Shown here: positions 1 to 35,613 of the stretch, in pieces | How positions within the stretch are numbered: position 1 is the stretch's first letter | How the letters are laid out: every line of letters begins with the position of its first letter | Virus genome (UHGV): UHGV-0122175 | Source of the DNA: a virus | Strand: one strand, 5' to 3' | Length of the DNA stretch: 35,613 nucleotides | Translations under genes and position numbers: made by a program | Notes under the pieces: model-generated | The model's input: the letters and a program-made list of their open reading frames with translations, nothing else | What the model was told of the DNA's origin: nothing | Databases searched by the model: none

Positions 1-49
1 TTTCAACGAATAAGCCAAAACAGGGGGAACAAATTAACACAAATTATAA

Positions 50-1042
50 CTAATCGATGGACAGTTTATGGACACTTTCAGCCAGCGGATTAAAGTTGAT
101 CGCGTCCTGTAAGAAGTCCGGCGAAAAATGAGCGTACGTCATTGTTTGCTGAATCGTTGCGTGCCCCAGGATTCGTTGCAACGTAACAATATTTCCGCCA
201 TTCATCATAAAGTGTGTGGCAAATGTATGACGCATGACATGCGTAGCCTGCCCCTTCGGCAAATCCGGTTTCACCTCCTGAAGAATCTCCCGGAACTTCA
301 GATAATCAACCTGATACAATAACCCCGTTCGACGGGTTTTAATCAGAGGCACGACCGAATCCGCCACAGGAACCGAACGGGATTTTCCGTTTTTGGTGTT
401 AAAGAACGTCACCCGGTTGCCAACGATATGCTCTCCACGTAGTTCCGATGCTTCACTCCATCGGGCACCAGTAGAAAGACACAGAATGGCAACACGACGC
501 GCATCACCCTCCAGTCGCTCAAGAAGCCGTTCAATCTCATCATCAGAAAGAAAGGCCATCTCTGTGTTCTGAACTTTCAGTTTTCGTATACCGCGTACAG
601 GGTTCGCGTTGTGAAAGACCTCAGCTTCAATCAGCACCGTGAACATGGTAGACAGTACGCATAAGTCACGATTAATACTGGACGGCATTAATCCGGCCTG
701 TAATTTCTCTGACCGATATTCAAGCATAAATTTTCGCGTCATCTGACTGGCGCGAGGATCTCCCATTTCACGAACAACCTTCCCTAGCCTAACCCTGTAG
801 CTATCCCCGTAAGCCTGATTACGCCCATCAAGCATCCACCACGCATCAAGCAGCTCTGATAATCGCCGCTGATCAGCTGGCTTAGCCTGCCATGGCTTGT
901 CATGAAAGTTCTGTAACACATACTTCTCAAACTCCTGAGCCTTTGATTTCAGGGCAAAGATTTTTCGAATCCGCTTTCCTTCCGCCCCCTGCGGTCTGAC
1001 ATCGACCTGATAACGTCCGTCTTTGAGTTGCTTAATCGACAT
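50..1042 (-). CDS. int: Phage integrase, tyrosine recombinase (P2 Int-like)
   Basis: 330-aa ORF at the left edge, immediately downstream of the repressor gene on the same strand as in P2 (C then int). C-terminal region (HVMRHTFATHFMMNGGNIVTLQRILGHATIQQTMTYAHF) fits the tyrosine-recombinase catalytic domain. Confidence 0.9.
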   Translation of the reverse strand: MSIKQLKDGRYQVDVRPQGAEGKRIRKIFALKSKAQEFEKYVLQNFHDKPWQAKPADQRRLSELLDAWWMLDGRNQAYGDSYRVRLGKVVREMGDPRASQMTRKFMLEYRSEKLQAGLMPSSINRDLCVLSTMFTVLIEAEVFHNANPVRGIRKLKVQNTEMAFLSDDEIERLLERLEGDARRVAILCLSTGARWSEASELRGEHIVGNRVTFFNTKNGKSRSVPVADSVVPLIKTRRTGLLYQVDYLKFREILQEVKPDLPKGQATHVMRHTFATHFMMNGGNIVTLQRILGHATIQQTMTYAHFSPDFLQDAINFNPLAESVHKLSID

Positions 1043-1111
1043 GATTAGCCCCTCTAACGGATAAATTAACTAAACACTCCTTGCGATATGTAATTCGCTC
1101 AATGTGTAGAG

Positions 1112-1453
1112 TCAGCCAACATTGCGGCCTGATCGGGGTGATTTTTGGGTAATACCGATTGAAACCTGATCGCCCTCCGACTGAATAGAGCCATCAAGAG
1201 AGAGAGCCGGAGCAACCTGCCCGGCAGCGGGAAATGTTTTGTCGTGAAGTATCCACATAGTGTATTTTTCGAATCGCTCGACTTGGATTACTTTTTCTAC
1301 AACCTCAATGCGCGCAGGTTTATATCCAGACTCATAATTTCCTATAGTCCCTACAGAAACCCCCGTTACTTGCGAAAACTGAGATTGTGTAAGTTTTTCC
1401 GCATTTCTGATCGCCTTTAGTTTTTTGGCGTAATCTCTTGACATGTTCACCAT
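1112..1453 (-). CDS. C: Immunity repressor, P2 C-type (HTH)
   Basis: 113-aa ORF with a helix-turn-helix (LTQSQFSQVTGVSVGTIGNYESG). The tail (FEKYTMWILHDK...GQVAPAL) resembles P2 C as I recall it. It is divergent from the Cox-like gene. The true start may be the internal Met at codon 4. Confidence 0.75.
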   Translation of the reverse strand: MVNMSRDYAKKLKAIRNAEKLTQSQFSQVTGVSVGTIGNYESGYKPARIEVVEKVIQVERFEKYTMWILHDKTFPAAGQVAPALSLDGSIQSEGDQVSIGITQKSPRSGRNVG

Positions 1454-1556
1454 ACGATGAGTATCCTCTTTTTACTCTTCACCACAGGGTGAAGAAAACA
1501 AACCAAAACAAACCATCACAAGGCGCAACAAGCGCACCAACGCAAGAGGATAACAA
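1454..1556. promoter_or_regulatory. Divergent early/immunity switch region (Pe/Pc-like) with operator-like repeats
   Basis: 103-bp gap between divergent C and cox-like genes. Contains an inverted repeat CTTCACC-acag-GGTGAAG (1477..1494) and a tandem direct repeat AAAACAAACC x2 (1495..1514). An AGAGGA ribosome-binding site precedes the ATG at 1557. Confidence 0.45.
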
Positions 1557-1862
1557 ATGCGGGACTTCATTGCCGATAAAGAGTTATCTGACCACCAACC
1601 ACTTCAGGAAAGTGACGCACTCAGCGGATCCATTGATGCCGCCAACGACGACGAACACGAAGAAAACAAGAAAAAGCGTTCCTACAAAAAAGGAGCGACT
1701 TTACGGCTGGATGGTCCGATCGCCGGGCTTTGCTCTCTGGAAAAAGGCGCGGCATATATTGGGCTAACAAAATCTGCACTGCGCGTAGCCATTCATCGCG
1801 GTCAAATGCCGGGACACAAGACGCGCACAAACCCGGAAGATGAAAACTCAGACGGAGTATAG
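1557..1862 (+). CDS. Cox/excisionase-like HTH protein ending at an in-frame amber codon
   Basis: ATG with good Shine-Dalgarno sequence. Acidic N-terminal region, then an HTH (GAAYIGLTKSALRVAIHRGQMPG) resembling the Cox/Apl family. The frame stops at TAG 1860..1862 but stays open in the same frame to 2078 (WFNAKEWDKLADELPEHEPPEWHNW...). Confidence 0.5.
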   Translation: MRDFIADKELSDHQPLQESDALSGSIDAANDDEHEENKKKRSYKKGATLRLDGPIAGLCSLEKGAAYIGLTKSALRVAIHRGQMPGHKTRTNPEDENSDGV

Positions 1863-2082
1863 TGGTTTAACGCCAAAGAGTGGGACAAGTTGGCTGATGA
1901 GCTACCAGAGCACGAGCCCCCAGAATGGCACAACTGGAAAAGTTACTGGACGTATGACCGCCAGAAAAGGAAGTTCTCTCCAGCTAATAAAGAAGACTGC
2001 CAGACCATTAACGGTAAGCGAGTTTATACAGGCAGAAGCTCAAAACTGAACCAACTCAGAAACAACAGAGGCAACTAATCGT

Positions 2083-2505
2083 ATGAAAACAAACACGTCA
2101 GATTTCACAATAACTATTTCAAAAAATGACCAAGCATTAATTGATAACCTGAAATACCTTGCGGAAAAACATAATAACGGACGAATTGCAATTAATTTAC
2201 GACACATCACAGGAGTAACAATTGTAACCAGTTACTGGCATCTATATCTAATCGCTAAATCAGTACTGGAAAACAAAGATTCTGTTGTCAATGGAAGAGA
2301 TGTAGATACTCTTCCTGCACAAATCAAACCGATAGCCTATCAATTGCGTAATCGTTTTAAAAATGAAGGTGGGATTATATTTGACTTTCCCGCAGCTGTA
2401 GCCGTGAGCTTCTCTCGGGAGGATATACTTCACTCATTTCGTTTTGCTCTATCAGGTGACGAGACATTATGGCAGCTAGAAGATGCCGGGAGCAGCCCGG
2501 CATAA
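2083..2505 (+). CDS. Hypothetical protein (AT-rich accessory gene)
   Basis: 140-aa ORF in a markedly AT-rich stretch, unlike the phage backbone. A long ORF in AT-rich DNA is unlikely by chance. No family recognised. Confidence 0.55.
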   Translation: MKTNTSDFTITISKNDQALIDNLKYLAEKHNNGRIAINLRHITGVTIVTSYWHLYLIAKSVLENKDSVVNGRDVDTLPAQIKPIAYQLRNRFKNEGGIIFDFPAAVAVSFSREDILHSFRFALSGDETLWQLEDAGSSPA

Positions 2506-2511
2506 ATCAAA

Positions 2512-2703
2512 TTAAAAATCAACCAGTTGTGTGACAGGTGGGTATTTACGCTGAATTTTGTCAGTTACTAACGCCAGTAATATATGAATCTCTGCGTTTA
2601 ATGCGTCTTTATCACCCGTCGTTTTTACCCTAGGAGGGTTAATGTTATCCAGAGCAGCACTAAGGTCACTCAACAAATTAACAACTTTTTTATCTTCTGA
2701 CAT
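2512..2703 (-). CDS. Hypothetical small protein, convergent with the preceding ORF
   Basis: 63-aa ORF, AT-rich. Its stop lies 6 bp from the stop of the 2083..2505 ORF, so the two transcripts would overlap tail to tail. Confidence 0.4.
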   Translation of the reverse strand: MSEDKKVVNLLSDLSAALDNINPPRVKTTGDKDALNAEIHILLALVTDKIQRKYPPVTQLVDF

Positions 2704-2838
2704 GAAAACCTCTAAACAATTTAATTAAACATAAGCCAGGACCTGAACCGGCCAGTCCAAGTCCTAGACACACAAAAAATACCACAAATCAATACAAGGT
2801 GACACGAGTACACCTTACCGAAGGTACAGAGTTTTAAT

Positions 2839-3189
2839 ATGAAACTACAGCGCAATTCTTCACAGCAGCGCTTCCGCAACGGTGCGGAACGCCATGCTAA
2901 CCGTTTCGCTACCAGTGCATCACGTAGCAACTCTCGCTACAGCCTGAGCGAAACACACGCAACGCCGGATGGCTACCCCGTAAAACAAATCGGCGAGCAT
3001 ACCTGGCTGATTGAGAAAGCCGGAATCGTGGTCCACAAATGCCCGCGAAATCCGTTTACCGAAAACCGCATTTTTGCGCTGAGCAGCGGAGACAATCAGT
3101 TCGGACAGGATTTCACATTGTACGAAGCACTACGCACGGTTGATCGCCTGCTGCGTGGACAGAGTTTTATTAAACAGGCTGATTTATAA
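2839..3189 (+). CDS. Hypothetical early-region protein
   Basis: 116-aa ORF, first gene of a co-directional early cluster. No family recognised. Confidence 0.55.
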   Translation: MKLQRNSSQQRFRNGAERHANRFATSASRSNSRYSLSETHATPDGYPVKQIGEHTWLIEKAGIVVHKCPRNPFTENRIFALSSGDNQFGQDFTLYEALRTVDRLLRGQSFIKQADL

Positions 3190-3199
3190 CAGGTGCTTT

Positions 3200-3487
3200 A
3201 TGACTAAAGAACATACTCAGGGTGTATTTATCCGCTTTATTGATTTTCGCGGTGAACTGTTATTACGCGCATCCGCTATTGATGGAGTGGCTCCGGCGGG
3301 GAGAAACGGAACCGCTGAAGCCACTTACGTTTATCTGAACGGCACTCGACTGCTTGTGGAACTTCCGTACCAGAGCGTACGAGAAATCATTAGCGAAGCT
3401 GAAAAGGCACGTCAGGTTAATGGCGATAAACCCTATATCGAAATTATTTGTATGGATTCAGAAGCAGAAATCCAGAAGGCAGATTAA
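3200..3487 (+). CDS. Hypothetical early-region protein
   Basis: ATG at 3200 preceded by AGGTG (MTKEHTQGVFIRF...). Follows the previous stop by 10 bp. Confidence 0.55.
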   Translation: MTKEHTQGVFIRFIDFRGELLLRASAIDGVAPAGRNGTAEATYVYLNGTRLLVELPYQSVREIISEAEKARQVNGDKPYIEIICMDSEAEIQKAD

Positions 3488-3497
3488 AGGGCGTGCG

Positions 3498-3740
3498 ATG
3501 GACAAAGAATATAAAGCTCTCGTCAATAAAGCACTTGAGCGTTTTCATTTTCGCTTAAACACATCAGGGCTTCACGCCGAACACGCAGCCCATGATTCAT
3601 TAGCAAGGGCAATCAGAAGCCTTTATGACGTGGCCTTTTACGCTGACGATTTGGATGCAATTAACGAACTTTCCGAACTCGTCTGCGCTGCAGAATGCGG
3701 GGATCGCATTGAACCATATAAACTGGGGAATATCGCATGA
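3498..3740 (+). CDS. Hypothetical early-region protein
   Basis: ATG at 3498 preceded by AAGGG (MDKEYKALVNKALERF...). 80 aa. Confidence 0.55.
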   Translation: MDKEYKALVNKALERFHFRLNTSGLHAEHAAHDSLARAIRSLYDVAFYADDLDAINELSELVCAAECGDRIEPYKLGNIA

Positions 3741-3850
3741 GTATATTTATGTCATGGATTGTTCTGATTATTTCGGTGGCCTGCGCAATCGGGATTATGC
3801 GAATTATTCATTCAGTGAAAAAGATTGAACGCTTTTTCACTGGCGAATAA
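3737..3850 (+). CDS. Small hydrophobic membrane peptide (37 aa)
   Basis: ATGA start/stop overlap with the upstream gene suggests translational coupling. GGGGAA lies 7 nt upstream. Sequence MSIFMSWIVLIISVACAIGIMRIIHSVKKIERFFTGE has one predicted TM helix. It is below the ORF-track size cut-off. Confidence 0.45.
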   Translation: MSIFMSWIVLIISVACAIGIMRIIHSVKKIERFFTGE

Positions 3851-3943
3851 CAGAGCAAATAAAACACCAGATTAAATAAGAAAACGTGAAAACCATCCGA
3901 ATTAGCGGAGGCATTCACACACGTAAATAATGGAGATACAAAA

Positions 3944-4354
3944 ATGAACGCAAAAGAAAAAGGCATTGTAACTGCGCTAAAAAATATATCGAAGACCGCA
4001 AACAAAGCCATTCAAGATGCAACAAATGCAGGAATGATTGGGCCTGCCACCACAGCCATGATGATAGCAAGAGTAACCGCCGAAGCAGCCGAAATTATCG
4101 AAAAACAGGATGCTGAACTAACGGTTCCCAGAACACAACCAGTCACCGGACTGGATTTGTCTAACACCGGACGCCTTATTTACACAATTGGCTCGGAGCC
4201 ACAGCAATACACCATTATCGCCGGATTACAGGATAAATACTTGATCACTCCTCACCCCATAAGGGAATCAGAAATTCTGACAAATCTCCGCCTGATAGAG
4301 CGCTCTCAAGTCGCATTCATTGATGGCGCGCAACGTGCCGTATTTAACGCATAG
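3944..4354 (+). CDS. Hypothetical early-region protein
   Basis: 136-aa ORF with GGAGA ribosome-binding site. Confidence 0.6.
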   Translation: MNAKEKGIVTALKNISKTANKAIQDATNAGMIGPATTAMMIARVTAEAAEIIEKQDAELTVPRTQPVTGLDLSNTGRLIYTIGSEPQQYTIIAGLQDKYLITPHPIRESEILTNLRLIERSQVAFIDGAQRAVFNA

Positions 4355-4377
4355 GGCTATTGGGCAAAGAGAGCGTA

Positions 4378-4581
4378 ATGGCAATTAAGCATTTTCCCGT
4401 CGTTCGCTTTACCTCCAGAGGACGCGAATACGAGGTCGACGAACGCCTGATTACCACTATCGACAAACACCGTTCAGAAAAGGATGCACATCACATCTAT
4501 CTCACTGACGGCACTTACTTCTGCGCCACGAATGTGGTGCGGGTGAACCTTATCCGACAGGCACAGGAGTCACGCAGATGA
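4378..4581 (+). CDS. Hypothetical early-region protein
   Basis: ATG at 4378 (MAIKHFPVVRF...) with AGAGAG upstream. Its stop overlaps the start of the next gene (ATGA). Confidence 0.5.
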   Translation: MAIKHFPVVRFTSRGREYEVDERLITTIDKHRSEKDAHHIYLTDGTYFCATNVVRVNLIRQAQESRR

Positions 4582-4823
4582 CCATTCTGGACTACATCGC
4601 TGCCAATCCGGGTTGTAGCGGTGGAGAAATCGCCGCAGCACTGAATACCCCAACCACAGCCATTAATGCGGAGTTACGCCGACTCTGGCGCGGCGGCTTA
4701 GTCATCAGAGAAGAACGCAAAACAGGCGGTCGGTTCTCTTACCAGGTAAACCCGATGCCGTTCGGGTGTGGCAACCCACTTACTCACATGTTTAACCAGC
4801 TACTGAAGGAAGCCAGAGCATGA
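4578..4823 (+). CDS. Putative winged-helix DNA-binding protein
   Basis: 81 aa, MTILDYIAANPGCSGGEIAAALNTPTTAINAELRRLWRGGLVIRE, a pattern typical of small winged-helix regulators. Translationally coupled to its neighbours. Confidence 0.5.
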   Translation: MTILDYIAANPGCSGGEIAAALNTPTTAINAELRRLWRGGLVIREERKTGGRFSYQVNPMPFGCGNPLTHMFNQLLKEARA

Positions 4824-5119
4824 GCACCATCAACCACCAGGAACTACGCGAACTGGCGACTGACCTGCAACGAATGGCAACGCATCAAAAATTACTGGCG
4901 TTTCGCGCAATGCTCTCGCCGTCTGCTGTGCTGGCACTGCTGGATGAGCTGGAGCACGCCAGAACCATGGCTCCAGCCATTCGCCTGACGCTCCATCATG
5001 AAATCGCTGATTTCTGCGCGACGTTGGAGGCGCCGGGCGAACCGGAAACGCCGGAAGCAATACAGCAAGAGCTGCTGCAACGCATTGACAAGGTTTTTGA
5101 TTTTTTTCTGAACCAGTAA
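4820..5119 (+). CDS. Hypothetical early-region protein
   Basis: 99-aa ORF, start overlaps the upstream stop. Predicted helical. Confidence 0.55.
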   Translation: MSTINHQELRELATDLQRMATHQKLLAFRAMLSPSAVLALLDELEHARTMAPAIRLTLHHEIADFCATLEAPGEPETPEAIQQELLQRIDKVFDFFLNQ

Positions 5120-5140
5120 GAAACCAGAACATGCACACAC

Positions 5141-5441
5141 AAAAAAACCGCTTGCCATGCCGCAATCAGTCAGGTTACATTTCCGCTGCACCTCATAAAA
5201 CGGGTGCCGGGATTCTCAACCCGATACAGAGCAAAGCGCATAACCGCGCAAGCGGTTTTTTTGTGCGTACCGTATTGCCACGTCTTTTTCGCGTCAGAAT
5301 TATGGCGGGGCGTACGGGGCCGACTTCGGTCGGGCCGGATTCTTTGCTCTCCGGTGTTGAGAACCCTGTACGTCTCGCCACCCCGAGATTCTCAACTCTG
5401 GATGGTGAGTTATTTCTATCACCGAGCAAAGAGGCCACACC
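5141..5441. other. Structured non-coding region (candidate ncRNA or regulatory element)
   Basis: About 300 bp without a convincing ORF. It holds a 15-bp long-range inverted repeat (5141..5155 vs 5248..5262), an imperfect 28-nt inverted repeat (5208..5236 vs 5342..5366), a CCGAC-TTCG-GTCGG hairpin and three copies of GATTCTCAAC. Confidence 0.35.
5242..5262 (+). terminator. Candidate intrinsic terminator
   Basis: AACCGC-gcaa-GCGGTT stem followed by a run of seven T. It lies downstream of the 4820..5119 gene. Confidence 0.4.
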
Positions 5442-5672
5442 ATGGCAAACCGCAAACAGCACCGCGCATACGCTGCGCGTCGTCACATCCAGACTGAAAT
5501 CAACCGCAGACTTTTCCGCGCATTCCGCGTCGCGCAAATCATGCACATCAATATGCTGCATGAGCGCAGTCACGCACTATCGAACAGCTATTCCGCCTCT
5601 GTTTTCAGCTATCTGGCGGATGATCTGCGCGAGCTTCAGCAGCTCATCCAGCAGCAAAACAAACTCCATTAA
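5442..5672 (+). CDS. Hypothetical basic protein
   Basis: 76 aa, AAAGAGG ribosome-binding site, Arg-rich N-terminus (MANRKQHRAYAARRHIQTEINRR). Confidence 0.5.
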   Translation: MANRKQHRAYAARRHIQTEINRRLFRAFRVAQIMHINMLHERSHALSNSYSASVFSYLADDLRELQQLIQQQNKLH

Positions 5673-5744
5673 TTACTGTTCCGGGCCTTTCCTGCACCTT
5701 GCGGCGGGAGGCCTTCGCACATCTGTAACAAGAGGATTGCCGCA

Positions 5745-6110
5745 ATGATTCTCGCCAACGACTTTCTTGAATACCTGCTCAACACAGAACGTGATCTTGC
5801 CGCTCGCGTGCGTGATCGTTATGACATGTACCTGAAATCCCTGCCTGTACCGCAGCTCGCTGACGGAAAGATTGTTATTGATGGTCGCTACATGATTGAC
5901 AGCCATGAGGGAAATTACAGGCTTTACCGCATTGAAGGTGGCACCCCGTACGTTATTGGCATTTACCAGCGCCCATCCTCTGCAATCGTCGATGTGATTG
6001 CCGACAGCATCCGCATCACACATCGCCATGCCGACACAGAAGACACCGTGCTGGAAATTCAGCGGCTGGCTACAGTCTGCCGCGACACCCTGAATGGCAT
6101 GACGAAGTAA
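5745..6110 (+). CDS. Hypothetical protein upstream of A
   Basis: 121-aa ORF with AAGAGGA ribosome-binding site, immediately upstream of the replication gene. Confidence 0.6.
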   Translation: MILANDFLEYLLNTERDLAARVRDRYDMYLKSLPVPQLADGKIVIDGRYMIDSHEGNYRLYRIEGGTPYVIGIYQRPSSAIVDVIADSIRITHRHADTEDTVLEIQRLATVCRDTLNGMTK

Positions 6111-6116
6111 ATCACT

Positions 6117-8939
6117 ATGACGGCAGAGTACATCAGGGACTGGCAGCAACCGCGCCACGCAGTGGGGCGTGAAGGAACGGGGATCCCCGCTCCTGAATCC
6201 GCGCTTTCCTCCTGGCTGGATGCCTACCGGGTAGAGAACGAACGCCGCCAGGAAATGGCTGATGCGGCGTTCTCCACCACGCCGCTGGGCAACCTGATTA
6301 ATAAAAGCCTGGACGCACAGGAAAAACAGGACAAAACCATCACACTGGCAGGAGACGCCAGAAAACAGGCACGCGGCGCGGTGGATGAAGCCATGGCCTC
6401 GCTGCGCCTGCTGCCGTCCTATCTACGCGATCCGCTTATTCGCCACCTCTCCTTCCTGCGCAAAAAACAGGAAGCCGATCGCCGGAAAGGCGAAAAGAGC
6501 TGGCAGGCGGAGCGCTATGCACGCGGAACCCTGCGCAAAATATTCGAACGTCTGGATCGCACTGACGGACGCTGGCTGACACCGGGGTATCGCTCCCTTG
6601 CCGGACGCGAACACCTGGACGATTTGCTGTACCTGCCGCAGCTCAACAAACACCAGATACAGACGCTGGCCACCATGACGGCGGCGATGTTCAGCAGCAC
6701 CTTCGAAAAACTCTGCGATGGCTTTGGCGCGACTGATGGCGAACTGACCATGGATGTAACGCTGAAGGCGTATCAGATGCTGGCCCGCATGGCGTTACAC
6801 CTGCACGCCATGCCTCCACATTATGACGCACTGACAACAGACAAAGACCGGAGGAACGAACCGGACACAGAGCTGCTGCCGGGCGCAATCCTTCGCCTGA
6901 CCTGTGCGGAATGGTGGAAACGCAAACTGTGGCTGTTACGTTGCGAGTGGAGAGAAGAACAACTCCGCGCCGCCTGTCTGGTTTCCAGAAAAACATCGCC
7001 CTATCTGAGCCAGGACGCGTTAAGCGAGTTTCGCGCACAGCGCGAGAAAACACGCGATTTCCTGAAAAGTTTCATGCTGGAAAATGAAGACGGGTTCACG
7101 ATTGATCTTGAGACAGTGTATTACGCGGGAGTAAGTAACCCGGTTCACCGTAAGGCAGAAATGATGGCCACCATGAAGGGGCTGGAACTTCTGGCCGAAG
7201 CCCGTGGCGACAAAGCGGTGTTTCTGACTGTCACCTGCCCGTCAAAATACCACGCCACAACAGAGAACGGTCATCCGAATCCCAAATGGAACGGGGCCAC
7301 CATGCGCGACTCCAGCGATTACCTGGTTAACACGTTTTTTGCGGCGGTCCGCAAGAAACTGAACCGCGACGGCCTGCGCTGGTATGGCATCCGCACGGTG
7401 GAGCCTCACCATGACGGCACCGTGCACTGGCATATGATGGTCTTTGCTCATCCGGAAGAAATCGACACCATTGTGTCCCACACCCGCGATATTGCCATTC
7501 AGGAAGATCGTCACGAGCTGGGCGATGATATTACTCCGCGCTTTAAGGCGGAGTATGTCGACGGCTCAAAAGGCACGCCAACCAGCTACATCGCCACCTA
7601 CATCGGAAAAAACCTGGACAGCCGCGCCGTGGATGGCATCGACCCGAAAACGGGCAAGCCACGCGTTGACCACGAAACCGGAAAATCAATGGCCGAGAGC
7701 GTGGAGCGCGCCATCGGCTGGGCGCGCCTTCACCGGGTCCGCCAGTTCCAGTTCTTTGGCATCCCCTCCCGTCAGGTGTGGCGTGAACTGCGCCGCCTTG
7801 CCAGCCAGATGGCACGCAACCCGGAAGGCCCGCAACGGCTGAAGGATGACGCAATGGATGCAGTGCTCGCTGCCGCTGATGCCGGGTGTTTTGCCTCCTA
7901 CATTGAAAAACAGGGCGGCGTACTTGTTCCACGCAAAGACTACCTGATTCGCACCGCCTACGACCTCGCAGATGAGCTGAACGATTACGGCGAACAGAGC
8001 GTACAGATTTACGGGATCTGGTCACCACTCATCGGGGAGTCTTCCCGTGTGTGCACACATCCGGATAACTGGAAGCTGGTAAGACGTAAACCGGAAGCGG
8101 AAGACAGCGCCCGCGAAAATGGTTTTGACCTTCAGGGCGGCCCTGCCGCCCCTTGGACTCGTGGCAATAACTGTCCCCGTGTACAGGAAACGGACAACAA
8201 CGGGACAGAACAGCCGGAAGAACGGCCAGCACCGTGGCCGCAGCTCCCTGACGGCGTTGAAGTGAACGAATGGATGCGCTCACTGAAACGGCACGAACGC
8301 CGGGCGCTGATGCGTTCGCTTCGTGACAAACAGGCAAAAAACAGCCGTGATGAAATGCAGAGCTGGACACAGAGCCGCAAACAGCAGCGGCCTTTGCCTG
8401 ATAACCACGAACTACTCGCTAAAGAATGGCGGGAGTCTGCTGAATCTCTCGGCCTGCATATCGGTGAACAGCAGATGCAGCACCTGTTACGGGGCGGCAG
8501 TCTGTACGTTGACGGCAGCAACATTGCACCGCAGGGATTTGAAATTGTACGCAAACCGGATACCCGACCGGACAGCCGGATCACGCAGCTCTGGCAGCGC
8601 CTGAGCCGTAACCACGGCGTAAGCAGTACGGAGATCCGCCATAACCCGGTCGCCAGCTATCTGGAACAGCTGGGGACATCAGACCCCGAAGCCGCCGCAC
8701 GCCTGGCATCCACACTTCAGCAAGACCAGAACACCATGAAAACACCCGTTACCGTGCTTTCTGACATGCTGCGCGCCATCCGCGACGCAGAGCACGCACA
8801 GAGAATCAGTGAAACCACTGAACGCGCCCGCCGCAAAGCAGACCTGCTGCGGGGTGGCCTGACCAGTGGAAACAAAAAACAGACAGAAACGGGATTCACA
8901 AATCCCGTAAATGAGCAAAAAACGCGCCGCGATATATGA
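6117..8939 (+). CDS. A: Replication initiation protein A (rolling-circle, HUH-type nickase)
   Basis: 940-aa ORF at the end of the early operon. Contains a His-hydrophobic-His motif (TVHWHMMVFAH) and a paired-tyrosine motif (YIATYIGKN) characteristic of phiX174/P2 A-type initiators. Confidence 0.85.
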   Translation: MTAEYIRDWQQPRHAVGREGTGIPAPESALSSWLDAYRVENERRQEMADAAFSTTPLGNLINKSLDAQEKQDKTITLAGDARKQARGAVDEAMASLRLLPSYLRDPLIRHLSFLRKKQEADRRKGEKSWQAERYARGTLRKIFERLDRTDGRWLTPGYRSLAGREHLDDLLYLPQLNKHQIQTLATMTAAMFSSTFEKLCDGFGATDGELTMDVTLKAYQMLARMALHLHAMPPHYDALTTDKDRRNEPDTELLPGAILRLTCAEWWKRKLWLLRCEWREEQLRAACLVSRKTSPYLSQDALSEFRAQREKTRDFLKSFMLENEDGFTIDLETVYYAGVSNPVHRKAEMMATMKGLELLAEARGDKAVFLTVTCPSKYHATTENGHPNPKWNGATMRDSSDYLVNTFFAAVRKKLNRDGLRWYGIRTVEPHHDGTVHWHMMVFAHPEEIDTIVSHTRDIAIQEDRHELGDDITPRFKAEYVDGSKGTPTSYIATYIGKNLDSRAVDGIDPKTGKPRVDHETGKSMAESVERAIGWARLHRVRQFQFFGIPSRQVWRELRRLASQMARNPEGPQRLKDDAMDAVLAAADAGCFASYIEKQGGVLVPRKDYLIRTAYDLADELNDYGEQSVQIYGIWSPLIGESSRVCTHPDNWKLVRRKPEAEDSARENGFDLQGGPAAPWTRGNNCPRVQETDNNGTEQPEERPAPWPQLPDGVEVNEWMRSLKRHERRALMRSLRDKQAKNSRDEMQSWTQSRKQQRPLPDNHELLAKEWRESAESLGLHIGEQQMQHLLRGGSLYVDGSNIAPQGFEIVRKPDTRPDSRITQLWQRLSRNHGVSSTEIRHNPVASYLEQLGTSDPEAAARLASTLQQDQNTMKTPVTVLSDMLRAIRDAEHAQRISETTERARRKADLLRGGLTSGNKKQTETGFTNPVNEQKTRRDI
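8889..8908. repeat. 20-bp palindrome ACGGGATT-n4-AATCCCGT (copy 1, inside the 3' end of A)
   Basis: Perfect 8-bp inverted arms, read directly from the sequence. Confidence 0.6.
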
Positions 8940-8961
8940 AGCGCGCATAAAACAGGCAAAA

Positions 8962-8981
8962 ACGGGATTTCAGAATCCCGT
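8962..8981. repeat. 20-bp palindrome ACGGGATT-n4-AATCCCGT (copy 2, upstream of parM-like gene)
   Basis: Same arms as copy 1. Centres are 73 bp apart, about seven helical turns. Confidence 0.6.
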
Positions 8982-9015
8982 AAACGATTAATTAATCAAC
9001 ATAAGGAAAAGCGAC

Positions 9016-9975
9016 ATGAAAATTTGTATCGATGACGGCTCCACCAACATCAAGCTGGCATGGACTGAGAACGGCGAACGCCGCAACGCCATCAGCCCAA
9101 ACAGCTTCAAGTCGGAATGGTCTGCGCCGTTCGGTGGCACGCAGCCCGCGAACTACATGCTTGATGGCGTGCGCTATGGTTTTGATCCGGTCAGCGATCG
9201 CTTTGTCCAGACGACCGACACGCAATACCAGTACAGCGATGTGAATGTCATTGCCATTCATCACGCGCTGGTCAAATCAGGCATCACACCACAGGAAGTG
9301 GATGTGGTTGTCACCCTGCCACTGAGCGAATATTTCGACACAAACGCACAGCCGGACATGGCCAACATCAACCGCAAAAAAGCGAACGTTATGCGCCCGG
9401 TGGAGTACCAGAACGGCGAAGCATTCACTATCCGTAACGTGCGGGTTATGCCTGAATCCATTCCGGCTGGCTTTAAGGCACTGGCTGACATGAGTCCGTT
9501 TGAATCCCTGCTGATTGTGGATTTGGGCGGAACCACGCTGGATGTGGCAAAGGTTCAGGGGCAACTGGCAGGTATCAGCCAGGTGTTTTGCGATCCACAC
9601 GTAGGCGTTTCTCTGATGGCCGATGCCGTACTGTCGGTGATGGCCACTAACGGTATGCGCACCAGTCACCACATCGCCAATACCATTATCGAACATCGCC
9701 ATGATGAAGCCTGGTTGCGCCAGCACATCCACAATGACGCGCATTACGCCAGCCTGATGGCGGTTATTCGTGAAAAGGAAGAAACACTGAAACAACGAGT
9801 GATCCGCGCGCTGGCGGGGTTTTCGGGTTACGGGCGGGTGATGGTTGTCGGTGGCGGGGCGGAGATTGTGGCACCCGCTATCCGCGAAGCCTGCGGAGTT
9901 AATGCGACTTTCATCGCGGACGGGGTGCCACAGTTTGCTCTGGTTAATGGGCTGTACGCAATGGACAAGGAGTAA
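9016..9975 (+). CDS. parM: Actin-like segregation ATPase, ParM/StbA family
   Basis: 319 aa. N-terminus MKICIDDGSTNIKLAW closely matches the plasmid R1 ParM N-terminus as I recall it (MLVFIDDGSTNIKLQW). Also has the actin-fold phosphate motif IVDLGGTTLD and C-terminal VMVVGGGAE. Strong AAGGAA ribosome-binding site. Confidence 0.8.
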   Translation: MKICIDDGSTNIKLAWTENGERRNAISPNSFKSEWSAPFGGTQPANYMLDGVRYGFDPVSDRFVQTTDTQYQYSDVNVIAIHHALVKSGITPQEVDVVVTLPLSEYFDTNAQPDMANINRKKANVMRPVEYQNGEAFTIRNVRVMPESIPAGFKALADMSPFESLLIVDLGGTTLDVAKVQGQLAGISQVFCDPHVGVSLMADAVLSVMATNGMRTSHHIANTIIEHRHDEAWLRQHIHNDAHYASLMAVIREKEETLKQRVIRALAGFSGYGRVMVVGGGAEIVAPAIREACGVNATFIADGVPQFALVNGLYAMDKE

Positions 9976-9979
9976 ACCA

Positions 9980-10294
9980 ATGACGACTCCAACCAGACGG
10001 ATAAGTTTCTATCTGAAGCCAGCAGCCGTCAAGAGTGAACGAGAAGCGTGTAATTATCTCGACAGCCTGCCAGCCTCCGAACGCAGCCGCGCGCAACGCG
10101 CGGCATTTCTGGCTGGACTGGCGCTTATTAAAAGCGATCCCGCCTTTGCTTACTGGCTGGCTGAATGGCAGGAAGAGGAAGCAATACCACCAAGAAATAA
10201 CATCCGAAACAAGCATACTGGCACATCTGCAACAGAAAACAGTCACAGTAAGAGCCAGTTAAAAAGGAACATTCAGGAGTTTTTCCCAGAATAA
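9980..10294 (+). CDS. parR: ParR-like centromere-binding adaptor
   Basis: 105 aa from ATG 9980, with AAGGAG upstream, directly after parM. The segment YLDSLPASERSRAQRAAFLAGLAL resembles R1 ParR (LDSIPQGERSRLNRAALTAGLAL, from memory). Confidence 0.65.
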   Translation: MTTPTRRISFYLKPAAVKSEREACNYLDSLPASERSRAQRAAFLAGLALIKSDPAFAYWLAEWQEEEAIPPRNNIRNKHTGTSATENSHSKSQLKRNIQEFFPE

Positions 10295-10300
10295 CCTACA

Positions 10301-10325
10301 AACACCCTTCACGGGTGTTTTTTCA
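10301..10325 (+). terminator. Intrinsic terminator after the parMR-like operon
   Basis: AACACCC-ttcac-GGGTGTT stem followed by TTTTTT. Confidence 0.6.
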
Positions 10326-10339
10326 TGTTTACCCTAATA

Positions 10340-10381
10340 ATCGATCTGTTAAACAGATAGATATTGATTTATCTATCGATT
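10340..10381. promoter_or_regulatory. Operator-like cluster of palindromes upstream of the orphan genes
   Basis: ATCTGTT-A-AACAGAT and ATAGATA-n6-TATCTAT inverted repeats, bracketed by ATCGAT. A TTGACA -35-like hexamer follows at 10398..10403. Confidence 0.3.
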
Positions 10382-10470
10382 AAAACGATCAATACCCTTG
10401 ACAGTTGTATGGGATTTTGTAGGATCGATCACGATATGACCACTTTGTTTGTGTGTCATGCATAGGAAAA

Positions 10471-10498
10471 CGCCCCAATAGCGGTAACTATTGGGGCG
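10471..10498. other. Perfect 11-bp stem-loop
   Basis: CGCCCCAATAG-cggtaa-CTATTGGGGCG. On the minus strand it is followed by TTTTCC, which looks like a terminator. On the plus strand it would sit in the 5' UTR of the 10604 gene. Confidence 0.35.
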
Positions 10499-10603
10499 CC
10501 AAAGAAATCGAGGTGTCATCTACCTCTTGAGCTCGCCGGAATCGTATTTTCTGCGTGTGCCCATGTAAAGGTGAACACCTCATTTTATTGAGGTAAATCA
10601 AAT

Positions 10604-10882
10604 ATGGGTATAAAGATTTGTAAAAACTCCCACCGATACAACCCCCAATACTCACACCTTCCCGATAACCAGGGACAGACAGGCCGCCACCGCTGCGCTG
10701 CCTGCGCATACGAGCTTGGTGTACTTCACGCAATGATCGGTATTCCTAAAGCTAAAGATGATTCCTTCCTGGCAAATATTCCATATAGCCAGGCTGGCAC
10801 AGTCAGACATAAAGACGCCTTTGAGGCATACATGCTTGGGTACGACTATGCAATGAGCAGCGCACTGCTCAAAGCTGCATAA
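10604..10882 (+). CDS. Hypothetical protein (orphan gene 1 in the A-Q hotspot)
   Basis: 92 aa, GAGGT ribosome-binding site, lower GC than the backbone. Contains a Cys/His cluster (CKNSH...HRCAAC). No family recognised. Confidence 0.5.
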   Translation: MGIKICKNSHRYNPQYSHLPDNQGQTGRHRCAACAYELGVLHAMIGIPKAKDDSFLANIPYSQAGTVRHKDAFEAYMLGYDYAMSSALLKAA

Positions 10883-10948
10883 CGATTTCTGCTTTTTCAC
10901 CACCTCAACAATAGTTGGAGAGGTGGTTCTTCTGAAAAGGATAATCAA

Positions 10949-11236
10949 ATGACCGATATTAAAAGAAGCGATTTATTTTATGACGATTACAGTTGGACTG
11001 CTTTGCCAGGAGATGATCCCACGAAAACCGCTGCTGACCGCCATCGGTTTAGCCGCAAAGAGGGTTATGAAGTACTAAATATGCTTAATTCCTTTAAGGC
11101 ATACTCCCTGAAAGAGAAACTCATTGTCGAATGGATGATTCACGAACACTTACCATCAGGTATTCAGGGAAGGGAAAATGTTAAAGACTGGATTAAACAA
11201 AACTTCCTCAAATTCAAGTTAATTTATCCACGCTGA
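10949..11236 (+). CDS. Hypothetical protein (orphan gene 2 in the A-Q hotspot)
   Basis: 95 aa, AAAGGA ribosome-binding site, AT-rich. Separated from gene 1 by an 8-bp stem hairpin (10899..10927). No family recognised. Confidence 0.5.
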   Translation: MTDIKRSDLFYDDYSWTALPGDDPTKTAADRHRFSRKEGYEVLNMLNSFKAYSLKEKLIVEWMIHEHLPSGIQGRENVKDWIKQNFLKFKLIYPR

Positions 11237-11532
11237 CTGAATATCAGAGAATGAAACCCTGAACGGGCGCACAAACGAAACGAGCGTGCCATGCCCGACG
11301 CACATACAAAGGCGGAGATGCACTCTCCGCCTCATAGTGGTTAACGCATTTAGAAAACATCAAATTTGTCAAACAATCTTTCATATTAACCCCTCCAGAT
11401 TCAAACACACTCTGGGATTGTTGTTAGCTAGTCACTGGGATTTTGCGTTTATAGTTTCACCTCGCCCAATCCACTGAAATTTTTAGTCAACTCAAGCTAA
11501 CGCGCGTGTTAAATATATGCTCATTTTCAAAC

Positions 11533-11560
11533 TGCACAATAGTGCACAAATTTGCACAAT
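11533..11560. repeat. Three phased direct repeats of TGCACAA
   Basis: Copies at 11533, 11543 and 11554, about one helical turn apart, in the non-coding region beside the portal gene where cos is expected. Confidence 0.5.
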
Positions 11561-11934
11561 TTTTTTGAACGACTTTTTGCCCTTCCGGCCCGCATGGCGG
11601 CTGGATCCGTCAGGGATCCGTGCGTGCACAAAAAAACGCGCTTTTTCTGCGCGCAGGTGACGGGGGAACAGCCCGCGTTTCAGGGGGTAAATAGCATTCC
11701 CTGAACGATGTCGCAGAGATACAACAGAATGGCTGTCTTTCTCACGCTGAGCGTGAAAAAGACGTGAGGGCTTTTGATTTGATGGGGTGGCAGATAAGGC
11801 CGTCAAAATCGCACTGAGGCGGCGAGAACATGCAGTCAGCGCGATGGGATTGCGTAAGAGCCTGACCGCCGATGATGGCAATAAGCTGGAAGGCGTCGTG
11901 AAATTATCTGATTGATACAGGAGCTGGAGAGTCG

Positions 11935-11957
11935 GGGCATAAATTTTTTATGCCCCG
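11935..11957. other. Stem-loop downstream of the portal gene
   Basis: GGGGCAT-aaatttttt-ATGCCCC, just 3' of the Q stop on the minus strand. It has no clear U-tail, so terminator status is uncertain. Confidence 0.35.
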
Positions 11958-11983
11958 GCGAAGCAGCAGACAAGCGAAGCGCG

Positions 11984-13030
11984 TCAGGATGTGGGCGGGG
12001 TGTCCAGCAGTGCGTAAGGGTTAAAGCGGATCACCTCTTCGCCAAGCCAGTCATTGATGTGCTTCATGGCCTCCATAACGGGCATCAGTTCGTTAATTGC
12101 GTAAACCCGCGCGGCCTTCTCCACATCACCAAACGCACTTTTTTCACCCGGCATCGCCCCCATCAGTTGCGGCGGAACGCGGTGCGCAGCCAGCACATCA
12201 TCACGGGATGCCACCTTAACATTCATGAACTCATCTTTTGCGGTGATCTGCTGGAACGGCAAAATTTGCACCCCCTCTTTGCCCCCATTGGGCGCATGAA
12301 TGAGCACGTTTTTAAATGCACCACCACCACGTGCACCCTGTAGCGTTTCCTTCAGGGAGTCCATGCTTTCGCGGTTTACCTGCGCTGCACCGATGTAGAT
12401 GATGCACCCGGCGTGGGATCCATTGTCGTAGTACAGTTTTCTGAACATGTCCGCCGAATGAGACAGGCTGGCCGAGAGTAATGCGCCGAGATATTCCGGC
12501 ATGCCGTAGATTTCCTGGTTAATGTCAGGATTCATCAGGTGGCACACTTTGCCAGGGCGAAACTGAAACGCATCCTTACCATCCTGCACATACCACCATG
12601 ATTCAAGATCGCTTCCGCGTCGCATGTATTTCGCCAGGGCGTGCCGTAATTTAAGCGGTTCGCCGAGCATATTGCTCCGAAGCTCAAGGAATGCGTTACC
12701 GAACACAAACCAGTCCAGCGCCAGCGCCGAGAAATCCTGCCGGGAAAGCAGCGGGTGCGGGATGTAGCAACCGAGCAATACATTACGCTTAAAGTAAAGC
12801 GCAGACTGATGCCAGGACGTTTGCCGGGCAGCTCTTGCCAGACCGTACCAGTCCACCGGGGTTTCATACCACCGCCCGTTATCAGCACAGTACATATTGT
12901 CCAGCAAATCATGCCCGGTCAGGCGATAAGGACCATCAAATGTGAATGCACTGAGCGACGATTCTTTCCTGAGCGCATCAGCGAGATCAATGCGTGAACT
13001 CATGCGCACTTTTTTATTTTTTCTGCTCAT
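11984..13030 (-). CDS. Q: Portal protein (P2 Q-like)
   Basis: 348 aa, close to P2 Q in size. Divergent from the O-N-M-L operon and adjacent to the large terminase, as in P2. Confidence 0.9.
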   Translation of the reverse strand: MSRKNKKVRMSSRIDLADALRKESSLSAFTFDGPYRLTGHDLLDNMYCADNGRWYETPVDWYGLARAARQTSWHQSALYFKRNVLLGCYIPHPLLSRQDFSALALDWFVFGNAFLELRSNMLGEPLKLRHALAKYMRRGSDLESWWYVQDGKDAFQFRPGKVCHLMNPDINQEIYGMPEYLGALLSASLSHSADMFRKLYYDNGSHAGCIIYIGAAQVNRESMDSLKETLQGARGGGAFKNVLIHAPNGGKEGVQILPFQQITAKDEFMNVKVASRDDVLAAHRVPPQLMGAMPGEKSAFGDVEKAARVYAINELMPVMEAMKHINDWLGEEVIRFNPYALLDTPPTS

Positions 13031-14781
13031 CAGAACTCCATAACCGTAAAACGCTCGTTTTCTCCTTCGCCGCCAATCGGTTCGTTAATGACAGCAAGCA
13101 TGGTTGCCCACGCAAGGTCGCCGTGGCTGATCCCCCTCGCACGGTCCGTTTCGTAAGTGATAAAGCCGCCCGGTGTTTTCACCTTACGCACGGCGTTAAA
13201 GGCTGCGACCAGCTCGCGTTCGGCGCGATCATATTCCCACCGCCCGGCACGCATTATTTGCAGCATTTTCAGTACCAGCGACCGTTTTGATGACAGCGTG
13301 AAGGTGTACGGAATAGCAGCAGGGAAAAACCGTTTCACTATCTGATAAACAGCCTCCCCGTTCCCGCCCGTCACATCAATGCCGATGTGTTCCACGTTGT
13401 AGCGACACGTGAACTCTTCAATGACTCTGGCCTGTTCTTCAAACTCCAGCCCCTGAACGCGTCGCGTCTCCACCGTTCGAAAACGGCCTCCAGGAACAGC
13501 CGGAGGAACCACCACGGACACAGCGCCGCTGTCGCCGTTTCCACTGCTGCCGTTTGCGTCATACCCAATCCATACCGGACGATTCCCCATCGGGCGGGGA
13601 GCAAAAGGTTTCCAGTCTTTCCAGTCGTCGTATCCGTCAACACCGCAGCCAATCAGGATATTCAGGTTAAATGCCGATTCCCCTTCGCGGACAAACTCAC
13701 ACATATAGAGATTGCGGAACTCGTCTTCGGTGTTTTCATCACGAATTTCGTCAATATCGGTGTGTTTCCAGCCGTGATTAACCACATCTTCCAGCGTGAC
13801 AATTTGCCGCCACGTCCGGTCAGGGCAGATAAGCCCGTTATGCAGCGTTTTCCAGTCCACAGAAAAACGCTGGCGTTTATGCGTGGCCTTTTTCTCGTTC
13901 CAGCGGTCGCCGTTCCAGTAGGCGTATGCCTCGTGCGTTTCGGTGGATGGCGTGGAGAAGTAGGTGCGCCGCAGTCCGCTGAGGGTTGCCATAGCGCCAG
14001 CCACCTTGCGCAGTTCAGCAAAGCGACTGACCCAGAAAAATTCATCAAAATAAAAATTGCCCGTGTAGGACTGTGCCGTCGCAGCAGAAGTACCAAGAAA
14101 ATGCAGCTCTGCGCCGTTGGAGAGGATGATTTTATCGCCCCCTTTCAGCTCCACATCAACTTCAGATGCAGCCTTCTGAATAATGCTTTTAAACTGGAAC
14201 ACCTGACGACGCGACGCAGACAAAAAAATCTGGTTACGCTGGTAAGGTTGCGCCACATCGTCACGCAGCGCCATCAGCAGTGCTTCCTGTGCAAAATACC
14301 ATGTCGCTCCAATCTGTCGGGATTTCAGGATCATCCTGTTACGTATCCCGGCTTCCCTGCAAAGGGTCAGGGAGTCAAACCAGCCCCGCTGATGCCACTC
14401 CAGCCTGCTGATGATTTTTTCCCGCAGCGCGGCAATCTGTTCCGGCGTGAAATGATTTTTGAGTTTTTTCGCCCGGCCTTTCTTTCCTGTGGCCATCACA
14501 TCCGGCTGGCCATCATGCAGCTTTTTAAGCTGCCGGGTCAGCAGGTCTATTTCCTTAAAGTCACCGCCTGTTTTATTCTGTTTTTCAGTAAGCTGGATGA
14601 GGCGCGCATCGATGGACTGCGTGACACGCTGCACGGGTGGCGTTTCATCCCACTGGTCACGTTTTTTCCACGCATAAATCGTGTTCGGGTTTATTCCCAT
14701 CAGACGTGATATTTCTGCGGGCGGATAACCCTGCCAGTAAAGTTGCCGCGCACGCTGGCGCACAAAAGCGTCCTGAATCAT
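13030..14781 (-). CDS. P: Terminase large (ATPase) subunit (P2 P-like)
   Basis: 583 aa, size and position match P2 P. Stop/start overlap with the portal gene. Confidence 0.9.
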   Translation of the reverse strand: MIQDAFVRQRARQLYWQGYPPAEISRLMGINPNTIYAWKKRDQWDETPPVQRVTQSIDARLIQLTEKQNKTGGDFKEIDLLTRQLKKLHDGQPDVMATGKKGRAKKLKNHFTPEQIAALREKIISRLEWHQRGWFDSLTLCREAGIRNRMILKSRQIGATWYFAQEALLMALRDDVAQPYQRNQIFLSASRRQVFQFKSIIQKAASEVDVELKGGDKIILSNGAELHFLGTSAATAQSYTGNFYFDEFFWVSRFAELRKVAGAMATLSGLRRTYFSTPSTETHEAYAYWNGDRWNEKKATHKRQRFSVDWKTLHNGLICPDRTWRQIVTLEDVVNHGWKHTDIDEIRDENTEDEFRNLYMCEFVREGESAFNLNILIGCGVDGYDDWKDWKPFAPRPMGNRPVWIGYDANGSSGNGDSGAVSVVVPPAVPGGRFRTVETRRVQGLEFEEQARVIEEFTCRYNVEHIGIDVTGGNGEAVYQIVKRFFPAAIPYTFTLSSKRSLVLKMLQIMRAGRWEYDRAERELVAAFNAVRKVKTPGGFITYETDRARGISHGDLAWATMLAVINEPIGGEGENERFTVMEF

Positions 14782-14936
14782 TGCTCCCCCTGAGTAATTA
14801 CAGGAAGATTACCCGCGCGCGAAACCGTTCTCCTTAACCCCCTGTTCTGGCCGTTTTCTTACAACAAAAGCCCTTTGTATCAGCCTGTTACGCTTTGCCA
14901 TCATGACTGAAGAACCAGTCAGAGGGGCAAAAAACT
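14782..14936. promoter_or_regulatory. Divergent late promoter region (P-Q leftward, O-N-M-L rightward)
   Basis: 155-bp gap between divergent late operons. In P2 this holds Ogr-dependent promoters. No exact TGT-N12-ACA site was confirmed by eye. Confidence 0.4.
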
Positions 14937-15773
14937 ATGGCTAATGAAAAAAAGACATCCCGCAAAAAGTTTCGCGTGGCTGTCTCCGGATCAACTGTTG
15001 ATGGCCGTGAAATCAGTCCGGTGCATCTGCGTGAAGCCGCCGAGAACTTCAACCCGGATGTTTACGCTGCCCGCGTGAACGTTGAGCACTATCTCTCGCC
15101 ATGCCCGTCAAGCGAATTTTCCGCAATGGGCGATGTCACCGCACTGAGTACGGAAGACATTACGGAAGGTCCGCTGGCCGGACGTACTGCGCTGTATGCA
15201 GAAATCGAACCGACCGAGCGCATGAAGCAGCTTGTCGCGGACGGCAAGAAAATCTATTCCAGTATCGAACTGCACCCGCAGTTCTCCGTTAACGGGCGCG
15301 CCTATCTGGTCGGGCTGGCGATGACCGACACCCCGGCAAGCCTGGGCACTGAGCGCCTGAAATTCACGGCACAGCAACGTCAGGCGGTGATGACGTTCAA
15401 CAGTATCCAGGGTGAAGCGCCGCTTATCTCCGAAGCCATCGAGTCTGAAATCATCGAAATGGCAGAACAACGCCAGGAAGAAGGCACCCAGTGGTTTAAC
15501 CGCGTAATGGGGATTATTGGCCGTGGCCGCAAAGCAGATGACGCCAGTTTTTCCCGTATTCAGGAAGCGGTGGAAGGCGTCGCAACGTCACAGGCCGACA
15601 TTATCGACCGTTTTAATGTGCTGGAAACCCGCCATCAGCAGGACCGCCAGAAAATTACGTCACTGACCACAGAGCTGGCAGCACTGAAGGAAAAACTGCG
15701 CACGCAGGACGGCGATCCGCAGAACCGGTTCACCGCAACAGGTGCAGCCTCCGACCAGCTGGCTGACTTCTGA
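14937..15773 (+). CDS. O: Capsid scaffolding protein (P2 O-like)
   Basis: 278 aa, first gene of the rightward head operon, with a coiled-coil-like C-terminus. Confidence 0.85.
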   Translation: MANEKKTSRKKFRVAVSGSTVDGREISPVHLREAAENFNPDVYAARVNVEHYLSPCPSSEFSAMGDVTALSTEDITEGPLAGRTALYAEIEPTERMKQLVADGKKIYSSIELHPQFSVNGRAYLVGLAMTDTPASLGTERLKFTAQQRQAVMTFNSIQGEAPLISEAIESEIIEMAEQRQEEGTQWFNRVMGIIGRGRKADDASFSRIQEAVEGVATSQADIIDRFNVLETRHQQDRQKITSLTTELAALKEKLRTQDGDPQNRFTATGAASDQLADF

Positions 15774-15796
15774 TAAGACAAAGGAGCAAATTTTTT

Positions 15797-16849
15797 ATGA
15801 ATCTGGTGATGTCAGATATTACCCGCAACAAGCTGGGTTGCTATATGGCGCAGCAGGCGTCGCTTAATAATATTCCGGTTTCCGCACTGGTATCGCGATT
15901 TACCGTGGAACCCTCGGTGCAGCAGCGTTTTGAAAACGCCTCAAAGGAAAGCACCGAATTTACAAAAAGAATTAACGTGATCGGCGTGACCGACCAGAAA
16001 GGCGAAAAAATCCTCCTGGACACCACCGGGCCAATTGCACGCACGAATACCAGTTATGACGGCACAAAACGCCGTAACCCGAATAACGTGGTTGATCTGA
16101 AAAACCGCAAATACCAGTGCGAACAGGTGAACTACGACACGTTTATTTCATATCCGCAGCTTGATGCCTGGGCGGCACATCCTGATTTTCAGTCCCGCAT
16201 CAGCGCACAGATTGCCCGACAGGTGGCGCTTGACCGCATCATGATCGGTTTCAACGGCACGTCTCACGCGGATGAGTCCAACTTCAGCACCAACAAGCTG
16301 CTTCAGGACGTTAACGTGGGATGGCTGAAGCACATCAGAACCAACGCCAGCGAACGCGTTATGAATGACGTGACGCTGACCTCCCGCAACATGGACAACA
16401 CCGTGGCGCACGCGGGTAAGTATGCGAACGCTGATGCACTGGTACAGGACGCGCGTTCATCCCTGCTGGATGAATGGCACAAGGAAGCTGACGACCTTGT
16501 GGTGATTATGGGGCGCAACCTGTTTAACTCGCTGCGTCTGCCCGTGCTGAACAGCATCAGCGGCCAGAATCCCAATGCGGAATTACTTGCCGGGCAGCTC
16601 ATCCTGTCATCGCGCACCATTGGCGGGCTGGGCGTGTTCCTTGCGCCGTTCTTCCCGGATGCAACGATGCTGATCACCTCGTTCAACAACCTGTCGATTT
16701 ACTGGCAGAAAGGTTCAATGCGTCGCCTGATGAAAGACGAGCCGGAATACAACCGCATCGCCACCTACCAGTCCATCAATGACGCTTATGTCGTTGAAGA
16801 CTATGGCAAGTGCGCGATGGTCACTGGCCTGAAGTTCGCCGACAGCTAA
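15797..16849 (+). CDS. N: Major capsid protein (P2 N-like)
   Basis: 350 aa, immediately after the scaffold gene. Confidence 0.9.
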   Translation: MNLVMSDITRNKLGCYMAQQASLNNIPVSALVSRFTVEPSVQQRFENASKESTEFTKRINVIGVTDQKGEKILLDTTGPIARTNTSYDGTKRRNPNNVVDLKNRKYQCEQVNYDTFISYPQLDAWAAHPDFQSRISAQIARQVALDRIMIGFNGTSHADESNFSTNKLLQDVNVGWLKHIRTNASERVMNDVTLTSRNMDNTVAHAGKYANADALVQDARSSLLDEWHKEADDLVVIMGRNLFNSLRLPVLNSISGQNPNAELLAGQLILSSRTIGGLGVFLAPFFPDATMLITSFNNLSIYWQKGSMRRLMKDEPEYNRIATYQSINDAYVVEDYGKCAMVTGLKFADS

Positions 16850-16894
16850 TCAACTCACGGCGGGCATCATGCCCGCCAGTAACGGAGAGAACAA

Positions 16895-17695
16895 ATGATT
16901 ACTCCTGCACAGCAACACTGGCAGAACGTGATGGCACAGCGCGCAGGCCGGGCGAATGAAGGCGTGGACCACGCCGCGCGTACCGCGCATGAAGAGGTGC
17001 TGTATCGTCTGCGTCTGGCACAGGCCCGGCTTAAGGGCGTACAGGCCAGAAGCGCGAAAGCCGCCATCAAAAAAGAGTTGTTGCCGGATTTTTCCGGCTG
17101 GATTGAGGGAACGCTGGAGGCTGACGGCGGGCAGCAGGATGAAGTGATTGCCACGCTGATGGTGTGGGCGATTGACTGTGGCGATCTCCCGCTTGCGCTG
17201 CGTATCGGCGCGTATGTGGTCCGTCACAACCTCATCATGCCGGATAACTTTGGCCGTACTGCTGCCACGGTACTGACCGAAGAAATCTGCAACCCGGTAC
17301 TGACGCAGGCCGGGACGGATGCCGACGCGGATTTGTCCGCCTTTATCGAACCACTGGACACCCTCCGGGAGATTGTCACCGACCAGGACATGCCGGACGA
17401 AGTGCGCGCCAAATTATGCAAAGCGTGCGCCTTTGTCCGCCGTGGCCTGAGTGATGCGGACAGCATGGCCCTGTCACTAAAGCTGCTGCGCGAAGCAATG
17501 CACCTGAACCCGAACGCAGGTGTGAAACGCGAGATTGCAACCCTTTCCCGCGCCCTGAAAAAAGCCGATTCCGCAGCCGAACCAGAAGACGCCAGCGCAC
17601 CGCAGGCGCAGGACGAAAGCAGCAAAAGTAAAAAGACAACGCGGAAGCCTGCAACACGAAAAACCACCGCGACGCAGAAGGCGAAGCGCGGTTAA
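16895..17695 (+). CDS. M: Terminase small/endonuclease subunit (P2 M-like)
   Basis: 266 aa with a basic Lys/Arg-rich C-terminal tail, in the P2 M position. Confidence 0.8.
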   Translation: MITPAQQHWQNVMAQRAGRANEGVDHAARTAHEEVLYRLRLAQARLKGVQARSAKAAIKKELLPDFSGWIEGTLEADGGQQDEVIATLMVWAIDCGDLPLALRIGAYVVRHNLIMPDNFGRTAATVLTEEICNPVLTQAGTDADADLSAFIEPLDTLREIVTDQDMPDEVRAKLCKACAFVRRGLSDADSMALSLKLLREAMHLNPNAGVKREIATLSRALKKADSAAEPEDASAPQAQDESSKSKKTTRKPATRKTTATQKAKRG

Positions 17696-17798
17696 CGACT
17701 GACCCCGTCAGCGGGCGGCGTGCGCGGTGTTCCGGTTTGACTCCGTGACCGTTTACACCGCGCACCCACCGCCCGATTTTTTTCAGGAGTGAACCCCC

Positions 17799-18293
17799 AT
17801 GAGTATGGTTGCCAGAACCAACCCCGGCCCCGCAGAGGACGACATCACCGATACCGATGATGGTGATACCCGTATTTCAGCAGGTGCATTCTGGCCGGAT
17901 ATTGTGCTGCGTGAACTGCGTCTGGCGGTACGACTGCCGGGCCGTGTGACCACCTCCCGCCTGCTGCATACCGCCACCGGGGCCGTGGCACACGTTACCC
18001 GCGAGCTGGAAGCGTGGCAGCAGGAACAGCAGGCGGCTGGCCATCAGACGCTGGCCGATGTTCCGGCACCCGTAATTAACGGAGAAAGCGTCAATCTCTG
18101 GCACTGGCGCAATGCGGTTTACACCGCCACACGCGCCCTGATTCTGGAGCGTTACCGCGATGCGGACACAACGGACAAGGGCGACCGCCGGGCGGACGCA
18201 CTGGATATACAGACATCGGATTTGTGGCGCGATGTGAGCTGGGCCATCTCTGACATTCTGTGCCGCCCGCGAATCTTTGCGGAGTTGTGCTGA
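17799..18293 (+). CDS. L: Head completion/stabilisation protein (P2 L-like)
   Basis: 164 aa, position after M. Confidence 0.8.
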   Translation: MSMVARTNPGPAEDDITDTDDGDTRISAGAFWPDIVLRELRLAVRLPGRVTTSRLLHTATGAVAHVTRELEAWQQEQQAAGHQTLADVPAPVINGESVNLWHWRNAVYTATRALILERYRDADTTDKGDRRADALDIQTSDLWRDVSWAISDILCRPRIFAELC

Positions 18294-18493
18294 TGAAAGT
18301 GAAGGCACTGGAAGGCGACACCGTGGATTCGCTCTGTTTCCGGTACTACGGCACGACGCAGGGCGTCACCGAAAAGGTGCTGGATGCCAACCCCGGACTC
18401 TGTCAGCAGGTATTTCTGGACGCCGGGCAGGAAGTGGAGATGCCGGAGCCGGAAAAGAAGAAACGAGAAATGATTCAGTTGTGGGGGGAGTAG
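18293..18493 (+). CDS. X: Tail protein X
   Basis: ATG at 18293 gives a 66-aa protein (MKVKALEGDTVDSLCFRYYGTTQGVTEKVLDANPGL...). This matches the P2 gpX pattern (..GDT.D..C.RYYG.T.GV.E.VL.ANPGL) from memory. Confidence 0.75.
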   Translation: MKVKALEGDTVDSLCFRYYGTTQGVTEKVLDANPGLCQQVFLDAGQEVEMPEPEKKKREMIQLWGE

Positions 18494-18495
18494 CA

Positions 18496-18819
18496 GTGAG
18501 CACCATTCAAACAGGGATCACAGAGCAGGTTATTGCGTGGCTCTTTGACCACCTGCCAACGGTGTATGCAGTAGGCGCGGCGGTCAGCATTTCCGCGCTG
18601 ATGAGTCTTTATGACGGACGAACACTGATTCAGACCGTAACGGGATCGCTGGCGTGCGGCGTTCTTGCCATGGCCGTGGCCGGGTCATTGCGCTTCTTCG
18701 GTTTTCCTGAAGATGCCGTGACGTTTATCGGCGCATCAATCGGTTTTATGGGCGCAGAGAAAGCACGCGACAAGGTTATTGCAGCCTTTAATCGCAGGGT
18801 GAAGGAGAAGGACGAATGA
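18496..18819 (+). CDS. Holin (class I-like, three predicted TM segments)
   Basis: GTG start directly after the X stop. Three hydrophobic segments and a charged C-terminus. Immediately upstream of the endolysin. Confidence 0.6.
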   Translation: MSTIQTGITEQVIAWLFDHLPTVYAVGAAVSISALMSLYDGRTLIQTVTGSLACGVLAMAVAGSLRFFGFPEDAVTFIGASIGFMGAEKARDKVIAAFNRRVKEKDE

Positions 18820-19208
18820 GCAACACATTTAAATTCAGCAGCCGGAGCGAAAAGAATTTGCAGGGCGTAAATCCTGATCTGGTGAAAGTGACCCGACGGG
18901 CACTGGAAATTTCGGAAGTGGATTTTGGTATCACCGAAGGGTTGCGCAGCCGTTACCGCCAGAAGCAACTTGTGGCCACAGGTAAGAGCCAGACCATGAA
19001 CAGCCGCCACCTCACGGGACATGCCGTGGATGTTGTGGCTTATATCGGCAGCCAGGTGTCATGGGAATGGCCGCTGTACGAAAAAATCGCAGCAGCATTC
19101 AGACAGGCCAGCCGGGAACTGAATATTCCGGTGGAATGGGGCGGCGACTGGAAGACCCTGAAAGACGGACCGCATTTTCAGTTACCACACGGAGCCTATC
19201 CGGCATGA
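18816..19208 (+). CDS. Endolysin, peptidase M15-type (zinc D-Ala-D-Ala carboxypeptidase fold)
   Basis: 130 aa with an SRHLTGHAVDV motif typical of the VanY/M15 peptidase family. This is not a P2 K lysozyme homologue. Confidence 0.7.
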   Translation: MSNTFKFSSRSEKNLQGVNPDLVKVTRRALEISEVDFGITEGLRSRYRQKQLVATGKSQTMNSRHLTGHAVDVVAYIGSQVSWEWPLYEKIAAAFRQASRELNIPVEWGGDWKTLKDGPHFQLPHGAYPA

Positions 19209-19612
19209 AGCTCTGGTCCACGCTTGGCGTCGCTTTCCTTCTGATTGCCGGATGGGGAACATCCATGCGTCTGTCGTGGTCGCTGGGCCGGGAGAACGCC
19301 AGAAACGAAGCGCAGGCCAGCACCCTGAAAAGTACCGCCGACACCCTGAATATCATCAGCGCCGGGGTACAGGATATGCAGCAGGTGCTGGCGCAACTCC
19401 GCGTGGAAAATCAGCAACGCAATCAGGACGGAGAGGTAAGACGTGAACAGCTACGCAACGATATTGCAAAAGATGAATGCGCCCACGCTTTGCCTGACGC
19501 TCGTTTTACTGACAGGCTGCGCAGGCACGCAGAACGCGCCACTGCCAGCGCCGTCAGTCCGGCTTATACCGCAGACGCTGACCATACCGGTAACGCCTCC
19601 CCCCTTCCCTGA
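19205..19612 (+). CDS. lysB: i-spanin (Rz/LysB-like)
   Basis: ATGA overlap with the endolysin stop. N-terminal TM segment (MKLWSTLGVAFLLIAGW) then a coiled-coil-like periplasmic domain. Confidence 0.65.
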   Translation: MKLWSTLGVAFLLIAGWGTSMRLSWSLGRENARNEAQASTLKSTADTLNIISAGVQDMQQVLAQLRVENQQRNQDGEVRREQLRNDIAKDECAHALPDARFTDRLRRHAERATASAVSPAYTADADHTGNASPLP

Positions 19613-19763
19613 TACTCCCACATGGGGAAATCTCGGTATATGGGGCGACCGCCTTCTGGATGCACTGGAAACCTGTAACGCGGATAAACGGGCCATTGAA
19701 TTACTGGAACAGCGCAGGCTGCAACGACTGAACAACGAGGATAACAACCATGCTGAAAACTGA
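19443..19763 (+). CDS. lysC: o-spanin lipoprotein (Rz1/LysC-like), overlapping the i-spanin in another frame
   Basis: Lipobox LLTGC after a short signal sequence and a Pro-rich mature region. The start is probably the internal Met at 19473. Confidence 0.6.
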   Translation: MNSYATILQKMNAPTLCLTLVLLTGCAGTQNAPLPAPSVRLIPQTLTIPVTPPPFPDTPTWGNLGIWGDRLLDALETCNADKRAIELLEQRRLQRLNNEDNNHAEN

Positions 19764-20217
19764 TTCCCTGCGTGAAGCCATGACCCGTTCATGCCGATGG
19801 TGTCAGGCTAACCCGGAAAAATTCACCATTTTCGTGGAGAGCGGCAACATTGAAACGACCGGAGAAACGCCCTCGTTTGTTTACCGCTATCAGATGGTGA
19901 TGTTTGTCATGGATTACGCCGGAGAGCTGGACGACCTCACGCTGCCGCTGCTGGCGTGGTTATCCGAAAATCAGCCACAGTTGTTGCTCAATCCGGAGCG
20001 TAATCAGGACATCAAATTTTCCGCCGTTATCAATGACGATGACAGCGCCGATCTCCTGTTTACGCTCCCCCTGCGGGAACGCGTTCGCATCACGCGCAGC
20101 AGTCAGGGCACACCGCAGGCAGAACACCTGCCGGAGCCAAAACCCCGCCTGCCATCTTCCGAAGGCGACTGGTCGCATGTATTCCAGGATGTGACGTGGG
20201 GTGAAAGCGATGGATAA
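19750..20217 (+). CDS. R: Tail completion protein (P2 R-like)
   Basis: 155 aa, the same length as P2 R, in conserved position. Confidence 0.8.
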   Translation: MLKTDSLREAMTRSCRWCQANPEKFTIFVESGNIETTGETPSFVYRYQMVMFVMDYAGELDDLTLPLLAWLSENQPQLLLNPERNQDIKFSAVINDDDSADLLFTLPLRERVRITRSSQGTPQAEHLPEPKPRLPSSEGDWSHVFQDVTWGESDG

Positions 20218-20845
20218 GGCATTCACCCGCGTGGATGAAACCTTTGAGGCCATCCGCGACAGCCTGAATCAGCAGGCCATCAATAACATCGCCAGAAAGC
20301 TGGCACAGGATTTACGTCGCGCCCAGCAGGCACGTATCCGGTCACAGAAAGCGCCGGACGGGACCGCATGGACACCACGCAAACGCCGTGTAACCCGGAT
20401 ACAGGAACGCATTCGCTTTATCTGGAATAACGAAGCACGCACGCTGAAAAACTGGCATCACGACACGGGGAAATACGGGCGAACCATTACCGGGTGGGAT
20501 GAGGATAAAAACAATATCCGCACGTTTTACCGGGATGACATCGACCGTTTTCTGGAAATACGCACCCGGCGCATCAACCAGGACAGCACAAAGCGCGTCC
20601 CCATGTTCGTAAAACTGCGCACCGCCCGCTACCTGAAAGCCCGTGCAGATGCTTCCGGTGTGACGGTGGGTTACAGCGGCGTGGCCGCACGTATTGCCCG
20701 CGTTCATCAGTTCGGTGAGCGCGATCAGGTTGCGCCGGGCATTTTCACCGATTACCCGGTACGTGAGCTGTTGGGCATCAGTCAGGCAGATGAACGCCTG
20801 ATTTATAACACGGTGCTGGGCCGGATTGCGGAGGCTGTACGGTGA
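20210..20845 (+). CDS. S: Tail completion / virion morphogenesis protein (P2 S-like)
   Basis: ATG at 20210 overlapping the R stop. Position conserved. Longer than P2 S. Confidence 0.75.
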   Translation: MDKAFTRVDETFEAIRDSLNQQAINNIARKLAQDLRRAQQARIRSQKAPDGTAWTPRKRRVTRIQERIRFIWNNEARTLKNWHHDTGKYGRTITGWDEDKNNIRTFYRDDIDRFLEIRTRRINQDSTKRVPMFVKLRTARYLKARADASGVTVGYSGVAARIARVHQFGERDQVAPGIFTDYPVRELLGISQADERLIYNTVLGRIAEAVR

Positions 20846-21423
20846 GCGCAGAACTCATGCGACTGCTGAGCAATATCATCCGCACCGGGATCATCTCTGA
20901 AGTTGATGAGAAGTCCTGGCGCGTGCGCATTCGCAGCGGCGAACTGGAAACAGGCTGGCTGCGCTGGAACACCACGCGCGCGGGAGCCTTCAATGTGTGG
21001 CTGCCGCCATCACCAGGCGAACAGGTGGTAATTGCCTGCATTGGCGGCAACCCGGAAACCGCCATGATAATTGGCAGCCTGTGGAGTGATGCCAGTCCGG
21101 CCCCCGGCAAAAGCCTGAAAGAAATCGTGATCAGCGCGCCGGACGGCGCGGTGTTCCGCTACGACGCGGACGCAGGCGCACTGAGCGCCAGCGGCATGAA
21201 AACGGCCACTTTACAGGCATCCGTCAGCGTGAAACTGGACACGCCCGTCGTGGAATGCACAAACCTTCTGAGAACGGCGACGCTTGACGTCACAAAAGGA
21301 GGAAAGATGAGCGGCAATATCACGCACAGCGGCGGCAACTTCACCTCAAACGGCATTACCGTGCATACGCATAAACACGGTGGCGTGAAAGGCGGCAGCG
21401 ATTCGACAGGAGGCCCGCAGTGA
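20842..21423 (+). CDS. V: Baseplate spike/assembly protein (P2 V-like)
   Basis: 193 aa. NIIRTGII near the N-terminus and HTHKHGG near the C-terminus match P2 gpV as I recall it. Confidence 0.85.
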   Translation: MSAELMRLLSNIIRTGIISEVDEKSWRVRIRSGELETGWLRWNTTRAGAFNVWLPPSPGEQVVIACIGGNPETAMIIGSLWSDASPAPGKSLKEIVISAPDGAVFRYDADAGALSASGMKTATLQASVSVKLDTPVVECTNLLRTATLDVTKGGKMSGNITHSGGNFTSNGITVHTHKHGGVKGGSDSTGGPQ

Positions 21424-21770
21424 CAACCCGCTACACAGGAATGAACCCGGACGGGACGGGAAACCTGAACGATATGGAGCACCTGAAACAGTCAGTCAGG
21501 GATATCCTGACCACCCCGCTGGCAAGCCGGGTTATGCGACGGGAATATGGCAGCCTTGTGCCTGATTTGATTGACGAACCCATGAATAACACCACGCGTC
21601 TGCAATGCATGAGTGCTGCCGTGATTGCGCTGACACGATGGGAACCCCGCATTGCCCTGGATGCCATCGACGTTGTCTGGAAAGCGGGAGGCCGCGCCGG
21701 GGTGACGCTGTCGGGCACTGTCATGCAGACCATGCAGAATGTTGAATTAACCATCACGCTGAGGGAGTAA
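21420..21770 (+). CDS. W: Baseplate wedge protein (P2 W-like, gp25 family)
   Basis: 116 aa, size and position match P2 W. Confidence 0.85.
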   Translation: MTTRYTGMNPDGTGNLNDMEHLKQSVRDILTTPLASRVMRREYGSLVPDLIDEPMNNTTRLQCMSAAVIALTRWEPRIALDAIDVVWKAGGRAGVTLSGTVMQTMQNVELTITLRE

Positions 21771-21772
21771 TC

Positions 21773-22669
21773 ATGCCCGCCGTTGACCTTTCACAGTTAC
21801 CGGACCCCGCCATCATCGCGGAGCCTGACTTTGAGGCAATTCTGGCTGACACAAAGGCCATGATGATTGCGGCTTATCCCGCCGAACAGCGTGAAGCCGT
21901 TTCCGCCGCGCTGGAGCTGGAATCGGAACCCCTTAACGTTATCGCTCAAACCATGTCGTTTCGTGAAATGCTGTTACGCCAGCGGGTTAACGAGGGGGCA
22001 CGCGCCTGCATGTTAAGCCACAGCGCCGGGACAGACCTGGACAACCTCGCGGGCAATATGAACACAAAGCGCCTGGTTATCACTCCGGCAACGGATACCA
22101 CCGACGCGGTGATGGAGAGCGACACCTCGCTGAGACTGCGGGCGCAGCGGGCGTACGACGGCCTGAGTGTTGCTGGCCCGTCAGGTGCATACGAGTATTT
22201 TGCCCGCAGCGCCAGCGGTCTGGTGCGTGATGCGCGGGCTATCAGTCCGTCTCCGGCAAATGTGACGGTTTCCATCCTGTCCACTGAAGGCGACGGCACG
22301 GCAACGGAGGCGTTGCTTAATACCGTTCGCGCCGTTCTGAATGCAGAGGATACCCGCCCGGTGGCCGACCGCCTGACCGTACAGAGCGCCAGCATCGTGA
22401 CATGGCGGCTGAATGCAAAACTGTACTTTTACCCCGGTCCGGAATCCGAACCTATTCTGGCCGCGGCAGAATCGTCATTCAGGAAGTGGCTGGCTGAACA
22501 GGGGCTTATCGGTCAGGACGTGGCGTTGTCCGCCATTGCTGCCGCACTTCATGTACACGGCGTGCAACGCGTGGAGATAATCGAACCCACACAGAATATG
22601 GCCATCAGTGACATACAGGCGGCGCGCTGTGAGTCATTCACCATCAGCGAAGGTGGGCGTAATGAGTAA
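21773..22669 (+). CDS. J: Baseplate protein (P2 J-like)
   Basis: 298 aa, position after W. Confidence 0.85.
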   Translation: MPAVDLSQLPDPAIIAEPDFEAILADTKAMMIAAYPAEQREAVSAALELESEPLNVIAQTMSFREMLLRQRVNEGARACMLSHSAGTDLDNLAGNMNTKRLVITPATDTTDAVMESDTSLRLRAQRAYDGLSVAGPSGAYEYFARSASGLVRDARAISPSPANVTVSILSTEGDGTATEALLNTVRAVLNAEDTRPVADRLTVQSASIVTWRLNAKLYFYPGPESEPILAAAESSFRKWLAEQGLIGQDVALSAIAAALHVHGVQRVEIIEPTQNMAISDIQAARCESFTISEGGRNE

Positions 22670-23192
22670 TTCACTGTTACCGCCATCAGCCAGCAATTTC
22701 ATGCGTTATGCCGAAGCTGTCGGAACGCGCATTACAGACATCCCGGTAGACCTCAACACACTGTGGTCGCCGGATACCTGCCCGGTGCATCTGCTGCCTT
22801 ATCTCGCCTGGGCATTTTCCGTTGACCGCTGGGATCGCAACTGGCCGGAAGAGACAAAGCGACAGGTTATTCGTGATGCATGGCTGATACACCGACACAA
22901 AGGGACCATCAGCGCACTGCGCAGGGCCATTGAACCACTGGGATACCTCATTCGCGTGTCTGAGTGGTGGGAGTTCGGAGGAAAACCGGGAACATTTACC
23001 GTTGAAGTCGGCACACTGGACAGTGGTGTGACGGAGGAAATGTATCTGGAAATGGAGCGGTTGATTACTGATGCCCGTCCGGTCAGCCGCCACATGACAG
23101 GGCTGAATATCATTCAGGAAATTCCGGGGGATATTTTCGCAGCGGCGGCAACTTATGACGGTGAAGTTATTACCATTTATCCAGGCGATTAA
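22662..23192 (+). CDS. I: Baseplate protein (P2 I-like)
   Basis: ATG at 22662 gives 176 aa, the length of P2 I. Overlaps the J stop. Confidence 0.8.
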   Translation: MSNSLLPPSASNFMRYAEAVGTRITDIPVDLNTLWSPDTCPVHLLPYLAWAFSVDRWDRNWPEETKRQVIRDAWLIHRHKGTISALRRAIEPLGYLIRVSEWWEFGGKPGTFTVEVGTLDSGVTEEMYLEMERLITDARPVSRHMTGLNIIQEIPGDIFAAAATYDGEVITIYPGD

Positions 23193-23194
23193 GT

Positions 23195-25336
23195 ATGAGT
23201 ACCACAACACGAAAATTTAAAACCGTTATCACCGATACGGGTGCAAAAAAATTAGCTCAGGCAGCCGCGCCAGATGGTAAGCCTGTCCGCCTGACTCATA
23301 TGGCCGTGGGCGACGGTGGCGGCACGTTGCCCACACCAGACAGTAAGCAGACCCGTCTGGTGCATGAGGTGTGGCGACACACTGTTAATCGCGTCATCCT
23401 GGACGCAACACATCAGAACCGCATTATTGCGGAGCTGGTTATTCCTCCTGAAACGGGCGGATTCTGGATCCGGGAAATTGGTGTATTTGATGAGCACGGC
23501 GATTTAATCGCGGTGGGCAATACTGCCGAAAGTTACAAACCAACCGTTGCCGAAGGGTCCGGACGTGCACAAACATTTCGCACCATTCTGACCGTATCCA
23601 GCACTGCCACCGTGGCGCTTACCGTGGATAACACCATGGTGATGGCCACAGTGGATTACGTGGATGACAAACTGAAAGAGCATGAACAGTCACGACGTCA
23701 CCCGGATGCCTCGCTGACCGCAAAAGGCTTTGTTCAACTCAGTAGCGCCACTAACAGCGATTCTGAAACGCTGGCTGCAACGCCGAAAGCGGTTAAGGCC
23801 GCGTATGACCTGGCTAACGGAAAATATACCGCTCAGGACGCCACGACGGCACGAAAAGGGATAGTCCAGCTCAGCAGTGCAACCAACAGCACGTCTGAAA
23901 CGCTGGCAGCGACACCAAAAGCTGTTAAGGCGGTAATGGATGAAACGAACAAGAAAGCGCCCTTAAACAGTCCTGCGCTGACCGGAACACCAACAACACC
24001 AACTGCGCCAAAAGGTACTAACAATACTCAGATCGCAAGCACGGCTTATGTTATGGCTGCGATCGCTGCCCTCGTGGACTCGTCGCCTGACGCACTGAAT
24101 ACGCTGAACGAGCTGGCTGCGGCGTTGGGCAACGACCCGAATTTTGCGACCACCATGACTAACGCGCTTGCGGGTAAGCAACCGAAAGATGCCACCCTGA
24201 CGGCGCTGGCCGGGCTTGCTACTGCGGCAGACAAGTTTCCGTATTTTACGGGGAATGATGTCGCCAGCCTGGCAACCCTGACAAAAGTCGGGCGGGATAT
24301 TCTTGCGAAATCGACCGTTGCTGCCGTTATCGAATACCTCGGTTTACAGGAAACGGTAAACAGGGCTGGTAACGCCGTGCAAAAAAATGGCGATACTTTG
24401 TCCGGTGGGCTTACTTTTGAAAATGACTCAATCCTTGCCTGGATTCGAAATACTGACTGGGCGAAGATTGGATTTAAAAATGATGCCGATGGTGACACTG
24501 ATTCATACATGTGGTTTGAGACAGGCGACAACGGCAATGAATATTTCAAATGGAGAAGCAAACAAAGTACCACAACAAAAGACCTGATGAATCTTAAATG
24601 GGATGCTTTGTATGTTCTTGTCAATGCCATTGTAAATGGCGAAGTCATATCAAAATCAGCAAACGGCCTACGTATTGCTTATGGTAATTACGGATTCTTT
24701 ATTCGTAATGATGGTTCAAATACATACTTCATGTTGACAAACTCCGGTGACAACATGGGGACTTATAACGGATTAAGGCCATTATGGATTAATAACGCTA
24801 CTGGCGCTGTTTCGATGGGGCGTGGCCTTAATGTTTCAGGGGAGACACTTTCAGACCGTTTTGCTATTAACAGCAGTAATGGTATGTGGATTCAGATGCG
24901 CGATAACAACGCTATCTTTGGGAAAAATATAGTTAACACTGATAGCGCTCAGGCGTTACTTCGCCAGAATCACGCCGACCGAAAGTTCATGATAGGTGGA
25001 CTGGGGAACAAGCAATTTGGCATCTACATGATTAATAACTCAAGGACAGCCAATGGCACCGATGGTCAGGCGTACATGGACAATAACGGTAACTGGCTTT
25101 GCGGTGCGCAAATTATTCCCGGAAATTATGGCAATTTTGACTCACGCTATGTGAGAGATGTCCGACTTGGCACACGTGTTGTTCAATTGATGGCGCGTGG
25201 AGGGCGTTATGAAATAGCCGGACACGCACTTACCGGATTAAGGATTATTGGTGAAGTTGATGGCGATGATGAAGCTATCTTCAGGCCGATACAAAAATAC
25301 ATCAATGGCATATGGTATAACGTCGCACAGGTGTAA
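23195..25336 (+). CDS. H: Tail fibre protein H (constant N-terminal part plus variable C-terminal part Hv)
   Basis: 713 aa. The N-terminus matches the P2/Mu fibre constant domain. Duplicated STNS.SETLAATPKAVKA motifs. A gix-like crossover site lies inside the gene at 24327..24352. Confidence 0.85.
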   Translation: MSTTTRKFKTVITDTGAKKLAQAAAPDGKPVRLTHMAVGDGGGTLPTPDSKQTRLVHEVWRHTVNRVILDATHQNRIIAELVIPPETGGFWIREIGVFDEHGDLIAVGNTAESYKPTVAEGSGRAQTFRTILTVSSTATVALTVDNTMVMATVDYVDDKLKEHEQSRRHPDASLTAKGFVQLSSATNSDSETLAATPKAVKAAYDLANGKYTAQDATTARKGIVQLSSATNSTSETLAATPKAVKAVMDETNKKAPLNSPALTGTPTTPTAPKGTNNTQIASTAYVMAAIAALVDSSPDALNTLNELAAALGNDPNFATTMTNALAGKQPKDATLTALAGLATAADKFPYFTGNDVASLATLTKVGRDILAKSTVAAVIEYLGLQETVNRAGNAVQKNGDTLSGGLTFENDSILAWIRNTDWAKIGFKNDADGDTDSYMWFETGDNGNEYFKWRSKQSTTTKDLMNLKWDALYVLVNAIVNGEVISKSANGLRIAYGNYGFFIRNDGSNTYFMLTNSGDNMGTYNGLRPLWINNATGAVSMGRGLNVSGETLSDRFAINSSNGMWIQMRDNNAIFGKNIVNTDSAQALLRQNHADRKFMIGGLGNKQFGIYMINNSRTANGTDGQAYMDNNGNWLCGAQIIPGNYGNFDSRYVRDVRLGTRVVQLMARGGRYEIAGHALTGLRIIGEVDGDDEAIFRPIQKYINGIWYNVAQV
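24327..24352. repeat. gix/hix-like invertase crossover site (left, inside H)
   Basis: TTATCGAATACCTCGGTTTACAGGAA. Its extended 34-bp form (24327..24360) is an inverted repeat of 27369..27402 with two mismatches. Confidence 0.75.
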
Positions 25337-25339
25337 ATT

Positions 25340-25867
25340 ATGCAGCACTAAAAAAATATCAGGTCAGGAAACCCAAAGACAAAAGAGCAATACCAATTAA
25401 CAAAGAATTTTGACGTAATCTGGTTGTGGTCTGAAGACGGAAAAAACTGGTATGAGGAAGTGAAAAACTTTCAACCAGACACAATAAAGATTGTTTACGA
25501 TGAAAATAATATTATTGTCGCCATCACCAAAGATGCATCCACGCTTAACCCTGAAGGTTTTAGCGTCGTTGAGGTTCCCGATATTACAGCCAACCGCCGC
25601 GCTGATGATTCAGGAAAGTGGATGTTTAAGGATGGAGCTGTAGTTAAACGGATTTATACGGCAGACGAACAGCAACAACAAGCTGAATCACAAAAGGCCG
25701 CATTGCTTTCCGAAGCTGAATCAGTCATCCAGCCGCTGGAACGCGCTGTCAGGCTGAATATGGCAACAGACGAGGAACGCACACGACTGGAAGCATGGGA
25801 ACGCTACAGTGTTCTGGTCAGCCGTGTGGATACGGCAAATCCTGAATGGCCACAAAAGCCTGAATAA
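25340..25867 (+). CDS. G: Tail fibre assembly chaperone G (expressed orientation), with in-frame TAA at codon 4
   Basis: ATG 25340, CAG, CAC, then TAA (25349..25351). The frame reopens and matches G' residue for residue ([36 protein letters not shown]). The ORF track restarts at TTG 25424. Confidence 0.6.
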
Positions 25868-25895
25868 AAATTAAGGCCCGATAGCGGGCCTTGTC

Positions 25896-26429
25896 TCATT
25901 CAGGTTGTTCGGGAAACGTTACTGGCAGGCTGGAAGTGTCTGTAGATTCGACTTTCTGCGCAAAGAGCATCCACTCTGTTAATTTTTGTTTATTCTCGTC
26001 GGAAATGATGCCCAGCCGTAGCTGTGAGTCCCATAGCTGGGTTTTATCCCTGACGAGCTGTAGCAGGCTTTGCTTTTCATTTTCCGCCAGCTGCCTCTGC
26101 TCTTCCTCGGTATAAGTTCGCTTTACCACTACGCCATCTTTGAACATCCACTTACCCGAAATGTCAGCACGGCGATTTGCTGTAATATCAGGTAATTCAA
26201 CGACGCTTGCGCCTTCCGGATTAATTGCTGAAACATCCTTTTCAATACAAATAATAACGCCGTTATGGTCATAGACCATTTTCAAAGTGTCTGGCTGGAA
26301 ATTCTTTTGTTCCTCATACCAGTTTTTCCCATCCTCTGTATAAAGCCATTTGATGTTAAATTGTTTCGTTAGCTGGTATTGCTCTTTTGTTTTAGGGTTG
26401 CCAGCAGTAATATTTTTTAAGTGCATCAT
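25896..26429 (-). CDS. Alternative tail fibre assembly chaperone G'
   Basis: 177 aa, intact. N-terminus [40 protein letters not shown] parallels G. Confidence 0.8.
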   Translation of the reverse strand: MMHLKNITAGNPKTKEQYQLTKQFNIKWLYTEDGKNWYEEQKNFQPDTLKMVYDHNGVIICIEKDVSAINPEGASVVELPDITANRRADISGKWMFKDGVVVKRTYTEEEQRQLAENEKQSLLQLVRDKTQLWDSQLRLGIISDENKQKLTEWMLFAQKVESTDTSSLPVTFPEQPE

Positions 26430-26431
26430 AA

Positions 26432-27376
26432 TTAAATACTCCCCGCGTTATACCACGTTCCATTAATGCAATACTGAATTGGCCTTGCCTGAGTTGTATC
26501 AATTAATTCATCACGGTTTCCGTTAACTGAACCCGTAACGACATAACCTGACCTGTCAGACCAGCCGGGGCCATTCCATGTCTGAACAGATGACAGACCG
26601 CCAAGGCGAATACCTGTAATAAACCTTGAGTTACATTCTGCCTGCGTGTATGCACCAACATCTCCCGCAGAGGGTTTGCGGGTCGTGGTGTAAAACTCTG
26701 ACCAGTCAGCCTCAAATCCATAACCATCACGCGCTGAACGATAAAAAATACCGCCGTTCCTGTAATTCACGCGGAACTGTACAGCAGGGCAGCTCCCCGT
26801 ATTCATATTGAAGTGGAGGATTAATGTCGATGTGCCACCAATGTTTGCGTTATAGACCCCGCTATTCCAGTTCCAGCCAACAGCTTTATCATTTCCGACA
26901 GTGCTTCCTGTTTGTCCTAAAGCAAATGCAGGTTGTTGATTTTTCGTGTTGTAGTCTCGTCGCCAGCCAGGAGCATAAGCATCACCATGATTAATATAAG
27001 TGAATTGAGCGTTAGTAATTCCGCCACCGCTGGACGTGCTCGGCGTGGTAACGCGTATGGTCATTGCGCTGCGAGTGCCAATAACTTCCACCACAGCACC
27101 TGCAAGACAAATATTTCCGCAACCTGTATCTGTAATGACCTTATTATTTGCATAAGCCCATGAGCCTTTGCACATCCAGTAAGGATGGTTAAATGCTCCC
27201 TGACTCTCCAGCCACGAAATAAATTGCGCGGTTGTCCAGACCTGACTATCGCCACCAATATTCAGCCATGCGCTATATGCGCGGCAGGCCCCAATATTTT
27301 TGGTGAAGGTATCTTTTCCCGGAATATCTGCGCCGTTCTGGTTTTTCTGTAATGCGCCAGAAGCCTGATTTACCGT
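26432..27376 (-). CDS. Alternative tail-fibre C-terminal segment H'v (no promoter or start of its own in this orientation)
   Basis: The minus-strand frame is open from the right gix site down to 26432. It begins LGLQETVNQASGALQKN..., parallel to H residues EYLGLQETVNRAGNAVQKN. Confidence 0.7.
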   Translation of the reverse strand, partial: TVNQASGALQKNQNGADIPGKDTFTKNIGACRAYSAWLNIGGDSQVWTTAQFISWLESQGAFNHPYWMCKGSWAYANNKVITDTGCGNICLAGAVVEVIGTRSAMTIRVTTPSTSSGGGITNAQFTYINHGDAYAPGWRRDYNTKNQQPAFALGQTGSTVGNDKAVGWNWNSGVYNANIGGTSTLILHFNMNTGSCPAVQFRVNYRNGGIFYRSARDGYGFEADWSEFYTTTRKPSAGDVGAYTQAECNSRFITGIRLGGLSSVQTWNGPGWSDRSGYVVTGSVNGNRDELIDTTQARPIQYCINGTWYNAGSI

Positions 27377-27402
27377 TTCCTGTAAACCGAGGTTTTAGAT
27401 AA
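27377..27402. repeat. gix/hix-like invertase crossover site (right)
   Basis: TTCCTGTAAACCGAGGTTTTAGATAA. Near-identical to the Mu gixL sequence as I recall it (TTCCTGTAAACCGAGGTTTTGGATAA). Confidence 0.75.
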
Positions 27403-27456
27403 TGGCCGTTTCCGGCCTGCATGGCATGATTTGCGCTTTTGGACGGGAGATTCAGC

Positions 27457-28047
27457 GTGCTGATTGGCTATGTAAGGGTATCAACAAATGACCAGAATAC
27501 AGACCTGCAACGAAACGCTCTTGTTTGTGCCGGATGTGAACAAATATTTGAAGATAAATTAAGCGGGACAAAGACAGACCGACCGGGATTAAAACGCGCT
27601 TTAAAGCGCCTTCAAAAAGGTGACACGCTGGTTGTCTGGAAACTGGATCGCCTCGGGCGAAGCATGAAACATCTGATTTCTCTCGTCGGGGAACTACGGG
27701 AGCGAGGGATTAATTTTCGCAGTCTGACCGATAGCATAGATACATCTTCTCCAATGGGGCGTTTTTTCTTCCACGTGATGGGTGCCCTGGCTGAAATGGA
27801 ACGTGAATTAATTGTTGAACGTACACTGGCCGGACTGGCGGCAGCGCGCGCACGGGGGCGCACAGGCGGACGTCGACCGAAGCTGACAAAAGAACAGCAT
27901 GAGCAAATAGCAAGGCTGATTAAAAACGGTCACGACAGAAAACAACTGGCAATAATTTACAGCATTGGTATATCGACAATTTATCGTTACCACCCCGCAG
28001 GAGAATCAAGTGGAACAATTGAGAAGAGTAAACAAAATAACCGCTAA
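27457..28047 (+). CDS. Serine DNA invertase (Gin/Pin/Cin/Hin family)
   Basis: GTG start with GGGAGA ribosome-binding site. N-terminus LIGYVRVSTNDQNTDLQRNAL with the catalytic Ser, and a C-terminal HTH. Sits just outside the invertible segment. Confidence 0.9.
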   Translation: MLIGYVRVSTNDQNTDLQRNALVCAGCEQIFEDKLSGTKTDRPGLKRALKRLQKGDTLVVWKLDRLGRSMKHLISLVGELRERGINFRSLTDSIDTSSPMGRFFFHVMGALAEMERELIVERTLAGLAAARARGRTGGRRPKLTKEQHEQIARLIKNGHDRKQLAIIYSIGISTIYRYHPAGESSGTIEKSKQNNR

Positions 28048-28068
28048 TCTGGCCATTAGCGGTTTTTG
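28040..28068. terminator. Bidirectional intrinsic terminator between the convergent invertase and U genes
   Basis: ACCGCTAAT-ctggcc-ATTAGCGGT stem followed by TTTTT. The invertase stop codon lies inside the stem. Confidence 0.6.
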
Positions 28069-28075
28069 TGTTAAA

Positions 28076-28570
28076 TCAGAACAGCCCTTTAACGGAGCTG
28101 GCCGCGCTGTTAAGGGATGATGTGACCTTATCTTTGAAGCCGGACAGCATATCGCTGAACGATGAGGATTGCAGGCGCTCCCGCAAATCCTCATCACAGC
28201 GTTCAAGGGTCAGTGAAAATTCTATTTTTTTCGCCTTACCGTAGCGATCAAATTCAGAGCGGGTCGTATTCGTTCCGGTCAGGACATACATGCCGTAAAT
28301 CTGCCCGACACCATCAATCAGAGGCCAGGGGCGTCCTGTATATGCCTGCGTGGTCAGCAGCGACAGCGACACTTCGCCACCTGTAATTTCAGGATAAAGC
28401 ACACCGGAAAGCACGATGCGATCATCACCTGCACCGATATACTGCCAGCTTGCTGAACGGTTAACGCGTTCATTTTTCACATGCCGCCAGCTTTTGTTTT
28501 GCTGTAACTGCTGATGCGGCAGCGTGCGCAGCTCAAAAACAAACATGCCGTAGATCATCATCATGACCAT
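28076..28570 (-). CDS. U: Tail protein U-like
   Basis: 164 aa, close to P2 U in size, immediately downstream of the tape measure gene on the minus strand. Confidence 0.7.
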   Translation of the reverse strand: MVMMMIYGMFVFELRTLPHQQLQQNKSWRHVKNERVNRSASWQYIGAGDDRIVLSGVLYPEITGGEVSLSLLTTQAYTGRPWPLIDGVGQIYGMYVLTGTNTTRSEFDRYGKAKKIEFSLTLERCDEDLRERLQSSSFSDMLSGFKDKVTSSLNSAASSVKGLF

Positions 28571-28576
28571 GACTCC

Positions 28577-31420
28577 TCAATCTTTATCGTAAAAACTGCC
28601 ACGTCCGGCACGGGCGCGCCGTTCCATTTCTGCCCTGACCATTTCACCGACCAGTTTCGCCAGTTCGCGGGGATTCTGTGTAACGACGTTATGCAGATGA
28701 ACATGAATTTCACCGCCAAATCCTGAGGCAACAGGCTCCCGGTTACGGGAAGTTACAGGAACTGATGCCACTGGAGATCGTATGGCCTCCGCCACCGGGC
28801 GGGAGCTGGCCGCAACAACAGGGACCAGCGCCGGAGGCAGCGGAGCCGGGACCACGGGTGTGATATTAATTGCGGGGGCAGGCTTACTGACCTGCGCAAT
28901 CTTCCGCTCCTGCCACTCCCCACGAACAGCAAGTGCGCGGGGCAGGTTCTTAAAGACAATATCGCCGGGGCCAATGCGTTTTTTCGTCTCATCAACCAGC
29001 TTACCTGTGTTATCAGCAATTTTGCTGAGTCTGCGCAGCGTACCAGTATTGCTGTCTGTGAGCGGTTTATTGTCTTTGGGGTTATCACCTCCGGTGCCAT
29101 TGCCATTTTCTACAGGCTTCGGCGGATTGATTTTCGCCAGGTCCCCCTGAAGCAAGGCAACCTTGTCCTGAAGAATGGCCGCACGCTGTGCGTCTTCGAT
29201 TTTCTTTCTCGCCCTTTCCGCTTCATCCGGAAGAACACCGAGTTTTTCAAGTATCCACGCCAGCGTATCCAGCAACATTTTTGCAGGCGTCAGAACAAGC
29301 TGTAACGCGCCACCAAGAACGTTACCGAATATCTCGCCAGCACTGGTACATTTATCCAGCGTTTCCTTGCTGGACTCCATCGGTGACAGCAGCGATTTAA
29401 ACCAGTTAAACACCTGGCTGATCCCGCTTCCGATTGCGTCAAAAACAGGGCCAAACCGTTCAAAGGTTTCACGCAACGGGTTCAGCCTTTCCATAATCCC
29501 GTTGAACACCCCGGCATAAAACGCCTTAATGGGTTCCCAGTATTTCCAGATGAGAACCGCCGCAGCCACAAACGCAGCGGCAATCAATCCGACCGGACTG
29601 AACAGCGCCCCGATAGCGCCTCCCAGTAAAGAAACGGAACCCGTCACCATTCCCCATAGTGCTGGCAGGACCCTGACAGCATTCATTGATCCGGTCAGGA
29701 GAGAAAAACCAAGACGCAGTTTTGCCAGCGGGCCAGCAAGCACACCAATAGCCAGCGACAACGAGCCAACCGTTGCAGTCATTGCCAGCAACGCACCGCC
29801 TGCTATCAGTAGCTGGCGCGTCAGTGCCGGATGGGCCTGCGCCAGCGCCGTCACCCTTGATACCACCCGCGTGAGCCACTGCGTGACAGAACGCAGCGGA
29901 CCGTCAATCAGATCTGCAATGCGGATGCGCAACCCTTCCCATGCACTGCCGAGTGATTTCAGATCGCCGTCAAGGTTGTTGGCCATAACCTTTGCTGTGC
30001 GTTCAGCCTCACCGCGCGCGCCTTCAAGTTCTTTTCTCAGTTTGGGTAAGGAACCGTCACCCGCTGCATCAACGAGCGCCATAAACGATGTGAAAGCCTC
30101 TTCTCCGGCAATGTCCTTAAAGAACGATACCCGGTCAACTTCCCCGTATTTGCGGGTGGCTTTATAAAGGTCGGCCAGCACATCCTCCATCGGGCGCATT
30201 TTGCCGTTCGCGTCAGAGACTGCCACACCAAGCTCTTTCAGAGCTTCTGCCGCCGCCTTTGGCGGTGATGCCAGACGAGCCAGGCTGGCACGCATTGCCG
30301 TCCCGGCATCACTCCCTCTGATACCCATATTCGCCAGCACGCCCGCCATCGCTGCGGCCTGCTCCAGCGATATCCCCAGCTTGCCCGCCACCGGACCTGC
30401 ATATTTCATGGTTTCGCCCAGTGCGCGAAGGTCAGTGTTGGTACGGGTAAACGCTGCGGTGAGCGTGTCGCCAACCCGGTCCATCTGGTCAGCAGAAAGG
30501 CCGAACTGCGTCAGGATATTTGAGCCAATATCCGCCGTCTCGCCGAGATCCATGCCGCCAGCCGTTGCCATGCTCAGCACGCCCGGAAGCGCAGCCTGAA
30601 TGGCCTGCGGTGTGAAGCCAGCCATTGCAAGAAATGCCTGCCCACTGGCGGCATCGCCTGCGGTGAACTGCGTTTCAGAGCCAAGTTTTAACGCCTGCTC
30701 ACGCAGCGCCTTAAACTGCGGGCTGTTTTTGTCGATTCGCGTCAGTGCCTGAACGCGGGACATCTCTTTCCCGAACCCGATCGCAGGCTGCAAAAAACGC
30801 CCGGCAGCATAGCCGCCAGCCGCTGCCGCACCAATTGCCAGCGCACCACCTGTTTTCAGTTTTCCCGCTGTTTCCTGCGCGCGCGAATACCGCTCACGCG
30901 CCCGCGTTACACGCGCAAGCGCCTGCCGTTCGCGTTCAAGCTGGTTGTTGTACTGTTCGGTGCGTCTGATGGCCTGCTGGATGGTGTTATCGCTGCCTGT
31001 CAGGGAAATGCCGTGGCGTTTCAGCTCTCCGCCAAGCTCCCGCATTTTCTGAATTTCCCGTGTACGCGATTCATTCAGGCGTTCAAGCCGGGTGCTTAAC
31101 TGCTGCATCAGCTTTTGTTGTTTTTCGCTGAGCACTGTACCCGTGCGTTGTAACTGATTAAGGGCGTTAAGCTGGCGTCGTGCTTTCACGATGCCCGCAT
31201 CCGCTTTACTGACAGCGTCGCGGGCGCGCTCAAATGATCGCGCCTGACGCTCGAGATTTTTGATCGCCCCCTGCGTTCGCTGGATGGAGTCACCAAACTG
31301 CCCCATCAGGCGGCGGGCGTTTTCGGCAGGTCGGGTCAGCCTGTCAACGGCGCTGAAAGCGACCCGGATATCAAGAGTCTTCATTGTCTGCATTCCCGCT
31401 GCGAAGTGCCGCCCGCTCAC
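28577..31420 (-). CDS. T: Tail tape measure protein (P2 T-like)
   Basis: 947 aa with a coiled-coil N-terminal third and a Gly/Ala-rich hydrophobic core. Located after the E/E' chaperone pair. Confidence 0.85.
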   Translation of the reverse strand: MSGRHFAAGMQTMKTLDIRVAFSAVDRLTRPAENARRLMGQFGDSIQRTQGAIKNLERQARSFERARDAVSKADAGIVKARRQLNALNQLQRTGTVLSEKQQKLMQQLSTRLERLNESRTREIQKMRELGGELKRHGISLTGSDNTIQQAIRRTEQYNNQLERERQALARVTRARERYSRAQETAGKLKTGGALAIGAAAAGGYAAGRFLQPAIGFGKEMSRVQALTRIDKNSPQFKALREQALKLGSETQFTAGDAASGQAFLAMAGFTPQAIQAALPGVLSMATAGGMDLGETADIGSNILTQFGLSADQMDRVGDTLTAAFTRTNTDLRALGETMKYAGPVAGKLGISLEQAAAMAGVLANMGIRGSDAGTAMRASLARLASPPKAAAEALKELGVAVSDANGKMRPMEDVLADLYKATRKYGEVDRVSFFKDIAGEEAFTSFMALVDAAGDGSLPKLRKELEGARGEAERTAKVMANNLDGDLKSLGSAWEGLRIRIADLIDGPLRSVTQWLTRVVSRVTALAQAHPALTRQLLIAGGALLAMTATVGSLSLAIGVLAGPLAKLRLGFSLLTGSMNAVRVLPALWGMVTGSVSLLGGAIGALFSPVGLIAAAFVAAAVLIWKYWEPIKAFYAGVFNGIMERLNPLRETFERFGPVFDAIGSGISQVFNWFKSLLSPMESSKETLDKCTSAGEIFGNVLGGALQLVLTPAKMLLDTLAWILEKLGVLPDEAERARKKIEDAQRAAILQDKVALLQGDLAKINPPKPVENGNGTGGDNPKDNKPLTDSNTGTLRRLSKIADNTGKLVDETKKRIGPGDIVFKNLPRALAVRGEWQERKIAQVSKPAPAINITPVVPAPLPPALVPVVAASSRPVAEAIRSPVASVPVTSRNREPVASGFGGEIHVHLHNVVTQNPRELAKLVGEMVRAEMERRARAGRGSFYDKD

Positions 31421-31640
31421 GCCAGCTAACCACTTCGCCGGGCGTCATCATGAAGATTTCGGCGGGCGACCAGTTAAAAATGGCGGCGATATCTGCCACC
31501 AGATCTTCGATGTGATCAAAGCACACCAGGGTGATTACGCTGCCGTCTCCTGCACGCTCTTCGCGCCAGAGTCTGGCTCGCTCATAAAATTTACAGCCAC
31601 AGCGCACAACTGAATAAAATCGCGTGACGACATTTTTTTA
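31371..31640 (-). CDS. E' extension, -1 frame relative to E (frameshift product E+E')
   Basis: The -1 frame is open from just downstream of the A7 run (plus strand T7 at 31633..31639) to 31371. This overlaps the 3' end of E, as in the P2 E/E' and lambda G/GT arrangement. Confidence 0.5.
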
Positions 31641-31909
31641 ATCATCACTTCATCCAGTCGTGGCGAGGTCACGCGAGGCAACAGCGTGAACATGGTATCC
31701 GCTTTCAGATTCAGCACATCAGACAGCGACAGACCACGCAGGGATCCAGCCTGTTCAATAGCCCCGGTGATCTCCACATACGTGATTTTTTCGCCACCAC
31801 GCTCAATTGGTCGGGTCAGTTTTACGCCACGTTCGACAGCCATATCCTCGCCTGCCGTCACATCATCCGCCACGGTGTTATTCCGGGTTTCAGTATCGAT
31901 GTCTTTCAT
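31535..31909 (-). CDS. E: Tail assembly chaperone E-like
   Basis: 124 aa between the tube and tape measure genes. Contains an ATT-AAA-AAA-ATG run near its 3' end. Confidence 0.7.
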   Translation of the reverse strand: MKDIDTETRNNTVADDVTAGEDMAVERGVKLTRPIERGGEKITYVEITGAIEQAGSLRGLSLSDVLNLKADTMFTLLPRVTSPRLDEVMIKKMSSRDFIQLCAVAVNFMSEPDSGAKSVQETAA

Positions 31910-31964
31910 CAGTTGTCTCCTTTTCAGTCAGAGGCGACGCACTGCGCCGCCTGCATATTACTTA

Positions 31965-32477
31965 TCAGCCAAGCCCAAGCGCGGAACGGATACGGTCAGG
32001 CACAATGTCCTTGCCGTCCTTCCGGTAGATGTGGTTCAACAGGTCGATTTCCCACAGCGGGCGATCGTTAACGCTCAGCTTGTAGTAGGTGTTTTTGACA
32101 GCGTAAGTGTGTGATGTGGCTTCGCCCTGTTTGGCTTCCCCCATATCAATTTCCGTCACACGCCCGCGCATCTCGATTTCATACAGATCGCTTTCTGCAT
32201 CGGTGTAGTATTCACCCGCAAAACGCAGCAGCGTGCCGTCAATCGTACCGCCATATTTAAGGAACAGCGCACGAACAGCTCCCCCCATGACAAAACTCGC
32301 ATCAAGCGCGGAGTCGTCCAGACCGAGATCAATACTTACCGCCCCCATCATGCCACCACCACGATAGCTGTCGGTTTTGCGCGTCAGTTTGGGCGGCGTG
32401 ACGGATGTCACTTTACCCACTTCGTTTTCACCATCCACAAACAACGTAAAAAAGCGAAGATGTTTTGGTACAGCCAT
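31965..32477 (-). CDS. FII: Tail tube protein (P2 FII-like)
   Basis: 170 aa, close to P2 FII in size, immediately downstream of the sheath gene. Confidence 0.85.
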   Translation of the reverse strand: MAVPKHLRFFTLFVDGENEVGKVTSVTPPKLTRKTDSYRGGGMMGAVSIDLGLDDSALDASFVMGGAVRALFLKYGGTIDGTLLRFAGEYYTDAESDLYEIEMRGRVTEIDMGEAKQGEATSHTYAVKNTYYKLSVNDRPLWEIDLLNHIYRKDGKDIVPDRIRSALGLG

Positions 32478-33661
32478 CAGGCACCTCCCAGCACCGCAAA
32501 TGCGGGACCAAAGAATTCATCAGTAAACGTCTGGTAAAGCTCCATGTCTTCCAGCGGGGGAACAGGCGTATATTTGTAGCGAATACGCACACGTCCCTGA
32601 CGTAAATTCGTGGTGCCGTTATCCACCACGTCATACCAGCACTCCGCACCAATCAGTTTCCCGGCAGTAACCAGCGAATCCAGTTTTGCCCTGATGGCAC
32701 TGATAACATCCTTCACGTTCGCAGGCGTCAGTGGACTGTCGATGGTTTCAAACTGCGCTTCCGCAATTGAATCAGCCAGCACCTGTGCGGTTCGGGTATA
32801 CACCTCAAAGATGTAGGCGTTCGTTTCCGGTGTGCGGTTGCCCCAGAAGCGGAACCCGTTGCGACGAATAATGGTCGTGATTTCTTTGTTGTTGAGGCTG
32901 TTGGCATCGCTGTCTTCGGCCTGCAATGACCAGAACACATGCCTGGACATTCCCAGCACATTTTTAACCGGAACGTTGGACAGCGATTTGTGCCAGCCCT
33001 GCTCATGGTCAATGTACGCACGAAGGCCGCACGCATAAGCAGGCGCGGGGAACGTTTCGTTTTTGCCACTTTTCGGGTTGTAGGCGATGAAGTCCGGCCA
33101 TAAGAGCATCACCTCACGTTCGTTGAATTTCTGGCGGTAGGTAATCGCCTCAGCCATCGTGTTACAGCCGTGACATGAGGCATACACAAACGCGCGCAGT
33201 TTACCTGCAATCACGCACAGGGATTTTGTTACAGCCTCCGTGTCCAGCTCCGGCGCGGCCAGAATACGCGGACGGTATCCGATGCTTTCATCCTGCTCTG
33301 CAACAAGCAGCGCATACATCCCCGTATAGCTGCCGTCAGATTCAGAACCACCGATAACCAGTTGATCCTGCGTTTTTCCGTCTTCTTCTTTGTGTTCAGC
33401 CACGCGAACGACGATCACCTTTGTGCTCACCTGGTCTGCGATGGCCTTAAGCGCACGGTAAAGCGTCCCCGTTGTTCCGCATTTTCCCAGCACGTCATTG
33501 ACGCGGGTCAGCAGTGTGGGCTTGTTCAGCGGGAACAGCTCCGCGTCCGCATCATCCGCCGTTGCCACGATACCGATAACACTGGAATCAACATCATTAA
33601 TCGCTGTTACCAGGTCGGTACTTTCCGTAACACGGGCACCATGAAAACGAGTTTCACTCAT
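32477..33661 (-). CDS. FI: Contractile tail sheath protein (P2 FI-like)
   Basis: 394 aa, close to P2 FI in size, first gene of the minus-strand tail operon. Confidence 0.9.
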   Translation of the reverse strand: MSETRFHGARVTESTDLVTAINDVDSSVIGIVATADDADAELFPLNKPTLLTRVNDVLGKCGTTGTLYRALKAIADQVSTKVIVVRVAEHKEEDGKTQDQLVIGGSESDGSYTGMYALLVAEQDESIGYRPRILAAPELDTEAVTKSLCVIAGKLRAFVYASCHGCNTMAEAITYRQKFNEREVMLLWPDFIAYNPKSGKNETFPAPAYACGLRAYIDHEQGWHKSLSNVPVKNVLGMSRHVFWSLQAEDSDANSLNNKEITTIIRRNGFRFWGNRTPETNAYIFEVYTRTAQVLADSIAEAQFETIDSPLTPANVKDVISAIRAKLDSLVTAGKLIGAECWYDVVDNGTTNLRQGRVRIRYKYTPVPPLEDMELYQTFTDEFFGPAFAVLGGA

Positions 33662-33818
33662 AGCTTCAGCCCCTTGTATCCGTTAAATGATTCGGCAACA
33701 ATCATCACCCACCACGCGCGTAATCTCACCCCTGCGCCGTTCTCCCGCCACGGCGACAACAAAAAGCAGTAACCCCCTCCGCACGCACATGCGACCATGC
33801 CGCACAGGGAGGGAACAG
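33662..33818. promoter_or_regulatory. Divergent promoter region between the sheath operon and D
   Basis: 157-bp gap between divergently transcribed late genes. Promoter elements not resolved by eye. Confidence 0.35.
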
Positions 33819-34928
33819 ATGACCGACACCACCATGCAATTGCTCAGTCAGGGCACAGACCCAGTAAAAATGCCGGATTTTGATATTCTCGCGGAGGGTA
33901 AAACGCTGTCAGGCGTGGCAGAGCGCCTGATGAGCCTGTCACTGACCGACAACCGGGGATTTGAGGCGGACCAGCTCACCATCACGCTGGATGATGCCGA
34001 TGGCCAGTTGCAGCTACCGCCACGGGGCGCGCGTCTGACGGTTCTCATTGGCTGGAAAGGAGAGCCGCTGACAGAAAAAGGCACTTACATTGTTGATGAA
34101 ATCGCTCACGAAGGACCGCCGGACAGGCTGACTGTTTCAGCCAGAAGCGCAGATTTTCGGGATGAATTTAACGTTAAACGTGAGGTGTCCTGGCATGATG
34201 TGACCGTTGAGCGTGTGGTATCCGCCATCGCTCATCGGTATGGTCTGAAACCGCAAATCAGCGAAATGCTGATGGATATCGAAATCGACCACGCCGACCA
34301 GACCGAAGAAAGCGACATGTCCTTCCTTACGCGCATGGCGGAAATGCTGGGCGCAATCACCACGGTAAAAAGCGGCAATCTGTTATTCATCATGCCAGGT
34401 GGTGGCGTGAACGCACAGGGCCAGCCGTTGCCCTCGTTCGCCATTACACGCAGCAGCGGCGATCGCCATCAGTTCCGCATTGCTGACCGCGAGGCGTATA
34501 CGGGGGTACGCGCCTACTGGCTTGATCTTAATTACGGGAAAAAGAAAAAAGTCAGCGTGAAACGCCGTAAACCGCCAAAACCCAAAAAGGAGAAAAGCAG
34601 CAGCCGTGAAGGTGATTATATGGAAGGCGCGGAAGGCAATGTGTTTGTGTTACGCAAGACTTATCAGAACGAGCAGGCAGCAAGACGCGCAGCGGCGGCA
34701 AAGTGGCAGCAACTACAACGCGGAGCCGCATCATTCTCCATCACGCTGGCGCGTGGACGTGCAGAACTCTACCCCGAAATGCATGGCACGGTAACAGGAT
34801 TTAAAAGCGAGATTGATAATCAGGACTGGATCATTGCAAAAGCCGAGCACACCATTGATAACAGCGGCTTTACCACGCAGCTTGAGCTTGAGGCAAAAAT
34901 CCCGGAATGGATAGCGGAAACAGAGTGA
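33819..34928 (+). CDS. D: Late control gene D protein (tail/baseplate hub, gpD family)
   Basis: ATG at 33819 with GGGAGGG ribosome-binding site gives 369 aa. Size and position next to ogr match P2 D. Confidence 0.8.
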   Translation: MTDTTMQLLSQGTDPVKMPDFDILAEGKTLSGVAERLMSLSLTDNRGFEADQLTITLDDADGQLQLPPRGARLTVLIGWKGEPLTEKGTYIVDEIAHEGPPDRLTVSARSADFRDEFNVKREVSWHDVTVERVVSAIAHRYGLKPQISEMLMDIEIDHADQTEESDMSFLTRMAEMLGAITTVKSGNLLFIMPGGGVNAQGQPLPSFAITRSSGDRHQFRIADREAYTGVRAYWLDLNYGKKKKVSVKRRKPPKPKKEKSSSREGDYMEGAEGNVFVLRKTYQNEQAARRAAAAKWQQLQRGAASFSITLARGRAELYPEMHGTVTGFKSEIDNQDWIIAKAEHTIDNSGFTTQLELEAKIPEWIAETE

Positions 34929-34970
34929 GCAACTTAGAATAGCGGCAGCACCACGTTAAGGGAGGTCGCT

Positions 34971-35231
34971 ATGTTCCGTTGTCCGCTTTGTGGCGCATCT
35001 GCCCGTATCCGCACCAGTCGTCCGGAAAATGATTCAAACACCGTGCGGCAAAAGTATTACCAGTGTAACAATCTGGAATGCGGCGTATGCTTCTCAACAC
35101 TGGAAGCTTTCCATAAATTCACATCGAAACACGCCTCCGGCGTTCACTCATCAGAAGGTATCCCGTGGCATGAGCTGCCAGCTTCACACAGGGGAAACAA
35201 TCAGATGAGTTTGCCTTTACCTCAGAATTAA
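34971..35231 (+). CDS. ogr: Late gene transcriptional activator Ogr (zinc finger, Ogr/Delta family)
   Basis: 86 aa with the C4 zinc motif CPLCG...(n22)...CNNLECG. Sits at the end of the late region as in P2. Confidence 0.85.
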   Translation: MFRCPLCGASARIRTSRPENDSNTVRQKYYQCNNLECGVCFSTLEAFHKFTSKHASGVHSSEGIPWHELPASHRGNNQMSLPLPQN

Positions 35232-35422
35232 CAGGCAGAATTGCCGGAGTAACAAAAAAGCGATAGATTACGCGCGGGTGCCTTTCGGCTGATGGTCGGA
35301 GGGAATACCCGAAGGCCAGATGTGGAAAGGCCCCGGAAAACATTTCTGTTTAACCGAGGCCCTAACATATCTACCTTAAGCAAGTGATAGGTTAGCGCCT
35401 CTCCAACAAAGGAGCAAGCGCT

Positions 35423-35563
35423 ATGTCGCAAAAATCGCTTATGGCCATCACGTTCTGCGTGACGGTAATCCTCATCATCTGGATGCTGCACGGTTCGCTG
35501 TGTGAAATACGGATGAGCTTCTGGGGAGCGGAGTTTGCGGCGTTCTTACAGTGTAAGCAGTAA
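35423..35563 (+). CDS. hok: Hok/Gef-family type I toxin (small membrane peptide)
   Basis: 46-aa ORF MSQKSLMAITFCVTVILIIWMLHGSLCEIRMSFWGAEFAAFLQCKQ. One TM helix followed by the SLCEI...AAFL.C signature shared with HokA/Hok (from memory). GGAG ribosome-binding site. A perfect 8-bp hairpin lies just 3' at 35571..35592. Confidence 0.65.
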   Translation: MSQKSLMAITFCVTVILIIWMLHGSLCEIRMSFWGAEFAAFLQCKQ

Positions 35564-35613
35564 GGAAACCGCGACGGGGGAGCAATCCCCCGTCAATCGG
35601 TTGCCAGGGTAAA

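Follow-up and report, generated by a model that had tools for sequence, protein, structure and literature searches.

The stretch of 35,613 nt analysed here, which we call the window, begins with a phage integrase gene, ends with ogr and a hok gene, and carries a parMR partition locus; no attachment-site repeat is visible at its ends. This raises the question of whether the window derives from a prophage whose att core lies outside it or from a circular phage-plasmid linearised for display, two readings put forward in a first-pass annotation of the sequence. With a probability of about 95%, we consider the window to be a P2-like prophage (Peduoviridae, P88/PhiECO5-type) integrated in the chromosome.

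Gene content of the window

Gene calls and Pfam searches on two contigs identical to parts of the window, L019 and L050, gave the P2-type late gene set in its P2-type order (Q, P, O, N, M, L ... sheath, tube, tape measure, U, D, ogr), together with gpA and an int-C-cox switch. At one end, int (50-1042, minus strand) encodes a tyrosine integrase of 330 aa with the domains PF24624 Int_N and PF00589 Phage_integrase; exactly this protein adjoins dmsA in nine of the ten loci shown. Next come the gene of a C-type immunity repressor with a helix-turn-helix (113 aa; 1112-1453, minus strand; PF01381), annotated as immunity repressor GpC in ON470623, and cox (1557-1862, plus strand), coding for the excisionase and switch regulator. 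A single G-to-A substitution distinguishes this gene from that of C325, which codes for a 173-aa Cox; it creates an amber codon at 1860-1862 (W102*) and so shortens the product. All ten of the loci just mentioned encode the 173-aa form. Full-length Cox matches PF10743 over residues 58-129, and the 101-aa product of the window falls below scoring.

The replication endonuclease gpA (940 aa; 6117-8939, plus strand) was recognised by PF05840 in L019 and is annotated as replication endonuclease in relatives. The late region begins with the portal gene gpQ (11984-13030) and the large terminase gene gpP (13030-14781), both on the minus strand and called with Pfam in L019 and L050; this segment (11984-14781) is about 95-97% identical to P88 and PhiSM. 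The region extends to the late tail gene gpD (369 aa; 33819-34928, plus strand; PF05954), whose exact product is common to many P2-like prophages, and it is followed by the late-gene activator gene ogr (86 aa; 34971-35231, plus strand; PF04606, E=5.1e-14) and by hok (35423-35563). The earlier description of the window as spanning int to ogr plus hok, with parMR, is borne out by these Pfam matches and coordinates. No tRNA gene was found in the window, which rules out a tRNA-type att within it. The tape-measure ORF, called with a GTG start, returned no record, probably a matter of the start codon.

The window contains no terminal repeat

A repeat search of the window found at least 60 families, and among the 20 largest listed none is a direct repeat joining both ends. 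The longest exact word common to 1-49 and 35232-35420, the two intervals in which the first-pass annotation had seen no shared repeat, is 6 nt (AAAACA), and it remains 6 nt when the second interval is extended to 35613. In shuffled controls, the mean longest common word was 6.4-6.7 and 88-95% of the shuffles equalled or exceeded 6 nt; the match is therefore at chance level and the earlier observation holds. In addition, the 20-bp core defined below, AAAGCGCCCGCAGGCGCTTT, was not found on either strand of the window with up to four mismatches allowed.

Contigs identical to the window continue into dmsA and serS

With 0 mismatches, window 1-18939 is contained in the Logan contig SRR413694_4156 (L019). 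Positions 1-49 form the part of the P' arm distal to the core (attP/attL, from int towards the core), and upstream of position 1 this contig continues with 34 nt of phage DNA, the core and then the dmsA upstream region and dmsABC. On the other side, the JGI contig 3300055680 Ga0250071_00015 (L050, 171.5 kb) matches window 16432-35613, also with 0 mismatches. The last 50 nt of the window (35564-35613) are the first part of the P arm, including a hairpin after hok; in L050 they are followed by 210 nt of phage DNA, the identical core and the 3' end of serS. The evidence for both flanks comes from these two records, which overlap by 2.5 kb, and not from one record spanning the whole window.

In window coordinates, the attL core lies at -53 to -34, 83 nt from the int stop codon, and the attR core at 35824-35843 in extended coordinates, starting 211 nt past 35613. 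With both cores included, the prophage measures about 35.9 kb. It had been suggested that the att core might lie just outside the left edge; the attL core indeed ends 34 nt before position 1, but attR is outside as well, past hok. It had been sought between ogr and hok, at 35232-35420, but hok is phage cargo within the prophage. The repeat is unseen in the window because both core copies sit outside its edges. Flanking host genes and an att duplication immediately outside the window, which the first-pass annotation had named as the observation that would speak against its proposal, were both found, the host genes being dmsA (left) and serS (right) and the duplication a perfect 20-bp core beyond either edge. 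Their presence in contigs identical to the window refutes the circular phage-plasmid reading.

The att core, the empty site and candidate arm sites

We aligned attB of E. coli K-12, attL, attR and a reconstructed attP, and observed exactly 20 common bases, with clean arm swaps on both sides. Between serS and dmsA, K-12 has one copy of the core, which corresponds to the serS terminator hairpin; K-12 therefore represents the empty site. Full-length matches to the attL junction occur in 344, and to the attR junction in 285, of the 5,426 complete E. coli genomes. As for partial matches, those to the attL junction end at the last core base in 10 of 10 listed in a spread sample, and 10 of 10 chromosomal ones listed for the attR junction begin at the first core base.

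In the P' arm, TGGAC is present at 58-62 and 69-73 (plus strand, within 55-78), inside two ATGGAC direct repeats 11 nt apart that overlap the 3' end of int; an identical ATGGAC pair lies in the P arm, outside the window, at -63 and -52 relative to the core. The reconstructed attP (434 nt) has four TGGAC on one strand, against 0.33 expected, and 0 of 2000 shuffles reached four. The repeats on both sides of the core fit the P2-type arm consensus tgTGGaCa (PMC3448106). Judging by their sequence, these ATGGAC pairs are candidate arm-type binding sites of Int.

Integration and trimming

In the mechanism that we propose, the tyrosine integrase would recombine attP with a 20-bp attB that lies between serS and dmsA and constitutes the stem-loop of the intrinsic serS terminator. 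The core would be doubled by integration, with attL by int towards dmsA and attR past hok towards serS. At its left edge the window includes 49 nt ahead of int, which starts at 50, and at its right edge 50 nt beyond hok, which ends at 35563; such pads of about 50 nt at the outermost genes indicate gene-based trimming. The window would have been cut from a larger contig by gene coordinates, presumably by a prophage-calling pipeline, and both cores would have been lost, and with them 34 nt of arm DNA at the left edge and 210 nt at the right. The absence of an att repeat is an artefact of where the boundaries were set by this trimming and not a matter of biology.

The parMR and hok/sok modules

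By Pfam, the genes of an actin-like segregation ATPase, ParM (319 aa; 9016-9975, plus strand; PF06406, E=1.8e-82; PF21523, E=1.3e-68), and of a ParR/StbB-like adaptor (104 aa; 9980-10294, plus strand; PF10784, E=3.7e-26) lie in tandem, as a type II (ParMRC) system requires. As candidates for a parC centromere with iterated ParR-binding repeats, there are two 42-nt repeats (8873-8914 and 8946-8987) upstream of parM with the palindrome ACGGGATT-N5-AATCCCGT, and a stretch rich in ATCGAT 3' of parR (10330-10440); an array of 11-bp iterons like that of R1 was not observed. The hok/sok-type type I toxin-antitoxin locus (35276-35563, plus strand) comprises a candidate mok leader and sok region (35276-35433) and the Hok peptide. 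The latter belongs to the Hok/Gef family (PF01848, 30.3 bits for a cut-off of 22), and the sok region matches Rfam RF01794 with 47.9 bits (E=1.4e-9), under the gathering score of 59. The same hok segment is also present in phage records, among them those of P88, which has been induced, and of PhiSM, an active phage.

We conclude that parMR, located in the accessory hotspot between gpA and Q, and hok/sok, located between ogr and attP, belong to the accessory modules that are common in the lineage, and that they do not point to a plasmid replicon. Any role of parMR or hok in the prophage is presumptive. Why an integrating phage lineage retains parMR is a question already raised in print (PMC9122126). 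An improbable idea is that P2-like phages carrying parMR together with hok/sok, which make up about a quarter of the group, pass through a real, if short-lived or optional, phase as plasmids that both modules would stabilise. Such a phase may occur as a circle, ahead of integration or following excision, or as lysogeny where the host has no attB; the circular PLSDB record pZ1323PEC0009-2, discussed below, may then be an example. This idea concerns the lineage and not the copy in the window, which is integrated and has the cox amber codon.

Alternative explanations

A complete circular phage-plasmid genome, displayed in linear form and kept outside the chromosome through parMR and hok/sok, had seemed to agree with the gene content of the window. 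The genes are real: parM, parR and hok are present and apparently intact. Yet parMR matches in complete E. coli genomes, of which about 24% carry the locus, are chromosomal in 1441 of 1443 cases and on plasmids in two, and matches to the int end are chromosomal in 377 of 377 cases and never on plasmids. Partition and addiction modules are insufficient alone for membership among phage-plasmids, and with host flanks present and attP absent from the window, the element does not appear as an autonomous circular replicon; a circular genome would hold attP, but the core is missing from the window, as are about 244 nt of arm DNA, the identical contigs continue into dmsA and serS, and the integrase is intact. 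In PLSDB, only seven records have parMR of the window type, most of them large replicons or apparently mislabelled chromosome pieces. The only phage-sized circular one, pZ1323PEC0009-2 (34,461 bp), is an entire related P88-like phage and speaks on the other side, since it indicates that an extrachromosomal form of relatives has been assembled at least sometimes. Taken together, we regard a circular origin of the window as very improbable.

Equally improbable in our opinion is a degraded prophage that lost one or both att sites by deletion, its source genome being also repeat-free. The nonsense mutation in cox implies some decay, but both cores are intact and identical in the perfectly matching contigs, and the window edges fit gene pads of about 50 nt and not a deletion junction. 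Still less probable is that the window is virion or cos-linear phage DNA ending at its packaging ends. Nothing specific in the window supports it, a contiguous attP would be expected within such a genome, and phage records of the lineage that open at the packaging end start at about 11533-11578, in the interval separating the accessory hotspot from the portal gene, and not beside int or hok. The integrated prophage trimmed at its outermost genes is the reading that we retain.

Significance for annotation

The biological weight of this result is small: the element is a common, already catalogued P2-like prophage at serS-dmsA, and publications have already described both PhiECO5 of UTI89, which is of this prophage type, and the occurrence of parMR in P2-like phages. 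A literature search combining serS, dmsA and prophage returned nothing relevant. The lesson concerns annotation, in that gene-based trimming of prophages strips att sites; a partition system and a toxin-antitoxin module in a window trimmed in this way should not count as evidence for a phage-plasmid.

Comparison with known systems

The closest published counterpart is the prophage PhiECO5 of E. coli UTI89 (NC_007946, 911187-948481; Nilsson, Cardoso-Palacios and Haggard-Ljungquist 2011, PMC3448106). It shares the serS-dmsA site, parM/parR after gpA and a P2-type C/Cox switch, and in UTI89 as in C325 the gene order is that of the window prophage, serS-hok-ogr-D...parR-parM-gpA...cox-C-int-dmsA. 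The published end coordinates of PhiECO5 fall within both 20-bp cores defined here. PhiECO5 differs in the accessory genes of the gpA-Q hotspot, in the early region and in the tail-fibre region, and the Cox of UTI89 has its full 173 aa, whereas that of the window stops at the amber codon 102. CP015085, reached through a 413-aa gpD ORF, has an element at the same site, but its hok region is unlike that of the window and it was set aside.

P88 (NC_026014) and Citrobacter phage PhiSM, P2-like phages of the Xuanwuvirus type, are inducible or active temperate phages (PMC5285337, PMC6456863). They show about 96% nucleotide identity over window 2832-24628, a span covering gpA, parMR and structural genes, and the hok segment is alike too. 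In contrast, their int/C/cox and att module is unlike that of the window, with no match to 1-2830 and homology stopping about 80 nt past the right edge; the different module implies a different chromosomal attachment site. More generally, the sheath, the 369-aa gpD and Hok are widespread, and the same late genes with hok were also seen at a number of further att sites, combined with different int modules. In the phage collection, no record covers more than 80% of window 1-25000 and no contiguous attP was found for the int type of the window; the records labelled "phage" that do carry this int are predicted prophages with dmsA included. In IMG/VR, the first 50 bases of the window matched one contig of 17 kb, which is not its source.

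With P2 itself, the element shares the gene order, an attP between ogr and int, a tyrosine integrase, a short core, TGGAC-type arm repeats, the C/Cox switch, rolling-circle replication by gpA and an accessory hotspot between A and Q. It is well established (see also PMC9122126) that P2 uses a different core and different attB sites (locI and others), lacks a hok gene following ogr and carries old/tin instead of parMR in the A-Q hotspot; its nucleotide match to the window is confined to the tail-fibre tip. Phage-plasmids of the P1, N15 and SSU5 types likewise combine a partition system with a toxin-antitoxin addiction module, and they replicate as plasmids in lysogens and appear on extrachromosomal records. 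Unlike them, the element in the window has an intact integrase and defined attL and attR sites, and it is essentially always chromosomal.

Integration of the prophage at the serS terminator

The element is a P2-like temperate phage. As described in the first-pass annotation, it carries int, ogr, hok and parMR: a tyrosine integrase gene (50-1042, minus strand; Pfam Int_N and Phage_integrase) at one end, ParM (9016-9975) and then a ParR/StbB-like protein (9980-10294) encoded 3' of gpA, and Ogr (34971-35231) and a Hok/Gef peptide (35423-35563) at the other end. The hok leader (35276-35433) matches the Rfam sok model with 47.9 bits (E=1.4e-9), a score that is below the gathering score of 59 yet significant. 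No tRNA gene was detected within the window. The absence of a direct repeat at the window ends was borne out, as none of the direct-repeat families listed links the two ends and the longest word shared by 1-49 and either 35232-35420 or 35232-35613 is 6 nt, which does not exceed the level of shuffled sequences.

Exact-protein look-ups led us to two public contigs that share the sequence of the window exactly where they overlap it: Logan contig SRR413694_4156, which covers 1-18939 with 0 mismatches, and JGI contig 3300055680 Ga0250071_00015 (171.5 kb), which covers 16432-35613, also with 0 mismatches. To the left of position 1, the Logan contig continues with 34 nt of phage DNA followed by AAAGCGCCCGCAGGCGCTTT, the region upstream of dmsA, and dmsABC itself. 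Beyond 35613, on the right, the JGI contig continues with 210 nt of phage DNA, the same 20-bp core and the 3' end of serS; at least one hairpin that resembles a terminator and scores on both strands lies in this right-hand phage stretch, the P arm. In extended window coordinates, the attL core is thus located at -53..-34 and the attR core at 35824..35843, and the prophage, both cores included, measures about 35.9 kb. The serS-dmsA intergenic region of E. coli K-12 contains a single copy of the core. When attB, attL, attR and the reconstructed attP were aligned, exactly 20 bases were common to all of them, with a clean exchange of arms.

We also observed that the core, read along the sense strand of serS, forms the terminator hairpin of this gene. 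As a consequence of integration, serS keeps the hairpin on the attR side with only 3 of the 7 trailing T residues, and on the attL side the int transcript gains the hairpin and the full T-run.

The same junctions were searched for in complete E. coli genomes. Full-length matches to the attL query (dmsA side plus int side) occur in 344 of 5,426 genomes, and to the attR query in 285. Among the partial matches listed, a spread sample, the attL alignment ends exactly at the last core base (10/10), and among the chromosomal partial matches listed the attR alignment begins exactly at the first core base (10/10).

Both arms of the reconstructed attP contain a pair of ATGGAC direct repeats with a spacing of 11 nt. 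The P-arm pair lies beyond the window, at positions -63 and -52 relative to the core, and the P'-arm pair is at +92 and +103, corresponding to window 58-62 and 69-73 and overlapping the end of int. This attP has four copies of TGGAC where 0.33 would be expected, a number not attained in any of 2000 shuffles. From this anatomy, the most likely mechanism is that Int would recombine attP with the serS terminator core.

Why the window lacks its attachment sites

The window starts 49 nt ahead of int, whose lowest coordinate is 50, and ends 50 nt past the last base of hok (35563). Since the att sites are 83 nt (int side) and 260 nt (hok side) from the outermost genes, a pad of about 50 nt necessarily cuts both of them off. 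These edge positions come straight from the sequence; from their symmetry, the pattern expected of gene-based prophage trimming, we infer that a pipeline made the cut. The missing att repeat is a trimming artefact. The proposal that the core lies just beyond the left edge was correct, and it holds for both edges, the cores being found in the two contigs. The interval between ogr and hok was nevertheless the wrong place to look for attR, because hok is phage cargo and attR lies beyond it.

Phage records including those of P88 and PhiSM, an induced and an active phage, respectively (PMC6456863), contain this hok segment too, and elsewhere in the chromosome it travels with the late genes at several sites where the int module is a different one. 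Among relatives, prophages near pgsA/uvrC, tamB/ytfP, bamD/raiA, pheT/ihfA and others share the sheath, gpD and Hok proteins. Between D, ogr, hok and attR these prophages have varied cargo, including TIR, SIR2, YafO and RES-domain genes. This pattern shows that int/att modules are swapped modularly and that the right end is a cargo hotspot.

The first-pass annotation had alternatively suggested a circular phage-plasmid linearised for display, in agreement with parMR and hok. Both are genuine, but neither points to a plasmid here. The suggestion is refuted by the finding of host flanks (dmsA, serS) and the 20-bp att duplication immediately outside the window, which that annotation had itself named as refuting; moreover, every circular form would have to include the attP core and approximately 244 nt of arm DNA, both of which are absent from the window. 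In complete E. coli genomes, all 377 matches of the int end are chromosomal, as are 1441 of the 1443 matches of the parMR module (1303 genomes). Only 7 PLSDB records have this parMR, mostly large replicons or apparent chromosome fragments. About one P2-like phage in four has a putative partition system, located in the gpA-Q accessory hotspot; both this and the speculation that such a system might permit plasmid maintenance are already published (PMC9122126). The sole hint of a plasmid state is pZ1323PEC0009-2 (PLSDB NZ_CP148288.1, 34,461 bp, circular, labelled plasmid), a whole P88-like phage genome that carries int, cox, parMR, hok and a Com/methyltransferase module. This record may represent a stable plasmid, or else an excised or replicating molecule that the assembler closed. 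For the window, integration in the chromosome followed by trimming of the record accounts for its ends.

Around parMR, two 42-nt direct repeats within 8873-8987, each with a ACGGGATT-N5-AATCCCGT palindrome, straddle the gpA end just upstream of parM, and an ATCGAT-rich stretch (10330-10440) lies 3' of parR. Judging from sequence, either may be the parC centromere.

Early region and tail-fibre segment

In the window, cox (1557-1862) has a TGG-to-TAG change at 1860-1862 (W102* amber), giving a product of 101 aa. Cox is 173 aa long in C325 and UTI89 and at ten further loci that share this Int, and the truncated form loses the Pfam Phage_Cox match. In P2, Cox is required for excision and for the lytic switch; the window prophage is therefore probably defective in both and locked in the chromosome.

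Two RNAs score above the Rfam gathering scores, the isrK Hfq-binding RNA (5188-5262, 63.1 bits) and the C4 antisense RNA (5298-5385, 78.5 bits), inside or upstream of an ash/derepression-like ORF (5131-5748). This stretch is a P1/P7-type antisense immunity element within a P2-like early region.

Further on, 65-nt inverted repeats (24323-24387 and 27342-27406) bracket fibre-tip and Caudo_TAP (assembly) genes in opposite orientations (25424-27175), and a serine invertase gene (27457-28047) adjoins them. The region 24323-28047 is likely an invertible host-range segment providing alternative tail-fibre tips.

Comparison with known phages

Both the element and its notable cargo have been described before. 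P88 and PhiSM are about 96% identical to window 2832-24628 but differ in the integration/immunity module (window 1 to about 2830 and the att region). E. coli C325 and UTI89 have the complete arrangement serS, hok, ogr, D ... parR, parM, gpA ... cox, C, int, dmsA. The one in UTI89 was already listed in 2011, under the name of prophage PhiECO5, at 911187-948481 (PMC3448106), and both of these published end coordinates lie within the cores as defined here.

Follow-up and report, generated by a model that had tools for sequence, protein, structure and literature searches.

The stretch of DNA analysed here (the window, 35,613 nt) is a P88-like P2-family prophage of E. coli that lies between dmsA, on the side of the integrase gene, and serS, on the side of hok and ogr, as it does in strain NU14. 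The integrase and HTH_3 repressor genes occupy the minus strand and cox starts on the plus strand beyond a 103-bp gap (Table 1), an arrangement known from P2, where cox opens the early operon, runs divergently from C and lies next to int, with a switch region of ∼100–110 bp (PMC3936717). In the window an amber codon splits cox in two. Its 5′ part encodes a conserved N-terminal tip (MRDFIADKELSD), a disordered acidic linker and, of the winged-helix domain, β1–α1–turn–α2–β2 and the wing loop, while the 3′ part encodes the remainder of strand β3, helix α3, a Trp-rich conserved segment and a basic tail; for this 3′ part translation from the cox start is lost.

Table 1. Features of the cox region and of a second interrupted gene (positions in the window)
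Feature	Position	Strand	Description and basis
Tyrosine integrase (Int_N + Phage_integrase)	50–1042	−	Intact; 100% identical to the NU14 protein
Immunity repressor, C-type (HTH_3)	1112–1453	−	Divergent from cox; 100% identical to the NU14 protein
Promoter-like site	1438–1467	+	Sequence prediction
TTCACC...GGTGAA repeats (TTCACCAnAnGnTGA, direct and inverted)	1446–1502 (1446–1460, 1478–1492, 1488–1502)		Candidate repressor operators
Repressor–cox switch region	1454–1556		103 bp
Tandem AAAACAAACC (two copies)	1495–1514		10-bp spacing, one helical turn apart; candidate Cox boxes
Shine-Dalgarno AAGAGGA	1544–1550	+	6–7 nt 5′ of the cox ATG; direct sequence reading
cox 5′ fragment, codons 1–101	1557–1859	+	ORF list, translation, PHROG 23196 positions 1–101, model
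Premature amber codon TAG	1860–1862	+	From TGG (Trp102), G→A at 1861; alignment with NU14 and CD45
cox 3′ fragment, codons 103–173 and TAA	1863–2078	+	Translation, PHROG 23196 positions 103–173, conservation, model
In-frame restart codon TTG, codon 112	1890–1892	+	Sole candidate after the stop; potential 62-aa product
First early-operon gene 3′ of cox, 140 aa	2083–2505	+	Intact; no assigned function
Tail-fibre assembly gene (tfa), second premature stop	25340–25867	+	TAA at 25349–25351, codon 4 (MQH*KNI...); TTA (Leu) in P88, NU14 and WEM25

The repeats and the promoter-like site between repressor and cox fit a P2-type switch, with putative roles as given in Table 1; the repeats themselves are unlike the P2 cox-box consensus TTAAA(G/C)NC(A/C). 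The module of int, repressor and cox shares 92% identity with vB_EcoM-705R2 and vB_EcoM-569R5, where the gene is annotated as 'regulatory protein', and the immunity module of P88 differs from that of the window. A mosaic junction lies inside cox itself, at about 1862–1887 (nt 306–331 of the gene): alleles of the type found on contigs L008 and L023 agree fully with the window for their first 304 nt, then differ by ∼10% and are followed by other downstream genes, from which it follows that the DNA-recognition half travels with the repressor and its operators, whereas the C-terminal half goes along with the early operon. Further out, both flanks carry a 20-bp sequence able to form a hairpin (AAAGCGCCCGCAGGCGCTTT), at ∼1390–1410 of contig L007 (attL, between dmsA and int) and at ∼1460–1480 of the NU14 prophage region L042 (attR, between hok and serS), and this is the probable att core; the window begins and ends just inside these candidates. 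A match to AACAAACC near attL was considered as a Cox box and dropped, being on the bacterial side of the att core. Also, Rfam models place isrK (63 bits, 5188–5262, plus strand) and a C4 antisense RNA (78.5 bits, 5298–5385, plus strand) in tandem just upstream of a homologue of the P88 'derepression protein' (5442–5669), a layout reminiscent of the c4–ant immunity module of P1/P7.

An earlier, sequence-only reading of this DNA had described a TAG that splits the open reading frame while the frame itself goes on behind it. Sequence, ORF list and translation agree with both its coordinates and its description: 71 sense codons follow the stop (WFNAKEWDKLADELPEHEPPEWHNWKSYW...NRGN; WFNAKEWDKL...NRGN) before a TAA is reached at 2076–2078. 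By our own arithmetic a random frame would stay open over 71 codons with a chance of ∼3% ((61/64)^71), and we base the one-gene reading on homology, which is stronger evidence than the length of an open frame. Open reading frames on the opposite strand or in other frames (1621–1830 and 1802–1933 on the minus strand, 1840–2049 on the plus strand) were dropped, as the annotation of no relative supports them.

Annotated relatives with 75–99.8% nucleotide identity to the window were opened for comparison (NU14/UTI89, CD45, A36, STEC2018-607, Ch1 and JNEC-KY172). The intact gene is in these a single CDS of 522–528 nt, mostly annotated as 'Cox family DNA-binding protein', and in all relatives examined this one CDS, with a product of 170–176 aa (typically 173 aa), spans the stop site and has TGG (Trp) at the position of the window's TAG. 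Protein families give the same picture. The 174-position profile of PHROG 23196 matches the repaired protein over positions 1–173, the two pieces falling on 1–101 and 103–173, and the Pfam domain Phage_Cox (PF10743) matches residues 58–129 of the joined protein (model positions 11–86 of 87) right across the stop, with a score just above the cut-off of 27.5 bits (31.2 bits with Trp at 102, 30.1 bits with Gln at the stop). When the 101-aa and 71-aa pieces were compared singly with the local Pfam (PF10743.14), nothing meaningful matched, and the 101-aa piece gave no hit at E ≤ 1. A precomputed table based on PF10743.16 does list Phage_Cox for the 101-aa fragment; the two versions of the Pfam model differ on this long-form subfamily.

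The sequence-only reading took the locus for a single gene broken by a nonsense mutation, and the relatives bear this out, having one CDS that spans the stop and TGG in its place. The alignment with homologues that it proposed as a check was run, and homologues do not end at the stop, nor is the downstream segment a separate gene. One could instead suppose a short HTH protein with an independent gene behind it, since the 101-aa ORF figures as a gene in the output of gene callers and since the TTG at 1890 could in principle initiate a protein of its own; the comparative data refute this arrangement, and we leave it next to no probability. The CDS is continuous in every relative, the Pfam domain and the PHROG profile both bridge the junction, the TTG has no convincing Shine-Dalgarno sequence or good ribosome-binding site upstream, and its 62-aa product is absent from public called-protein records.

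The lesion amounts to one base. Window and cox of E. coli CD45 are identical at 521 of 522 nt, the only difference being the G→A at 1861 that turns TGG (Trp102) into TAG, and cox of NU14, aligned with both, also has TGG at codon 102. The window copy thus qualifies as a pseudogene: its orthologues have a sense codon at 102 and a continuous frame, and it is a single base away from the intact CD45 allele. The TAG allele was absent from 5,426 complete E. coli genomes, among which 357 carry the region (best match 99.8%). We also ran a stop-agnostic scan, in which codon 102 of the search pattern was left free (NNN), over IMG/VR, JGI metagenomes and species-representative genomes; it returned 27 loci (21 + 5 + 1) with TGG in 27/27 and a stop at codon 102 in 0/27. 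Judged by these sequences, TAG at codon 102 is a rare, derived state, and since no other change has accumulated in the gene the mutation is recent.

That an allele is one base away from a common intact one and missing from all 5,426 complete genomes might be the mark of a sequencing or assembly error, the true codon being TGG and the gene intact. We find this very improbable. The same TAG allele stands in the Logan re-assembly of SRR413694, whose 51.6-kb contig (L007) matches the window without a single difference, and with the TAG, throughout their overlap of 4,862 bases, although SRR413694 is possibly the window's own read set and the support is then that of a re-assembly, not of an independent isolate; the contig most simply represents the same strain or clone. 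Also, the site is no homopolymer or other error-prone context (sequence GTATAGTGG), and the exact 101-aa product is found on 11 contigs (JGI/IMG, Logan, ENA), several of which merely end at codon 101 and are uninformative on codon 102. As for the origin of the change, a deamination hotspot at a Dcm site (CCWGG) was dropped, there being no such site in the context GTATGGTGG.

Five public contigs from different samples (L010–L014) all end at codon 101 of cox (+0 or +1 nt). We rejected within-sample polymorphism as an unproven explanation of these ends, since contigs of this kind are what the look-up selects for and partial products occur just as often at many other lengths. They are probably a selection effect of the exact-product look-up, to which branching of the assembly graph at a mosaic or SNP site may possibly contribute.

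What the intact gene encodes can be judged from its family. A homologue search returned 64 clusters from Escherichia, Shigella, Yersinia, Salmonella and Serratia, in which full-length members are mostly 166–192 aa long and nearly all have a precomputed PF10743 hit. This long-form Cox subfamily occurs widely among enterobacteria, and Pfam, PHROGs and RefSeq already recognise it. In its alignment the N-terminal tip (M-x-x-F-IADKELSD) is conserved, residues ∼13–45 are variable, acidic and different in length, and the helix-turn-helix region is conserved again; the best-conserved stretch runs from Trp102 to about residue 165 (WWFNAKEWD-LADELPE-EPPEWHNWKSYWTYDR-KRKF...KEDC...GKRVY), and Trp102 itself is conserved at ≥90% within the subfamily. 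The acidic N-terminal extension of 45 residues, which had been called unusual from the sequence of the window, is indeed present, but it is conserved across the subfamily and has a comparable counterpart in Cox of P88.

The AlphaFold model of an intact homologue (P0017) is only moderately confident (mean pLDDT 56): its core (residues ∼55–118) reaches 63–82, residues 1–50 are disordered and what follows residue 118 is of low confidence. The predicted elements are β1 (58–60), α1 (61–68), α2 (72–80), β2 (86–89), an 11-residue loop, β3 (101–105) and α3 (106–115), and Trp102 would sit in the wing strand β3. A long β2–β3 wing loop followed by C-terminal helices points, with moderate confidence, to a winged-helix fold. 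[quoted passage not shown] The HTH that the sequence-only reading saw in this gene is, by Pfam, model and Foldseek, the helix-turn-helix of the winged-helix Cox domain; the parallel that it drew to P2 Cox and its Trp-rich C-terminal half also holds in broad terms, given a Pfam match that crosses the stop and 4LHF as the best structural match.

Comparison by sequence is less telling. When PDB chains were searched with the repaired protein and with the family profile, no Cox was found and nothing was significant, and an hhalign comparison of the family profile with one P2-like Cox gave Prob 0.03, a value that is uninformative with a single sequence as template; its register was taken as no more than a lead. 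NCBIfam produced sub-threshold hits only (excisionase family TIGR01764, 13.4–14.9 bits versus a cut-off of 28.8). Because comparisons by sequence with PDB chains or a single Cox are not significant, we class the gene with the Cox family as a divergent, long-form member and not as a typical one. MAFFT pairs Trp103, the neighbour of Trp102, with the Cox-family aromatic, and for this reason we limit what we say of Trp102 to its place in the predicted strand β3 and its conservation within the subfamily. The Cox in the record named 'Peduovirus P2' (NC_070904.1) is one that we take to be a variant and not the canonical P2 sequence. The role of the long-form subfamily as excisionase and Pc repressor would be the one transferred, by analogy, from P2, Wφ and 186.

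With TAG at codon 102, translation of Cox ends after residue 101 unless the stop is suppressed. Suppression by a host amber suppressor tRNA, or near-cognate read-through, might yield full-length Cox enough for function, possibly at a lower dose, and the presence of TGA at the identical Trp codon in another lineage, UGA being leaky in E. coli and decoded there as Trp, together with a 3′ part of cox that shows no further decay, could be read as signs of such a bypass. However, a recent mutation explains the lack of further decay equally well, no tRNA is encoded in the window, and the stop is not conserved (0/27 stop-agnostic loci, 0/357 carrier genomes), so that it is not a programmed feature of the cox family; no Rfam element was found at the cox locus either. 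Suppressors are uncommon among natural isolates, and termination at UAG is comparatively efficient when a U comes next. We regard bypass of the stop as quite unlikely, and the read-through by a suppressor that the sequence-only reading had offered as an alternative receives no support from a window devoid of tRNA genes.

We therefore favour, with a probability of about 0.8, a recent nonsense pseudogenisation of cox in an otherwise nearly intact P2-family prophage, with probable stranding of the element. The truncated Cox would keep β1–α1–α2–β2 and the wing loop and lose β3, α3 and the whole conserved C-terminal region. P2 Cox acts as a repressor of Pc and as the directionality factor in excision; its C-terminal region drives oligomerisation, loss of the last 20 residues abolishes activity, the mutants W81A and W84A are inactive, and cox-defective P2 prophages show no spontaneous phage release (PMC3936717). 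By analogy with this genetics the truncated protein would be null, and without functional Cox there would be neither shut-off of the repressor promoter nor directed excision, leaving a prophage that is probably stranded in the chromosome by its broken cox, still expresses repressor and integrase and gives few or no free phage. That a truncated Cox could lock the prophage in place, as the sequence-only reading proposed, would be a reasonable expectation from the genetics of P2. Also, the 216 nt left untranslated may reduce expression of downstream early genes, including that at 2083–2505, via Rho-dependent polarity.

Nearly every gene of the P88 and NU14 prophages has a full-length, stop-free counterpart in the window, the exceptions being cox, tfa and an ORF of 47 codons. 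The second premature stop, in tfa, fits early mutational decay of the prophage. The broken tfa belongs to an invertible tail-fibre segment and has no downstream Met nearby; as the alternative tfa (26429–25899, minus strand) is intact, a working fibre chaperone is available in only one orientation of the segment. The third exception (11624–11767, plus strand) is the counterpart of a hypothetical P88 ORF (gp21) and has TGA at codon 27 versus TTA in P88; it is probably not a real gene. In the NU14/UTI89 prophage (L042, regions 2387–3240 and 10146–10643), the nearest relative in a complete genome, cox is intact, a gpD-like gene is shortened (266 aa, where P88 and the window both have 366 aa) and two pseudogenes are annotated. 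To judge by such alleles, decay is affecting different genes in different copies of this prophage.

Other broken alleles of cox exist. Two ENA metagenome contigs (L008, 3001–3522; L009, 626–1147) have TGA at the Trp102 codon, in a variant of the gene with 22 differing positions in its 3′ part. The intact form of this variant, with TGG, is present at three IMG/VR loci (L023, L024 and L031) as well as in UMNK88 and many porcine ETEC, one mismatch from L008, and the TGA allele itself is missing from the complete E. coli genomes (311 carriers, best match 99.8%). Sequence comparison thus makes TGA at codon 102 a nonsense mutation independent of TAG. A further metagenome contig (L039, from ERZ1027095) has an in-frame stop at cox codon 119 (...ELPEH*PPEW...), and public protein sets contain versions of 157, 142 and 144 aa with altered C-termini (P0002, P0004 and P0008), which look like frameshifts or junctions.

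A double hit at codon 102 was not accepted as a hotspot, the look-up being biased in position and Trp codons being easy nonsense targets. Independent lesions in several lineages (TAG and TGA at codon 102, the stop at codon 119, the products of 142, 144 and 157 aa) and a prophage that is otherwise intact, repressor and integrase included, might still suggest that truncation is selected, either for an immobile but immunity-conferring prophage or for a functional 101-aa fragment, which might for instance bind DNA in a dominant-negative manner and so block induction, with codon 102 favoured. We consider this unlikely. The coincidence in position is biased because the TGA allele was found via look-up of the exact 101-aa product; Trp codons are the ones most readily turned into stops by a G→A change, and the intact gene has six of them; broken alleles are rare, with the 101-aa product on 11 contigs versus identical copies of two intact sequences on 159 and ≥1000 contigs; TAG and TGA alleles are each one mutation from an intact allele, as is expected of short-lived variants that do not spread; and, according to the model, the 101-aa fragment would miss one strand of its own β-sheet, which makes stable folding doubtful. 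Highly unlikely, in our view, is a stop at Trp102 as a recurrent, selected route of prophage domestication in E. coli, in which a leaky stop leaves a trickle of full-length Cox. If this were true, spontaneous induction would be lowered while immunity and cargo genes were kept, a benefit for the host that comes without the risk of lysis.

Under the preferred reading, a recent loss of cox with probable stranding, the lesion is ordinary early prophage decay and not a new kind of element, defective prophages being commonplace; a search of the literature turned up no relevant account of natural prophages with a nonsense allele of cox. By its gene content this prophage would be scored as 'intact', yet its switch and excision gene is broken and it is probably neither inducible nor mobile. 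For annotation, a single pseudogene should be entered that covers the 101-aa ORF together with the open frame that follows. The fact that cox is broken differently in several lineages offers a small but concrete example of how P2-family prophages start to decay.

Of the known systems P2 Cox (91 aa, 4LHF, PF10743) is the natural point of reference. Both genes come first in the early operon and have int and a divergent C repressor gene as neighbours, the repaired protein passes the Pfam cut-off and finds its best structural match in 4LHF, and both proteins have a Trp-rich region after the wing. The predicted core shares the element order of P2 Cox, which is β1–α1–T–α2–β2–L–β3–α3–α4 (PMC3936717). 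The P2 Cox family is further marked by binding to repeated cox boxes at Pe–Pc and at att and by assembly into filaments via the C-terminal region; possible counterparts here are the candidate repeats of the switch region and the conserved C-terminal half with its predicted α3. In contrast to P2 Cox, the repaired protein is about twice as long (173 aa, domain at ∼55–130) where a small protein of ∼90 aa has its winged helix in the N-terminal half; it has an N-terminal extension of ∼50 residues, made of the conserved tip and the acidic disordered linker, and a conserved basic tail of ∼45 residues in which short strands are predicted where P2 Cox has a simple α4. Sequence identity is ∼20%, and the Pfam score of 31 bits compares with 84–97 for typical members. 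It should be noted that Cox of P88, a strong member of Phage_Cox (97 bits), is also extended, with 141 aa, its domain at 40–120 and ∼40 extra N-terminal residues, so size is no strict criterion of the family.

Closest of all are the orthologues WP_001204237 and WP_001204238 of E. coli CD45 and NU14/UTI89 (PHROG 23196), which share both neighbourhood and insertion site with the window gene and differ in being intact, with TGG at codon 102 where the window has TAG. [quoted passage not shown] Excisionase structures of this kind of directionality factor are among the fold matches of the intact protein, although families and lengths differ. In its probable state the prophage resembles the cox-defective P2 prophages (cox3, for example) and defective or 'grounded' prophages in general, in which a lysogen likewise carries a disabled cox gene; cox3 and its like, however, are laboratory mutants of P2, whereas the window has a natural allele of a P88-like phage.

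Follow-up and report, generated by a model that had tools for sequence, protein, structure and literature searches.

The window, by which I mean the whole stretch of 35,613 nucleotides that was analysed, is a P2-family prophage, complete and of the P88/Xuanwuvirus type, that is integrated beside dmsA. Close relatives of it reside in E. coli UTI89, NU14, and ST131 strains, and JJ1886 carries a related prophage too (UTI89 and JJ1886 are both ExPEC). Two genes at its left end lie on the minus strand, encoding the integrase (50-1042) and an HTH repressor (1112-1453). On the plus strand is an early promoter-like site, TTGACA-18-TATCCT (1438..1467), which agrees at 10 of 12 positions and is the top sigma-70 match within 1000-4500. 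In P2-type switches the early promoter faces the repressor gene, and this site does likewise; I presume it to be Pe, serving cox and the gene behind it, ORF140. The cox-family regulator gene (1557..2078, plus strand) has 173 codons in relatives. In the window it is broken by an in-frame TAG at 1860-1862 (TGG to TAG, W102*), with both halves matching phrog_23196, a family of transcriptional regulators, and it is intact in JJ1886, UTI89, and the prophage of E. coli PRO_A-1504 (locus L005). Farther right, the conserved early genes of the backbone begin with that encoding DUF4761 (2839..3189, plus strand; PF15958, E = 1.4e-69), and they (DUF4761, DUF4754, and others) extend from there to the replication gene at 6117-8939. 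The slot between cox and DUF4761 is the subject of this report.

Two genes meet there tail to tail. The big gene, ORF140 (2083-2505, plus strand), starts 4 nt past the stop codon of cox, and AGAGG precedes this start by 11 nt. Its product, a soluble protein of 140 aa that is slightly acidic (pI 6.4), represents a new family. The small gene, ORF63 (2512-2703, minus strand), encodes an acidic protein of 63 aa whose conserved features are M-x-x-D-x-K...L-L, a proline-containing loop, and K-Y-P; its Shine-Dalgarno sequence, AGAGG at 2709-2713, stands 5 nt ahead of the ATG. The stop codons are separated by the six nucleotides ATCAAA (2506-2511), and a terminator scan finds no canonical intrinsic terminator between them or at them. 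Coordinates and scan thus agree with the first-pass annotation, which had described convergent ORFs of 140 and 63 aa with stops 6 bp apart and no terminator. The last codons of ORF140 do contain a GC-rich 8-bp hairpin, ATGCCGGG-AGCAG-CCCGGCAT (2484..2504; both strands folded). It has no U-tract on either strand and so is not a canonical terminator, and it is absent from the output of the scan. Because the 3' ends of the two genes abut without a terminator, their transcripts are likely, on prediction, to overlap. Nor is any terminator predicted on the minus strand from 2512 to the repressor gene.

At 0.384, the GC content of 2083-2838 falls below the window mean of 0.527 (with an sd of 0.051 for 756-nt windows). 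It is the GC minimum of the 35.6 kb, and only 0.1% of 756-nt windows are equally low. Phage P88 has just 37 bp from cox to DUF4761, and its homology with the window resumes at 2832. The earlier description of a low-GC insert between cox and the early genes therefore holds, P88 joining the two directly. A survey of 95 loci anchored on DUF4761 shows how variable the stretch is: it may be empty, or hold a 68-aa membrane ORF (plus strand), the pair of big and small genes, or other cargo. Besides P88, four other locus clusters have cox joined directly to DUF4761. In one of the clusters with the membrane ORF (L026), the start of the repressor and the cox family resemble those of the window. The pair itself occurs in 11 of the 80 DUF4761-anchored loci from IMG/VR. 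Far from carrying the same two ORFs with backbone-like GC, most relatives have the slot empty or otherwise filled.

Nature has also removed the pair from two prophages that are otherwise near-identical to that in the window. L005, integrated at the same attachment site next to dmsA, lacks a 688-bp segment (2076..2763, from the blastn junction) that includes both genes and most of a hairpin at the 5' end of the predicted ORF63 transcript. Window positions 2075 and 2763 map to a single base of L005 (a 1-nt microhomology), and its cox gene, having lost its stop and gained 13 codons, reads directly into the retained segment 2764-2838. A second, independent deletion, in L130, takes out 495 bp (2179..2673), so that the 32 codons left of ORF140 run on into the antisense of the codons with which ORF63 begins. 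Comparison with relatives lacking the insert, which the first-pass annotation had put forward as the way to find its boundaries, accordingly gives 2076-2763 as the segment missing from L005 and 2832 as the point from which P88 is homologous. The variability of the slot, together with the two independent deletions, makes the pair accessory and dispensable for carriage of the prophage. Truncated variants are mostly contig ends or come from error-prone assemblies. One of them, L126, known from a single short-read assembly, has the C-terminus of ORF63 frameshifted and ORF140 intact. If this is real, the C-terminus of ORF63 can be lost in the presence of an intact ORF140, which argues against ORF63 as an essential antidote but does not bear on other roles that it might have.

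The proteins offer little that is familiar, as the first-pass annotation had said of both products. Searches of Pfam, NCBIfam, PADLOC, and PHROGs with the two proteins, their family members, and the neighbouring cargo gave nothing above noise. The defence-system HMMs of PADLOC-DB 2.0 matched neither ORF140 nor ORF63 nor the neighbouring cargo proteins, profile searches of the PDB came back empty, Rfam at a permissive threshold yielded no relevant family, and no anti-defence or toxin-antitoxin model matched either protein. A match to DUF1408 (E = 0.007, below the cut-off) was rejected, as it is absent from other members of the family. The AF2 model of ORF140, of low confidence (pLDDT 59, pTM 0.54), shows a helix-hairpin-helix topology twice, and no fold match was found for it. 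Both proteins have negative GRAVY values, a pI between 4.5 and 6.4, and no hydrophobic or membrane segment. They are thus soluble and acidic, properties that speak against both DNA binding and the role of a membrane toxin. Neither bears a toxin signature, and neither a DNA-binding antitoxin fold (RHH, HTH, AbrB, Phd) nor a known toxin superfamily appeared in Pfam, NCBIfam, PADLOC, or PDB profiles. The layout is also not that of a type II toxin-antitoxin system, since the genes are convergent, not co-directional, in all seven versions of the pair. A search of the literature turned up no paper that cites the accessions of the proteins or their locus tags, and none that describes a system of such convergent design.

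These seven diverged versions, from P2-like prophages of E. coli and Salmonella, all keep the tail-to-tail order: a gene of 137-149 aa on the strand of the early operon, then a convergent gene of 60-63 aa, their stops anywhere from overlapping by 4 nt to standing 6 nt apart. (Homologues of ORF140 overall, the distant ones coming from a full HMMER scan, run from 137 to 163 aa.) Diverged copies of the pair are about 20-45% identical. The large proteins share 16-35% identity in the alignment and the small ones 33-42%, with M1, D4, K6, L11, L18, I21, P24, and K-Y-P invariant. On unsaturated pairs, the method of Nei and Gojobori puts dN/dS at 0.16-0.32 in the large gene and at 0.07-0.34 in the small one, and the GC content of orthologous cassettes is 0.36-0.45. 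Databases annotate the products only as 'hypothetical protein', as one would expect if the ORFs were spurious, lying in AT-rich non-coding filler. That notion is refuted, and I give it almost no credence: frames that stay full length at about 20-45% identity, with dN/dS well below 1, mark both ORFs as real genes.

Sequence comparison also indicates that ORF140 and ORF63 have moved together as one unit. Divergence in the one family goes in step with divergence in the other, though this could stem from physical linkage alone. Each small-family gene found has a big-family gene on its left. In other arrangements, a big-family gene is paired with a different leftward gene, of 78 aa (L043), has a paralogue in tandem (L116), or is fused to another domain (P0016). 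The pair keeps company with at least five different repressor/cox types, and no word of 7 nt or more is common to the Pe/Pc region and the region of the ORF63 promoter. These two observations set the cassette apart from the immunity switch.

The homologues are confined to E. coli and Salmonella, as judged from 5.8 billion clustered proteins, 1.84 billion representatives, and IMG/VR, by a word-indexed search as well as the full HMMER scan of the representatives. None turned up in two scans that took one genome from each species, a scan of metagenome contigs found copies of the E. coli type only, and a phage collection contained three records, all from E. coli, with no match to the Salmonella-type queries. 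Among 5426 complete E. coli genomes, the early block at 2839-3740, beginning with DUF4761, is matched in 1378, the cox type of the window in 311, and the pair in 270-272. A prophage with the cassette is thus present in about 5% of complete E. coli genomes, including those of UTI89, JJ1886, and other ST131 isolates. The E. coli copies are largely clonal (2-3 haplotypes, with 7 substitutions and one 2-nt indel), so conservation within E. coli says little, and the family is narrow.

How might the two genes be expressed? It had been thought that the early genes downstream of the insert probably need a promoter of their own, within 2721-2838. That expectation finds no support. No promoter-like site or terminator is predicted on the plus strand anywhere in 2083-2838, and what the proposed interval holds instead is a leftward promoter-like motif and the predicted hairpin leader of ORF63. 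In L005, moreover, the cox gene runs directly on into the segment. ORF140 likewise has no promoter of its own and begins 4 nt after cox, so it should be read from Pe along with cox.

The leftward motif, in the 135-nt gap 2704-2838, is an extended -10 sequence, TGTGGTATTTT (TGn + TATTTT; 2776-2786, minus strand), with a weak -35-like GTGTCA (2800-2805, minus strand) at a spacing of 18 nt. Its general form, TGTGNTATNTT (TGTGnTATnTT), has a single match in the whole window, both strands counted, where 0.16 would be expected. Of the 12 leftward genes examined, 11 have the motif at 76-83 nt before the ATG, a position kept although the leaders are otherwise unalignable and the cargo unrelated. Judging from the position of the -10 motif, the predicted leader of ORF63 is about 66 nt long (2704..2769, minus strand), and a stem-loop of 14 pairs (2736..2767, minus strand) would open the 5' end of the transcript. 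The stem needs G-U pairs and so folds better on the minus strand. A hairpin follows the -10 motif in every small-gene leader that was folded (L096, L098, L111, L116, and L030), yet the sequences of these hairpins are unrelated to one another. Stem-loops at the 5' end are known to stabilise mRNA, and that at 2736..2767 may do so for ORF63.

Three loci, L030, L043, and L032, share a near-identical leader of about 140 nt that reaches to the ATG of three unrelated cargo genes: one of the small family, one of 78 aa, and one of 155 aa. I read this as a resident leftward platform, promoter plus leader, behind which the cargo can be exchanged. In the window, the promoter side of the cassette (2764..2838) abuts the start of DUF4761; it is retained in L005 and is not homologous to P88. 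The predicted ORF63 promoter and Pe are convergent and about 1.3 kb apart. Inspection by eye turned up no convincing LexA box.

From the anatomy of the locus, the conservation of the pair and the purifying selection on it, its dispensability, the promoter motif with its hairpin, and the swapping of cargo, I infer a scheme of transcription, protein interaction, and biological role. I propose, tentatively and at somewhat short of an even chance, that the locus is a mobile two-gene cassette of the moron type, its genes wired to opposite states of the phage, and that an activity exerted in the lysogen is cancelled by ORF140. Leftward transcription from an extended -10 sigma-70 promoter of its own would let ORF63 be made in the repressed prophage; ORF140 would be expressed with cox from Pe, and hence only upon infection or induction. 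Stops lying 6 nt apart with no terminator imply that the promoters converge and that the two transcripts would be antisense to each other where they end. Strong transcription from Pe would shut off ORF63, the lysogen would express ORF63 alone, and convergent transcription combined with the 3' antisense overlap would reinforce the exclusivity of the two states. The two small acidic proteins would bind directly, one neutralising the other. The activity of ORF63 in the lysogen would most likely be the exclusion of other phages, or else some other modification of the host, and ORF140 would cancel it once the cell's own phage turns lytic.

The same anatomy can be read with the polarity reversed, nearly as well as in the way that I favour. 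ORF140 would then be a harmful host-takeover protein of the early lytic phase and ORF63 a constitutive protein inhibitor that guards lysogens against its leaky expression from Pe; were ORF63 the less stable of the two, the pair would double as an addiction module for the prophage. This toxin-antidote account shares with the proposal above both the expression anatomy and the strict linkage. The supposed inhibitor is never found without its supposed target while the latter is found alone, in L043 and L116, but the asymmetry by which the small gene never occurs without the big one fits either polarity. Both natural deletions do take out the two genes together, yet a random deletion of 500-700 bp in a locus of 620 bp would usually hit both anyway, and L126 apparently has ORF63 frameshifted with ORF140 intact. 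The genes converge instead of running co-directionally, the searches gave neither a DNA-binding domain of an antitoxin nor a fold or motif of any known toxin, and ORF140 is acidic, soluble, and devoid of a catalytic signature. As it stands, I consider this account unlikely.

Two further readings do without any partnership between the proteins, and I think each of them rather improbable, slightly more so than the toxin-antidote account. The promoter might matter more than its products: leftward antisense transcription into ORF140, cox, and Pe would damp early transcription, with the proteins secondary, and would make lysogeny more stable, much as phage 186 pE or lambda OOP/paQ do. Phage 186 offers a documented case of transcriptional interference by convergent promoters (PMC5001618), the promoters here are convergent at a distance of about 1.3 kb with no minus-strand terminator predicted from 2512 to the repressor gene, and L005 and L130 retain the promoter although the genes are gone. 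What selection has conserved, however, is the ORF63 protein (dN/dS 0.07-0.34, with invariant residues) and not the leader or the DNA sequence, and unrelated protein cargo rides on the same promoter platform. Rho, moreover, would probably stop an untranslated antisense RNA. The cassette also accompanies immunity types that are unrelated to one another, and the relatives that lack it are temperate phages of the ordinary kind. Alternatively, the two might be unrelated accessory genes that happen to share a slot, ORF140 serving in the early operon (in anti-defence or host takeover, for example) and ORF63 being an independent gene of lysogenic conversion. The slot does take many cargoes, the leftward platform serves unrelated genes, and in L043 a big-family gene has a different leftward partner. 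Set against this, members of the two families lie side by side, oriented alike and stop against stop, even where identity has dropped to about 20-45% and the backbone is a different one, and every small-family gene found has a big-family gene next to it.

Among the known systems to which the proposed state-switched cassette is close are prophage morons and genes of lysogenic conversion (morons of the Hendrix type; P2 old, tin, and fun(Z); neaT in CFT073 phi-b0847; PMC3573123). Like them, it is present or absent among syntenic relatives, has a deviant, low GC content, and is dispensable for the phage, and ORF63, for which a separate promoter is predicted, points against the lytic operon around it. 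A gene that lies antisense to a lytic operon and has its own promoter is typical of accessory loci (PMC7067206). The classical moron positions of P2 are A-Q and G-FI (PMC3573123), however, whereas the cassette lies where cox gives way to the early genes, lacks its own terminator, and consists of a pair with one member in the early operon; its promoter, moreover, is apparently a resident feature of the slot that is reused by different cargo. The interval from integrase to primase houses 8% of the defence systems recognised in P2 (PMC13586616). Published work thus supports the proposal in its general frame only. The logic that I propose, an activity of the lysogen neutralised during the phage's own lytic growth, resembles that of BstA/aba (PMC8585504) and of P22 SieB/Esc, neither of which has any similarity in sequence or fold to ORF140 and ORF63. 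The means differ as well: BstA self-immunity resides in a DNA element and Esc arises by internal translation, whereas the putative neutraliser of the cassette is a separate early gene on the opposite strand.

The first-pass annotation had likened the arrangement to antisense-controlled toxin or exclusion modules, a reading that may hold, though neither protein looks like a known toxin. With antisense modules (type I toxin-antitoxin systems such as hok/sok; lambda OOP-cII; BTP1 STnc6030, PMC7067206) the cassette would share convergent or overlapping transcription of 3' ends within a prophage operon and the potential for mutual repression at the level of RNA, and antisense RNA itself can exclude phages (PMC7067206). 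But both partners of the cassette are conserved proteins, neither is a small hydrophobic toxin, no Rfam family matches, and the predicted overlap consists only of read-through past the stops. The regulatory switches of P2 (Pe/Pc) and 186 (pR/pL and the CII-activated pE; PMC5001618) resemble it in that a leftward promoter, in the cassette a predicted one, faces the early promoter, which makes interference plausible. Unlike these, the cassette lies about 1.3 kb from the switch with no shared operator-like words, accompanies several unrelated immunity types, and is absent in most relatives, so it does not belong to the core switch.

What is novel here is two new protein families and a reusable promoter platform, within the known theme of morons and accessory cassettes. 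Should the pair turn out to have no phenotype, it would be one more orphan moron. If the state-switch reading is true, P2-like phages would have a third accessory slot beside the two classical moron positions, the portable leftward promoter platform would offer a way to find lysogen-expressed cargo from sequence alone, and the pair would be a compact case of convergent transcription coupling a lysogen function to a lytic-phase antidote.

One may go further and imagine, in the early region of P2-family prophages, a class of 'convergent cassettes' that has escaped description. In each, a rightward gene of the early lytic operon would meet, tail to tail, a leftward gene served by a shared and portable platform of promoter and 5' hairpin (TGTGnTATnTT, 76-83 nt from the ATG). 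Convergent transcription would keep an effector and its neutraliser apart, one expressed in the lysogen and the other in lytic growth, with ORF140/ORF63 as one family among others. I regard this generalisation as doubtful. Other convergent pairs, of unrelated genes, do exist, in Salmonella loci and in L032 and L043, with products of 259/103, 225/103, 260/168, 91/155, and 163/78 aa. Each consists of a rightward gene whose 3' end is abutted or overlapped by a leftward gene, and these pairs, except those in L043 and L032, have the motif in the form TGTGyTATGTT.

The slot between cox and the DUF4761 gene, held in the window by the convergent pair ORF140 (2083-2505, + strand) and ORF63 (2512-2703, - strand), is most often occupied otherwise by a conserved + strand gene, whose product of 67-68 aa has hydrophobic segments (MTSNITSAILDLVFLEVG...). 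This gene is found in two clusters of related prophage loci, those of L003 (27 loci) and L026 (7 loci), and in the locus L044. There are also three loci, L030, L043 and L032, in which three mutually unrelated cargo genes lie behind a near-identical leftward leader, in the roughly 140 nt to the left of where the DUF4761 gene begins; L044 has part of this leader. The recombination breakpoints of these loci fall at the cargo start codon. Just upstream of the leader's -10 motif, GCCGGG...CCCGGC forms a GC-rich hairpin and a run of T comes after it, an arrangement that might insulate the leftward promoter.

Convergent pairs are not confined to this one. Others, unrelated to it, are present in the early region of P2-like prophages of Salmonella and E. 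coli, encoding proteins of 259 and 103 aa (L096, 5766-6804), 225 and 103 aa (L098, 5001-5937), 260 and 168 aa (L116, 5754-7068), and 91 and 155 aa (L032, 174-903). In these four the two genes share as many as 53 nt at their 3' ends, the leftward gene is preceded at a distance of 76-82 nt by the extended -10 motif TGTGnTATnTT, and none of the proteins matches any family. The ORF140-type domain itself recurs in other arrangements: as a second tandem paralogue (L116, 4524-4955) and in fusion (L098, 5001-5678, protein P0016) with a C-terminal domain that the 259-aa L096 protein also has. This suggests a modular, adaptor-like domain.

In relatives, namely L004 (2758-3423) and the majority of ST131-type copies, an alternative frame over the 3' half of cox is open through into ORF140, giving an ORF of 221 aa that corresponds to 1840-2505 of the window. 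This ORF accounts for the 144-aa UniRef variant P0002. It is probably an artefact of ORF calling rather than an N-terminal extension. In the window a TGA at 2047-2049 closes the frame.

The cox-family gene of the window carries an in-frame amber codon at 1860-1862 (TGG to TAG, W102*), which breaks it into ORFs of 101 and 62 aa. The gene is unbroken in UTI89, JJ1886, ETEC4077 and L005, and the W102* allele is absent from all complete E. coli genomes of the collection, the closest match being 99.8%. The window's prophage copy may be defective in the lytic switch or in excision.

Then there is the stretch 1286-1497, where the repressor's N-terminal half, with its HTH, and the Pe/Pc switch region have no match in the ST131-type prophage of JJ1886; the flanks are 98-99% identical to that prophage. 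The window-type repressor is present in L043 and L026. By its annotation, UTI89 has another repressor protein than ST131. Immunity specificity appears to have been exchanged through recombination within the repressor gene.

Besides the stretch of the convergent pair, the window has GC below 0.42 solely at 10801-11597. Contained there, immediately upstream of the portal gene, are small ORFs (10604-10882 and 10949-11236), for which a Pfam search found no match. The hotspot between replication gene and portal, in this integrated P2-like prophage, is occupied by a gene for an actin-like ParM/StbA protein of 319 aa (PF06406, PF21523) and then a ParR-like Plasmid_stab_B gene. Together (9016-10294) they are a plasmid-type partition system at a site usual for defence cargo.

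Follow-up and report, generated by a model that had tools for sequence, protein, structure and literature searches.

A probable IsrK/C4-type RNA switch ahead of an epsilon-like gene in a P88/Sp13-type P2-like prophage

The gap at positions 5141-5441 of the window, i.e. the whole 35,613-nt stretch of DNA that was analysed, is very probably an RNA-based secondary-immunity ("anti-immunity") switch, in which an IsrK-type leader and a C4/CI-type antisense RNA guard a small antirepressor gene. In all likelihood it is the same type of switch as immI of P1/P7 (c4-icd-ant), PLE-seqA-cI-seqC of P4, cA-ant of N15 and isrK-orf45/STnc1160-anrP of Gifsy-1. The whole window is a P88/Sp13-type P2-like prophage, and the function assigned to the module in such phages is drawn wholly from homology. 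We judge the gap to be real and functional, yet ordinary: elements of this kind are already known and no new principle is involved.

Results

Repeats and RNA folds exceed chance

The preliminary description held that the gap contains far more structure than a terminator needs. This is correct, the terminator being confined to 5242-5262. Compared with 1000 dinucleotide-preserving shuffles of 5141-5441, inverted and direct repeats were far above chance. Nine perfect 9-mer inverted pairs were observed against 0.2 expected, a number reached in 0/1000 shuffles; the longest perfect inverted repeat measured 15 nt (shuffle mean 7.5, shuffle maximum 13), and the 10-mer direct repeat had a p value of ~0.025. 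The RNA folds are likewise stable beyond composition, with z-scores of −3.1 (5188-5262), −4.9 (5298-5385) and −6.2 (5130-5270).

Each of the features listed in that description is present, with small corrections. The 15-bp inverted repeat with arms about 90 bp apart extends to 21 nt at 95% complementarity and has a perfect core of 15 nt. The imperfect 28-nt inverted repeat corresponds to 5210-5236 (GGATTCTCAAC...AGAGCAAAG) and 5342-5366 (CTTTGCTCT...GTTGAGAACCC), and the UUCG tetraloop hairpin to 5320-5333 (CCGAC-UUCG-GUCGG). Two of the three reported copies of GATTCTCAAC are exact and direct (5211-5220 and 5387-5396), whereas the third is inverted and agrees in 9/10 bases (GTTGAGAAC, 5356-5364). 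Of the terminators proposed for both strands, the plus-strand one is clear (hairpin 5242-5257, T7 at 5256-5262), whereas the minus-strand candidates are weak consensus matches. Both the GATTCTCAAC copies and the imperfect 28-nt repeat correspond to recognition sites within the IsrK/C4 system.

Two RNAs of curated families

The small RNA suspected earlier resolves into two, both on the plus strand and each assigned to a curated Rfam family; contrary to the earlier statement, the region can thus be assigned to known families. The elements of the gap are as follows.

5135-5155 and 5248-5268: long inverted repeat, core AAAAAAACCGCTTGC / GCAAGCGGTTTTTTT, 92 nt between the arms
5135-5155, plus strand: left arm of this repeat, ACACACAAAAAAACCGCTTGC, complementary to the 3′ half of the terminator, its U7 run and 6 further nt
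5152-5157 and 5176-5181, plus strand: promoter-like site PisrK with sigma-70-type sequence signals, −35 TTGCCA, 18-nt spacer, −10 TACATT
5188-5262, plus strand: IsrK-type leader RNA composed of hairpin 1, hairpin 2 with site b1, a linker with site a1 and an intrinsic terminator
5242-5262, plus strand: IsrK intrinsic terminator, AACCGC-GCAA-GCGGTT followed by T7 at 5256-5262
5298-5385, plus strand: C4/CI-type antisense RNA with a 17-bp closing stem, hairpin 1 with the UUCG loop (5320-5333) and hairpin 2 (5334-5355)

The leader matches the isrK family (RF01394) over its full length, model positions 1-77 of 77, with 63.1 bits against a gathering score of 50, and its minimum free energy is −24.2 kcal/mol. 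As sequence signals, a promoter-like site lies directly upstream, its −10 hexamer ending 6 nt before the IsrK 5′ end, and an intrinsic terminator closes the 3′ end. The spacing between the promoter hexamers and the IsrK 5′ end is the same in 16/16 modules, those of P4 and Gifsy-1 included. In Gifsy-1, the equivalent of PisrK was shown to drive the operon (PMC4825925), and IsrK is known to bind Hfq and to be partially read through into a long mRNA (PMC2330248, PMC4825925). The counterparts of the leader are the a1-b1 leader of P1 and the seqA region of P4. Both the isrK and the c4-a1b1 (RF03163) models match the same leader in P1 and Gifsy-1; no match to c4-a1b1 was reported in the window. A second promoter-like site at 5275-5303 was not adopted because its −35 is not conserved in relatives and its −10 is explained as the conserved 5′ flank of C4.

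The second RNA matches the C4 family (RF01695) with 78.5 bits against a gathering score of 45 (positions 1-87 of 87, E 6e-14). Its minimum free energy structure is the Rfam consensus (−47.6 kcal/mol), and 0/200 shuffles fold as well. A hallmark of the C4 family is release by RNase P from a longer precursor of the same strand, in a tRNA-like 3′ ...CCA context. A conserved AAUUAU/GG 5′ junction and a 3′ end GCCACC (5377-5382) line up with the mature c4 annotated in P1, from which we predict a mature C4 RNA of ~79 nt at 5304-5382, ending ...GCCACC. In Gifsy-1 the C4 counterpart STnc1160 (= orf45) is a stable species dependent on PisrK (PMC4825925). A tRNA/tmRNA scan of the window found none.

Three sets of complementary sites

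Two short sequences occur once in the leader and once on the mRNA ahead of the cargo gene, and their complements lie in the C4 RNA.

5213-5220, plus strand: site b1, TTCTCAAC, loop of IsrK hairpin 2, complementary to b′
5228-5236, plus strand: site a1, AGAGCAAAG, IsrK linker, complementary to a′
5341-5350, plus strand: site a′, TCTTTGCTCT, in C4 hairpin 2 (loop plus 3′ shoulder), partner of a1 and a2
5356-5363, plus strand: site b′, GTTGAGAA, single-stranded junction of C4, pairs with b1 and b2
5389-5396, plus strand: site b2, TTCTCAAC on the mRNA, 4 nt past the end of the C4 model
5424-5434, plus strand: site a2, GAGCAAAGA (5424-5432), overlapping the Shine-Dalgarno sequence AAGAGG (5429-5434) of the ATG at 5442

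The loop of C4 hairpin 2 and the 3′ junction are thus complementary to a2 and b2 downstream, with a2 on the ribosome-binding site of the cargo gene, and to the second copy of both sites in the upstream leader; a′ pairs with a2 through 5341-5349. All 15 modules compared first share this arrangement: each has a site pair in its leader and another downstream to which the loop and junction of C4 are complementary, and in each a GAGG directly adjoins the downstream a-site. No additional composite b-a targets were found elsewhere in the window.

A scan of genome contigs with the cargo protein returned 3 loci only, too few for covariation, and IMG/VR scans contributed 138 further loci. Covariation across homologous regions, a check recommended in the preliminary description, was analysed in 51 distinct P88-like modules (alignment A2), with slid partner columns as control. 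For the upstream pairing (b1/a1 with a′/b′), 96.3% of cells were paired compared to 27-56% in the controls, 11/17 pairs changed on both sides, and the covariation score was 0.678 versus 0.05-0.17. The downstream pairing (a2/b2 with a′/b′) behaved alike, with 95.3% of cells paired, 10/17 pairs changing on both sides and a score of 0.651. Hence, the three site sets change together across these relatives, i.e. the repeats covary as base pairs. In Gifsy-1 the pairs G28-C162 and G31-C159, which map onto b1:b′, were validated by compensatory mutation (PMC4825925).

Among 143 loci we distinguished 24 a′/b′ combinations, made up of 15 a types and 6 b types; P88, for instance, carries the a specificity CAACTACAG and the b specificity TTTCCAC. 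The predicted duplex energy was −22.6 kcal/mol with the own target and −12.8 kcal/mol with other targets, and the own target was the best one for 18/19 specificity types. Co-resident prophages were considered as a test of heteroimmunity: specificity differs in 6/7 same-genome pairs, a comparison that is uninformative because ~90% of pairs would differ by chance.

Cargo gene, repressor and neighbours

The module forms part of the early operon and precedes the essential gene A, so that early transcripts would have to pass the IsrK terminator. The genes of interest are listed below.

1112-1453, minus strand: P2 C-type immunity repressor (113 aa), HTH_3, homologous to P2 C
5442-5672, plus strand: cargo gene of 76 aa, P4 epsilon "derepression protein" family (PF25738, BLASTP, PHROG)
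5745-6110, plus strand: co-oriented ORF of unknown function, phrog_3237
6117-8939, plus strand: co-oriented P2 gene A-type replication endonuclease

The cargo protein scores 28 bits against PF25738, just above the cutoff of 27, and shares 31% identity over 51 aa with P4 epsilon (BLASTP E 2e-7), with which it also has reciprocal PHROG matches. Its variable sites are in excess at the third codon position. By this homology it is presumed to be an antirepressor. The repressor is homologous to P2 C over its full length (34% identity, E 1e-21) and would be the target of the epsilon-like protein. The ORF at 5745-6110 showed no homology to P4 orf151 (E 0.13). No LexA box that could account for SOS inducibility was found near the module, and the sole CTGT-N8-ACAG core lies inside gene A.

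Discussion

A model for the switch

We propose that transcription starts at about 5188 from the sigma-70 promoter at 5152-5181 and that most transcripts end at the 5262 terminator, yielding a 75-nt IsrK-type RNA that displays b1 and a1. Read-through transcripts would carry the C4-type RNA (5298-5385), from which RNase P may, by homology, excise a stable RNA of ~79 nt. Through its hairpin-2 loop (a′) and 3′ junction (b′), C4 would then base-pair with a2 and b2 on the mRNA just downstream. As a2 covers the Shine-Dalgarno sequence of 5442-5672, this interaction should block translation of the P4-epsilon-like antirepressor. By analogy with P1 and P4, it may also promote premature, Rho-dependent loss of the downstream message including gene A; if the switch also controls transcription in this way, the genes at 5745-8939 could be subject to polarity. 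The leader sites b1 and a1 would compete for the same C4 sites, either in cis or as free short RNA. Thus, the balance between IsrK and C4 is proposed to set production of the antirepressor and inactivation of the P2 C-type repressor, presumably in response to an inducing signal. The a and b sequences would serve as a code of specificity: phages that are otherwise nearly identical differ in them, and each C4 is thus expected to silence its own type only.

Alternative mechanisms

A different main mechanism, which is compatible with this model but which we regard as doubtful, follows the activator logic of Gifsy-1. According to it, the read-through mRNA locks itself by pairing of b1/a1 with a′/b′ in cis, and free IsrK binds a′/b′ in trans and opens the ribosome-binding site; the C4-shaped segment would be part of the mRNA leader or a short translated ORF from the conserved AUG at 5302 rather than a separate trans-acting repressor. 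In Gifsy-1, IsrK supplied in trans raised anrP translation more than 100-fold, the cis mutations G28A and G31A derepressed anrP, and translation of orf45 was required (PMC4825925). The authors of that study invoke a structural switch in cis that is opened by IsrK in trans, and co-expressed STnc1160 did not counteract IsrK (PMC4825925), so that a repressor role of the processed C4-type RNA is presumptive for IsrK-type modules. The first AUG of orf45 (+107) corresponds to the AUGG conserved at the 5′ end of C4, the same AUG is found here at 5302-5304, and the pairing of b1/a1 with a′/b′ covaries. However, the ORF that opens at AUG 5302 in the window, instead of ending close to the start of the cargo gene, crosses that gene in another frame as far as 5748, and indel variants (L018, L019, L022 and L074) break this frame while retaining all pairings. 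Moreover, the a2/b2 pairing covaries equally strongly, which is expected for a repressor RNA but is not required by a pure cis-lock. Genetics has defined the processed RNA as the repressor in P1, P4 and N15, and the N15 record labels cA "secondary immunity repressor".

It is conceivable, though not likely, that the main role is P4-type immunity, with the C4/CI-like RNA chiefly causing premature termination that keeps gene A silent in the lysogen and control of the epsilon-like gene being secondary. The Rfam C4 and isrK models match the cI RNA and the seqA leader of P4, whose controlled operon holds epsilon and the replication gene alpha. In the window, the epsilon-like gene, one ORF and gene A follow each other co-oriented with short gaps, and the plus strand of 5262-5800 is free of terminator-like sites except inside C4. 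Conversely, no terminator or rut-like feature was identified downstream. In the lysogen, the C repressor already keeps the main early promoter off, so that only read-through from PisrK would need silencing, and lambdoid relatives carry the module ahead of antirepressor genes only.

The preliminary description had also offered a repeated protein-binding site. It is very improbable that a small DNA-binding protein encoded nearby uses the repeats as DNA operators (iterons), even though the three copies of each of the two motifs vary in concert between phages, as a co-evolving protein-operator pair could produce, and a gene for a winged-helix protein lies just upstream (4578-4823). The repeats occupy loops and single-stranded parts of the two RNAs as well as the ribosome-binding site, one copy lying on the Shine-Dalgarno sequence. 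The middle copies are reverse complements of the outer two, and they coincide exactly with the loop and the junction of an RNA fold that is strongly supported. The copies covary as base pairs including G-U wobbles, of which the pairing alignments hold 17 cells (e.g. PA2 a1 CAATCGAGG versus a2 CAATCAAGG); pairing tolerates such changes whereas an operator would not. Finally, lambdoid modules retain the sites without a winged-helix neighbour, and the homologous RNA pairs are proven by mutation in Gifsy-1 (PMC4825925).

Least credible of all is an "Ash family" protein encoded by the ORF 5131-5748, as labelled on ORFs here in RefSeq ("ash family protein"): the match to PF10554 (residues 16-111) reaches 20.1 bits against a cutoff of 26; 49/51 relatives keep the frame open, which is uninformative because two of the three plus-strand frames are without stops here; the ATG is missing in 11/51 relatives, 1-2-nt indels shift the frame in several, and variation is confined to the pairing sites, where it is compensatory and not codon-like. 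The "cI protein" CDS over the same DNA in P4 is a historical annotation, as P4 cI is now known to be an RNA gene and not a protein.

The left arm of the long inverted repeat

One item is left unexplained by the IsrK/C4 switch, namely the 21-nt left arm. Its A7 run (5141-5147) spans roughly −47 to −41 of PisrK, and the arm shares bases with the −35 hexamer; the right arm (5248-5268) overlaps the IsrK terminator. Read on the minus strand, the A7 run is a T7. The left arm occurs only in P2-like (P88-type) modules and is absent from lambdoid ones. A role as antiterminator was set aside as the leading reading because eight GC-rich pairs (5148-5155/5248-5255) would still form a stem abutting the U-tract. 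Covariation cannot test the pairing of this arm because both arms are nearly invariant in the 143 loci; among the variants, one shortens both the A-run and the T-run, one the T-run only, and one mutates the arm alone.

Background on induction comes from two phages. The P2-like prophage Sp13 has a P4 epsilon-like gene and is mitomycin-inducible though its repressor is without a peptidase motif (PMC2669165), and P88 was obtained through mitomycin induction (PMC5285337). Speculatively, and with a low probability of being right, both matters might be joined: the IsrK-C4 switch would make the P2-type circuit inducible despite a non-self-cleaving repressor, stress raising the IsrK decoy relative to C4 and thereby freeing the epsilon-type antirepressor and gene A. 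The left arm would pair with the terminator only in early-operon transcripts and so discriminate the promoter of origin via processing, stabilisation or altered termination. If true, this would be a regulatory layer undescribed for P1, P4, N15 and Gifsy-1.

Significance

The module is present in 1181 of 5426 complete E. coli genomes (22%), and the P88/Sp13-type family includes the P2-like prophage of O157:H7. In O157 Sakai/EDL933 the module is 98.8% identical. Our literature search found no description of this module in P2-like phages; only the epsilon-like gene of Sp13 has been reported. The assignment calls for a correction of annotation: records of P88, P4 and many E. coli genomes in RefSeq label this DNA as hypothetical or "ash family" genes in place of two RNA genes and a regulated ribosome site. 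It also places the RNA immunity code of the P1/P4 type, with at least 24 specificity combinations, before an epsilon-type antirepressor in a very common E. coli prophage family. Moreover, the switch is a testable candidate explanation of a response to mitomycin C that Sp13/P88-type P2-like prophages show and P2 does not.

Comparison with known systems

The tandem of isrK followed by C4 was found in P88, Shae_phiSM, nine lambdoid/Stx phages, a Yersinia phage, N15, P4, Gifsy-1 and P1. A likeness in logic only is seen in sar RNA/ant of P22, where a small antisense RNA blocks translation of the antirepressor (PMC12197685). The sar RNA is unrelated: it is a true cis-antisense RNA from the opposite strand, with neither same-strand processing and loop-loop recognition nor a leader decoy.

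The P1 record annotates a1, b1, c4, a2, b2 and icd in the same order as the module, and Rfam c4-a1b1 marks the P1 leader. The immI region of P1/P7 (RF01695, RF03163, icd-ant) and the window have several traits in common. Transcription starts from a constitutive promoter, and the leader holds two short sites once each. A structured RNA of ~77-80 nt is released by processing, and its hairpin loop and 3′ junction are complementary to these sites. Both sites recur just downstream, at the ribosome-binding site of the first cargo gene; the cargo antagonises the primary repressor; and heteroimmune relatives differ in their site sequences. For the window, promoter activity, processing and antagonism are presumed by homology. 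In contrast to P1, whose cargo is Icd and Ant1/2, the window carries the 76-aa P4-epsilon-like protein. Its leader ends in a strong intrinsic terminator of the IsrK type, whereas the P1 leader scores 35 bits with the isrK model and so fails to reach the gathering score. Going by the P1 labels, the two sites follow each other along the RNA in the opposite order, and the host is an integrating P2-like phage, whereas P1 is a plasmid prophage.

P4 immunity (PLE-seqA-cI(seqB)-seqC) resembles the window in that the isrK and C4 models match leader and cI RNA, the promoter register is the same, and the controlled left operon has an epsilon-family gene followed by a replication gene. The distance from leader to RNA is 107 nt in P4 but 35 nt in the window. 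Between the RNA and epsilon, P4 has about 245 nt, among them a separate first ORF; in the window, the first cargo is the epsilon-like gene itself, 57 nt downstream. In P4 the RNA switch is the primary immunity, whereas the window also has a P2 C-type repressor.

In Salmonella Gifsy-1 (isrK-orf45 (STnc1160)-anrP), the Rfam isrK, c4-a1b1 and C4 matches are arranged in the same way, a2 lies on the Shine-Dalgarno sequence of an antirepressor gene (a presumed one in the window), and the verified pairs are those of b1:b′. Its cargo is AnrP instead of an epsilon-like protein, the short orf45 frame is not conserved in the window, and the module adjoins the late antiterminator Q of a lambdoid prophage, whereas in the window it belongs to the early operon, and the phage is P2-like. 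N15 (cA RNA/antA-C), finally, differs in its a specificity, in its antirepressor genes and in phage type, being a linear plasmid prophage, but it shares the isrK and C4 matches and the very same b specificity (GTTGAGAA / TTCTCAAC) with the window.

RNA families in the early region

The gap at 5141-5441 lies in the early operon of a P2-like prophage and carries a real, functional-looking element of a textbook kind, one that routine annotation with RNA families already picks up. Along its entire length, the prophage repressor shares 34% identity with P2 C (E 1e-21). In the segment 5100-5700, identity is approximately 90% with phage P88 and further genomes of Xuanwuvirus (Peduoviridae), and 82% with Citrobacter phage Shae_phiSM. 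When the whole window was searched with Rfam at gathering thresholds, exactly two matches were obtained, both full length, on the + strand and within the gap. The preliminary description had rightly suspected a small RNA at this position but had assigned it to no known family; isrK and C4 both exceed their gathering scores. Their minimum-free-energy folds equal the Rfam consensus structures, with z values of -3.1 (isrK) and -4.9 (C4).

Features of the gap and its phage setting
50-1042, - strand: integrase
1112-1453, - strand: helix-turn-helix repressor
4820-5119: Ead/Ea22-like gene, neighbour on one side of the gap
5152-5181: promoter-like site PisrK, TTGCCA-18-TACATT, ending 6 nt upstream of the isrK 5' end
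5188-5262, + strand: isrK (RF01394), 63.1 bits, gathering score 50
5213-5220: b1, loop of isrK hairpin 2
5228-5236: a1, isrK linker
5242-5257 plus T7, + strand: intrinsic terminator
5298-5385, + strand: C4 antisense RNA (RF01695), 78.5 bits, gathering score 45
5341-5350: a', C4 hairpin-2 loop
5356-5363: b', C4 3' junction
5389-5396: b2, downstream of C4
5424-5432: a2, overlapping the Shine-Dalgarno sequence AAGAGG (5429-5434) of the ORF starting at 5442
5442-5672: 76-codon ORF, neighbour on the other side
6117-8939, + strand: P2 gene A-type replication endonuclease, last gene of a long early operon

The hexamers of PisrK are of the sigma-70 type and occur in the same register in 16/16 modules examined, P4 and Gifsy-1 among these; in Gifsy-1, the operon was shown to be driven by the isrK promoter (PMC4825925). 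Terminator hairpins had been proposed for both strands, which holds for the + strand (5242-5257), whereas the - strand candidates are weak. A second promoter-like site (TTGCCA-17-AATTAT, 5275-5303, +) lies directly 5' of C4 and is probably not a promoter because its -10 element is the conserved C4 5' flank; the -35 element reads TCGCCA in many relatives. Scanning the whole window for the LexA-box core CTGT-N8-ACAG revealed none near the RNA module, the sole match (8171-8186) being located within replication gene A. Behind this gene, a 319-codon ORF (9016-9975) corresponds in length and position to the P88 gene annotated "plasmid segregation protein ParM", which is followed by "partition protein"; neither gene is a usual accessory of an integrating P2-like phage.

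Pairing sites and their covariation

The repeat load of the gap is far above chance. Compared with 1000 dinucleotide shuffles, nine perfect 9-mer inverted pairs stand against 0.2, and the longest perfect inverted repeat measures 15 nt, whereas no shuffle exceeded 13. The repeats described previously were recovered, i.e. the inverted repeat 5135-5155/5248-5268 (21 nt, 95%, perfect core 15 nt), the imperfect composite one (5210-5236 versus 5342-5366) and the C(UUCG)G hairpin (5320-5333). Two of the three reported copies of GATTCTCAAC are direct (5211-5220 and 5387-5396), whereas the third (5356-5364) is inverted and matches at 9/10 positions. In fact, the repeats are three sets of two sites: a' and b' of C4 are complementary both to the leader pair b1/a1 and to the downstream pair b2/a2. 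In 15/15 modules first compared, C4 loop and junction match their own leader and downstream site pairs, with GAGG directly adjoining the a-site.

Two IMG/VR scans with the cargo protein (ORF 5442-5672) as query and one reference-genome scan provided 141 further P88-like loci. The 51 distinct module sequences could be aligned almost gap-free, with nearly invariant flanks and RNA scaffolds; most of the variation falls into the a and b sites. Between leader and C4, 96.3% of the cells were paired (slid controls 27-56%), 11/17 pairs had changed on both sides and the covariation score was 0.678 (slid 0.05-0.17). The corresponding values for C4 and mRNA were 95.3% (slid controls 39-48%), 10/17 and 0.651.

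Across 143 loci, 15 a types and 6 b types form 24 a'/b' combinations, the commonest being that of the window. The predicted duplex with a module's own target has a mean energy of -22.6 kcal/mol, that with other targets -12.8 kcal/mol, and the own target is the best predicted one in 18/19 types. This modelled preference is the pattern underlying P1/P7 heteroimmunity. One locus (L052 236-340, IMG/VR UViG_2582580934_000004) encodes a 105-nt form of C4 in which hairpin 2 is duplicated and the a' loops of the two copies differ, one being of the window type and the other of the GTTCTTGTGTAG type; recombination between specificities or an assembly artefact may account for it.

The left arm

The left arm of the long inverted repeat (5135-5155) is complementary to the 3' half of the isrK terminator, its U-run and 6 further nt. 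P2-like modules show 15-18 nt of perfect complementarity (0/300 shuffles), the other modules tested at most 9 nt (PhiR12_2, F004 and P4 not scored). By sequence, the arm is therefore confined to P2-like modules among those tested, which provides a modest lead. In the alignment of 51 modules it forms the invariant left border regardless of the upstream gene, and the minimum-free-energy fold of 5130-5270 places it in a long-range helix (z -6.2). As both arms are near-invariant in the 143 loci, covariation cannot decide its function. An antiterminator role is not obvious, since in the long helix the GC-rich part remains next to the U-tract. The arm could be a stem through which early-operon transcripts are processed or stabilised, a bidirectional-terminator scar or an UP element, and the position of its A7 run also suits an UP element for PisrK.

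Cargo gene and proposed mechanism

The ORF at 5442-5672 matches the Pfam "Derepression protein family" (PF25738, 28 bits, cutoff 27) and, over 51 residues, shares 31% identity with P4 epsilon (E 2e-7), with reciprocal PHROG cross-hits. Its variable sites are in excess at third codon positions (36 vs 23 and 18). The +1 frame (5443-5748, +) is also open for 101 codons, its TGA overlapping the ATG of the next ORF (ATGA 5745-5748), and is kept in all relatives checked, one with only 67% protein identity; such a frame is expected in approximately 8.6% of codon permutations, and codon-position variation favours the annotated frame. According to work cited in PMC2669165, P4 epsilon binds the P2 C repressor and thereby derepresses P2. 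A P4 epsilon-like gene was reported in Sp13, a P2-like prophage of O157 Sakai that is mitomycin-inducible though its repressor lacks a peptidase motif, the mechanism being left open (PMC2669165). P88 was likewise obtained through mitomycin induction (PMC5285337). A link between the RNA module and inducibility of P2-like prophages is a further modest lead.

The present analysis demonstrates the RNA identities, the sequence signals, the complementarity, the covariation and the homologies. We infer C4 processing, repression, polarity, antirepressor activity and an inducing signal along the following lines. PisrK would mainly produce a short IsrK-type RNA, and read-through a C4-type RNA processed, by homology, to approximately 5304-5382. 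Pairing of its a'/b' with b2/a2 would mask the ribosome site used for the epsilon-like antirepressor and probably exert polarity on downstream genes. The leader b1/a1, in cis or as free IsrK, would compete for C4 and thereby set a threshold. Two other possible readings, activation of a self-locked mRNA by IsrK as in Gifsy-1 and control of the replication gene by P4-like termination, would employ the same machinery in variant form. The repeated protein-binding site suggested previously, i.e. a DNA operator, is unlikely: pairing covaries and tolerates G-U wobbles, the middle copies are reverse complements within RNA loops, one copy lies on the Shine-Dalgarno sequence, and RNA pairing is proven in a homologue.

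A 205-codon ORF (5131-5748, +) covers both RNA genes, with a sub-threshold match to the Pfam "Ash protein family" (PF10554) exactly over the isrK-C4 DNA. ORFs at this locus are named "ash family protein" in RefSeq E. coli, and CDSs overlie the RNA genes in P88 and P4 records. A protein-coding gap is nevertheless unlikely, given the sub-threshold score, two of three frames being stop-free anyway, a start codon absent in 11/51 relatives and pairings that survive frameshifting indels; the Ash family may largely be the translation of an RNA locus.

Comparison with known systems

The isrK-C4 tandem occurs in every comparison locus (P88, Shae_phiSM, nine lambdoid/Stx phages, a Yersinia phage, N15, P4 and Gifsy-1) and in 1181/5426 complete E. 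coli genomes, with 98.8% identity in O157:H7 strains. The two RNAs are already annotated next to each other, as "isrK" and "C4 antisense RNA", in the record of one Stx2 phage. Further Rfam matches were found near the modules of phage P13374 (sRNA-Xcc1, 79.6 bits, L009 2523-2606, beside antB2/antirepressor genes) and Yersinia phage vB_YpM_39 (ryfA, 134.6 bits, L010 149-447). A P88-like module with a cargo gene of 92% protein identity to that of the window is present in NZ_JBQPOM010000071.1 (L017), labelled Vagococcus sp.; for an assembly attributed to a Gram-positive genus, contamination or a wrong label is the probable explanation.

The RNA module is absent from P2 itself. In P4, the C4 model matches the cI RNA and the isrK model the seqA leader, to which IsrK has been likened (PMC4825925). 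N15 shares the tandem, and its RNA gene cA is termed "secondary immunity repressor" in the record. Gifsy-1 is the IsrK type locus, where isrK, c4-a1b1 and C4 all score above threshold. The compensatory pairs published for this locus, G28-C162 and G31-C159 (PMC4825925), fall exactly on b1:b', and the conserved AUGG with which the 5' end of C4 is marked provides the first AUG of "orf45" (+107). STnc1160 (orf45), the C4 equivalent, is a stable RNA that needs the isrK promoter (PMC4825925). The P1 record annotates the same anatomy (promoters, a1, b1, c4, a2, b2, icd-ant), its leader scoring 51 bits with its own Rfam family, c4-a1b1 (RF03163), and 35 bits with the isrK model.

Follow-up and report, generated by a model that had tools for sequence, protein, structure and literature searches.

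Two 20-bp palindromes at the end of the early operon of a P2-like E. coli prophage are probably bound by ParR as the centromere parC, and probably also as the operator, of a type II (ParMRC) cassette carried by the phage. This assignment is drawn from sequence comparison. ParMRC is the textbook actin-like DNA segregation system. The kind of cassette is already known, and what appears to be new is the arrangement of the sites in two dyads, whereas every ParR centromere studied consists of tandem direct repeats. The window, that is, the whole stretch of DNA that was analysed (UHGV-0122175, 35,613 nucleotides), is a P88-like E. coli prophage (Xuanwuvirus, P2-like).

The par cassette and its paired palindromes

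The early operon of the window ends with A, parM, parR and a terminator, in this order (Table 1). The A protein is 31% identical to P2 A, and the 3′ end of its gene reads through site 1. ParM is 47% identical to R100 ParM over the full length and matches PDB entry 1MWK with E=9e-93. ParR belongs to the R1 StbB family and is 43% identical to R100 StbB over 63 aa; the only solved structure that it matches is that of pB171 ParR (2JD3, E=0.002). It carries a beta-strand TRRISFYLKP and a conserved C-terminal tail, N-x4-FPE. From their sequences both proteins look intact, as ParM is full length and the C-terminal tail of ParR is kept. The ParR-like reading frame pointed out by an earlier, sequence-only reading of this DNA is indeed present, although it encodes 104 aa from the ATG at 9980 and not the 105 aa given there.

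Table 1. Positions of the features discussed (in the window, unless another prophage is named).
Feature	Position	Strand	Basis or remark
Gene A, P2-type rolling-circle replication initiator, 940 aa	6117..8939	+	Pfam Phage_GPA 2.1e-131; stop codon 8937-8939
P2 ori nick-site homologue	8135..8170	+	P2 annotation 'nick site at ori', NC_001895 position 29892
42-nt direct repeat unit, copy 1	8873..8914	none	A-rich flank + dyad + AAA
Site 1, candidate ParR binding site	8889..8908	none	Read as ACGGGATTcacaAATCCCGT; dyad ACGGGATT-caca-AATCCCGT, core GGG-n10-CCC, in final codons of A
Spacer between sites	8909..8961	none	53 bp; includes the stop codon of A, plus a short inverted repeat rich in GC
42-nt direct repeat unit, copy 2	8946..8987	none	81% identical to copy 1
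Site 2, candidate ParR binding site	8962..8981	none	Read as ACGGGATTtcagAATCCCGT; dyad ACGGGATT-tcag-AATCCCGT, A-parM intergenic region
ATTAATCAA, conserved AT-rich element	8991..8999	+	Between site 2 and ribosome-binding site
parM, actin-like segregation ATPase, 319 aa	9016..9975	+	Pfam StbA_N 1.8e-82; ParM C-terminal domain 1.3e-68
parR, ribbon-helix-helix adaptor, 104 aa	9980..10294	+	Pfam Plasmid_stab_B 3.8e-26
Terminator-like hairpin + T-run directly after parR	10300..10320	+	Terminator scan
Site 1 equivalents	Hafnia L008 4873-4888; Plesiomonas L011 4870-4885		
Site 2 equivalents	Hafnia L008 4946-4961; Plesiomonas L011 4942-4957		

The hairpin after parR is likely the end of the A-parM-parR transcript. 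Upstream of this strong terminator only two weak in-gene hairpin matches were returned, and the scan called no plus-strand terminator at the A-parM junction; co-transcription from the early promoter is therefore possible. Scanning at, between and beside the sites gave no sigma-70-like promoter in the window, in Hafnia or in Plesiomonas. Because no lineage has such a match near the sites, an autoregulated promoter of the R1 style is not confirmed. Manual assignments of -35 and -10 elements were inconsistent between lineages and were dropped. In the AT-rich element that follows site 2, ATTAAT is invariant in a six-sequence alignment of E. coli, Salmonella, Hafnia and Plesiomonas. The element may be a -10 region or a leader element; it is not called by the promoter scan.

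The palindromes described in the sequence-only reading are real. The window contains exactly two copies of ACGGGATT-n4-AATCCCGT, 73 bp apart from start to start, and a search of the 35.6 kb with up to three mismatches allowed returned these two matches and no more. The expectation by chance is 0.10, and two or more matches were obtained in none of 100 shuffles. The ATG of parM lies 34 nt beyond the end of site 2. The dyads are the cores of a 42-nt direct repeat, whose two copies agree at 16 of 16 arm bases, at none of the 4 spacer bases and at 18 of 22 flanking bases. The left edge of copy 1 is also the left boundary of the par module. Inspection by eye across 8870-8990 gave no regular phasing of the kind expected of R1-like iterons, with their 11-bp period.

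Conservation among prophages and across genera

The parMR cassette is found in 1304 of 5426 complete E. coli genomes (24%), and 1441 of its 1443 copies are chromosomal. Among the observations that the sequence-only reading had named as counting against it is an absence of the palindromes from close relatives with the same parMR genes; such an absence is not seen. From 204 P88-like loci with parMR, 97 distinct upstream sequences were derived, and the palindromes stand at both positions in 95 of them. In these 95 sequences the GGG and CCC cores are almost invariant, and the spacing is 73 bp in 92, 72 bp in two and 74 bp in one. However, within the P88-like group the sites are conserved no better than their flanks, which makes the group uninformative when taken by itself. 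The ParR allele class (S or T) showed no association with site variants. A ParM scan of genome contigs yielded only three near-identical loci, and a scan of viral contigs by ParM alignment left 80 loci, all of them 99-100% identical P88-like sequences, which are informative on variation within the group and not on divergence.

More distant relatives were provided by P2-like prophages of Hafnia (L008) and Plesiomonas (L011). Their ParM proteins are 62-63% identical to that of the window, and their upstream DNA matches it at 39-54% of positions (ungapped, base by base). The 8-bp stems have diverged in both, and two GGG-n10-CCC sites remain at the head of par. The two sites are 73 bp apart in Hafnia and 72 bp apart in Plesiomonas, with offsets from the parM ATG of -129/-56 and -132/-60, respectively, as compared to -126/-53 in the E. 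coli relative L211. Each locus has a single GGG-n10-CCC pair 70-75 bp apart, and when the 200-nt upstream region was shuffled 200,000 times, such a pair arose in 0-3 shuffles. The spacer is not conserved in sequence across genera but is conserved in length, at 56-57 nt from the CCC of site 1 to the GGG of site 2.

The gene upstream of the pair is not constant. In Hafnia L008, a 167-aa reading frame that is not A carries site 1 in its 3′ end, and in the Hafnia-type locus L245 both sites are found at the head of an orf93-parM-parR operon. The A tail is replaced in E. coli L049 by a 155-aa reading frame, and homology to the window begins at about 8867-8873, just left of site 1. This comparison of aligned loci shows a constraint across genera on the GGG/CCC cores and on their spacing, and it shows that the sites stay with parMR and not with A. 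Of the three readings put forward earlier (centromere, origin or both), the centromere has gained support, comparative in nature, from the paired sites with their 72-73 bp spacing at the par head in three diverged lineages with a common ParR reading strand; the origin has not, as described below.

As both copies belong to a 42-nt direct repeat at the module junction, the pair might be regarded as a local duplication that has no function and that recombination left behind at the edge of the inserted cassette. This explanation of the pair is very improbable, since the cores and the spacing are retained in three genera despite diverged surroundings.

The pattern GGG-n10-CCC / 55-59 / GGG-n10-CCC / TTAATCAA matched P88-like sequences only among viral contigs, and with a gap of 14-22 nt, chosen to exclude the P88-like group, the same pair pattern matched none of them. 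With this gap the pattern also matched 26 metagenome contigs, which were set aside as chance matches because none of the 26 encodes ParM or ParR. A tblastn search of phages with the C-terminal extension of A returned P88-like records only, and no phage with this tail but without parMR. One relative with the A tail and without parMR was found among the E. coli genomes instead.

The repeats upstream of parM were also compared with the beta-strand by which ParR reads DNA. The strand TRR(I/V)SFYL is common to the E. coli, Hafnia and Plesiomonas lineages, all of which have the paired dyads; the E. coli protein occurs in 49 variants, 48 of which carry TRRISFYL. ParRs with NRKISFYL (Serratia, Enterobacter, Lelliottia and L247) are accompanied by a conserved long inverted repeat, GGGAACGATATAGAAAAAT...ATTTTTCTGTTTCGTTCCC. 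A ParR with RRKILFYI, from a non-prophage Pantoea locus beside a ParA-family gene, has 3+3 iterons of 11 bp with TTTCTCT, and the RRTIAFKL protein of R100 has 5+5 AAAACCC iterons. The reading strand and the type of upstream repeat thus appear to change together, over few independent lineages that are mostly P2-like prophages. ParR protein searches, which returned mostly E. coli variants, gave no plasmid-borne ParR with the TRRISFYL strand.

These observations bear on whether the sites belong to a protein other than ParR that regulates expression where A meets parM, such as another regulator of the phage or a factor of the host. Many dimeric regulators typically have dyad-symmetric sites with a variable spacer, and the assignment to ParR is a comparative one. 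One E. coli prophage that has lost parMR keeps site 1, which there belongs to the coding sequence of A. On the other hand, the motif always heads par genes and changes type with the ParR beta-strand. It is found nowhere else in the 35.6-kb prophage, which argues against a general phage operator. The palindrome is not known to match the sites of P2 C repressor, Cox, Ogr (TGT-n12-ACA), LexA or CRP. A binder other than ParR is considered unlikely.

Replication origin and hairpin structures

The origins of P2 and 186 are located in the 3′ part of A according to the P2 annotation, that of P2 in the 3′ half of the gene, and the 3′ end of A in the window contains site 1. For this reason the palindromes had also been proposed as an origin, and comparison with the mapped ori sites of related phages had been suggested. 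When this comparison was made, the P2 nick site aligned inside A but away from the palindromes, 720-800 bp upstream of them. The homologue is identical to P2 at 26 of 36 bases, whereas the next best alignment anywhere in A reaches at most 19 of 36. It sits in a region where the proteins are about 31% identical, with the aligned segment AAPxxxxNNC. By alignment, it is likely the replication origin of these phages, separate from the palindromes, and the nick is predicted between C8152 and T8153. The motif is also present in the A genes of four other P2-like elements (Hafnia, Plesiomonas, Serratia and Enterobacter), at 343-805 bp before the A stop, so that no set distance separates it from the par sites. 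The P2 nick sequence, GCGCC and TCGGAGTCCTGTCAATAA on the two sides of the nick, has nothing comparable at 8889-8981, and the paired sites accompany parMR even where the upstream reading frame is not A. It is extremely improbable that the palindromes are part of a P2-type origin, nicked or bound by A. They are, as far as sequence can tell, most likely docking sites for ParR, as centromere or operator, and not a replication origin.

The palindromes may also be viewed as hairpins that act at the level of RNA or DNA structure, either as minus-strand terminators against antisense transcription into A or as plus-strand hairpins that stabilise or process the A-parM mRNA. In the window the terminator scan calls both copies on the minus strand, where the features of a rho-independent terminator are present: an 8-bp stem and a 4-nt loop are followed by TTTTTGCCTGTTTT or TTTCTGTCTGTTTTTT. 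The copies fold with -10.2 to -10.7 kcal/mol (z of -4.4 to -7.0 as compared to shuffles), and the stems are identical while the loops differ. As a conserved structure, however, the terminator is not found in Hafnia and Plesiomonas. The sites of these lineages keep GGG/CCC only, fold with -4.2 to -8.4 kcal/mol (z -0.8 to -2.3), have a U-tract on neither strand and give no terminator call. In the 95 unique P88-like sequences, changes in the arms are never compensated, and the common T-to-C change of site 1 (26/95) and the A-to-G and C-to-T changes of site 2 would each suit a different strand. Moreover, the conserved 72-73 bp spacing is not explained by a terminator, and an Rfam search gave no match at the sites. 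A function as hairpins is quite improbable. Only the E. coli lineage has the hairpin and minus-strand terminator features, and a side role is possible there.

The candidate centromere and known systems

In the characterised type II centromeres (R1, pSK41, pB171 and pCW3), parC lies directly upstream of parM (PMC5016525, PMC2241845, PMC9426499). The palindromes occupy the same place, immediately upstream of the parM-parR operon, and consist of repeated units, with two 20-bp units and four AAWCCC half-sites inverted in separate dyads. The half-site consensus, AAWCCCR over 12 half-sites, resembles the R1 iteron core AAACCCA when aligned by eye. Each dyad would present its two inverted half-sites with the CCC cores 13 bp apart, and one ribbon-helix-helix ParR dimer might occupy each half-site, giving a dimer of dimers per dyad. 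At 73 bp, or about 7 helical turns, the dyads would lie on the same helix face, so that bending or looping of the 53-bp spacer, as in the split parC of R1, could bring the two ParR complexes together. A ParM filament would then be held at its end by the conserved C-terminal tails of ParR. In this scheme we infer ParR as the binder, as well as the stoichiometry, the looping and the role in partition or autoregulation. The layout also offers points against the centromere reading. There are four half-sites as compared to ten iterons in R1, although a very small centromere has a precedent in pB171, for which binding of ParR to only two 10-bp repeats has been reported (PMC9426499). In addition, all characterised ParRs bind direct repeats (PMC9426499), whereas the half-sites here are inverted.

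A literature search for centromeres of P88-like or P2-like phages found no paper. It is a tentative and rather doubtful proposition that the cassette is a complete, working ParMRC machine with a minimal two-dyad centromere, placed at the end of the early (lytic) operon in the P2-like prophages of about a quarter of E. coli strains and serving the phage and not a plasmid. If this were true, the machine could drive circular phage genomes apart, or position them, once the cell has been infected or the prophage induced. A different role could be cross-talk with the centromeres of IncF-type plasmids, an idea suggested by the resemblance of the half-site word AAWCCC to the R1 iteron; the prophage would then encode a modulator of plasmid inheritance. 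Two dyads at a fixed 72-73 bp would imply that the same ParR fold, with a similar DNA word, can use a different arrangement, and the four half-sites would be a very small, defined substrate for structural work on how ParR caps the ParM filament. With a defined cis site, the question of why a P2-like phage that integrates should retain the partition machine of a plasmid becomes testable.

For the ribbon-helix-helix fold, the classic arrangement is a dyad-symmetric operator of about 20 bp that takes two dimers, as in operators of the Arc/Mnt/CopG type. However, those operators are purely transcriptional and have no filament-forming partner, and membership in this class is not claimed. Par1 of pB171 and parC of pSK41 are, like the present sites, associated with a ribbon-helix-helix ParR and located upstream of parM, and pSK41 shares units of 20 bp, each bound by a dimer of dimers. 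Their repeats are direct and contiguous, whereas the 20-bp units described here are internally palindromic and 73 bp apart.

The parC of R1/R100 is similar in several respects. It also lies directly upstream of parM-parR and consists of two blocks, which are separated by a spacer that is not bound (39 bp in R1, 53 bp here), the ParM (47%) and ParR (43% over the ribbon-helix-helix domain) proteins are homologous, the iteron core AAACCC is close to the half-site core AAWCCC, and the ribosome-binding region CATAAGGA is similar. In R1, however, parC spans 159 bp and is composed of 11-bp iterons in direct tandem (2 x 5), and the par promoter lies at its centre. In the present element a block amounts to one 20-bp dyad of inverted half-sites, with CCC cores 13 bp apart, which makes four half-sites in total, no promoter is recognisable, the upstream gene reads through the first block, and the whole is carried by an integrated prophage and not by a plasmid.

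The paired dyads and the par module

The two palindromes, ACGGGATTcacaAATCCCGT and ACGGGATTtcagAATCCCGT, were confirmed in a reading of nucleotides 8500-9400 as lying 73 bp apart, and comparison with related loci makes them fairly good candidates for the centromere of the adjoining ParMR cassette. With up to three mismatches allowed, the window has no other match (chance expectation 0.10), and 100 shuffles never produced two. They form the cores of a 42-nt direct repeat with 81% identity between its units; the palindrome copies agree at all 16 arm bases and at no position of the 4-nt spacers.

Coordinates of the features in and around the par cassette
Feature	Position	Strand	Description
Integrase	50-1042	minus	
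HTH repressor	1112-1453	minus	
A	6117-8939		Phage_GPA, 940 aa
P2 nick-region homologue	8135-8170		likely replication origin
Palindrome, site 1	8889-8908		within repeat unit 8873-8914
Palindrome, site 2	8962-8981		within repeat unit 8946-8987
parM	9016-9975		both ParM Pfam domains; 47% identity to R100 ParM; PDB 1MWK, E=9e-93
parR	9980-10294		104 aa; Pfam Plasmid_stab_B, 3.8e-26
Terminator-like hairpin	10300-10320		directly after parR
Imperfect inverted repeat	10340-10393		24 nt; ATCGATCTGTTAAACAGATAGATA / TATCTATCGATTAAAACGATCAAT
Promoter-like match	10398-10425		adjoins the inverted repeat
Perfect hairpin	10471-10498		11 bp

ParR is 43% identical to StbB of R100 over its N-terminal 63 residues, and the structure of pB171 ParR (2JD3) matches it with E=0.002. 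Its gene is the last of a long plus-strand early block, which is preceded by the integrase and repressor genes and followed by a portal gene on the minus strand. Phage P88 and other Xuanwuvirus records (P2-like Peduoviridae) match the window DNA at 96-98% identity. The intergenic region after parR contains the inverted repeat and promoter-like match listed in the table and, within 10464-10525, the perfect hairpin, whose minus strand gives sub-threshold Rfam matches to the small antisense RNAs NsiR1, sar and ctRNA (E 0.003-0.3).

Judged from the junctions of related loci, the paired sites are part of the par module. Hafnia has an ORF of 167 aa between A and parM; its 3' end holds site 1 and its stop lies within site 2. 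The E. coli locus L049 has an A of 871 aa and a distinct 155-aa ORF that runs through site 1; the locus is homologous to the window from about 8867-8873 onwards, where the 42-nt unit has its left edge. In L245, another Hafnia-type locus, a 93-aa ORF is inserted after both sites and before parM-parR, so the sites stand at the head of the operon instead of simply adjoining parM. In the same locus (1572-2041), an AT-rich leader and ribosome-binding region is duplicated, before the 93-aa ORF and before parM. In the P88-like prophage of E. coli CUVET19-1704 (L217, 3501-3720), a frameshifted ead/Ea22-like gene takes the place of parM-parR; the breakpoint lies 5 nt after the A stop, so that site 2 is lost and site 1 is kept as part of A. 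A search with window 8840-9140 found the A-3'/parC/parM junction in 1304 of 5426 complete E. coli genomes, O157:H7 and O103:H2 strains included, with up to three copies per genome (1441 of 1443 copies chromosomal).

Conservation of the sites and the hairpin alternative

ParM homologues with 62-63% identity are encoded downstream of A in P2-like prophages of Hafnia and Plesiomonas. Their upstream DNA has diverged, matched stretches agreeing with the window at 39-54% of positions without gaps. Two GGG-n10-CCC sites are present in Hafnia (GGGATTGAGGAAACCC and GGGTTCATTAAATCCC, 73 bp apart) and in Plesiomonas (GGGACAACAAAAACCC and GGGACAACACTAACCC, 72 bp apart), at -129/-56 and -132/-60 from the parM ATG, respectively; in an E. 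coli locus (L211) the positions are -126/-53. Each locus has one such pair 70-75 bp apart and no other, and shuffling of the 200-nt upstream region yields one in 0-3 of 200,000 trials. The invariant columns of a six-sequence alignment cluster on GGGA, A.CCC, CGGG, CCC, ATTAAT and the ribosome-binding site. When the twelve half-sites are aligned by eye on CCC, their consensus is AAWCCCR, which is close to the R1/R100 iteron core AAACCCA as read from the R100 sequence. Between site 2 and the parM ribosome-binding site, ATTAATCAA (window 8991-8999; Hafnia L008, 4977-4985; Plesiomonas L011, 4973-4981) is conserved in E. coli, Salmonella, Hafnia and Plesiomonas, and a promoter scan gives no score there.

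The palindromes could also act as hairpins or minus-strand intrinsic terminators; indeed, both copies fold at about -10 kcal/mol and score as such terminators, with an 8-bp stem, a 4-nt loop and a T-rich tail. However, this property is not kept by relatives and does not appear to be the primary one. The homologous sites of Hafnia and Plesiomonas have folding energies of -4.2 to -8.4 kcal/mol (z -0.8 to -2.3), lack a U-tract on both strands and are not called terminators. Arm substitutions are frequent among 204 P88-like loci (97 unique upstream sequences), and none is compensated: 26 of 95 unique sequences carry the variant ACGGGACT..AATCCCGT, and GCGGGATT..AATCCTGT is another common one. Moreover, the arm transitions at site 1 and site 2 would favour different strands, and Rfam has no match at either site.

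In some loci, among them L049, L058 and related P88-like ones, an identical substitution is present in site 1 and site 2 together. In L049, CGGG is changed to CAGG in both left arms, and in three P88-like loci both right arms are changed together from AATCCC to AAACCC or AACCCC. This hints at gene conversion between the copies or joint selection, though shared ancestry may also account for it.

ParR beta-strand and repeat type

Ribbon-helix-helix proteins read DNA through a beta-strand. In ParR of the E. coli group, this strand is TRRISFYLKP in 48 of 49 recovered variants and TRRISLYLKP in one; it is TRRVSFYLKP in Hafnia and TRRISFYLNP in Plesiomonas. The strand is common to the paired-dyad lineages, although the rest of ParR is down to 52-69% identity. 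Other strands accompany other upstream repeats. ParRs with NRKISFYLKP (Serratia, Enterobacter, Lelliottia and one metagenomic locus) have a conserved long inverted repeat, GGGAACGATATAGAAAAAT...ATTTTTCTGTTTCGTTCCC, which is probably a centromere type of its own in those prophages. In four P2-like prophages (L012, L213, L246 and L247), this element lies 150-60 nt upstream of parM; its arms enclose 24 nt with an inner AGCCGGACGGCT palindrome and are followed by GTTTAAAC and repeated TTTCATNACC. A non-prophage Pantoea locus beside a ParA-family gene encodes RRKILFYINP and has 3+3 11-bp TTTCTCT iterons around an apparent promoter, and RRTIAFKLNP of R100 goes with the classic 5+5 iterons (R100 sequence; PMC2241845).

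Between the two main E. coli classes, no association of ParR allele class with site variants was found, consistent with their identical beta-strand. All ParRs compared keep a C-terminal N-x4-F-P tail, the ParM-binding end in R1-type systems (PMC5016525). In P88-like prophages (window 9980-10294 against L002 and L013-L092), ParM is 99-100% identical and ParR has at least 49 variants with 48-94% overall identity. Roughly the first 16 and last 8 residues hardly vary, the helices come in two allele classes (PASERSRAQRAA and TPEARKSGQRVA), and the linker (residues 65-95) is hypervariable; DNA similarity between P88-like records breaks inside parR, at about window 10048.

Replication origin, proposed working and known systems

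The sequence-only reading had offered the palindromes as centromere, replication origin or both. Comparative evidence supports the centromere, whereas an origin at 8889-8981 is rejected, as the mapped nick site of P2 aligns elsewhere. In the P2 record, A nicks at position 29892, inside its own gene. The P2 and window A proteins are 31% identical, P2 GIAAPRSPVNNC being aligned to window GGPAAPWTRGNNC, and the 36-nt P2 nick region agrees with 8135-8170 at 26 of 36 DNA positions (at most 19 elsewhere in A). In four further P2-like prophages, A contains the motif CCCCTTGGAC..G.CAATAA 343 to 805 bp ahead of its stop codon. DNA-level conservation of the nick-site homologue extends to five P2-like A genes, although the encoded proteins share only about 31% identity with P2 A. 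Nicking is predicted between C8152 and T8153, and the palindromes lie 720-800 bp downstream of that point. The 3' part of A is a misleading pointer to the origin, because the window protein has a C-terminal extension of about 180 residues relative to P2 A.

As a centromere, the palindromes would offer four AAWCCC half-sites to ParR dimers, and each dyad would take two of these. Because the spacing is fixed at about seven helical turns, both complexes would lie on one DNA face, so that bending or looping out of the 53-bp spacer could unite them in one ParR assembly, which would capture the end of a ParM filament. Promoter scans of the window, Hafnia and Plesiomonas recognised none at the sites, and at the A-parM junction no terminator is called on the plus strand; ahead of the strong terminator at 10300 there are just two weak hairpin matches inside parM. 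Therefore, the early promoter may drive parMR together with A; parMR would then be silent in lysogens, which would explain why a centromere is tolerated in the chromosome.

No description of a centromere in P88-like or P2-like phages turned up in a literature search, and database records for these phages name the ParM and ParR genes and nothing more. In position and in its proposed working, the element resembles a split type II parC. It is set apart from all characterised type II parC sites by its inverted half-sites in two isolated dyads, and also by its small size and prophage setting.

Follow-up and report, generated by a model that had tools for sequence, protein, structure and literature searches.

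The gene pair parMR of a P88-like phage, together with the repeats in front of it, may well be a working DNA-segregation cassette of type II (ParMRC) that has long belonged to the backbone of these phages and would act on transient circular forms of their genome; we give this reading a probability of about one half. The stretch of DNA analysed here, 35,613 nucleotides in all and called the window below, is a P88-like (Xuanwuvirus, Peduoviridae) phage of Escherichia coli. Its positions 1-25000 match P88 with 96.3% DNA identity over 80%, the identity to P88 and phiSM being about 96% across 70-80% of the first 25 kb, and the order int-C-early genes-A-parMR-Q-P is common to the window and P88. The ParM/ParR partition cassette of P88-like phages is already annotated and published: RefSeq labels the genes 'plasmid segregation protein ParM' and 'partition protein', and both the partition system and the speculation that such phages live as plasmids, which a preliminary description of this DNA had put forward, can be found in Rousset et al. 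2022 and Pfeifer et al. 2021. In the searchable literature we found no functional study of, or experiment on, the cassette in P88-like phages.

The features of the locus are as follows.

6117-8939, + strand: gene A, encoding the gpA rolling-circle replication endonuclease, 940 aa (Pfam Phage_GPA, E 2e-131)
8873-8987, no strand: candidate parC-like centromere/operator, two 42-nt direct-repeat units with palindromes
9016-9975, + strand: parM, encoding an actin-like filament-forming ATPase of 319 aa (Pfam, R1 structure match)
9980-10294, + strand: parR, encoding a ribbon-helix-helix centromere-binding adaptor of 104 aa (Pfam, PHROG, R100 identity)
10300-10320, + strand: intrinsic terminator of the parMR unit (8-bp stem, loop of 5, U-run)
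11984-13030, - strand: portal gene, the downstream flank of the locus

The pair thus lies between gpA and the portal gene, in the gpA-gpQ locus, which is the site of old and tin in P2 and of many defence systems elsewhere (PMC9122126). Four nucleotides separate the parM stop from the parR ATG, with AAGGAG immediately 5' of the latter. The preliminary description had proposed a two-gene ParM/ParR-like operon between A and Q that ends in a strong terminator, and the operon is borne out, with R1-type homologues on the + strand at the coordinates listed. Its terminator is a real hairpin with a U-run, which at 8 bp, with a folding energy of -10.7 kcal/mol and a z of -3.4, is moderate and not exceptionally strong. 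The terminator scan reported no + strand terminator-like site from the A stop to parM. A sigma-70 promoter scan gave no + strand match 5' of parM, a result that is uninformative on parM expression because the same scan also misses the experimentally known parM promoter of R100. Transcription of the two genes probably comes from the early operon that includes A, at whose far end they would lie, and ParR may regulate its own expression.

The 319-aa protein readily passed the profile check for a member of the ParM/StbA family. Residues 1-157 match Pfam StbA_N (E 1.8e-82) and residues 159-316 the ParM C-terminal domain (E 1.3e-68), the protein falls into PHROG 691 'partition protein', and it matches the crystallised R1 ParM (1mwk) along its full length with an E of 9e-93. 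Its identity to R100 ParM is 47%, again over the full length, and an alignment of the two shows that the nucleotide-binding motifs IDDGSTNIKL, MPESIPAG, DLGGTTLD and GGGAE are kept, so that the actin-fold ATPase expected of a type II partition system is present with its nucleotide-binding motifs intact. The small ribbon-helix-helix adaptor that such a system carries directly 3' of parM is present as well. The second protein matches Pfam Plasmid_stab_B (E 3.7e-26) and PHROG 2515, which confirms its proposed identity as ParR; the N-terminal domain shares 43% identity with that of R100 ParR, and the match to pB171 ParR (2jd3) has an E of 0.002.

ParR varies far more than its partner. The ParM of P88 (gp17/gp18 being its ParM/ParR pair) is 100% identical to that of the window and the order A-parM-parR-cargo-Q is the same, whereas the ParR allele is only 52% identical and the cargo 3' of parR differs; the DNA match breaks at about 10047, the linker and helices having been swapped by recombination. 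Several divergent ParR alleles with recombination breakpoints within the gene occur, the variation lying mostly in the linker. In an alignment of 11 phage ParRs the N-terminal strand RRISFYLKP is conserved and the linker variable; the C-terminal tail, KRNIQEFFPE in the window, keeps the pattern [KR]-x-N-[IA]-x-x-[LF]-F-P in 11/11 in spite of the hypervariable linker, and it resembles the R100 ParR tail KKNAMKLIN. Besides P88, the relatives of the window among Xuanwuvirus and P88-like phages are phiSM, 569R5, 520873 and P884B11.

Upstream of parM lie two direct-repeat units of 42 nt, at 8873-8914 and 8946-8987, with a spacing of 73 bp. Each consists of an A/C-rich stretch and a palindrome, and the first falls within the 3' end of gene A. 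The 20-bp palindrome, ACGGGATTnnnnAATCCCGT, stands at 8889-8908 and 8962-8981, and its pattern has exactly 2 occurrences in the 35.6 kb against 0.01 expected. Two sites of the form GGG[AT]-N8-[AT]CCC are found at -125/-52 from the parM ATG in the window, at -131/-59 in Plesiomonas and at -128/-55 in Hafnia, so that their positions are kept across the E. coli, Plesiomonas and Hafnia lineages despite diverged flanks. In Hafnia an extra ORF separates A from parM, which implies that the paired sites track parM and not the end of A. In the lineages of Serratia and Enterobacter the inverted repeat upstream of parM is a different one. Within the E. coli lineage 2/20 columns vary in the site cores against 31/140 around them, a difference that is not significant, and only the conservation of position across genera is therefore informative on the palindromes.

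Judging from this arrangement, the two palindromic sites could plausibly form a minimal parC to which ParR would bind, and they could also be mainly an operator. That they are terminators or RNA hairpins was considered and rejected: in E. coli they fold at -10.7 kcal/mol with no + strand U-run, and the terminator scan flags both as terminator-like on the minus strand only. Plesiomonas and Hafnia keep only GGG...CCC, which favours a protein-binding site over a conserved RNA stem. The palindrome-rich stretch at 10340-10393 was also rejected as an alternative centromere; it lies past the terminator, in non-conserved cargo common to the two closest relatives only.

R1 and R100 carry the paradigm of type II partition, ParMRC (parA/stb). 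The order parC-parM-parR is that of the window with its candidate parC, repeat blocks 5' of parM likewise stand on either side of a spacer of about 50 bp, the RBS regions resemble each other (CATAAGGA), and the ParR tails KKNAMKLIN and KRNIQEFFPE are of the same type. In contrast, the plasmids have about ten direct iterons of 11 bp upstream of parM where the window has two candidate palindromic sites 73 bp apart, and their host replicon is a plasmid where that of the window is an integrating P2-like phage.

Having only two candidate sites and no iteron array would suit an inert relic that hitch-hikes with A, or a ParR that serves alone and represses by way of the two palindromes, partition having been lost. 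Truncated copies do occur, both as clonal parM copies (L001, for example, has an internal stop) and as clusters of truncated ParM proteins of 188-261 aa with 414-649 members. However, 17/18 sampled parM copies are intact, and over 18 copies, which span E. coli, E. albertii and Salmonella, the pN/pS of parM is 0.085, whereas parR has 0.22-0.34 and the final 140 codons of A have 0.31. Such strong purifying selection on a 319-aa ATPase whose ATP-binding motifs are all kept, a ParR tail of the ParM-binding type conserved across genera, and the retention of the cassette in P2-like phages down to 54% ParM identity make a relic or a lone repressor the least probable of the explanations considered, with a very small chance of being right.

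The cassette is common and its presence follows that of the replication gene. It occurs in 1303/5426 complete E. coli genomes (~24%), strains of O157:H7, O104:H4, O55:H7 and O111 included, and parMR is found in 1279 of the 1320 complete E. coli genomes that have this type of gpA. A scan of contigs with ParM gave only three near-identical loci (E. albertii, Salmonella and a 'Vagococcus' assembly that is probably contaminated), and the distant relatives of ParM were obtained by protein search and contig look-ups. These show the order gpA-parM-parR also in P2-like prophages of Plesiomonas, Hafnia, Serratia and Enterobacter, with ParMs 54-63% identical to that of the window. In a neighbour-joining tree the ParMs of the five lineages checked (the window and the four genera) share one clade of 16 members, which leaves out the plasmid and ICE ParMs that were checked. 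GC3 is 0.647 in parM and 0.645 in A, against 0.355 in the parM of R100, and it is only 3' of parR that variable, low-GC cargo starts.

The preliminary description had placed the pair in the tin/old hotspot as cargo, and as to position in the gpA-gpQ locus it was right; that the genes are interchangeable does not agree with their presence in 1279/1320 genomes or with a GC3 equal to that of A, since neither the patchy presence nor the foreign composition of hotspot cargo is seen. Among the outcomes that it had set against its own proposal was that the pair turns out to be core genes of the lineage and to lack centromere activity; of the two halves, the core one is what the 1279/1320 amount to. 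Thus parMR is a near-core module, long resident in the backbone of the P88-like (Xuanwuvirus) branch, and not swappable cargo.

The position at the old/tin locus would suit a role in defence, the theme of the gpA-gpQ hotspot (PMC9122126), and the divergent ParR alleles with their internal breakpoints might reflect diversifying pressure. One could therefore imagine that the genes are expressed in the lysogen for exclusion or incompatibility, prophage ParR/ParM disturbing incoming ParMRC plasmids or related superinfecting phages. Yet PADLOC, with its 5027 defence models, returned no match for ParM, ParR or the two small downstream ORFs, and the presence of the pair is near-universal and linked to lineage instead of patchy. 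ParM hardly varies (pN/pS 0.085), which sets it apart from genes in an arms race, and the variation of ParR lies mostly in its linker. Moreover, the DNA-reading strand RRISFYLKP and the palindromic sites differ from RTIAFKLNP and the iterons of R100, which makes cross-binding of ParR unlikely. We regard such an exclusion function as improbable, if slightly less so than decay of the cassette.

A more serious contender is the facultative plasmid prophage of Rousset et al. 2022 and Pfeifer et al. 2021, in which a lysogen would carry the P88-like phage either integrated or as a low-copy episome that ParMRC maintains. A complete type II cassette does adjoin the replicon. One circular record of 34.4 kb, NZ_CP148288.1, was deposited as a plasmid and holds an entire P88-like genome, and the Plesiomonas relative sits on a phage-sized contig of 32 kb. 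Phage D6, whose record of 91 kb annotates its ParM as StbA, has a protein 47.8% identical to the ParM of the window; it is a tailed coliphage too, a P1-like phage-plasmid, whereas the phage of the window integrates. Against an episome stand the chromosomal location of 1441/1443 copies in complete E. coli genomes and of 10/10 evenly sampled copies, the nearest relative of the window being integrated beside yecA, as well as the intact tyrosine integrase (Int_N and Phage_integrase) of the window itself. Lysogens of phiSM have been found by experiment to be integrated at pdxB, and P88, which was induced from a lysogen, is reported as integrated.

NZ_CP148288.1 is the sole phage-sized circular plasmid record, and its portal and tape measure genes are frameshifted; it could be an excised circle or a record with assembly errors. 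The other 'plasmid' matches were rejected as evidence of episomal phage, since they are mostly records between 227 kb and 1.4 Mb in size, or a linear contig of Shigella riddled with IS elements. Beside parMR, gpA, a rolling-circle initiator of the P2 type, was the sole replication initiator seen. In P2 the early operon that contains gpA is repressed in lysogens, so that no controlled plasmid replication is evident. Neither a prophage that is as a rule extrachromosomal nor, next to parMR, a plasmid-type controlled replicon independent of the integrase, which together characterise a phage-plasmid, was thus found, and the stable phage-plasmid lifestyle that the preliminary description had suggested is contradicted by the 1441/1443 chromosomal copies, the intact integrase and the integrated phiSM and P88. 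We consider an episomal form of lysogeny unlikely, though clearly better founded than either exclusion or decay.

There remains the question of what a partition system could do in a phage of this kind, and here a segregation cassette that acts on transient circles seems to us the best answer. As the prophage is normally integrated, its substrate is most likely a transient extrachromosomal form. P2 replicates from an origin nicked by gpA to give monomeric double-stranded circles, and it is such monomeric circles, arising from gpA rolling-circle replication after infection or after excision, that may be partitioned. ParR dimers would bind the two palindromic sites directly 5' of parM, the C-terminal ParR tail, to go by the homology with R1, would capture the ends of ATP-ParM filaments, and the elongating filaments would then separate pairs of circular phage genomes. 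By spreading the circles, ParMRC could ensure that each daughter cell retains a copy; the benefit might be that fewer lysogens abort, that curing after non-productive excision is rarer, or that lytic replication is better organised.

More specifically, we speculate that parMRC is integral to P2-type replication, a minimal two-site segrosome that partitions the gpA circles and thereby raises lysogenisation or prevents curing. We put this forward tentatively, as a possibility of perhaps one chance in a few. In 2/10 sampled prophages A is a pseudogene and parMR is intact, which fits poorly with a function that depends strictly on A.

Partition of the transient circles of an integrating element has precedents, and the same logic has been shown by experiment for srpMRC (PMC4489591) and AlpAC (PMC4446434). 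The closest functional analogue of the role that we propose for phage parMR is the srpMRC of SXT/R391, a type II partition system on an element that, like the phage of the window, is normally integrated, and one that is paired with a rolling-circle (HUH-type) initiator replicating the excised circle. It stabilises the excised, TraI-replicated R391 and lowers the loss of the element (Carraro et al. 2015, PMC4489591). We liken the two by description and not by sequence: SXT/R391 is an ICE and not a phage, and SrpM and SrpR have been described as only distant relatives of R1 ParM and ParR (PMC4489591), whereas the proteins of the window are close homologues of these. The second precedent, AlpAC/alpS, belongs to the integrated prophage CGP3 of Corynebacterium glutamicum and again joins an actin-like ATPase to a DNA-binding adaptor whose target sites lie in its own promoter region (Donovan et al. 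2015, PMC4446434). AlpAC is induced early and is required for efficient replication of circular CGP3 DNA (PMC4446434). Here the homology seems confined to the actin fold; the bacterium is Gram-positive, the Alp proteins form a divergent family and the adaptor gene comes first.

If parMRC is indeed integral to P2-type replication, it would become the first case of type II partition demonstrated in the life cycle of a tailed coliphage that integrates, and the persistence of an intact actin-like ATPase in prophages of ~24% of complete E. coli genomes would be accounted for. For the classification of phage genomes the cassette is a caution: a partition system by itself is insufficient to call a phage-plasmid. 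Should the cassette indeed act on transient circles, estimates of lysogenisation and of prophage stability would be affected, and the principle known from SXT/R391, namely replication and partition while excised, would extend to tailed phages.

The identity of the cassette parts, ParM and ParR, is secure. The preliminary description had placed two ORFs with ParM- and ParR-like products, closed by a terminator, in the slot between A and Q, and all of this holds:

6117-8939, + strand: gpA, the rolling-circle replication endonuclease gene (A), upstream of parMR
9016-9975, + strand: parM, 319 aa; Pfam StbA_N (E 1.8e-82) and ParM C-terminal domain (E 1.3e-68)
9980-10294, + strand: parR, 104 aa; Pfam Plasmid_stab_B (E 3.7e-26)
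10300-10320: terminator (hairpin and U-run), end of the parMR unit
11984-13030, strand opposite to parMR: portal gene (Q), downstream

Both proteins match ParM/StbA or ParR profiles in HMM searches, and their PHROG families are both labelled "partition protein". Over its full length ParM aligns with the crystallised R1 protein (1mwk, E 9e-93); it is 47% identical to R100 ParM, with the nucleotide-binding motifs unchanged. ParR matches pB171 ParR (2jd3), and its N-terminal domain shares 43% identity with R100 ParR. The cassette thus occupies the gpA-gpQ locus, which in P2 holds old and tin (PMC9122126).

We take the window to be a P88-like (Xuanwuvirus, Peduoviridae) temperate phage or prophage, because it encodes a tyrosine integrase, a C-type repressor and an early operon ending in A, followed by parMR and then by P2-type morphogenetic genes, a tail-fibre invertase, gpD and an Ogr-like protein; because P88 and phiSM are ~96% identical to its first 25 kb over 70-80% of length; and because its ParM and the P88 protein are 100% identical. 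The suggested check for circularity of the source contig gave no terminal redundancy in the window. Two other elements were seen. Rfam places isrK at 5188-5262 (+, 63 bits) and C4 antisense RNA at 5298-5385 (+, 78.5 bits), both scoring above the gathering threshold; the two lie inside or overlap an early-region ORF (5131-5748) with a weak Ash-family match, and 5188-5385 is a P1/P7-type c4 antisense immunity element within a P2-like early operon. A Hin/Gin-type serine invertase (27439-28047; Resolvase and HTH_7) adjoins oppositely oriented tail-fibre and assembly ORFs, the whole (25424-28047) being a tail-fibre host-range inversion switch.

The preliminary description had placed parMR in the P2 tin/old hotspot; it proves to be a core module of the P88-like lineage, tied to gpA, and not hotspot cargo. 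Among 5426 complete E. coli genomes, an A gene of the window's type is present in 1320 and parM in 1279 (at least 80% query coverage). In ten E. coli copies sampled evenly down the ranking, parM and parR were intact directly 3' of A every time, and the genes after parR differed almost every time (a ClpX zinc-finger protein, ead/Ea22, IS3, various hypotheticals), as they do in P88 and the related phage 569R5. The GC3 of parM (0.647; GC 0.55) is indistinguishable from that of A (0.645) and far from that of R100 parM (0.355), and beyond the terminator GC falls to 0.40-0.47. ParM homologues of 54-63% identity in Plesiomonas, Hafnia, Serratia and Enterobacter all lie in P2-like prophages with the order gpA, parM, parR, variable genes, portal; at ~49-50% identity, one homologue lies in an ICE and one in an integrated F-like plasmid. 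A neighbour-joining tree of 107 ParMs (no bootstrap) puts the window and these four lineages within one 16-member clade free of checked plasmid or ICE sequences. Given these linkage counts, the composition, the four-genus order and the tree, the gpA-parMR association is old, and the true variable hotspot starts after parR, in some phages inside it.

In two of the ten sampled prophages (NZ_CM192159.1, NZ_CP077452.1) parM and parR are intact and gpA is annotated as a pseudogene, in one case frameshifted and in the other N-terminally truncated. A 226-kb contig labelled Vagococcus sp., Firmicutes (NZ_JBQPOM010000071.1), carries a P88-like parM 98% identical to the window's, most likely through enterobacterial contamination or mislabelling of the assembly. 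Beyond the terminator, 10330-11980 is low-GC (0.40-0.47) variable cargo with no Pfam, NCBIfam or PADLOC match and no convincing ORF in its last part (11240-11980, about 740 bp):

10340-10393: palindrome-rich stretch
10398-10425: promoter-like site
10604-10882: small ORF, PHROG 3941
10949-11236: small ORF, PHROG 33929

In a set of 18 copies (E. coli, E. albertii and Salmonella) the pN/pS of parM is 0.085, compared with 0.31 for the last 140 codons of A and 0.22-0.34 for parR; between the window and P88 there are 17 synonymous differences and no non-synonymous one. The gene is intact in 17 of the 18, and only in the nearest E. coli relative is it broken, by an internal stop; sizeable clonal clusters of truncated ParM are also present in the protein database. 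The reading of parMR as a relic, or as a regulator only, is barely plausible.

ParR varies in a patterned way. Its N-terminal strand, RRISFYLKP, does not vary at all within the E. coli lineage and hardly varies in other genera, and its C-terminal tail, [KR]-x-N-[IA]-x-x-[LF]-F-P, which resembles the R100 tail KKNAMKLIN, is kept everywhere. The linker is hypervariable and the helical part exists in at least three alleles among phages with ParMs 98-100% identical; the ParR alleles of such phages are only 51-95% identical, with strand and tail kept. From a working adaptor one would expect just this, with the DNA-reading strand and the motor-binding tail fixed and the linker free to vary. DNA matches break at about 10047, 10169 and 10290; in loci L002-L007 and L017-L026 of our database set, recombination breakpoints of the gpA-gpQ variable region lie in the 3' two-thirds of parR (10047-10294).

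A candidate centromere lies upstream of parM:

8873-8914 and 8946-8987: two 42-nt direct repeats, 73 bp apart, each with the palindrome ACGGGATTnnnnAATCCCGT

The palindrome pattern has no further copy in the window (0.01 matches expected). Plesiomonas carries a pair of 26-nt repeats at a spacing of 72 bp, and GGG[AT]-N8-[AT]CCC sites stand at -125/-52 from the parM ATG in E. coli, -131/-59 in Plesiomonas and -128/-55 in Hafnia. In Hafnia there is an additional ORF between A and parM, and the sites keep to parM. This arrangement is like that of R100, with its two iteron blocks either side of the promoter, but R100 has about ten 11-bp iterons and the phage two sites. Serratia and Enterobacter carry a different long inverted repeat upstream of parM: in Serratia (L009, 7887-7978) and Enterobacter (L014, about 130 nt upstream), the GGGA...TCCC sites are replaced by GAAATAGAAAAATG...CATTTTTCTATTTC with 14-nt arms, then a GCCGTTTAAACGGC palindrome with direct ATTTCATGACC repeats on either side, which suggests a different ParR operator architecture. 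Within E. coli the palindrome cores are not significantly more conserved than their flanks. We grade 8873-8987 as a probable, not a demonstrated, minimal parC/operator because the cross-genus placement speaks for it and the few sites, the Serratia/Enterobacter repeat and the E. coli core conservation speak against.

The extrachromosomal phage-plasmid lifestyle proposed earlier finds little place. The window encodes an integrase, and of the 1443 places counted in complete E. coli genomes, 1441 are chromosomal. The nearest relative is integrated beside yecA, phiSM uses pdxB as its integration site, and mitomycin induces P88 from a lysogen. One record, NZ_CP148288.1 (E. coli Z1323PEC0009), is a 34,461-bp circular "plasmid" holding a complete P88-like genome with integrase and parMR. 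Its portal gene has a frameshift near codon 186 and its tape measure has two frameshifts; either a defective phage is being maintained there as an episome, or the record contains long-read errors. Remaining plasmid matches are large records or one unplaced contig. With the chromosomal counts, the integrated relatives and a single frameshifted circular record, a stable phage-plasmid state is at best rare, and facultative episomal lysogeny is an unlikely role for the cassette.

We propose, at roughly even odds (about 0.5), that parMR acts as a ParMRC system on circular phage genomes: ParR would bind the two candidate sites, its tail would cap ParM filaments, and the filaments would separate the circles. 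Since the prophage is integrated, the substrate would be the transient circles that gpA produces once the phage has infected a cell or excised. No + strand terminator lies between A and parM and one follows parR directly, which fits transcription of parMR at the distal end of the early operon; our promoter scan gave no + strand hit upstream of parM, but it misses the known R100 parM promoter as well. Binding, timing and benefit are inferred. Two analogues have been studied experimentally. In SXT/R391 ICEs, srpMRC stabilises the element in its excised state, in which it replicates in rolling-circle fashion (PMC4489591). In prophage CGP3, AlpAC is induced early, and efficient replication of the circular phage DNA depends on it (PMC4446434). 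An exclusion or incompatibility function, for which a PADLOC match is absent, is very unlikely. Rousset et al. 2022 had already remarked on this partition system and raised a plasmid lifestyle as a speculation. P88 has been flagged for partition genes yet noted as integrated (Pfeifer et al. 2021), the phiSM paper lists a parM/parR gene as cargo, and the literature searched held no functional work on the P88-lineage cassette. The original observation is correct, but neither "hotspot cargo" nor "phage-plasmid" is supported as a reading of it; the feature is ordinary for a common phage lineage, already annotated and already discussed, and its role is a reasonable bench question, not a new discovery.

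What the first reader, a model, noticed from the sequence alone, without database searches (positions are those of the whole stretch)
10340..10498. Dense palindromes and a perfect 11-bp hairpin in front of the orphan genes
The 280-bp leader upstream of the 10604 gene holds back-to-back palindromes bracketed by ATCGAT, four GATC sites, a TTGACA -35-like hexamer, and a perfect stem-loop (10471..10498). Read on the minus strand the stem-loop is followed by a U-run, so it could end a short antisense RNA. This is more regulatory architecture than a simple constitutive moron would need.
Basis: seen in the sequence. Interest (0 to 1): 0.45.

Follow-up and report, generated by a model that had tools for sequence, protein, structure and literature searches.

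The report
Antisense-RNA switch for a phage moron
The palindromes, promoter and hairpin are the control region of a small mobile prophage gene cassette: the hairpin most likely ends a roughly 68-base antisense RNA that restrains the downstream gene, and the design recurs in many enterobacterial phages but has not been described.

Summary
The window is an E. coli P2-like prophage, and the interval lies in its gpA-portal cargo hotspot, just after parM/parR.

The palindromes are not the par centromere. The whole module (about 10328-10603) is present only where the 92-aa gene at 10604 is present.

That gene is not an orphan. It belongs to phrog_3941 and occurs in P2-like, P22-like and lambdoid phages of Escherichia, Salmonella, Yersinia, Rahnella, Proteus and Providencia. 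All 53 enteric-type leaders (42 distinct) share one layout:
- a forward sigma-70 promoter with an invariant GATC 6-7 bp upstream of the -35;
- a 166-188 nt leader whose ribosome-binding site is locked in a hairpin;
- a convergent minus-strand promoter, TTTACA-N17-TAnnnT;
- a GC hairpin 63-72 nt downstream of that promoter.

The hairpin covaries strongly. Its wobble pairs fit only the minus strand.

Best reading: a cis-antisense RNA of about 68 nt gates a GATC-rich, probably Dam-sensitive promoter. This resembles IS10 pIN/pOUT, P22 sar/ant or tisB/IstR-1. The two palindromes are a conserved operator whose binder is unknown. No transcript data exist. This is a new member of a known regulatory kind.

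The parts
10300..10320 (+). Intrinsic terminator of parR. It lies outside the cassette and marks its left neighbour.
   Evidence: 8-bp stem followed by a T-run. parR (PF10784) ends at 10294.
10340..10362 (.). Palindrome P1 (ATCGATCTGTT A AACAGATAGAT), a distal operator. The left arm carries a GATC at 10343.
   Evidence: unique in the window, 0 expected by chance. It is 96% identical between the window-type and L002-type cassettes, while the 8-bp spacer next to it is 38% identical.
10371..10393 (.). Palindrome P2 (ATCTATCGATT A AAACGATCAAT), a proximal operator centred about 16 bp upstream of the -35. The right arm carries the family-invariant GATC at 10387.
   Evidence: It is 100% identical between the two E. 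coli cassette types. A GATC 6-7 bp upstream of the -35 occurs in every enteric subfamily.
10398..10425 (+). Forward promoter P(+): TTGACA-N16-TAGGAT. GATC sites at 10423 and 10427 overlap the -10 and the start region. The predicted start is about 10432.
   Evidence: 10 of 12 consensus positions. TTGAnn-N16-18-TAnnAT is conserved in all subfamilies.
10435..10460 (+). 5' stem-loop of the ORF92 mRNA leader.
   Evidence: minimum-free-energy and centroid structures. Stem-loops at the same position are visible by inspection in other subfamilies.
10471..10498 (-). Perfect 11-bp GC-rich hairpin, the 3' terminator stem-loop of the antisense RNA. On the minus strand it is followed by UUUUCC (10470-10465).
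   Evidence: Covariation: 89% of cells paired, 9 of 10 pairs with compensatory changes, 0 of 500 shuffles as good. G.U asymmetry 16:0 for the minus strand.
10466..10534 (-). Predicted cis-antisense RNA of about 68 nt: a 5' tail, stem-loop 1 (GAGGU/ACCUC), a U-rich linker and the terminator hairpin. It is complementary to roughly +35 to +103 of the ORF92 leader.
   Evidence: fold -29.4 kcal/mol, z -4.5. The covariance model gives a single hit in the window, 10461-10537 minus strand, 49.7 bits, E 5e-10.
10541..10569 (-). Antisense promoter P(-): TTTACA (10569-10564), 17-bp spacer, TACGAT (10546-10541). The predicted start is 10534.
   Evidence: TTTACA-N17-TAnnnT is present in all enteric-type leaders. 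TTTACA itself is invariant.
10577..10594 (+). Hairpin that sequesters the Shine-Dalgarno sequence (ACCUCA...UGAGGU; SD GAGGU at 10590-10594). In the full leader fold the AUG is also paired.
   Evidence: Most subfamilies fold an equivalent hairpin built from different sequences.
10604..10882 (+). ORF92, the regulated gene. It encodes a small, probably zinc-binding protein of unknown function.
10949..11236 (+). ORF95, a second small gene found only in the window-type cassette. It may be an add-on with its own promoter-like site.
   Evidence: phrog_33929. Present in window-type loci and absent from L002-type loci. Promoter-like site at 10916-10945.

Best explanation
The interval is the control region of a self-contained, horizontally mobile prophage cargo gene (a moron) sitting in the P2 gpA-portal hotspot.

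Layout:
- A forward sigma-70 promoter (10398-10425) makes an ORF92 mRNA with a structured leader of about 172 nt. Its Shine-Dalgarno sequence and AUG are locked in a hairpin.
- A convergent promoter about 100 bp downstream (10569-10541, minus strand) makes a cis-antisense RNA of about 68 nt. This RNA ends at the perfect 11-bp hairpin (10498-10471) and its short U-run.

Proposed mechanism:
- The antisense RNA is fully complementary to leader positions of about +35 to +103. It is inferred to keep ORF92 off, by blocking an upstream ribosome-loading or activating region, by creating an RNase III substrate, or both. Convergent transcription may add interference.
- The two 23-bp palindromes just upstream of the -35 are centred 31 bp apart, so they lie on one helix face. 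They form an operator for an unidentified dimeric DNA-binding protein.
- The GATC sites lie in both palindromes and over the -10 and the start region. They are inferred to make the forward promoter sensitive to Dam methylation state.

Shown: the anatomy, its conservation, the covariation of the hairpin, and the strand on which it acts.
Inferred: that both RNAs are made, the direction of regulation, the Dam dependence, and the operator's binding partner.
For: (1) The module travels with ORF92, not with the par genes. Among 47 distinct sequences downstream of parR, every locus with ORF92 has the module and every locus without ORF92 lacks it. In L003 about 130 bp are inserted between parR and the module.

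(2) The same architecture precedes ORF92 homologues that have no parMR, in Providencia, Proteus, E. whittamii, Yersinia, Rahnella, a P22-like Salmonella phage and a lambdoid Providencia phage.

(3) The minus-strand promoter TTTACA-N17-TAnnnT is present in all 53 enteric-type leaders (42 distinct), with at least 8 different -10 hexamers. It lies 35-40 nt before the ATG in the first 34 leaders scored.

(4) The GC hairpin ends 63-72 nt after the predicted start in most subfamilies. It ends at 92 nt in the L002 type and at 133 nt in L117, which carries an insertion.

(5) Hairpin covariation: 9 of 10 pairs show compensatory double changes, and 89% of cells are paired against 63% in shuffles. There are 70 double-change cells against 20.5 in shuffles (0 of 500 shuffles as high). 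The covariation score is 0.74, against at most 0.22 when the partners are slid.

(6) Strand: 16 G.U pairs on the minus strand, 7 of them internal and in at least 6 sequence variants. None would be a G.U pair on the plus strand.

(7) Distant relatives (L191, L197) carry a hairpin followed by a longer U-run on the minus strand.

(8) The covariance model finds one hit in the 35.6-kb window and hits in every enteric ORF92 locus searched. In 25 par loci without ORF92 it finds only weak, terminator-like hits of about 22 bits.

(9) The forward promoter, the invariant GATC 6-7 bp upstream of the -35, a 99-113 bp spacing between the two starts, and a 166-188 nt leader are all conserved. GATC is enriched 6.3-fold in the leaders.

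(10) A hairpin that sequesters the Shine-Dalgarno sequence, built from different sequences, folds in most subfamilies. Both RNAs fold far better than shuffles, z -4.5 and -4.9.

(11) P1 and P2 are 96% and 100% identical between two cassette types whose neighbouring spacer (38%) and leader (about 50%) have diverged.
Against: - No RNA-seq, transcription-start or 3'-end data were available, so both promoters are consensus matches only.
- The U-tract after the hairpin is short: UUUUCC here, CUUUCC or CCGUCC in several subfamilies. The simple terminator scan did not list the hairpin.
- The antisense RNA does not overlap the ribosome-binding site, so how it represses is open. It could even stabilise or activate the mRNA.
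- The hairpin is nearly self-complementary. It therefore also folds in the mRNA and could act there as well.
- The palindromes exist only in the E. coli P2-like subfamily, and no binder could be identified.
- Subfamilies are related, so counts of 'all leaders' are not independent observations.
Confidence: 0.65

Rival explanations
1. The palindromes are the parC centromere, or an autoregulatory operator, of the adjacent ParM/ParR partition system.
For: They lie 45 bp after parR. Centromeres of ParMRC systems are repeat arrays bound by ribbon-helix-helix ParR proteins (general knowledge).
Against: - About 25 parMR loci without ORF92 have entirely different sequence after parR and no palindromes. 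All loci with ORF92 have them.
- L003 has about 130 bp inserted between parR and the palindromes.
- The palindromes are identical next to ParR variants that are only 54% identical to each other.
- A better parC candidate lies in the canonical position upstream of parM: two 42-nt repeats, each with ACGGGATT-N4-AATCCCGT.
Confidence: 0.03
2. The hairpin works only in the plus-strand mRNA, as a 5' stabiliser, an RNase III or RNase E processing site or a pause site. No discrete antisense RNA exists, and the conserved TGTAAA is something other than a -35 element.
For: The hairpin lies inside the predicted ORF92 leader and folds there too (-20 kcal/mol). The minus-strand U-run is short, and the terminator scan did not list the hairpin.
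Against: - All 16 G.U pairs lie on the minus strand and would be C.A mismatches in the mRNA.
- A -10-like TAnnnT sits exactly 17 bp from the invariant TTTACA in every subfamily, although the sequences differ.
- The promoter-to-hairpin distance is held at 63-72 nt.
- Distant relatives have a longer U-run on the minus strand only.
Confidence: 0.12
3. The hairpin is an insulating terminator. It stops leftward read-through, from the cargo or from the late portal/terminase operon, from entering parMR. It is not the end of a dedicated small RNA.
For: It terminates on the minus strand. It sits at the left edge of the block conserved at the DNA level (blastn matches end at 10498).
Against: - The same hairpin sits at the same distance from the same promoter in phages with unrelated neighbours: the P22-like cI-N slot and the lambdoid Q-lysis slot.
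- It lies downstream of the cassette's own forward promoter, so it would not protect that promoter.
- ORF92 and ORF95 are on the plus strand, so no cargo transcript runs leftward.
Confidence: 0.08
4. The module is a type I toxin-antitoxin pair in the strict sense. ORF92 would be a toxin and the antisense RNA its antitoxin, stabilising the prophage or aborting infection.
For: - It has a long structured 5' UTR with a sequestered ribosome-binding site, and a short cis-antisense RNA targeting the UTR upstream of that site. This is the layout of tisB/IstR-1, zorO/OrzO and ldr/rdl (general knowledge).
- It occupies defence and moron slots in three phage types.
Against: - ORF92 is 92 aa, hydrophilic (GRAVY -0.36) and has no transmembrane segment (maximum Kyte-Doolittle score 1.08), unlike classical type I toxins.
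- Homologues sit inside GATC restriction-modification operons without any antisense RNA.
- Toxicity was not tested.
Confidence: 0.2

Closest known systems
IS10/Tn10 pIN-pOUT with RNA-OUT (general knowledge)
   Same: Both combine a weak, Dam-site-bearing forward promoter (GATC over the -10) with an opposing promoter. That promoter makes a stable, hairpin-rich antisense RNA of about 69 nt, which limits translation of the forward message.
   Different: In IS10 the two transcripts overlap by only about 36 nt at their 5' ends, and the overlap covers the ribosome-binding site. Here the starts are about 100 bp apart, and the antisense RNA covers the mid-leader rather than the ribosome-binding site. 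There is no sequence similarity, and the regulated gene is not a transposase.
Phage P22 sar RNA / ant (Rfam RF00262)
   Same: Both are phage-encoded cis-antisense RNAs of about 68 nt, made from a promoter just upstream of the regulated gene and ending in a GC hairpin. The window hairpin resembles the sar terminator stem-loop, with the same loop sequence GUUACCGC.
   Different: The match covers the hairpin only and scores 23.5 bits against a gathering score of 43. Other subfamilies give no sar hit. sar overlaps the ant ribosome-binding site. ORF92 is unrelated to Ant.
tisB/IstR-1 and other type I toxin-antitoxin loci that target the 5' UTR, such as zorO/OrzO and ldr/rdl (general knowledge)
   Same: All have a structured leader with a sequestered ribosome-binding site, and a small RNA pairing far upstream of that site.
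   Different: The ORF92 product is not a small hydrophobic peptide. Toxicity is unknown. The antisense RNA here is fully cis-encoded and convergent with the mRNA.
Cargo of the P2 gpA-gpQ defence hotspot (Rousset et al. 2022, PMC9122126; 2026 NAR, PMC13586616)
   Same: The location is the same. parMR is noted there in about a quarter of P2-like phages.
   Different: Neither paper mentions antisense RNAs, palindromes or this cassette. ORF92 and ORF95 match no PADLOC model.

Membership tests
ParMRC centromere (parC) | Co-occurs with the cognate parM/parR genes and covaries with ParR | tested here: not met
   The module is absent from all parMR loci that lack ORF92. It is identical beside ParR variants that are 54% and 100% identical to the window's ParR.
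ParMRC centromere (parC) | Repeat array upstream of parM | tested here: not met
   The interval is downstream of parR. A separate repeat pair lies upstream of parM, at 8873-8987.
Rfam sar RNA (RF00262) | Score at or above the gathering threshold of 43 bits over the full model | tested here: not met
   23.5 bits, model positions 35-62 only. No hit in 7 homologous loci.
Rfam NsiR1 (RF02399) | Score at or above the gathering threshold of 39 bits | tested here: not met
   29.6 bits. NsiR1 is a cyanobacterial family, so the match reflects only a generic stem-loop-plus-terminator shape.
Cis-encoded antisense small RNA | Own promoter on the strand opposite the target gene | tested here: met
   A consensus match is conserved at fixed spacing in all 53 enteric-type leaders, 42 of them distinct. 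Promoter activity was not measured.
Cis-encoded antisense small RNA | Conserved RNA secondary structure on the antisense strand | tested here: met
   Covariation. G.U asymmetry. The covariance model recovers all enteric loci searched.
Cis-encoded antisense small RNA | A detectable transcript with defined ends | not testable with these tools
   No expression data were accessible.
Intrinsic (Rho-independent) terminator | GC-rich stem-loop followed directly by a U-tract | tested here: inconclusive
   The 11-bp perfect stem is followed by UUUUCC on the minus strand. The consensus scan did not list it. The tail is weaker in several subfamilies and is a longer U-run in distant ones.
Type I toxin-antitoxin system | Small hydrophobic or otherwise toxic protein | tested here: not met
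   For hydrophobicity: GRAVY -0.36 and maximum Kyte-Doolittle(19) score 1.08, so no transmembrane segment. Toxicity was not tested.
Type I toxin-antitoxin system | Antisense RNA pairing with the toxin mRNA | tested here: met
   Predicted full complementarity to the leader, as a consequence of its position.
Dam-regulated promoter (of the IS10 pIN type) | GATC within or next to the core promoter elements | tested here: met
   GATC sites at 10423 and 10427 overlap the -10 and the start region, and the one at 10387 lies 7 bp before the -35. That last position is invariant across subfamilies.
Dam-regulated promoter (of the IS10 pIN type) | Activity changes with methylation state | not testable with these tools
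   Needs reporters in dam+ and dam- hosts.
LexA (SOS) box | CTGT-N8-ACAG | tested here: not met
   The window has CTGT-N3-ACAG. CTGT-N8-ACAG occurs only in the E. whittamii-type leaders L006 and L110.

The most novel reading that the evidence does not exclude
The cassette may be a switch that senses methylation state. In this reading, a promoter studded with GATC sites, gated by a dedicated antisense RNA, controls a new small zinc-binding protein family whose function is tied to GATC (Dam-type) methylation.

Outside phages the same protein sits inside GATC restriction-modification operons. It is found next to D12 and N6_N4 methyltransferases, together with a DpnII, MutH-like or DUF6996/6997 nuclease.

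In prophages it could be:
- a modulator of host Dam, MutH or SeqA;
- an anti-restriction or defence effector that fires when DNA is hemimethylated or unmethylated, as after infection or induction;
- a non-membrane type I toxin.
Probability: 0.25. Interest if true: 0.8.

Novelty: new member of a known kind. Interest (0 to 1): 0.55.

Why it matters
- It defines a widespread regulatory RNA and small-protein module that is missed by annotation. The RNA is not in Rfam and the protein is not in Pfam, NCBIfam or PADLOC. PGAP leaves the gene uncalled in the three RefSeq genomes examined (L001-L003).
- The module occupies classic defence or moron slots in three different temperate phage types.
- It gives a concrete, testable example of layered control of prophage cargo: an operator, Dam sites, an antisense RNA and a locked ribosome-binding site.
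- It links that cargo to GATC methylation biology through its restriction-modification-associated homologues.
- It shows that the palindromes next to parMR are not the centromere, and it points to where the centromere probably is.

Tried and rejected
- **parC hypothesis for the palindromes.** Rejected by co-occurrence.
- **A phage regulator with several sites.** The palindrome and its half-site do not recur in the 35.6-kb window beyond chance.
- **Known binding motifs, checked by eye against motifs recalled from memory.** The LexA box has the wrong spacing here. The P2 Ogr-type TGT-N12-ACA is absent. P2 Cox boxes match at 7 of 9 positions, twice, which is unconvincing. A Fur box fails because the variable spacer argues against it. 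IHF and CRP gave no good match in the window.
- **pap-type 'GATC box'/Lrp idea.** GATCTTTT recurs in most non-E. coli subfamilies. It remains a lead from memory only, because a paper search found no text to cite.
- **Rfam.** Only sub-threshold hits.
- **A small protein on the minus strand.** The 48-aa ORF at 10373-10519 would have to read through the hairpin. The homologous antisense RNAs of the L111 and L133 types contain no AUG (sequences).
- **ORF92 function.**
  - Pfam, NCBIfam and PADLOC gave nothing.
  - The large protein search returned 7 unnamed clusters.
- **Literature on P2 hotspots and prophage transcriptomes.** Nothing on this cassette.
- **Covariation of antisense stem-loop 1.** It could not be scored, because MAFFT misaligns the window subfamily there.

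Full report
**Setting**

The window is an E. coli P2-like prophage. The gene order around the finding is as follows:

| Coordinates | Strand | Feature |
|---|---|---|
| 6117-8939 | + | replication endonuclease (gpA-like) |
| 9016-9975 | + | ParM (PF06406/PF21523) |
| 9980-10294 | + | ParR/StbB (PF10784) |
| 10295-10603 | | the flagged intergenic region |
| 10604-10882 | + | ORF92 |
| 10949-11236 | + | ORF95 |
| about 11240-11980 | | non-coding stretch of about 750 bp |
| 11984-13030 | - | portal |
| 13030-14781 | - | terminase |

The gpA-portal interval is the published P2 cargo and defence hotspot. A partition system is reported there in about a quarter of P2-like phages (PMC9122126; PMC13586616).

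**Check of the observation**

In 3000 dinucleotide shuffles of the intergenic region:
- an 11-nt inverted repeat with at most 1 mismatch occurs in 2.4% of shuffles;
- a perfect one occurs in 0.1%;
- two distinct ones occur in 0.07%.

The 23-bp palindrome P1 is unique in the window, with 0 expected by chance. Four GATC sites within 90 bp is the densest cluster in the window. Taken alone it is only marginal (P about 0.1).

**The module belongs to ORF92, not to the partition genes**

blastn against E. coli genomes gave 7 near-identical loci. It also gave 166 loci at about 75% identity that cover only window 10336-10498.

I fetched 80 parR-containing viral contigs and scored each for ParM, ParR, ORF92 and ORF95.
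- Every locus with ORF92 carries the palindrome-promoter-hairpin module.
- Every locus without ORF92 (about 25 distinct sequences) has unrelated cargo directly after parR and no module.
- In L003 about 130 bp separate parR from the module. Its left edge therefore lies near 10328.

A better parC candidate lies upstream of parM, which is the canonical position. It is a 42-nt direct repeat (8873-8914 and 8946-8987). Each copy holds the palindrome ACGGGATT-N4-AATCCCGT.

**ORF92 is a conserved, mobile gene**

ORF92 matches phrog_3941. PGAP leaves it unannotated in L001-L003.

Homologues at 55-68% identity occur without parMR:
- in Providencia, Proteus, E. whittamii, Yersinia and Rahnella genomes;
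- in many viral contigs.

Two annotated phages show where the gene sits:
- In Salmonella phage BIS08P22 (a Lederbergvirus) it lies just after the cI repressor gene, between cI and the N gene.
- In Providencia phage PSTCR7lys it lies between the Q antiterminator and the lysis genes.

Together with the P2 hotspot, these are classic moron or defence slots.

**A shared leader architecture**

All 53 enteric-type leaders (42 distinct) have the same layout:
- an upstream terminator belonging to the neighbouring gene;
- an A/T-rich region;
- an invariant GATC 6-7 bp upstream of a TTGAnn-N16-18-TAnnAT promoter;
- a leader of 166-188 nt, starting with a 5' stem-loop;
- a purine-rich stretch (GGAAA-like) followed by a GC-rich hairpin, which is the counterpart of 10471-10498;
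- an A-rich stretch;
- an invariant TGTAAA, 35-40 nt before the ATG in the first 34 leaders scored;
- in most subfamilies, a hairpin that buries the Shine-Dalgarno sequence and often the AUG as well, built from different sequences.

On the minus strand, TGTAAA reads TTTACA. Exactly 17 bp beyond it every leader has a TAnnnT hexamer. At least eight versions occur, including TACGAT, TAAAAT, TAGACT, TAATCT, TACTCT, TAGTAT, TAGTCT and TAAACT.

The two predicted transcription starts face each other 99-113 bp apart.

**The hairpin is the 3' end of a minus-strand RNA**

From the predicted minus-strand start, the GC hairpin ends after 63-72 nt in most subfamilies. It ends after 92 nt in the L002 type, and after 133 nt in L117, which carries an insertion.

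Covariation of the hairpin, in an alignment of 24 distinct antisense RNAs:
- RNAalifold predicts it as the consensus helix.
- 9 of 10 pairs show compensatory double changes.
- 89% of cells are paired, against 63% in shuffles.
- There are 70 double-change cells against 20.5 in shuffles (0 of 500 shuffles as high).
- The covariation score is 0.74, against at most 0.22 when the partners are slid.

Strand was decided by wobble pairs. Across 18 distinct hairpins there are 16 G.U pairs when read on the minus strand. Seven of these are internal and occur in at least six sequence variants. There are no A.C or C.A positions that would be G.U pairs on the plus strand.

The more distant relatives L191 and L197 have a hairpin followed by a longer U-run on the minus strand only.

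The predicted RNA of the window (10534 to about 10466) folds into a small 5' stem-loop plus the terminator hairpin, at -29.4 kcal/mol and z -4.5.

A covariance model built from the alignment gave the following results:
- exactly one hit in the window (10461-10537, minus strand, 49.7 bits);
- hits in every enteric ORF92 locus searched, including loci not used for training, such as L200 and L201;
- only weak terminator-like hits of about 22 bits in 25 par loci without ORF92;
- no hits in the Bacteroidales or the distant loci.

Rfam holds no such family. Only sub-threshold NsiR1 and sar hits appear, both restricted to the generic hairpin.

**How it probably works**

The antisense RNA is complementary to about +35 to +103 of the ORF92 leader. 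It does not cover the ribosome-binding site.

The leader folds much better than shuffles (z -4.9), with the Shine-Dalgarno sequence and the AUG paired. Translation therefore probably needs an activating event upstream. The antisense RNA would block that event, or convert the leader into an RNase III substrate. This resembles tisB/IstR-1 and other systems that target the 5' UTR (general knowledge). Convergent transcription may add interference.

All of this is inference. None of it can be tested with sequence alone.

**Palindromes**

P1 and P2 exist only in the E. coli P2-like subfamily. The window-type and L002-type cassettes have ORF92 proteins 63% identical. Between them, identity varies sharply along the module:

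| Segment | Identity |
|---|---|
| P1 | 96% |
| P2 | 100% |
| 8-bp spacer between P1 and P2 | 38% |
| promoter spacer | 62% |
| rest of the leader | about 50% |
| hairpin | 91% |

Two conserved blocks flanking a diverged spacer indicate sequence-specific binding sites rather than recent recombination. The centres of P1 and P2 are 31 bp apart, which is three helical turns. P2 is centred about 16 bp upstream of the -35.

Several other subfamilies have a different short palindrome at the P2 position, ending in the invariant GATC. Examples are CAGCT-ATA-AGCTG and ATGATCA-N5-TGATCAT (by inspection).

The binder is unknown. ParR is excluded by the co-occurrence data, and no second site exists in the prophage. 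ORF95 is absent from L002-type cassettes that keep P1 and P2. ORF92 itself or a host factor remain possible.

**GATC sites**

GATC density in the 260 bp before ORF92 is 14.6 per kb, against 2.3 per kb in the flanks. Enrichment holds in each of 15 subfamilies (Poisson P about 1e-26, though the subfamilies are not independent).

Positions are also conserved. One GATC just upstream of the -35 is present in all subfamilies. One overlaps the -10 (TAGGATC) in several. In most non-E. coli subfamilies, others lie at the antisense start (GAGATCTC) and in the antisense promoter spacer.

The closest known design is IS10 pIN/pOUT, which combines a Dam-sensitive promoter with RNA-OUT (general knowledge).

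**The gene product**

ORF92 has no Pfam, NCBIfam or PADLOC match.

More distant homologues outside phages sit inside GATC-type restriction-modification operons:
- D12 (Dam-like) methyltransferase, DpnII endonuclease, the homologue, then N6_N4 methyltransferase (L010, a Bacteroidales genome);
- D12 methyltransferase, the homologue, DUF6996/6997, then N6_N4 methyltransferase (L009, a Bacteroidales genome);
- the homologue, D12 methyltransferase and N6_N4 methyltransferase, next to a MutH-like gene and an HTH gene (L202-L206, metagenome contigs of unknown taxon).

A protein family tied to GATC methylases, combined with a GATC-saturated promoter in phages, is the most intriguing thread. It is the basis of the novel case.

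**Verdict**

The element is best filed as a new member of a known kind: a cis-antisense RNA paired with a Dam-site-bearing promoter, controlling a phage moron. It has an unidentified operator-binding protein and a product of unknown function.

Confidence that the hairpin is the 3' structure of a conserved minus-strand RNA is about 0.75. Confidence in the full mechanism as stated is about 0.65 or less.

Noticed in passing
window 8873-8914 and 8946-8987: A 42-nt direct repeat (81% identical, copies 73 bp apart). Each copy contains the palindrome ACGGGATT-N4-AATCCCGT. The repeat straddles the 3' end of the gpA-like gene and the 76-bp gap before parM. It is probably the real parC centromere and promoter of the ParMR system.
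   Followed up: partly
window 9016-10294; loci L014-L093: ParM is 97-100% identical in nearly all of the P2-like loci. ParR instead falls into discrete classes (100, about 78, 62-70 and about 54% identity). This suggests swapping of ParR and centromere specificity (incompatibility types) on a constant ParM.
   Followed up: no
L009 3004-3279; L010 1833-2102; L202 960-1226: ORF92 homologues (40-50% identity) are embedded in GATC-type restriction-modification operons. They lie beside D12 and N6_N4 methyltransferases and a DpnII, DUF6996/6997 or MutH-like gene.
   Followed up: partly
L001 6311-6589; L002 6299-6568; L003 6281-6559; L200 4665-4901: RefSeq PGAP annotation omits ORF92 in all three E. 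coli genomes examined. In Salmonella phage BIS08P22 the annotated hypothetical protein UWV16653.1 overlies the cassette's promoter and leader, so it is probably spurious.
   Followed up: partly
window 10900-10926 and 10916-10945: A hairpin CCACCTC...GAGGTGG with a weak T-run lies between ORF92 and ORF95. A promoter-like site (TGGAGA-N18-GATAAT) lies just before ORF95. ORF95 (phrog_33929) is present only in window-type cassettes, so it may be a separately acquired gene.
   Followed up: no
window 10471-10498 (minus strand): The hairpin has the same loop sequence (GUUACCGC) and a similar stem to the terminator hairpin of the P22 sar antisense RNA. The Rfam score is 23.5 bits, below threshold. Other subfamilies lack the resemblance, so it is probably convergence.
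   Followed up: yes
L117 2289-2431; L002 6132-6230: The predicted antisense RNA carries an insertion of about 65 nt in one Yersinia-type contig (133 nt long in total). It has a different, longer 5' body in the common E. coli L002 type (92 nt). The promoter and the terminator hairpin are kept in both.
   Followed up: no
L191, L195, L197: Distant ORF92 relatives (42-46% identity) keep the TGTAAA/TTTACA element. L191 and L197 also have a minus-strand hairpin followed by a longer U-run. These loci show no GATC enrichment (at most 1 site each), so the Dam-site layer may be specific to the enteric lineages.
   Followed up: no
phage records CP025923/NC_049344 and CP025874/NC_049341: P2-like 'Escherichia phage 520873' and '503458' carry parMR plus the L002-type cassette. 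They are deposited as separate records of 31-38 kb from ETEC genome projects. This fits maintenance of these P2-like phages as plasmids.
   Followed up: no
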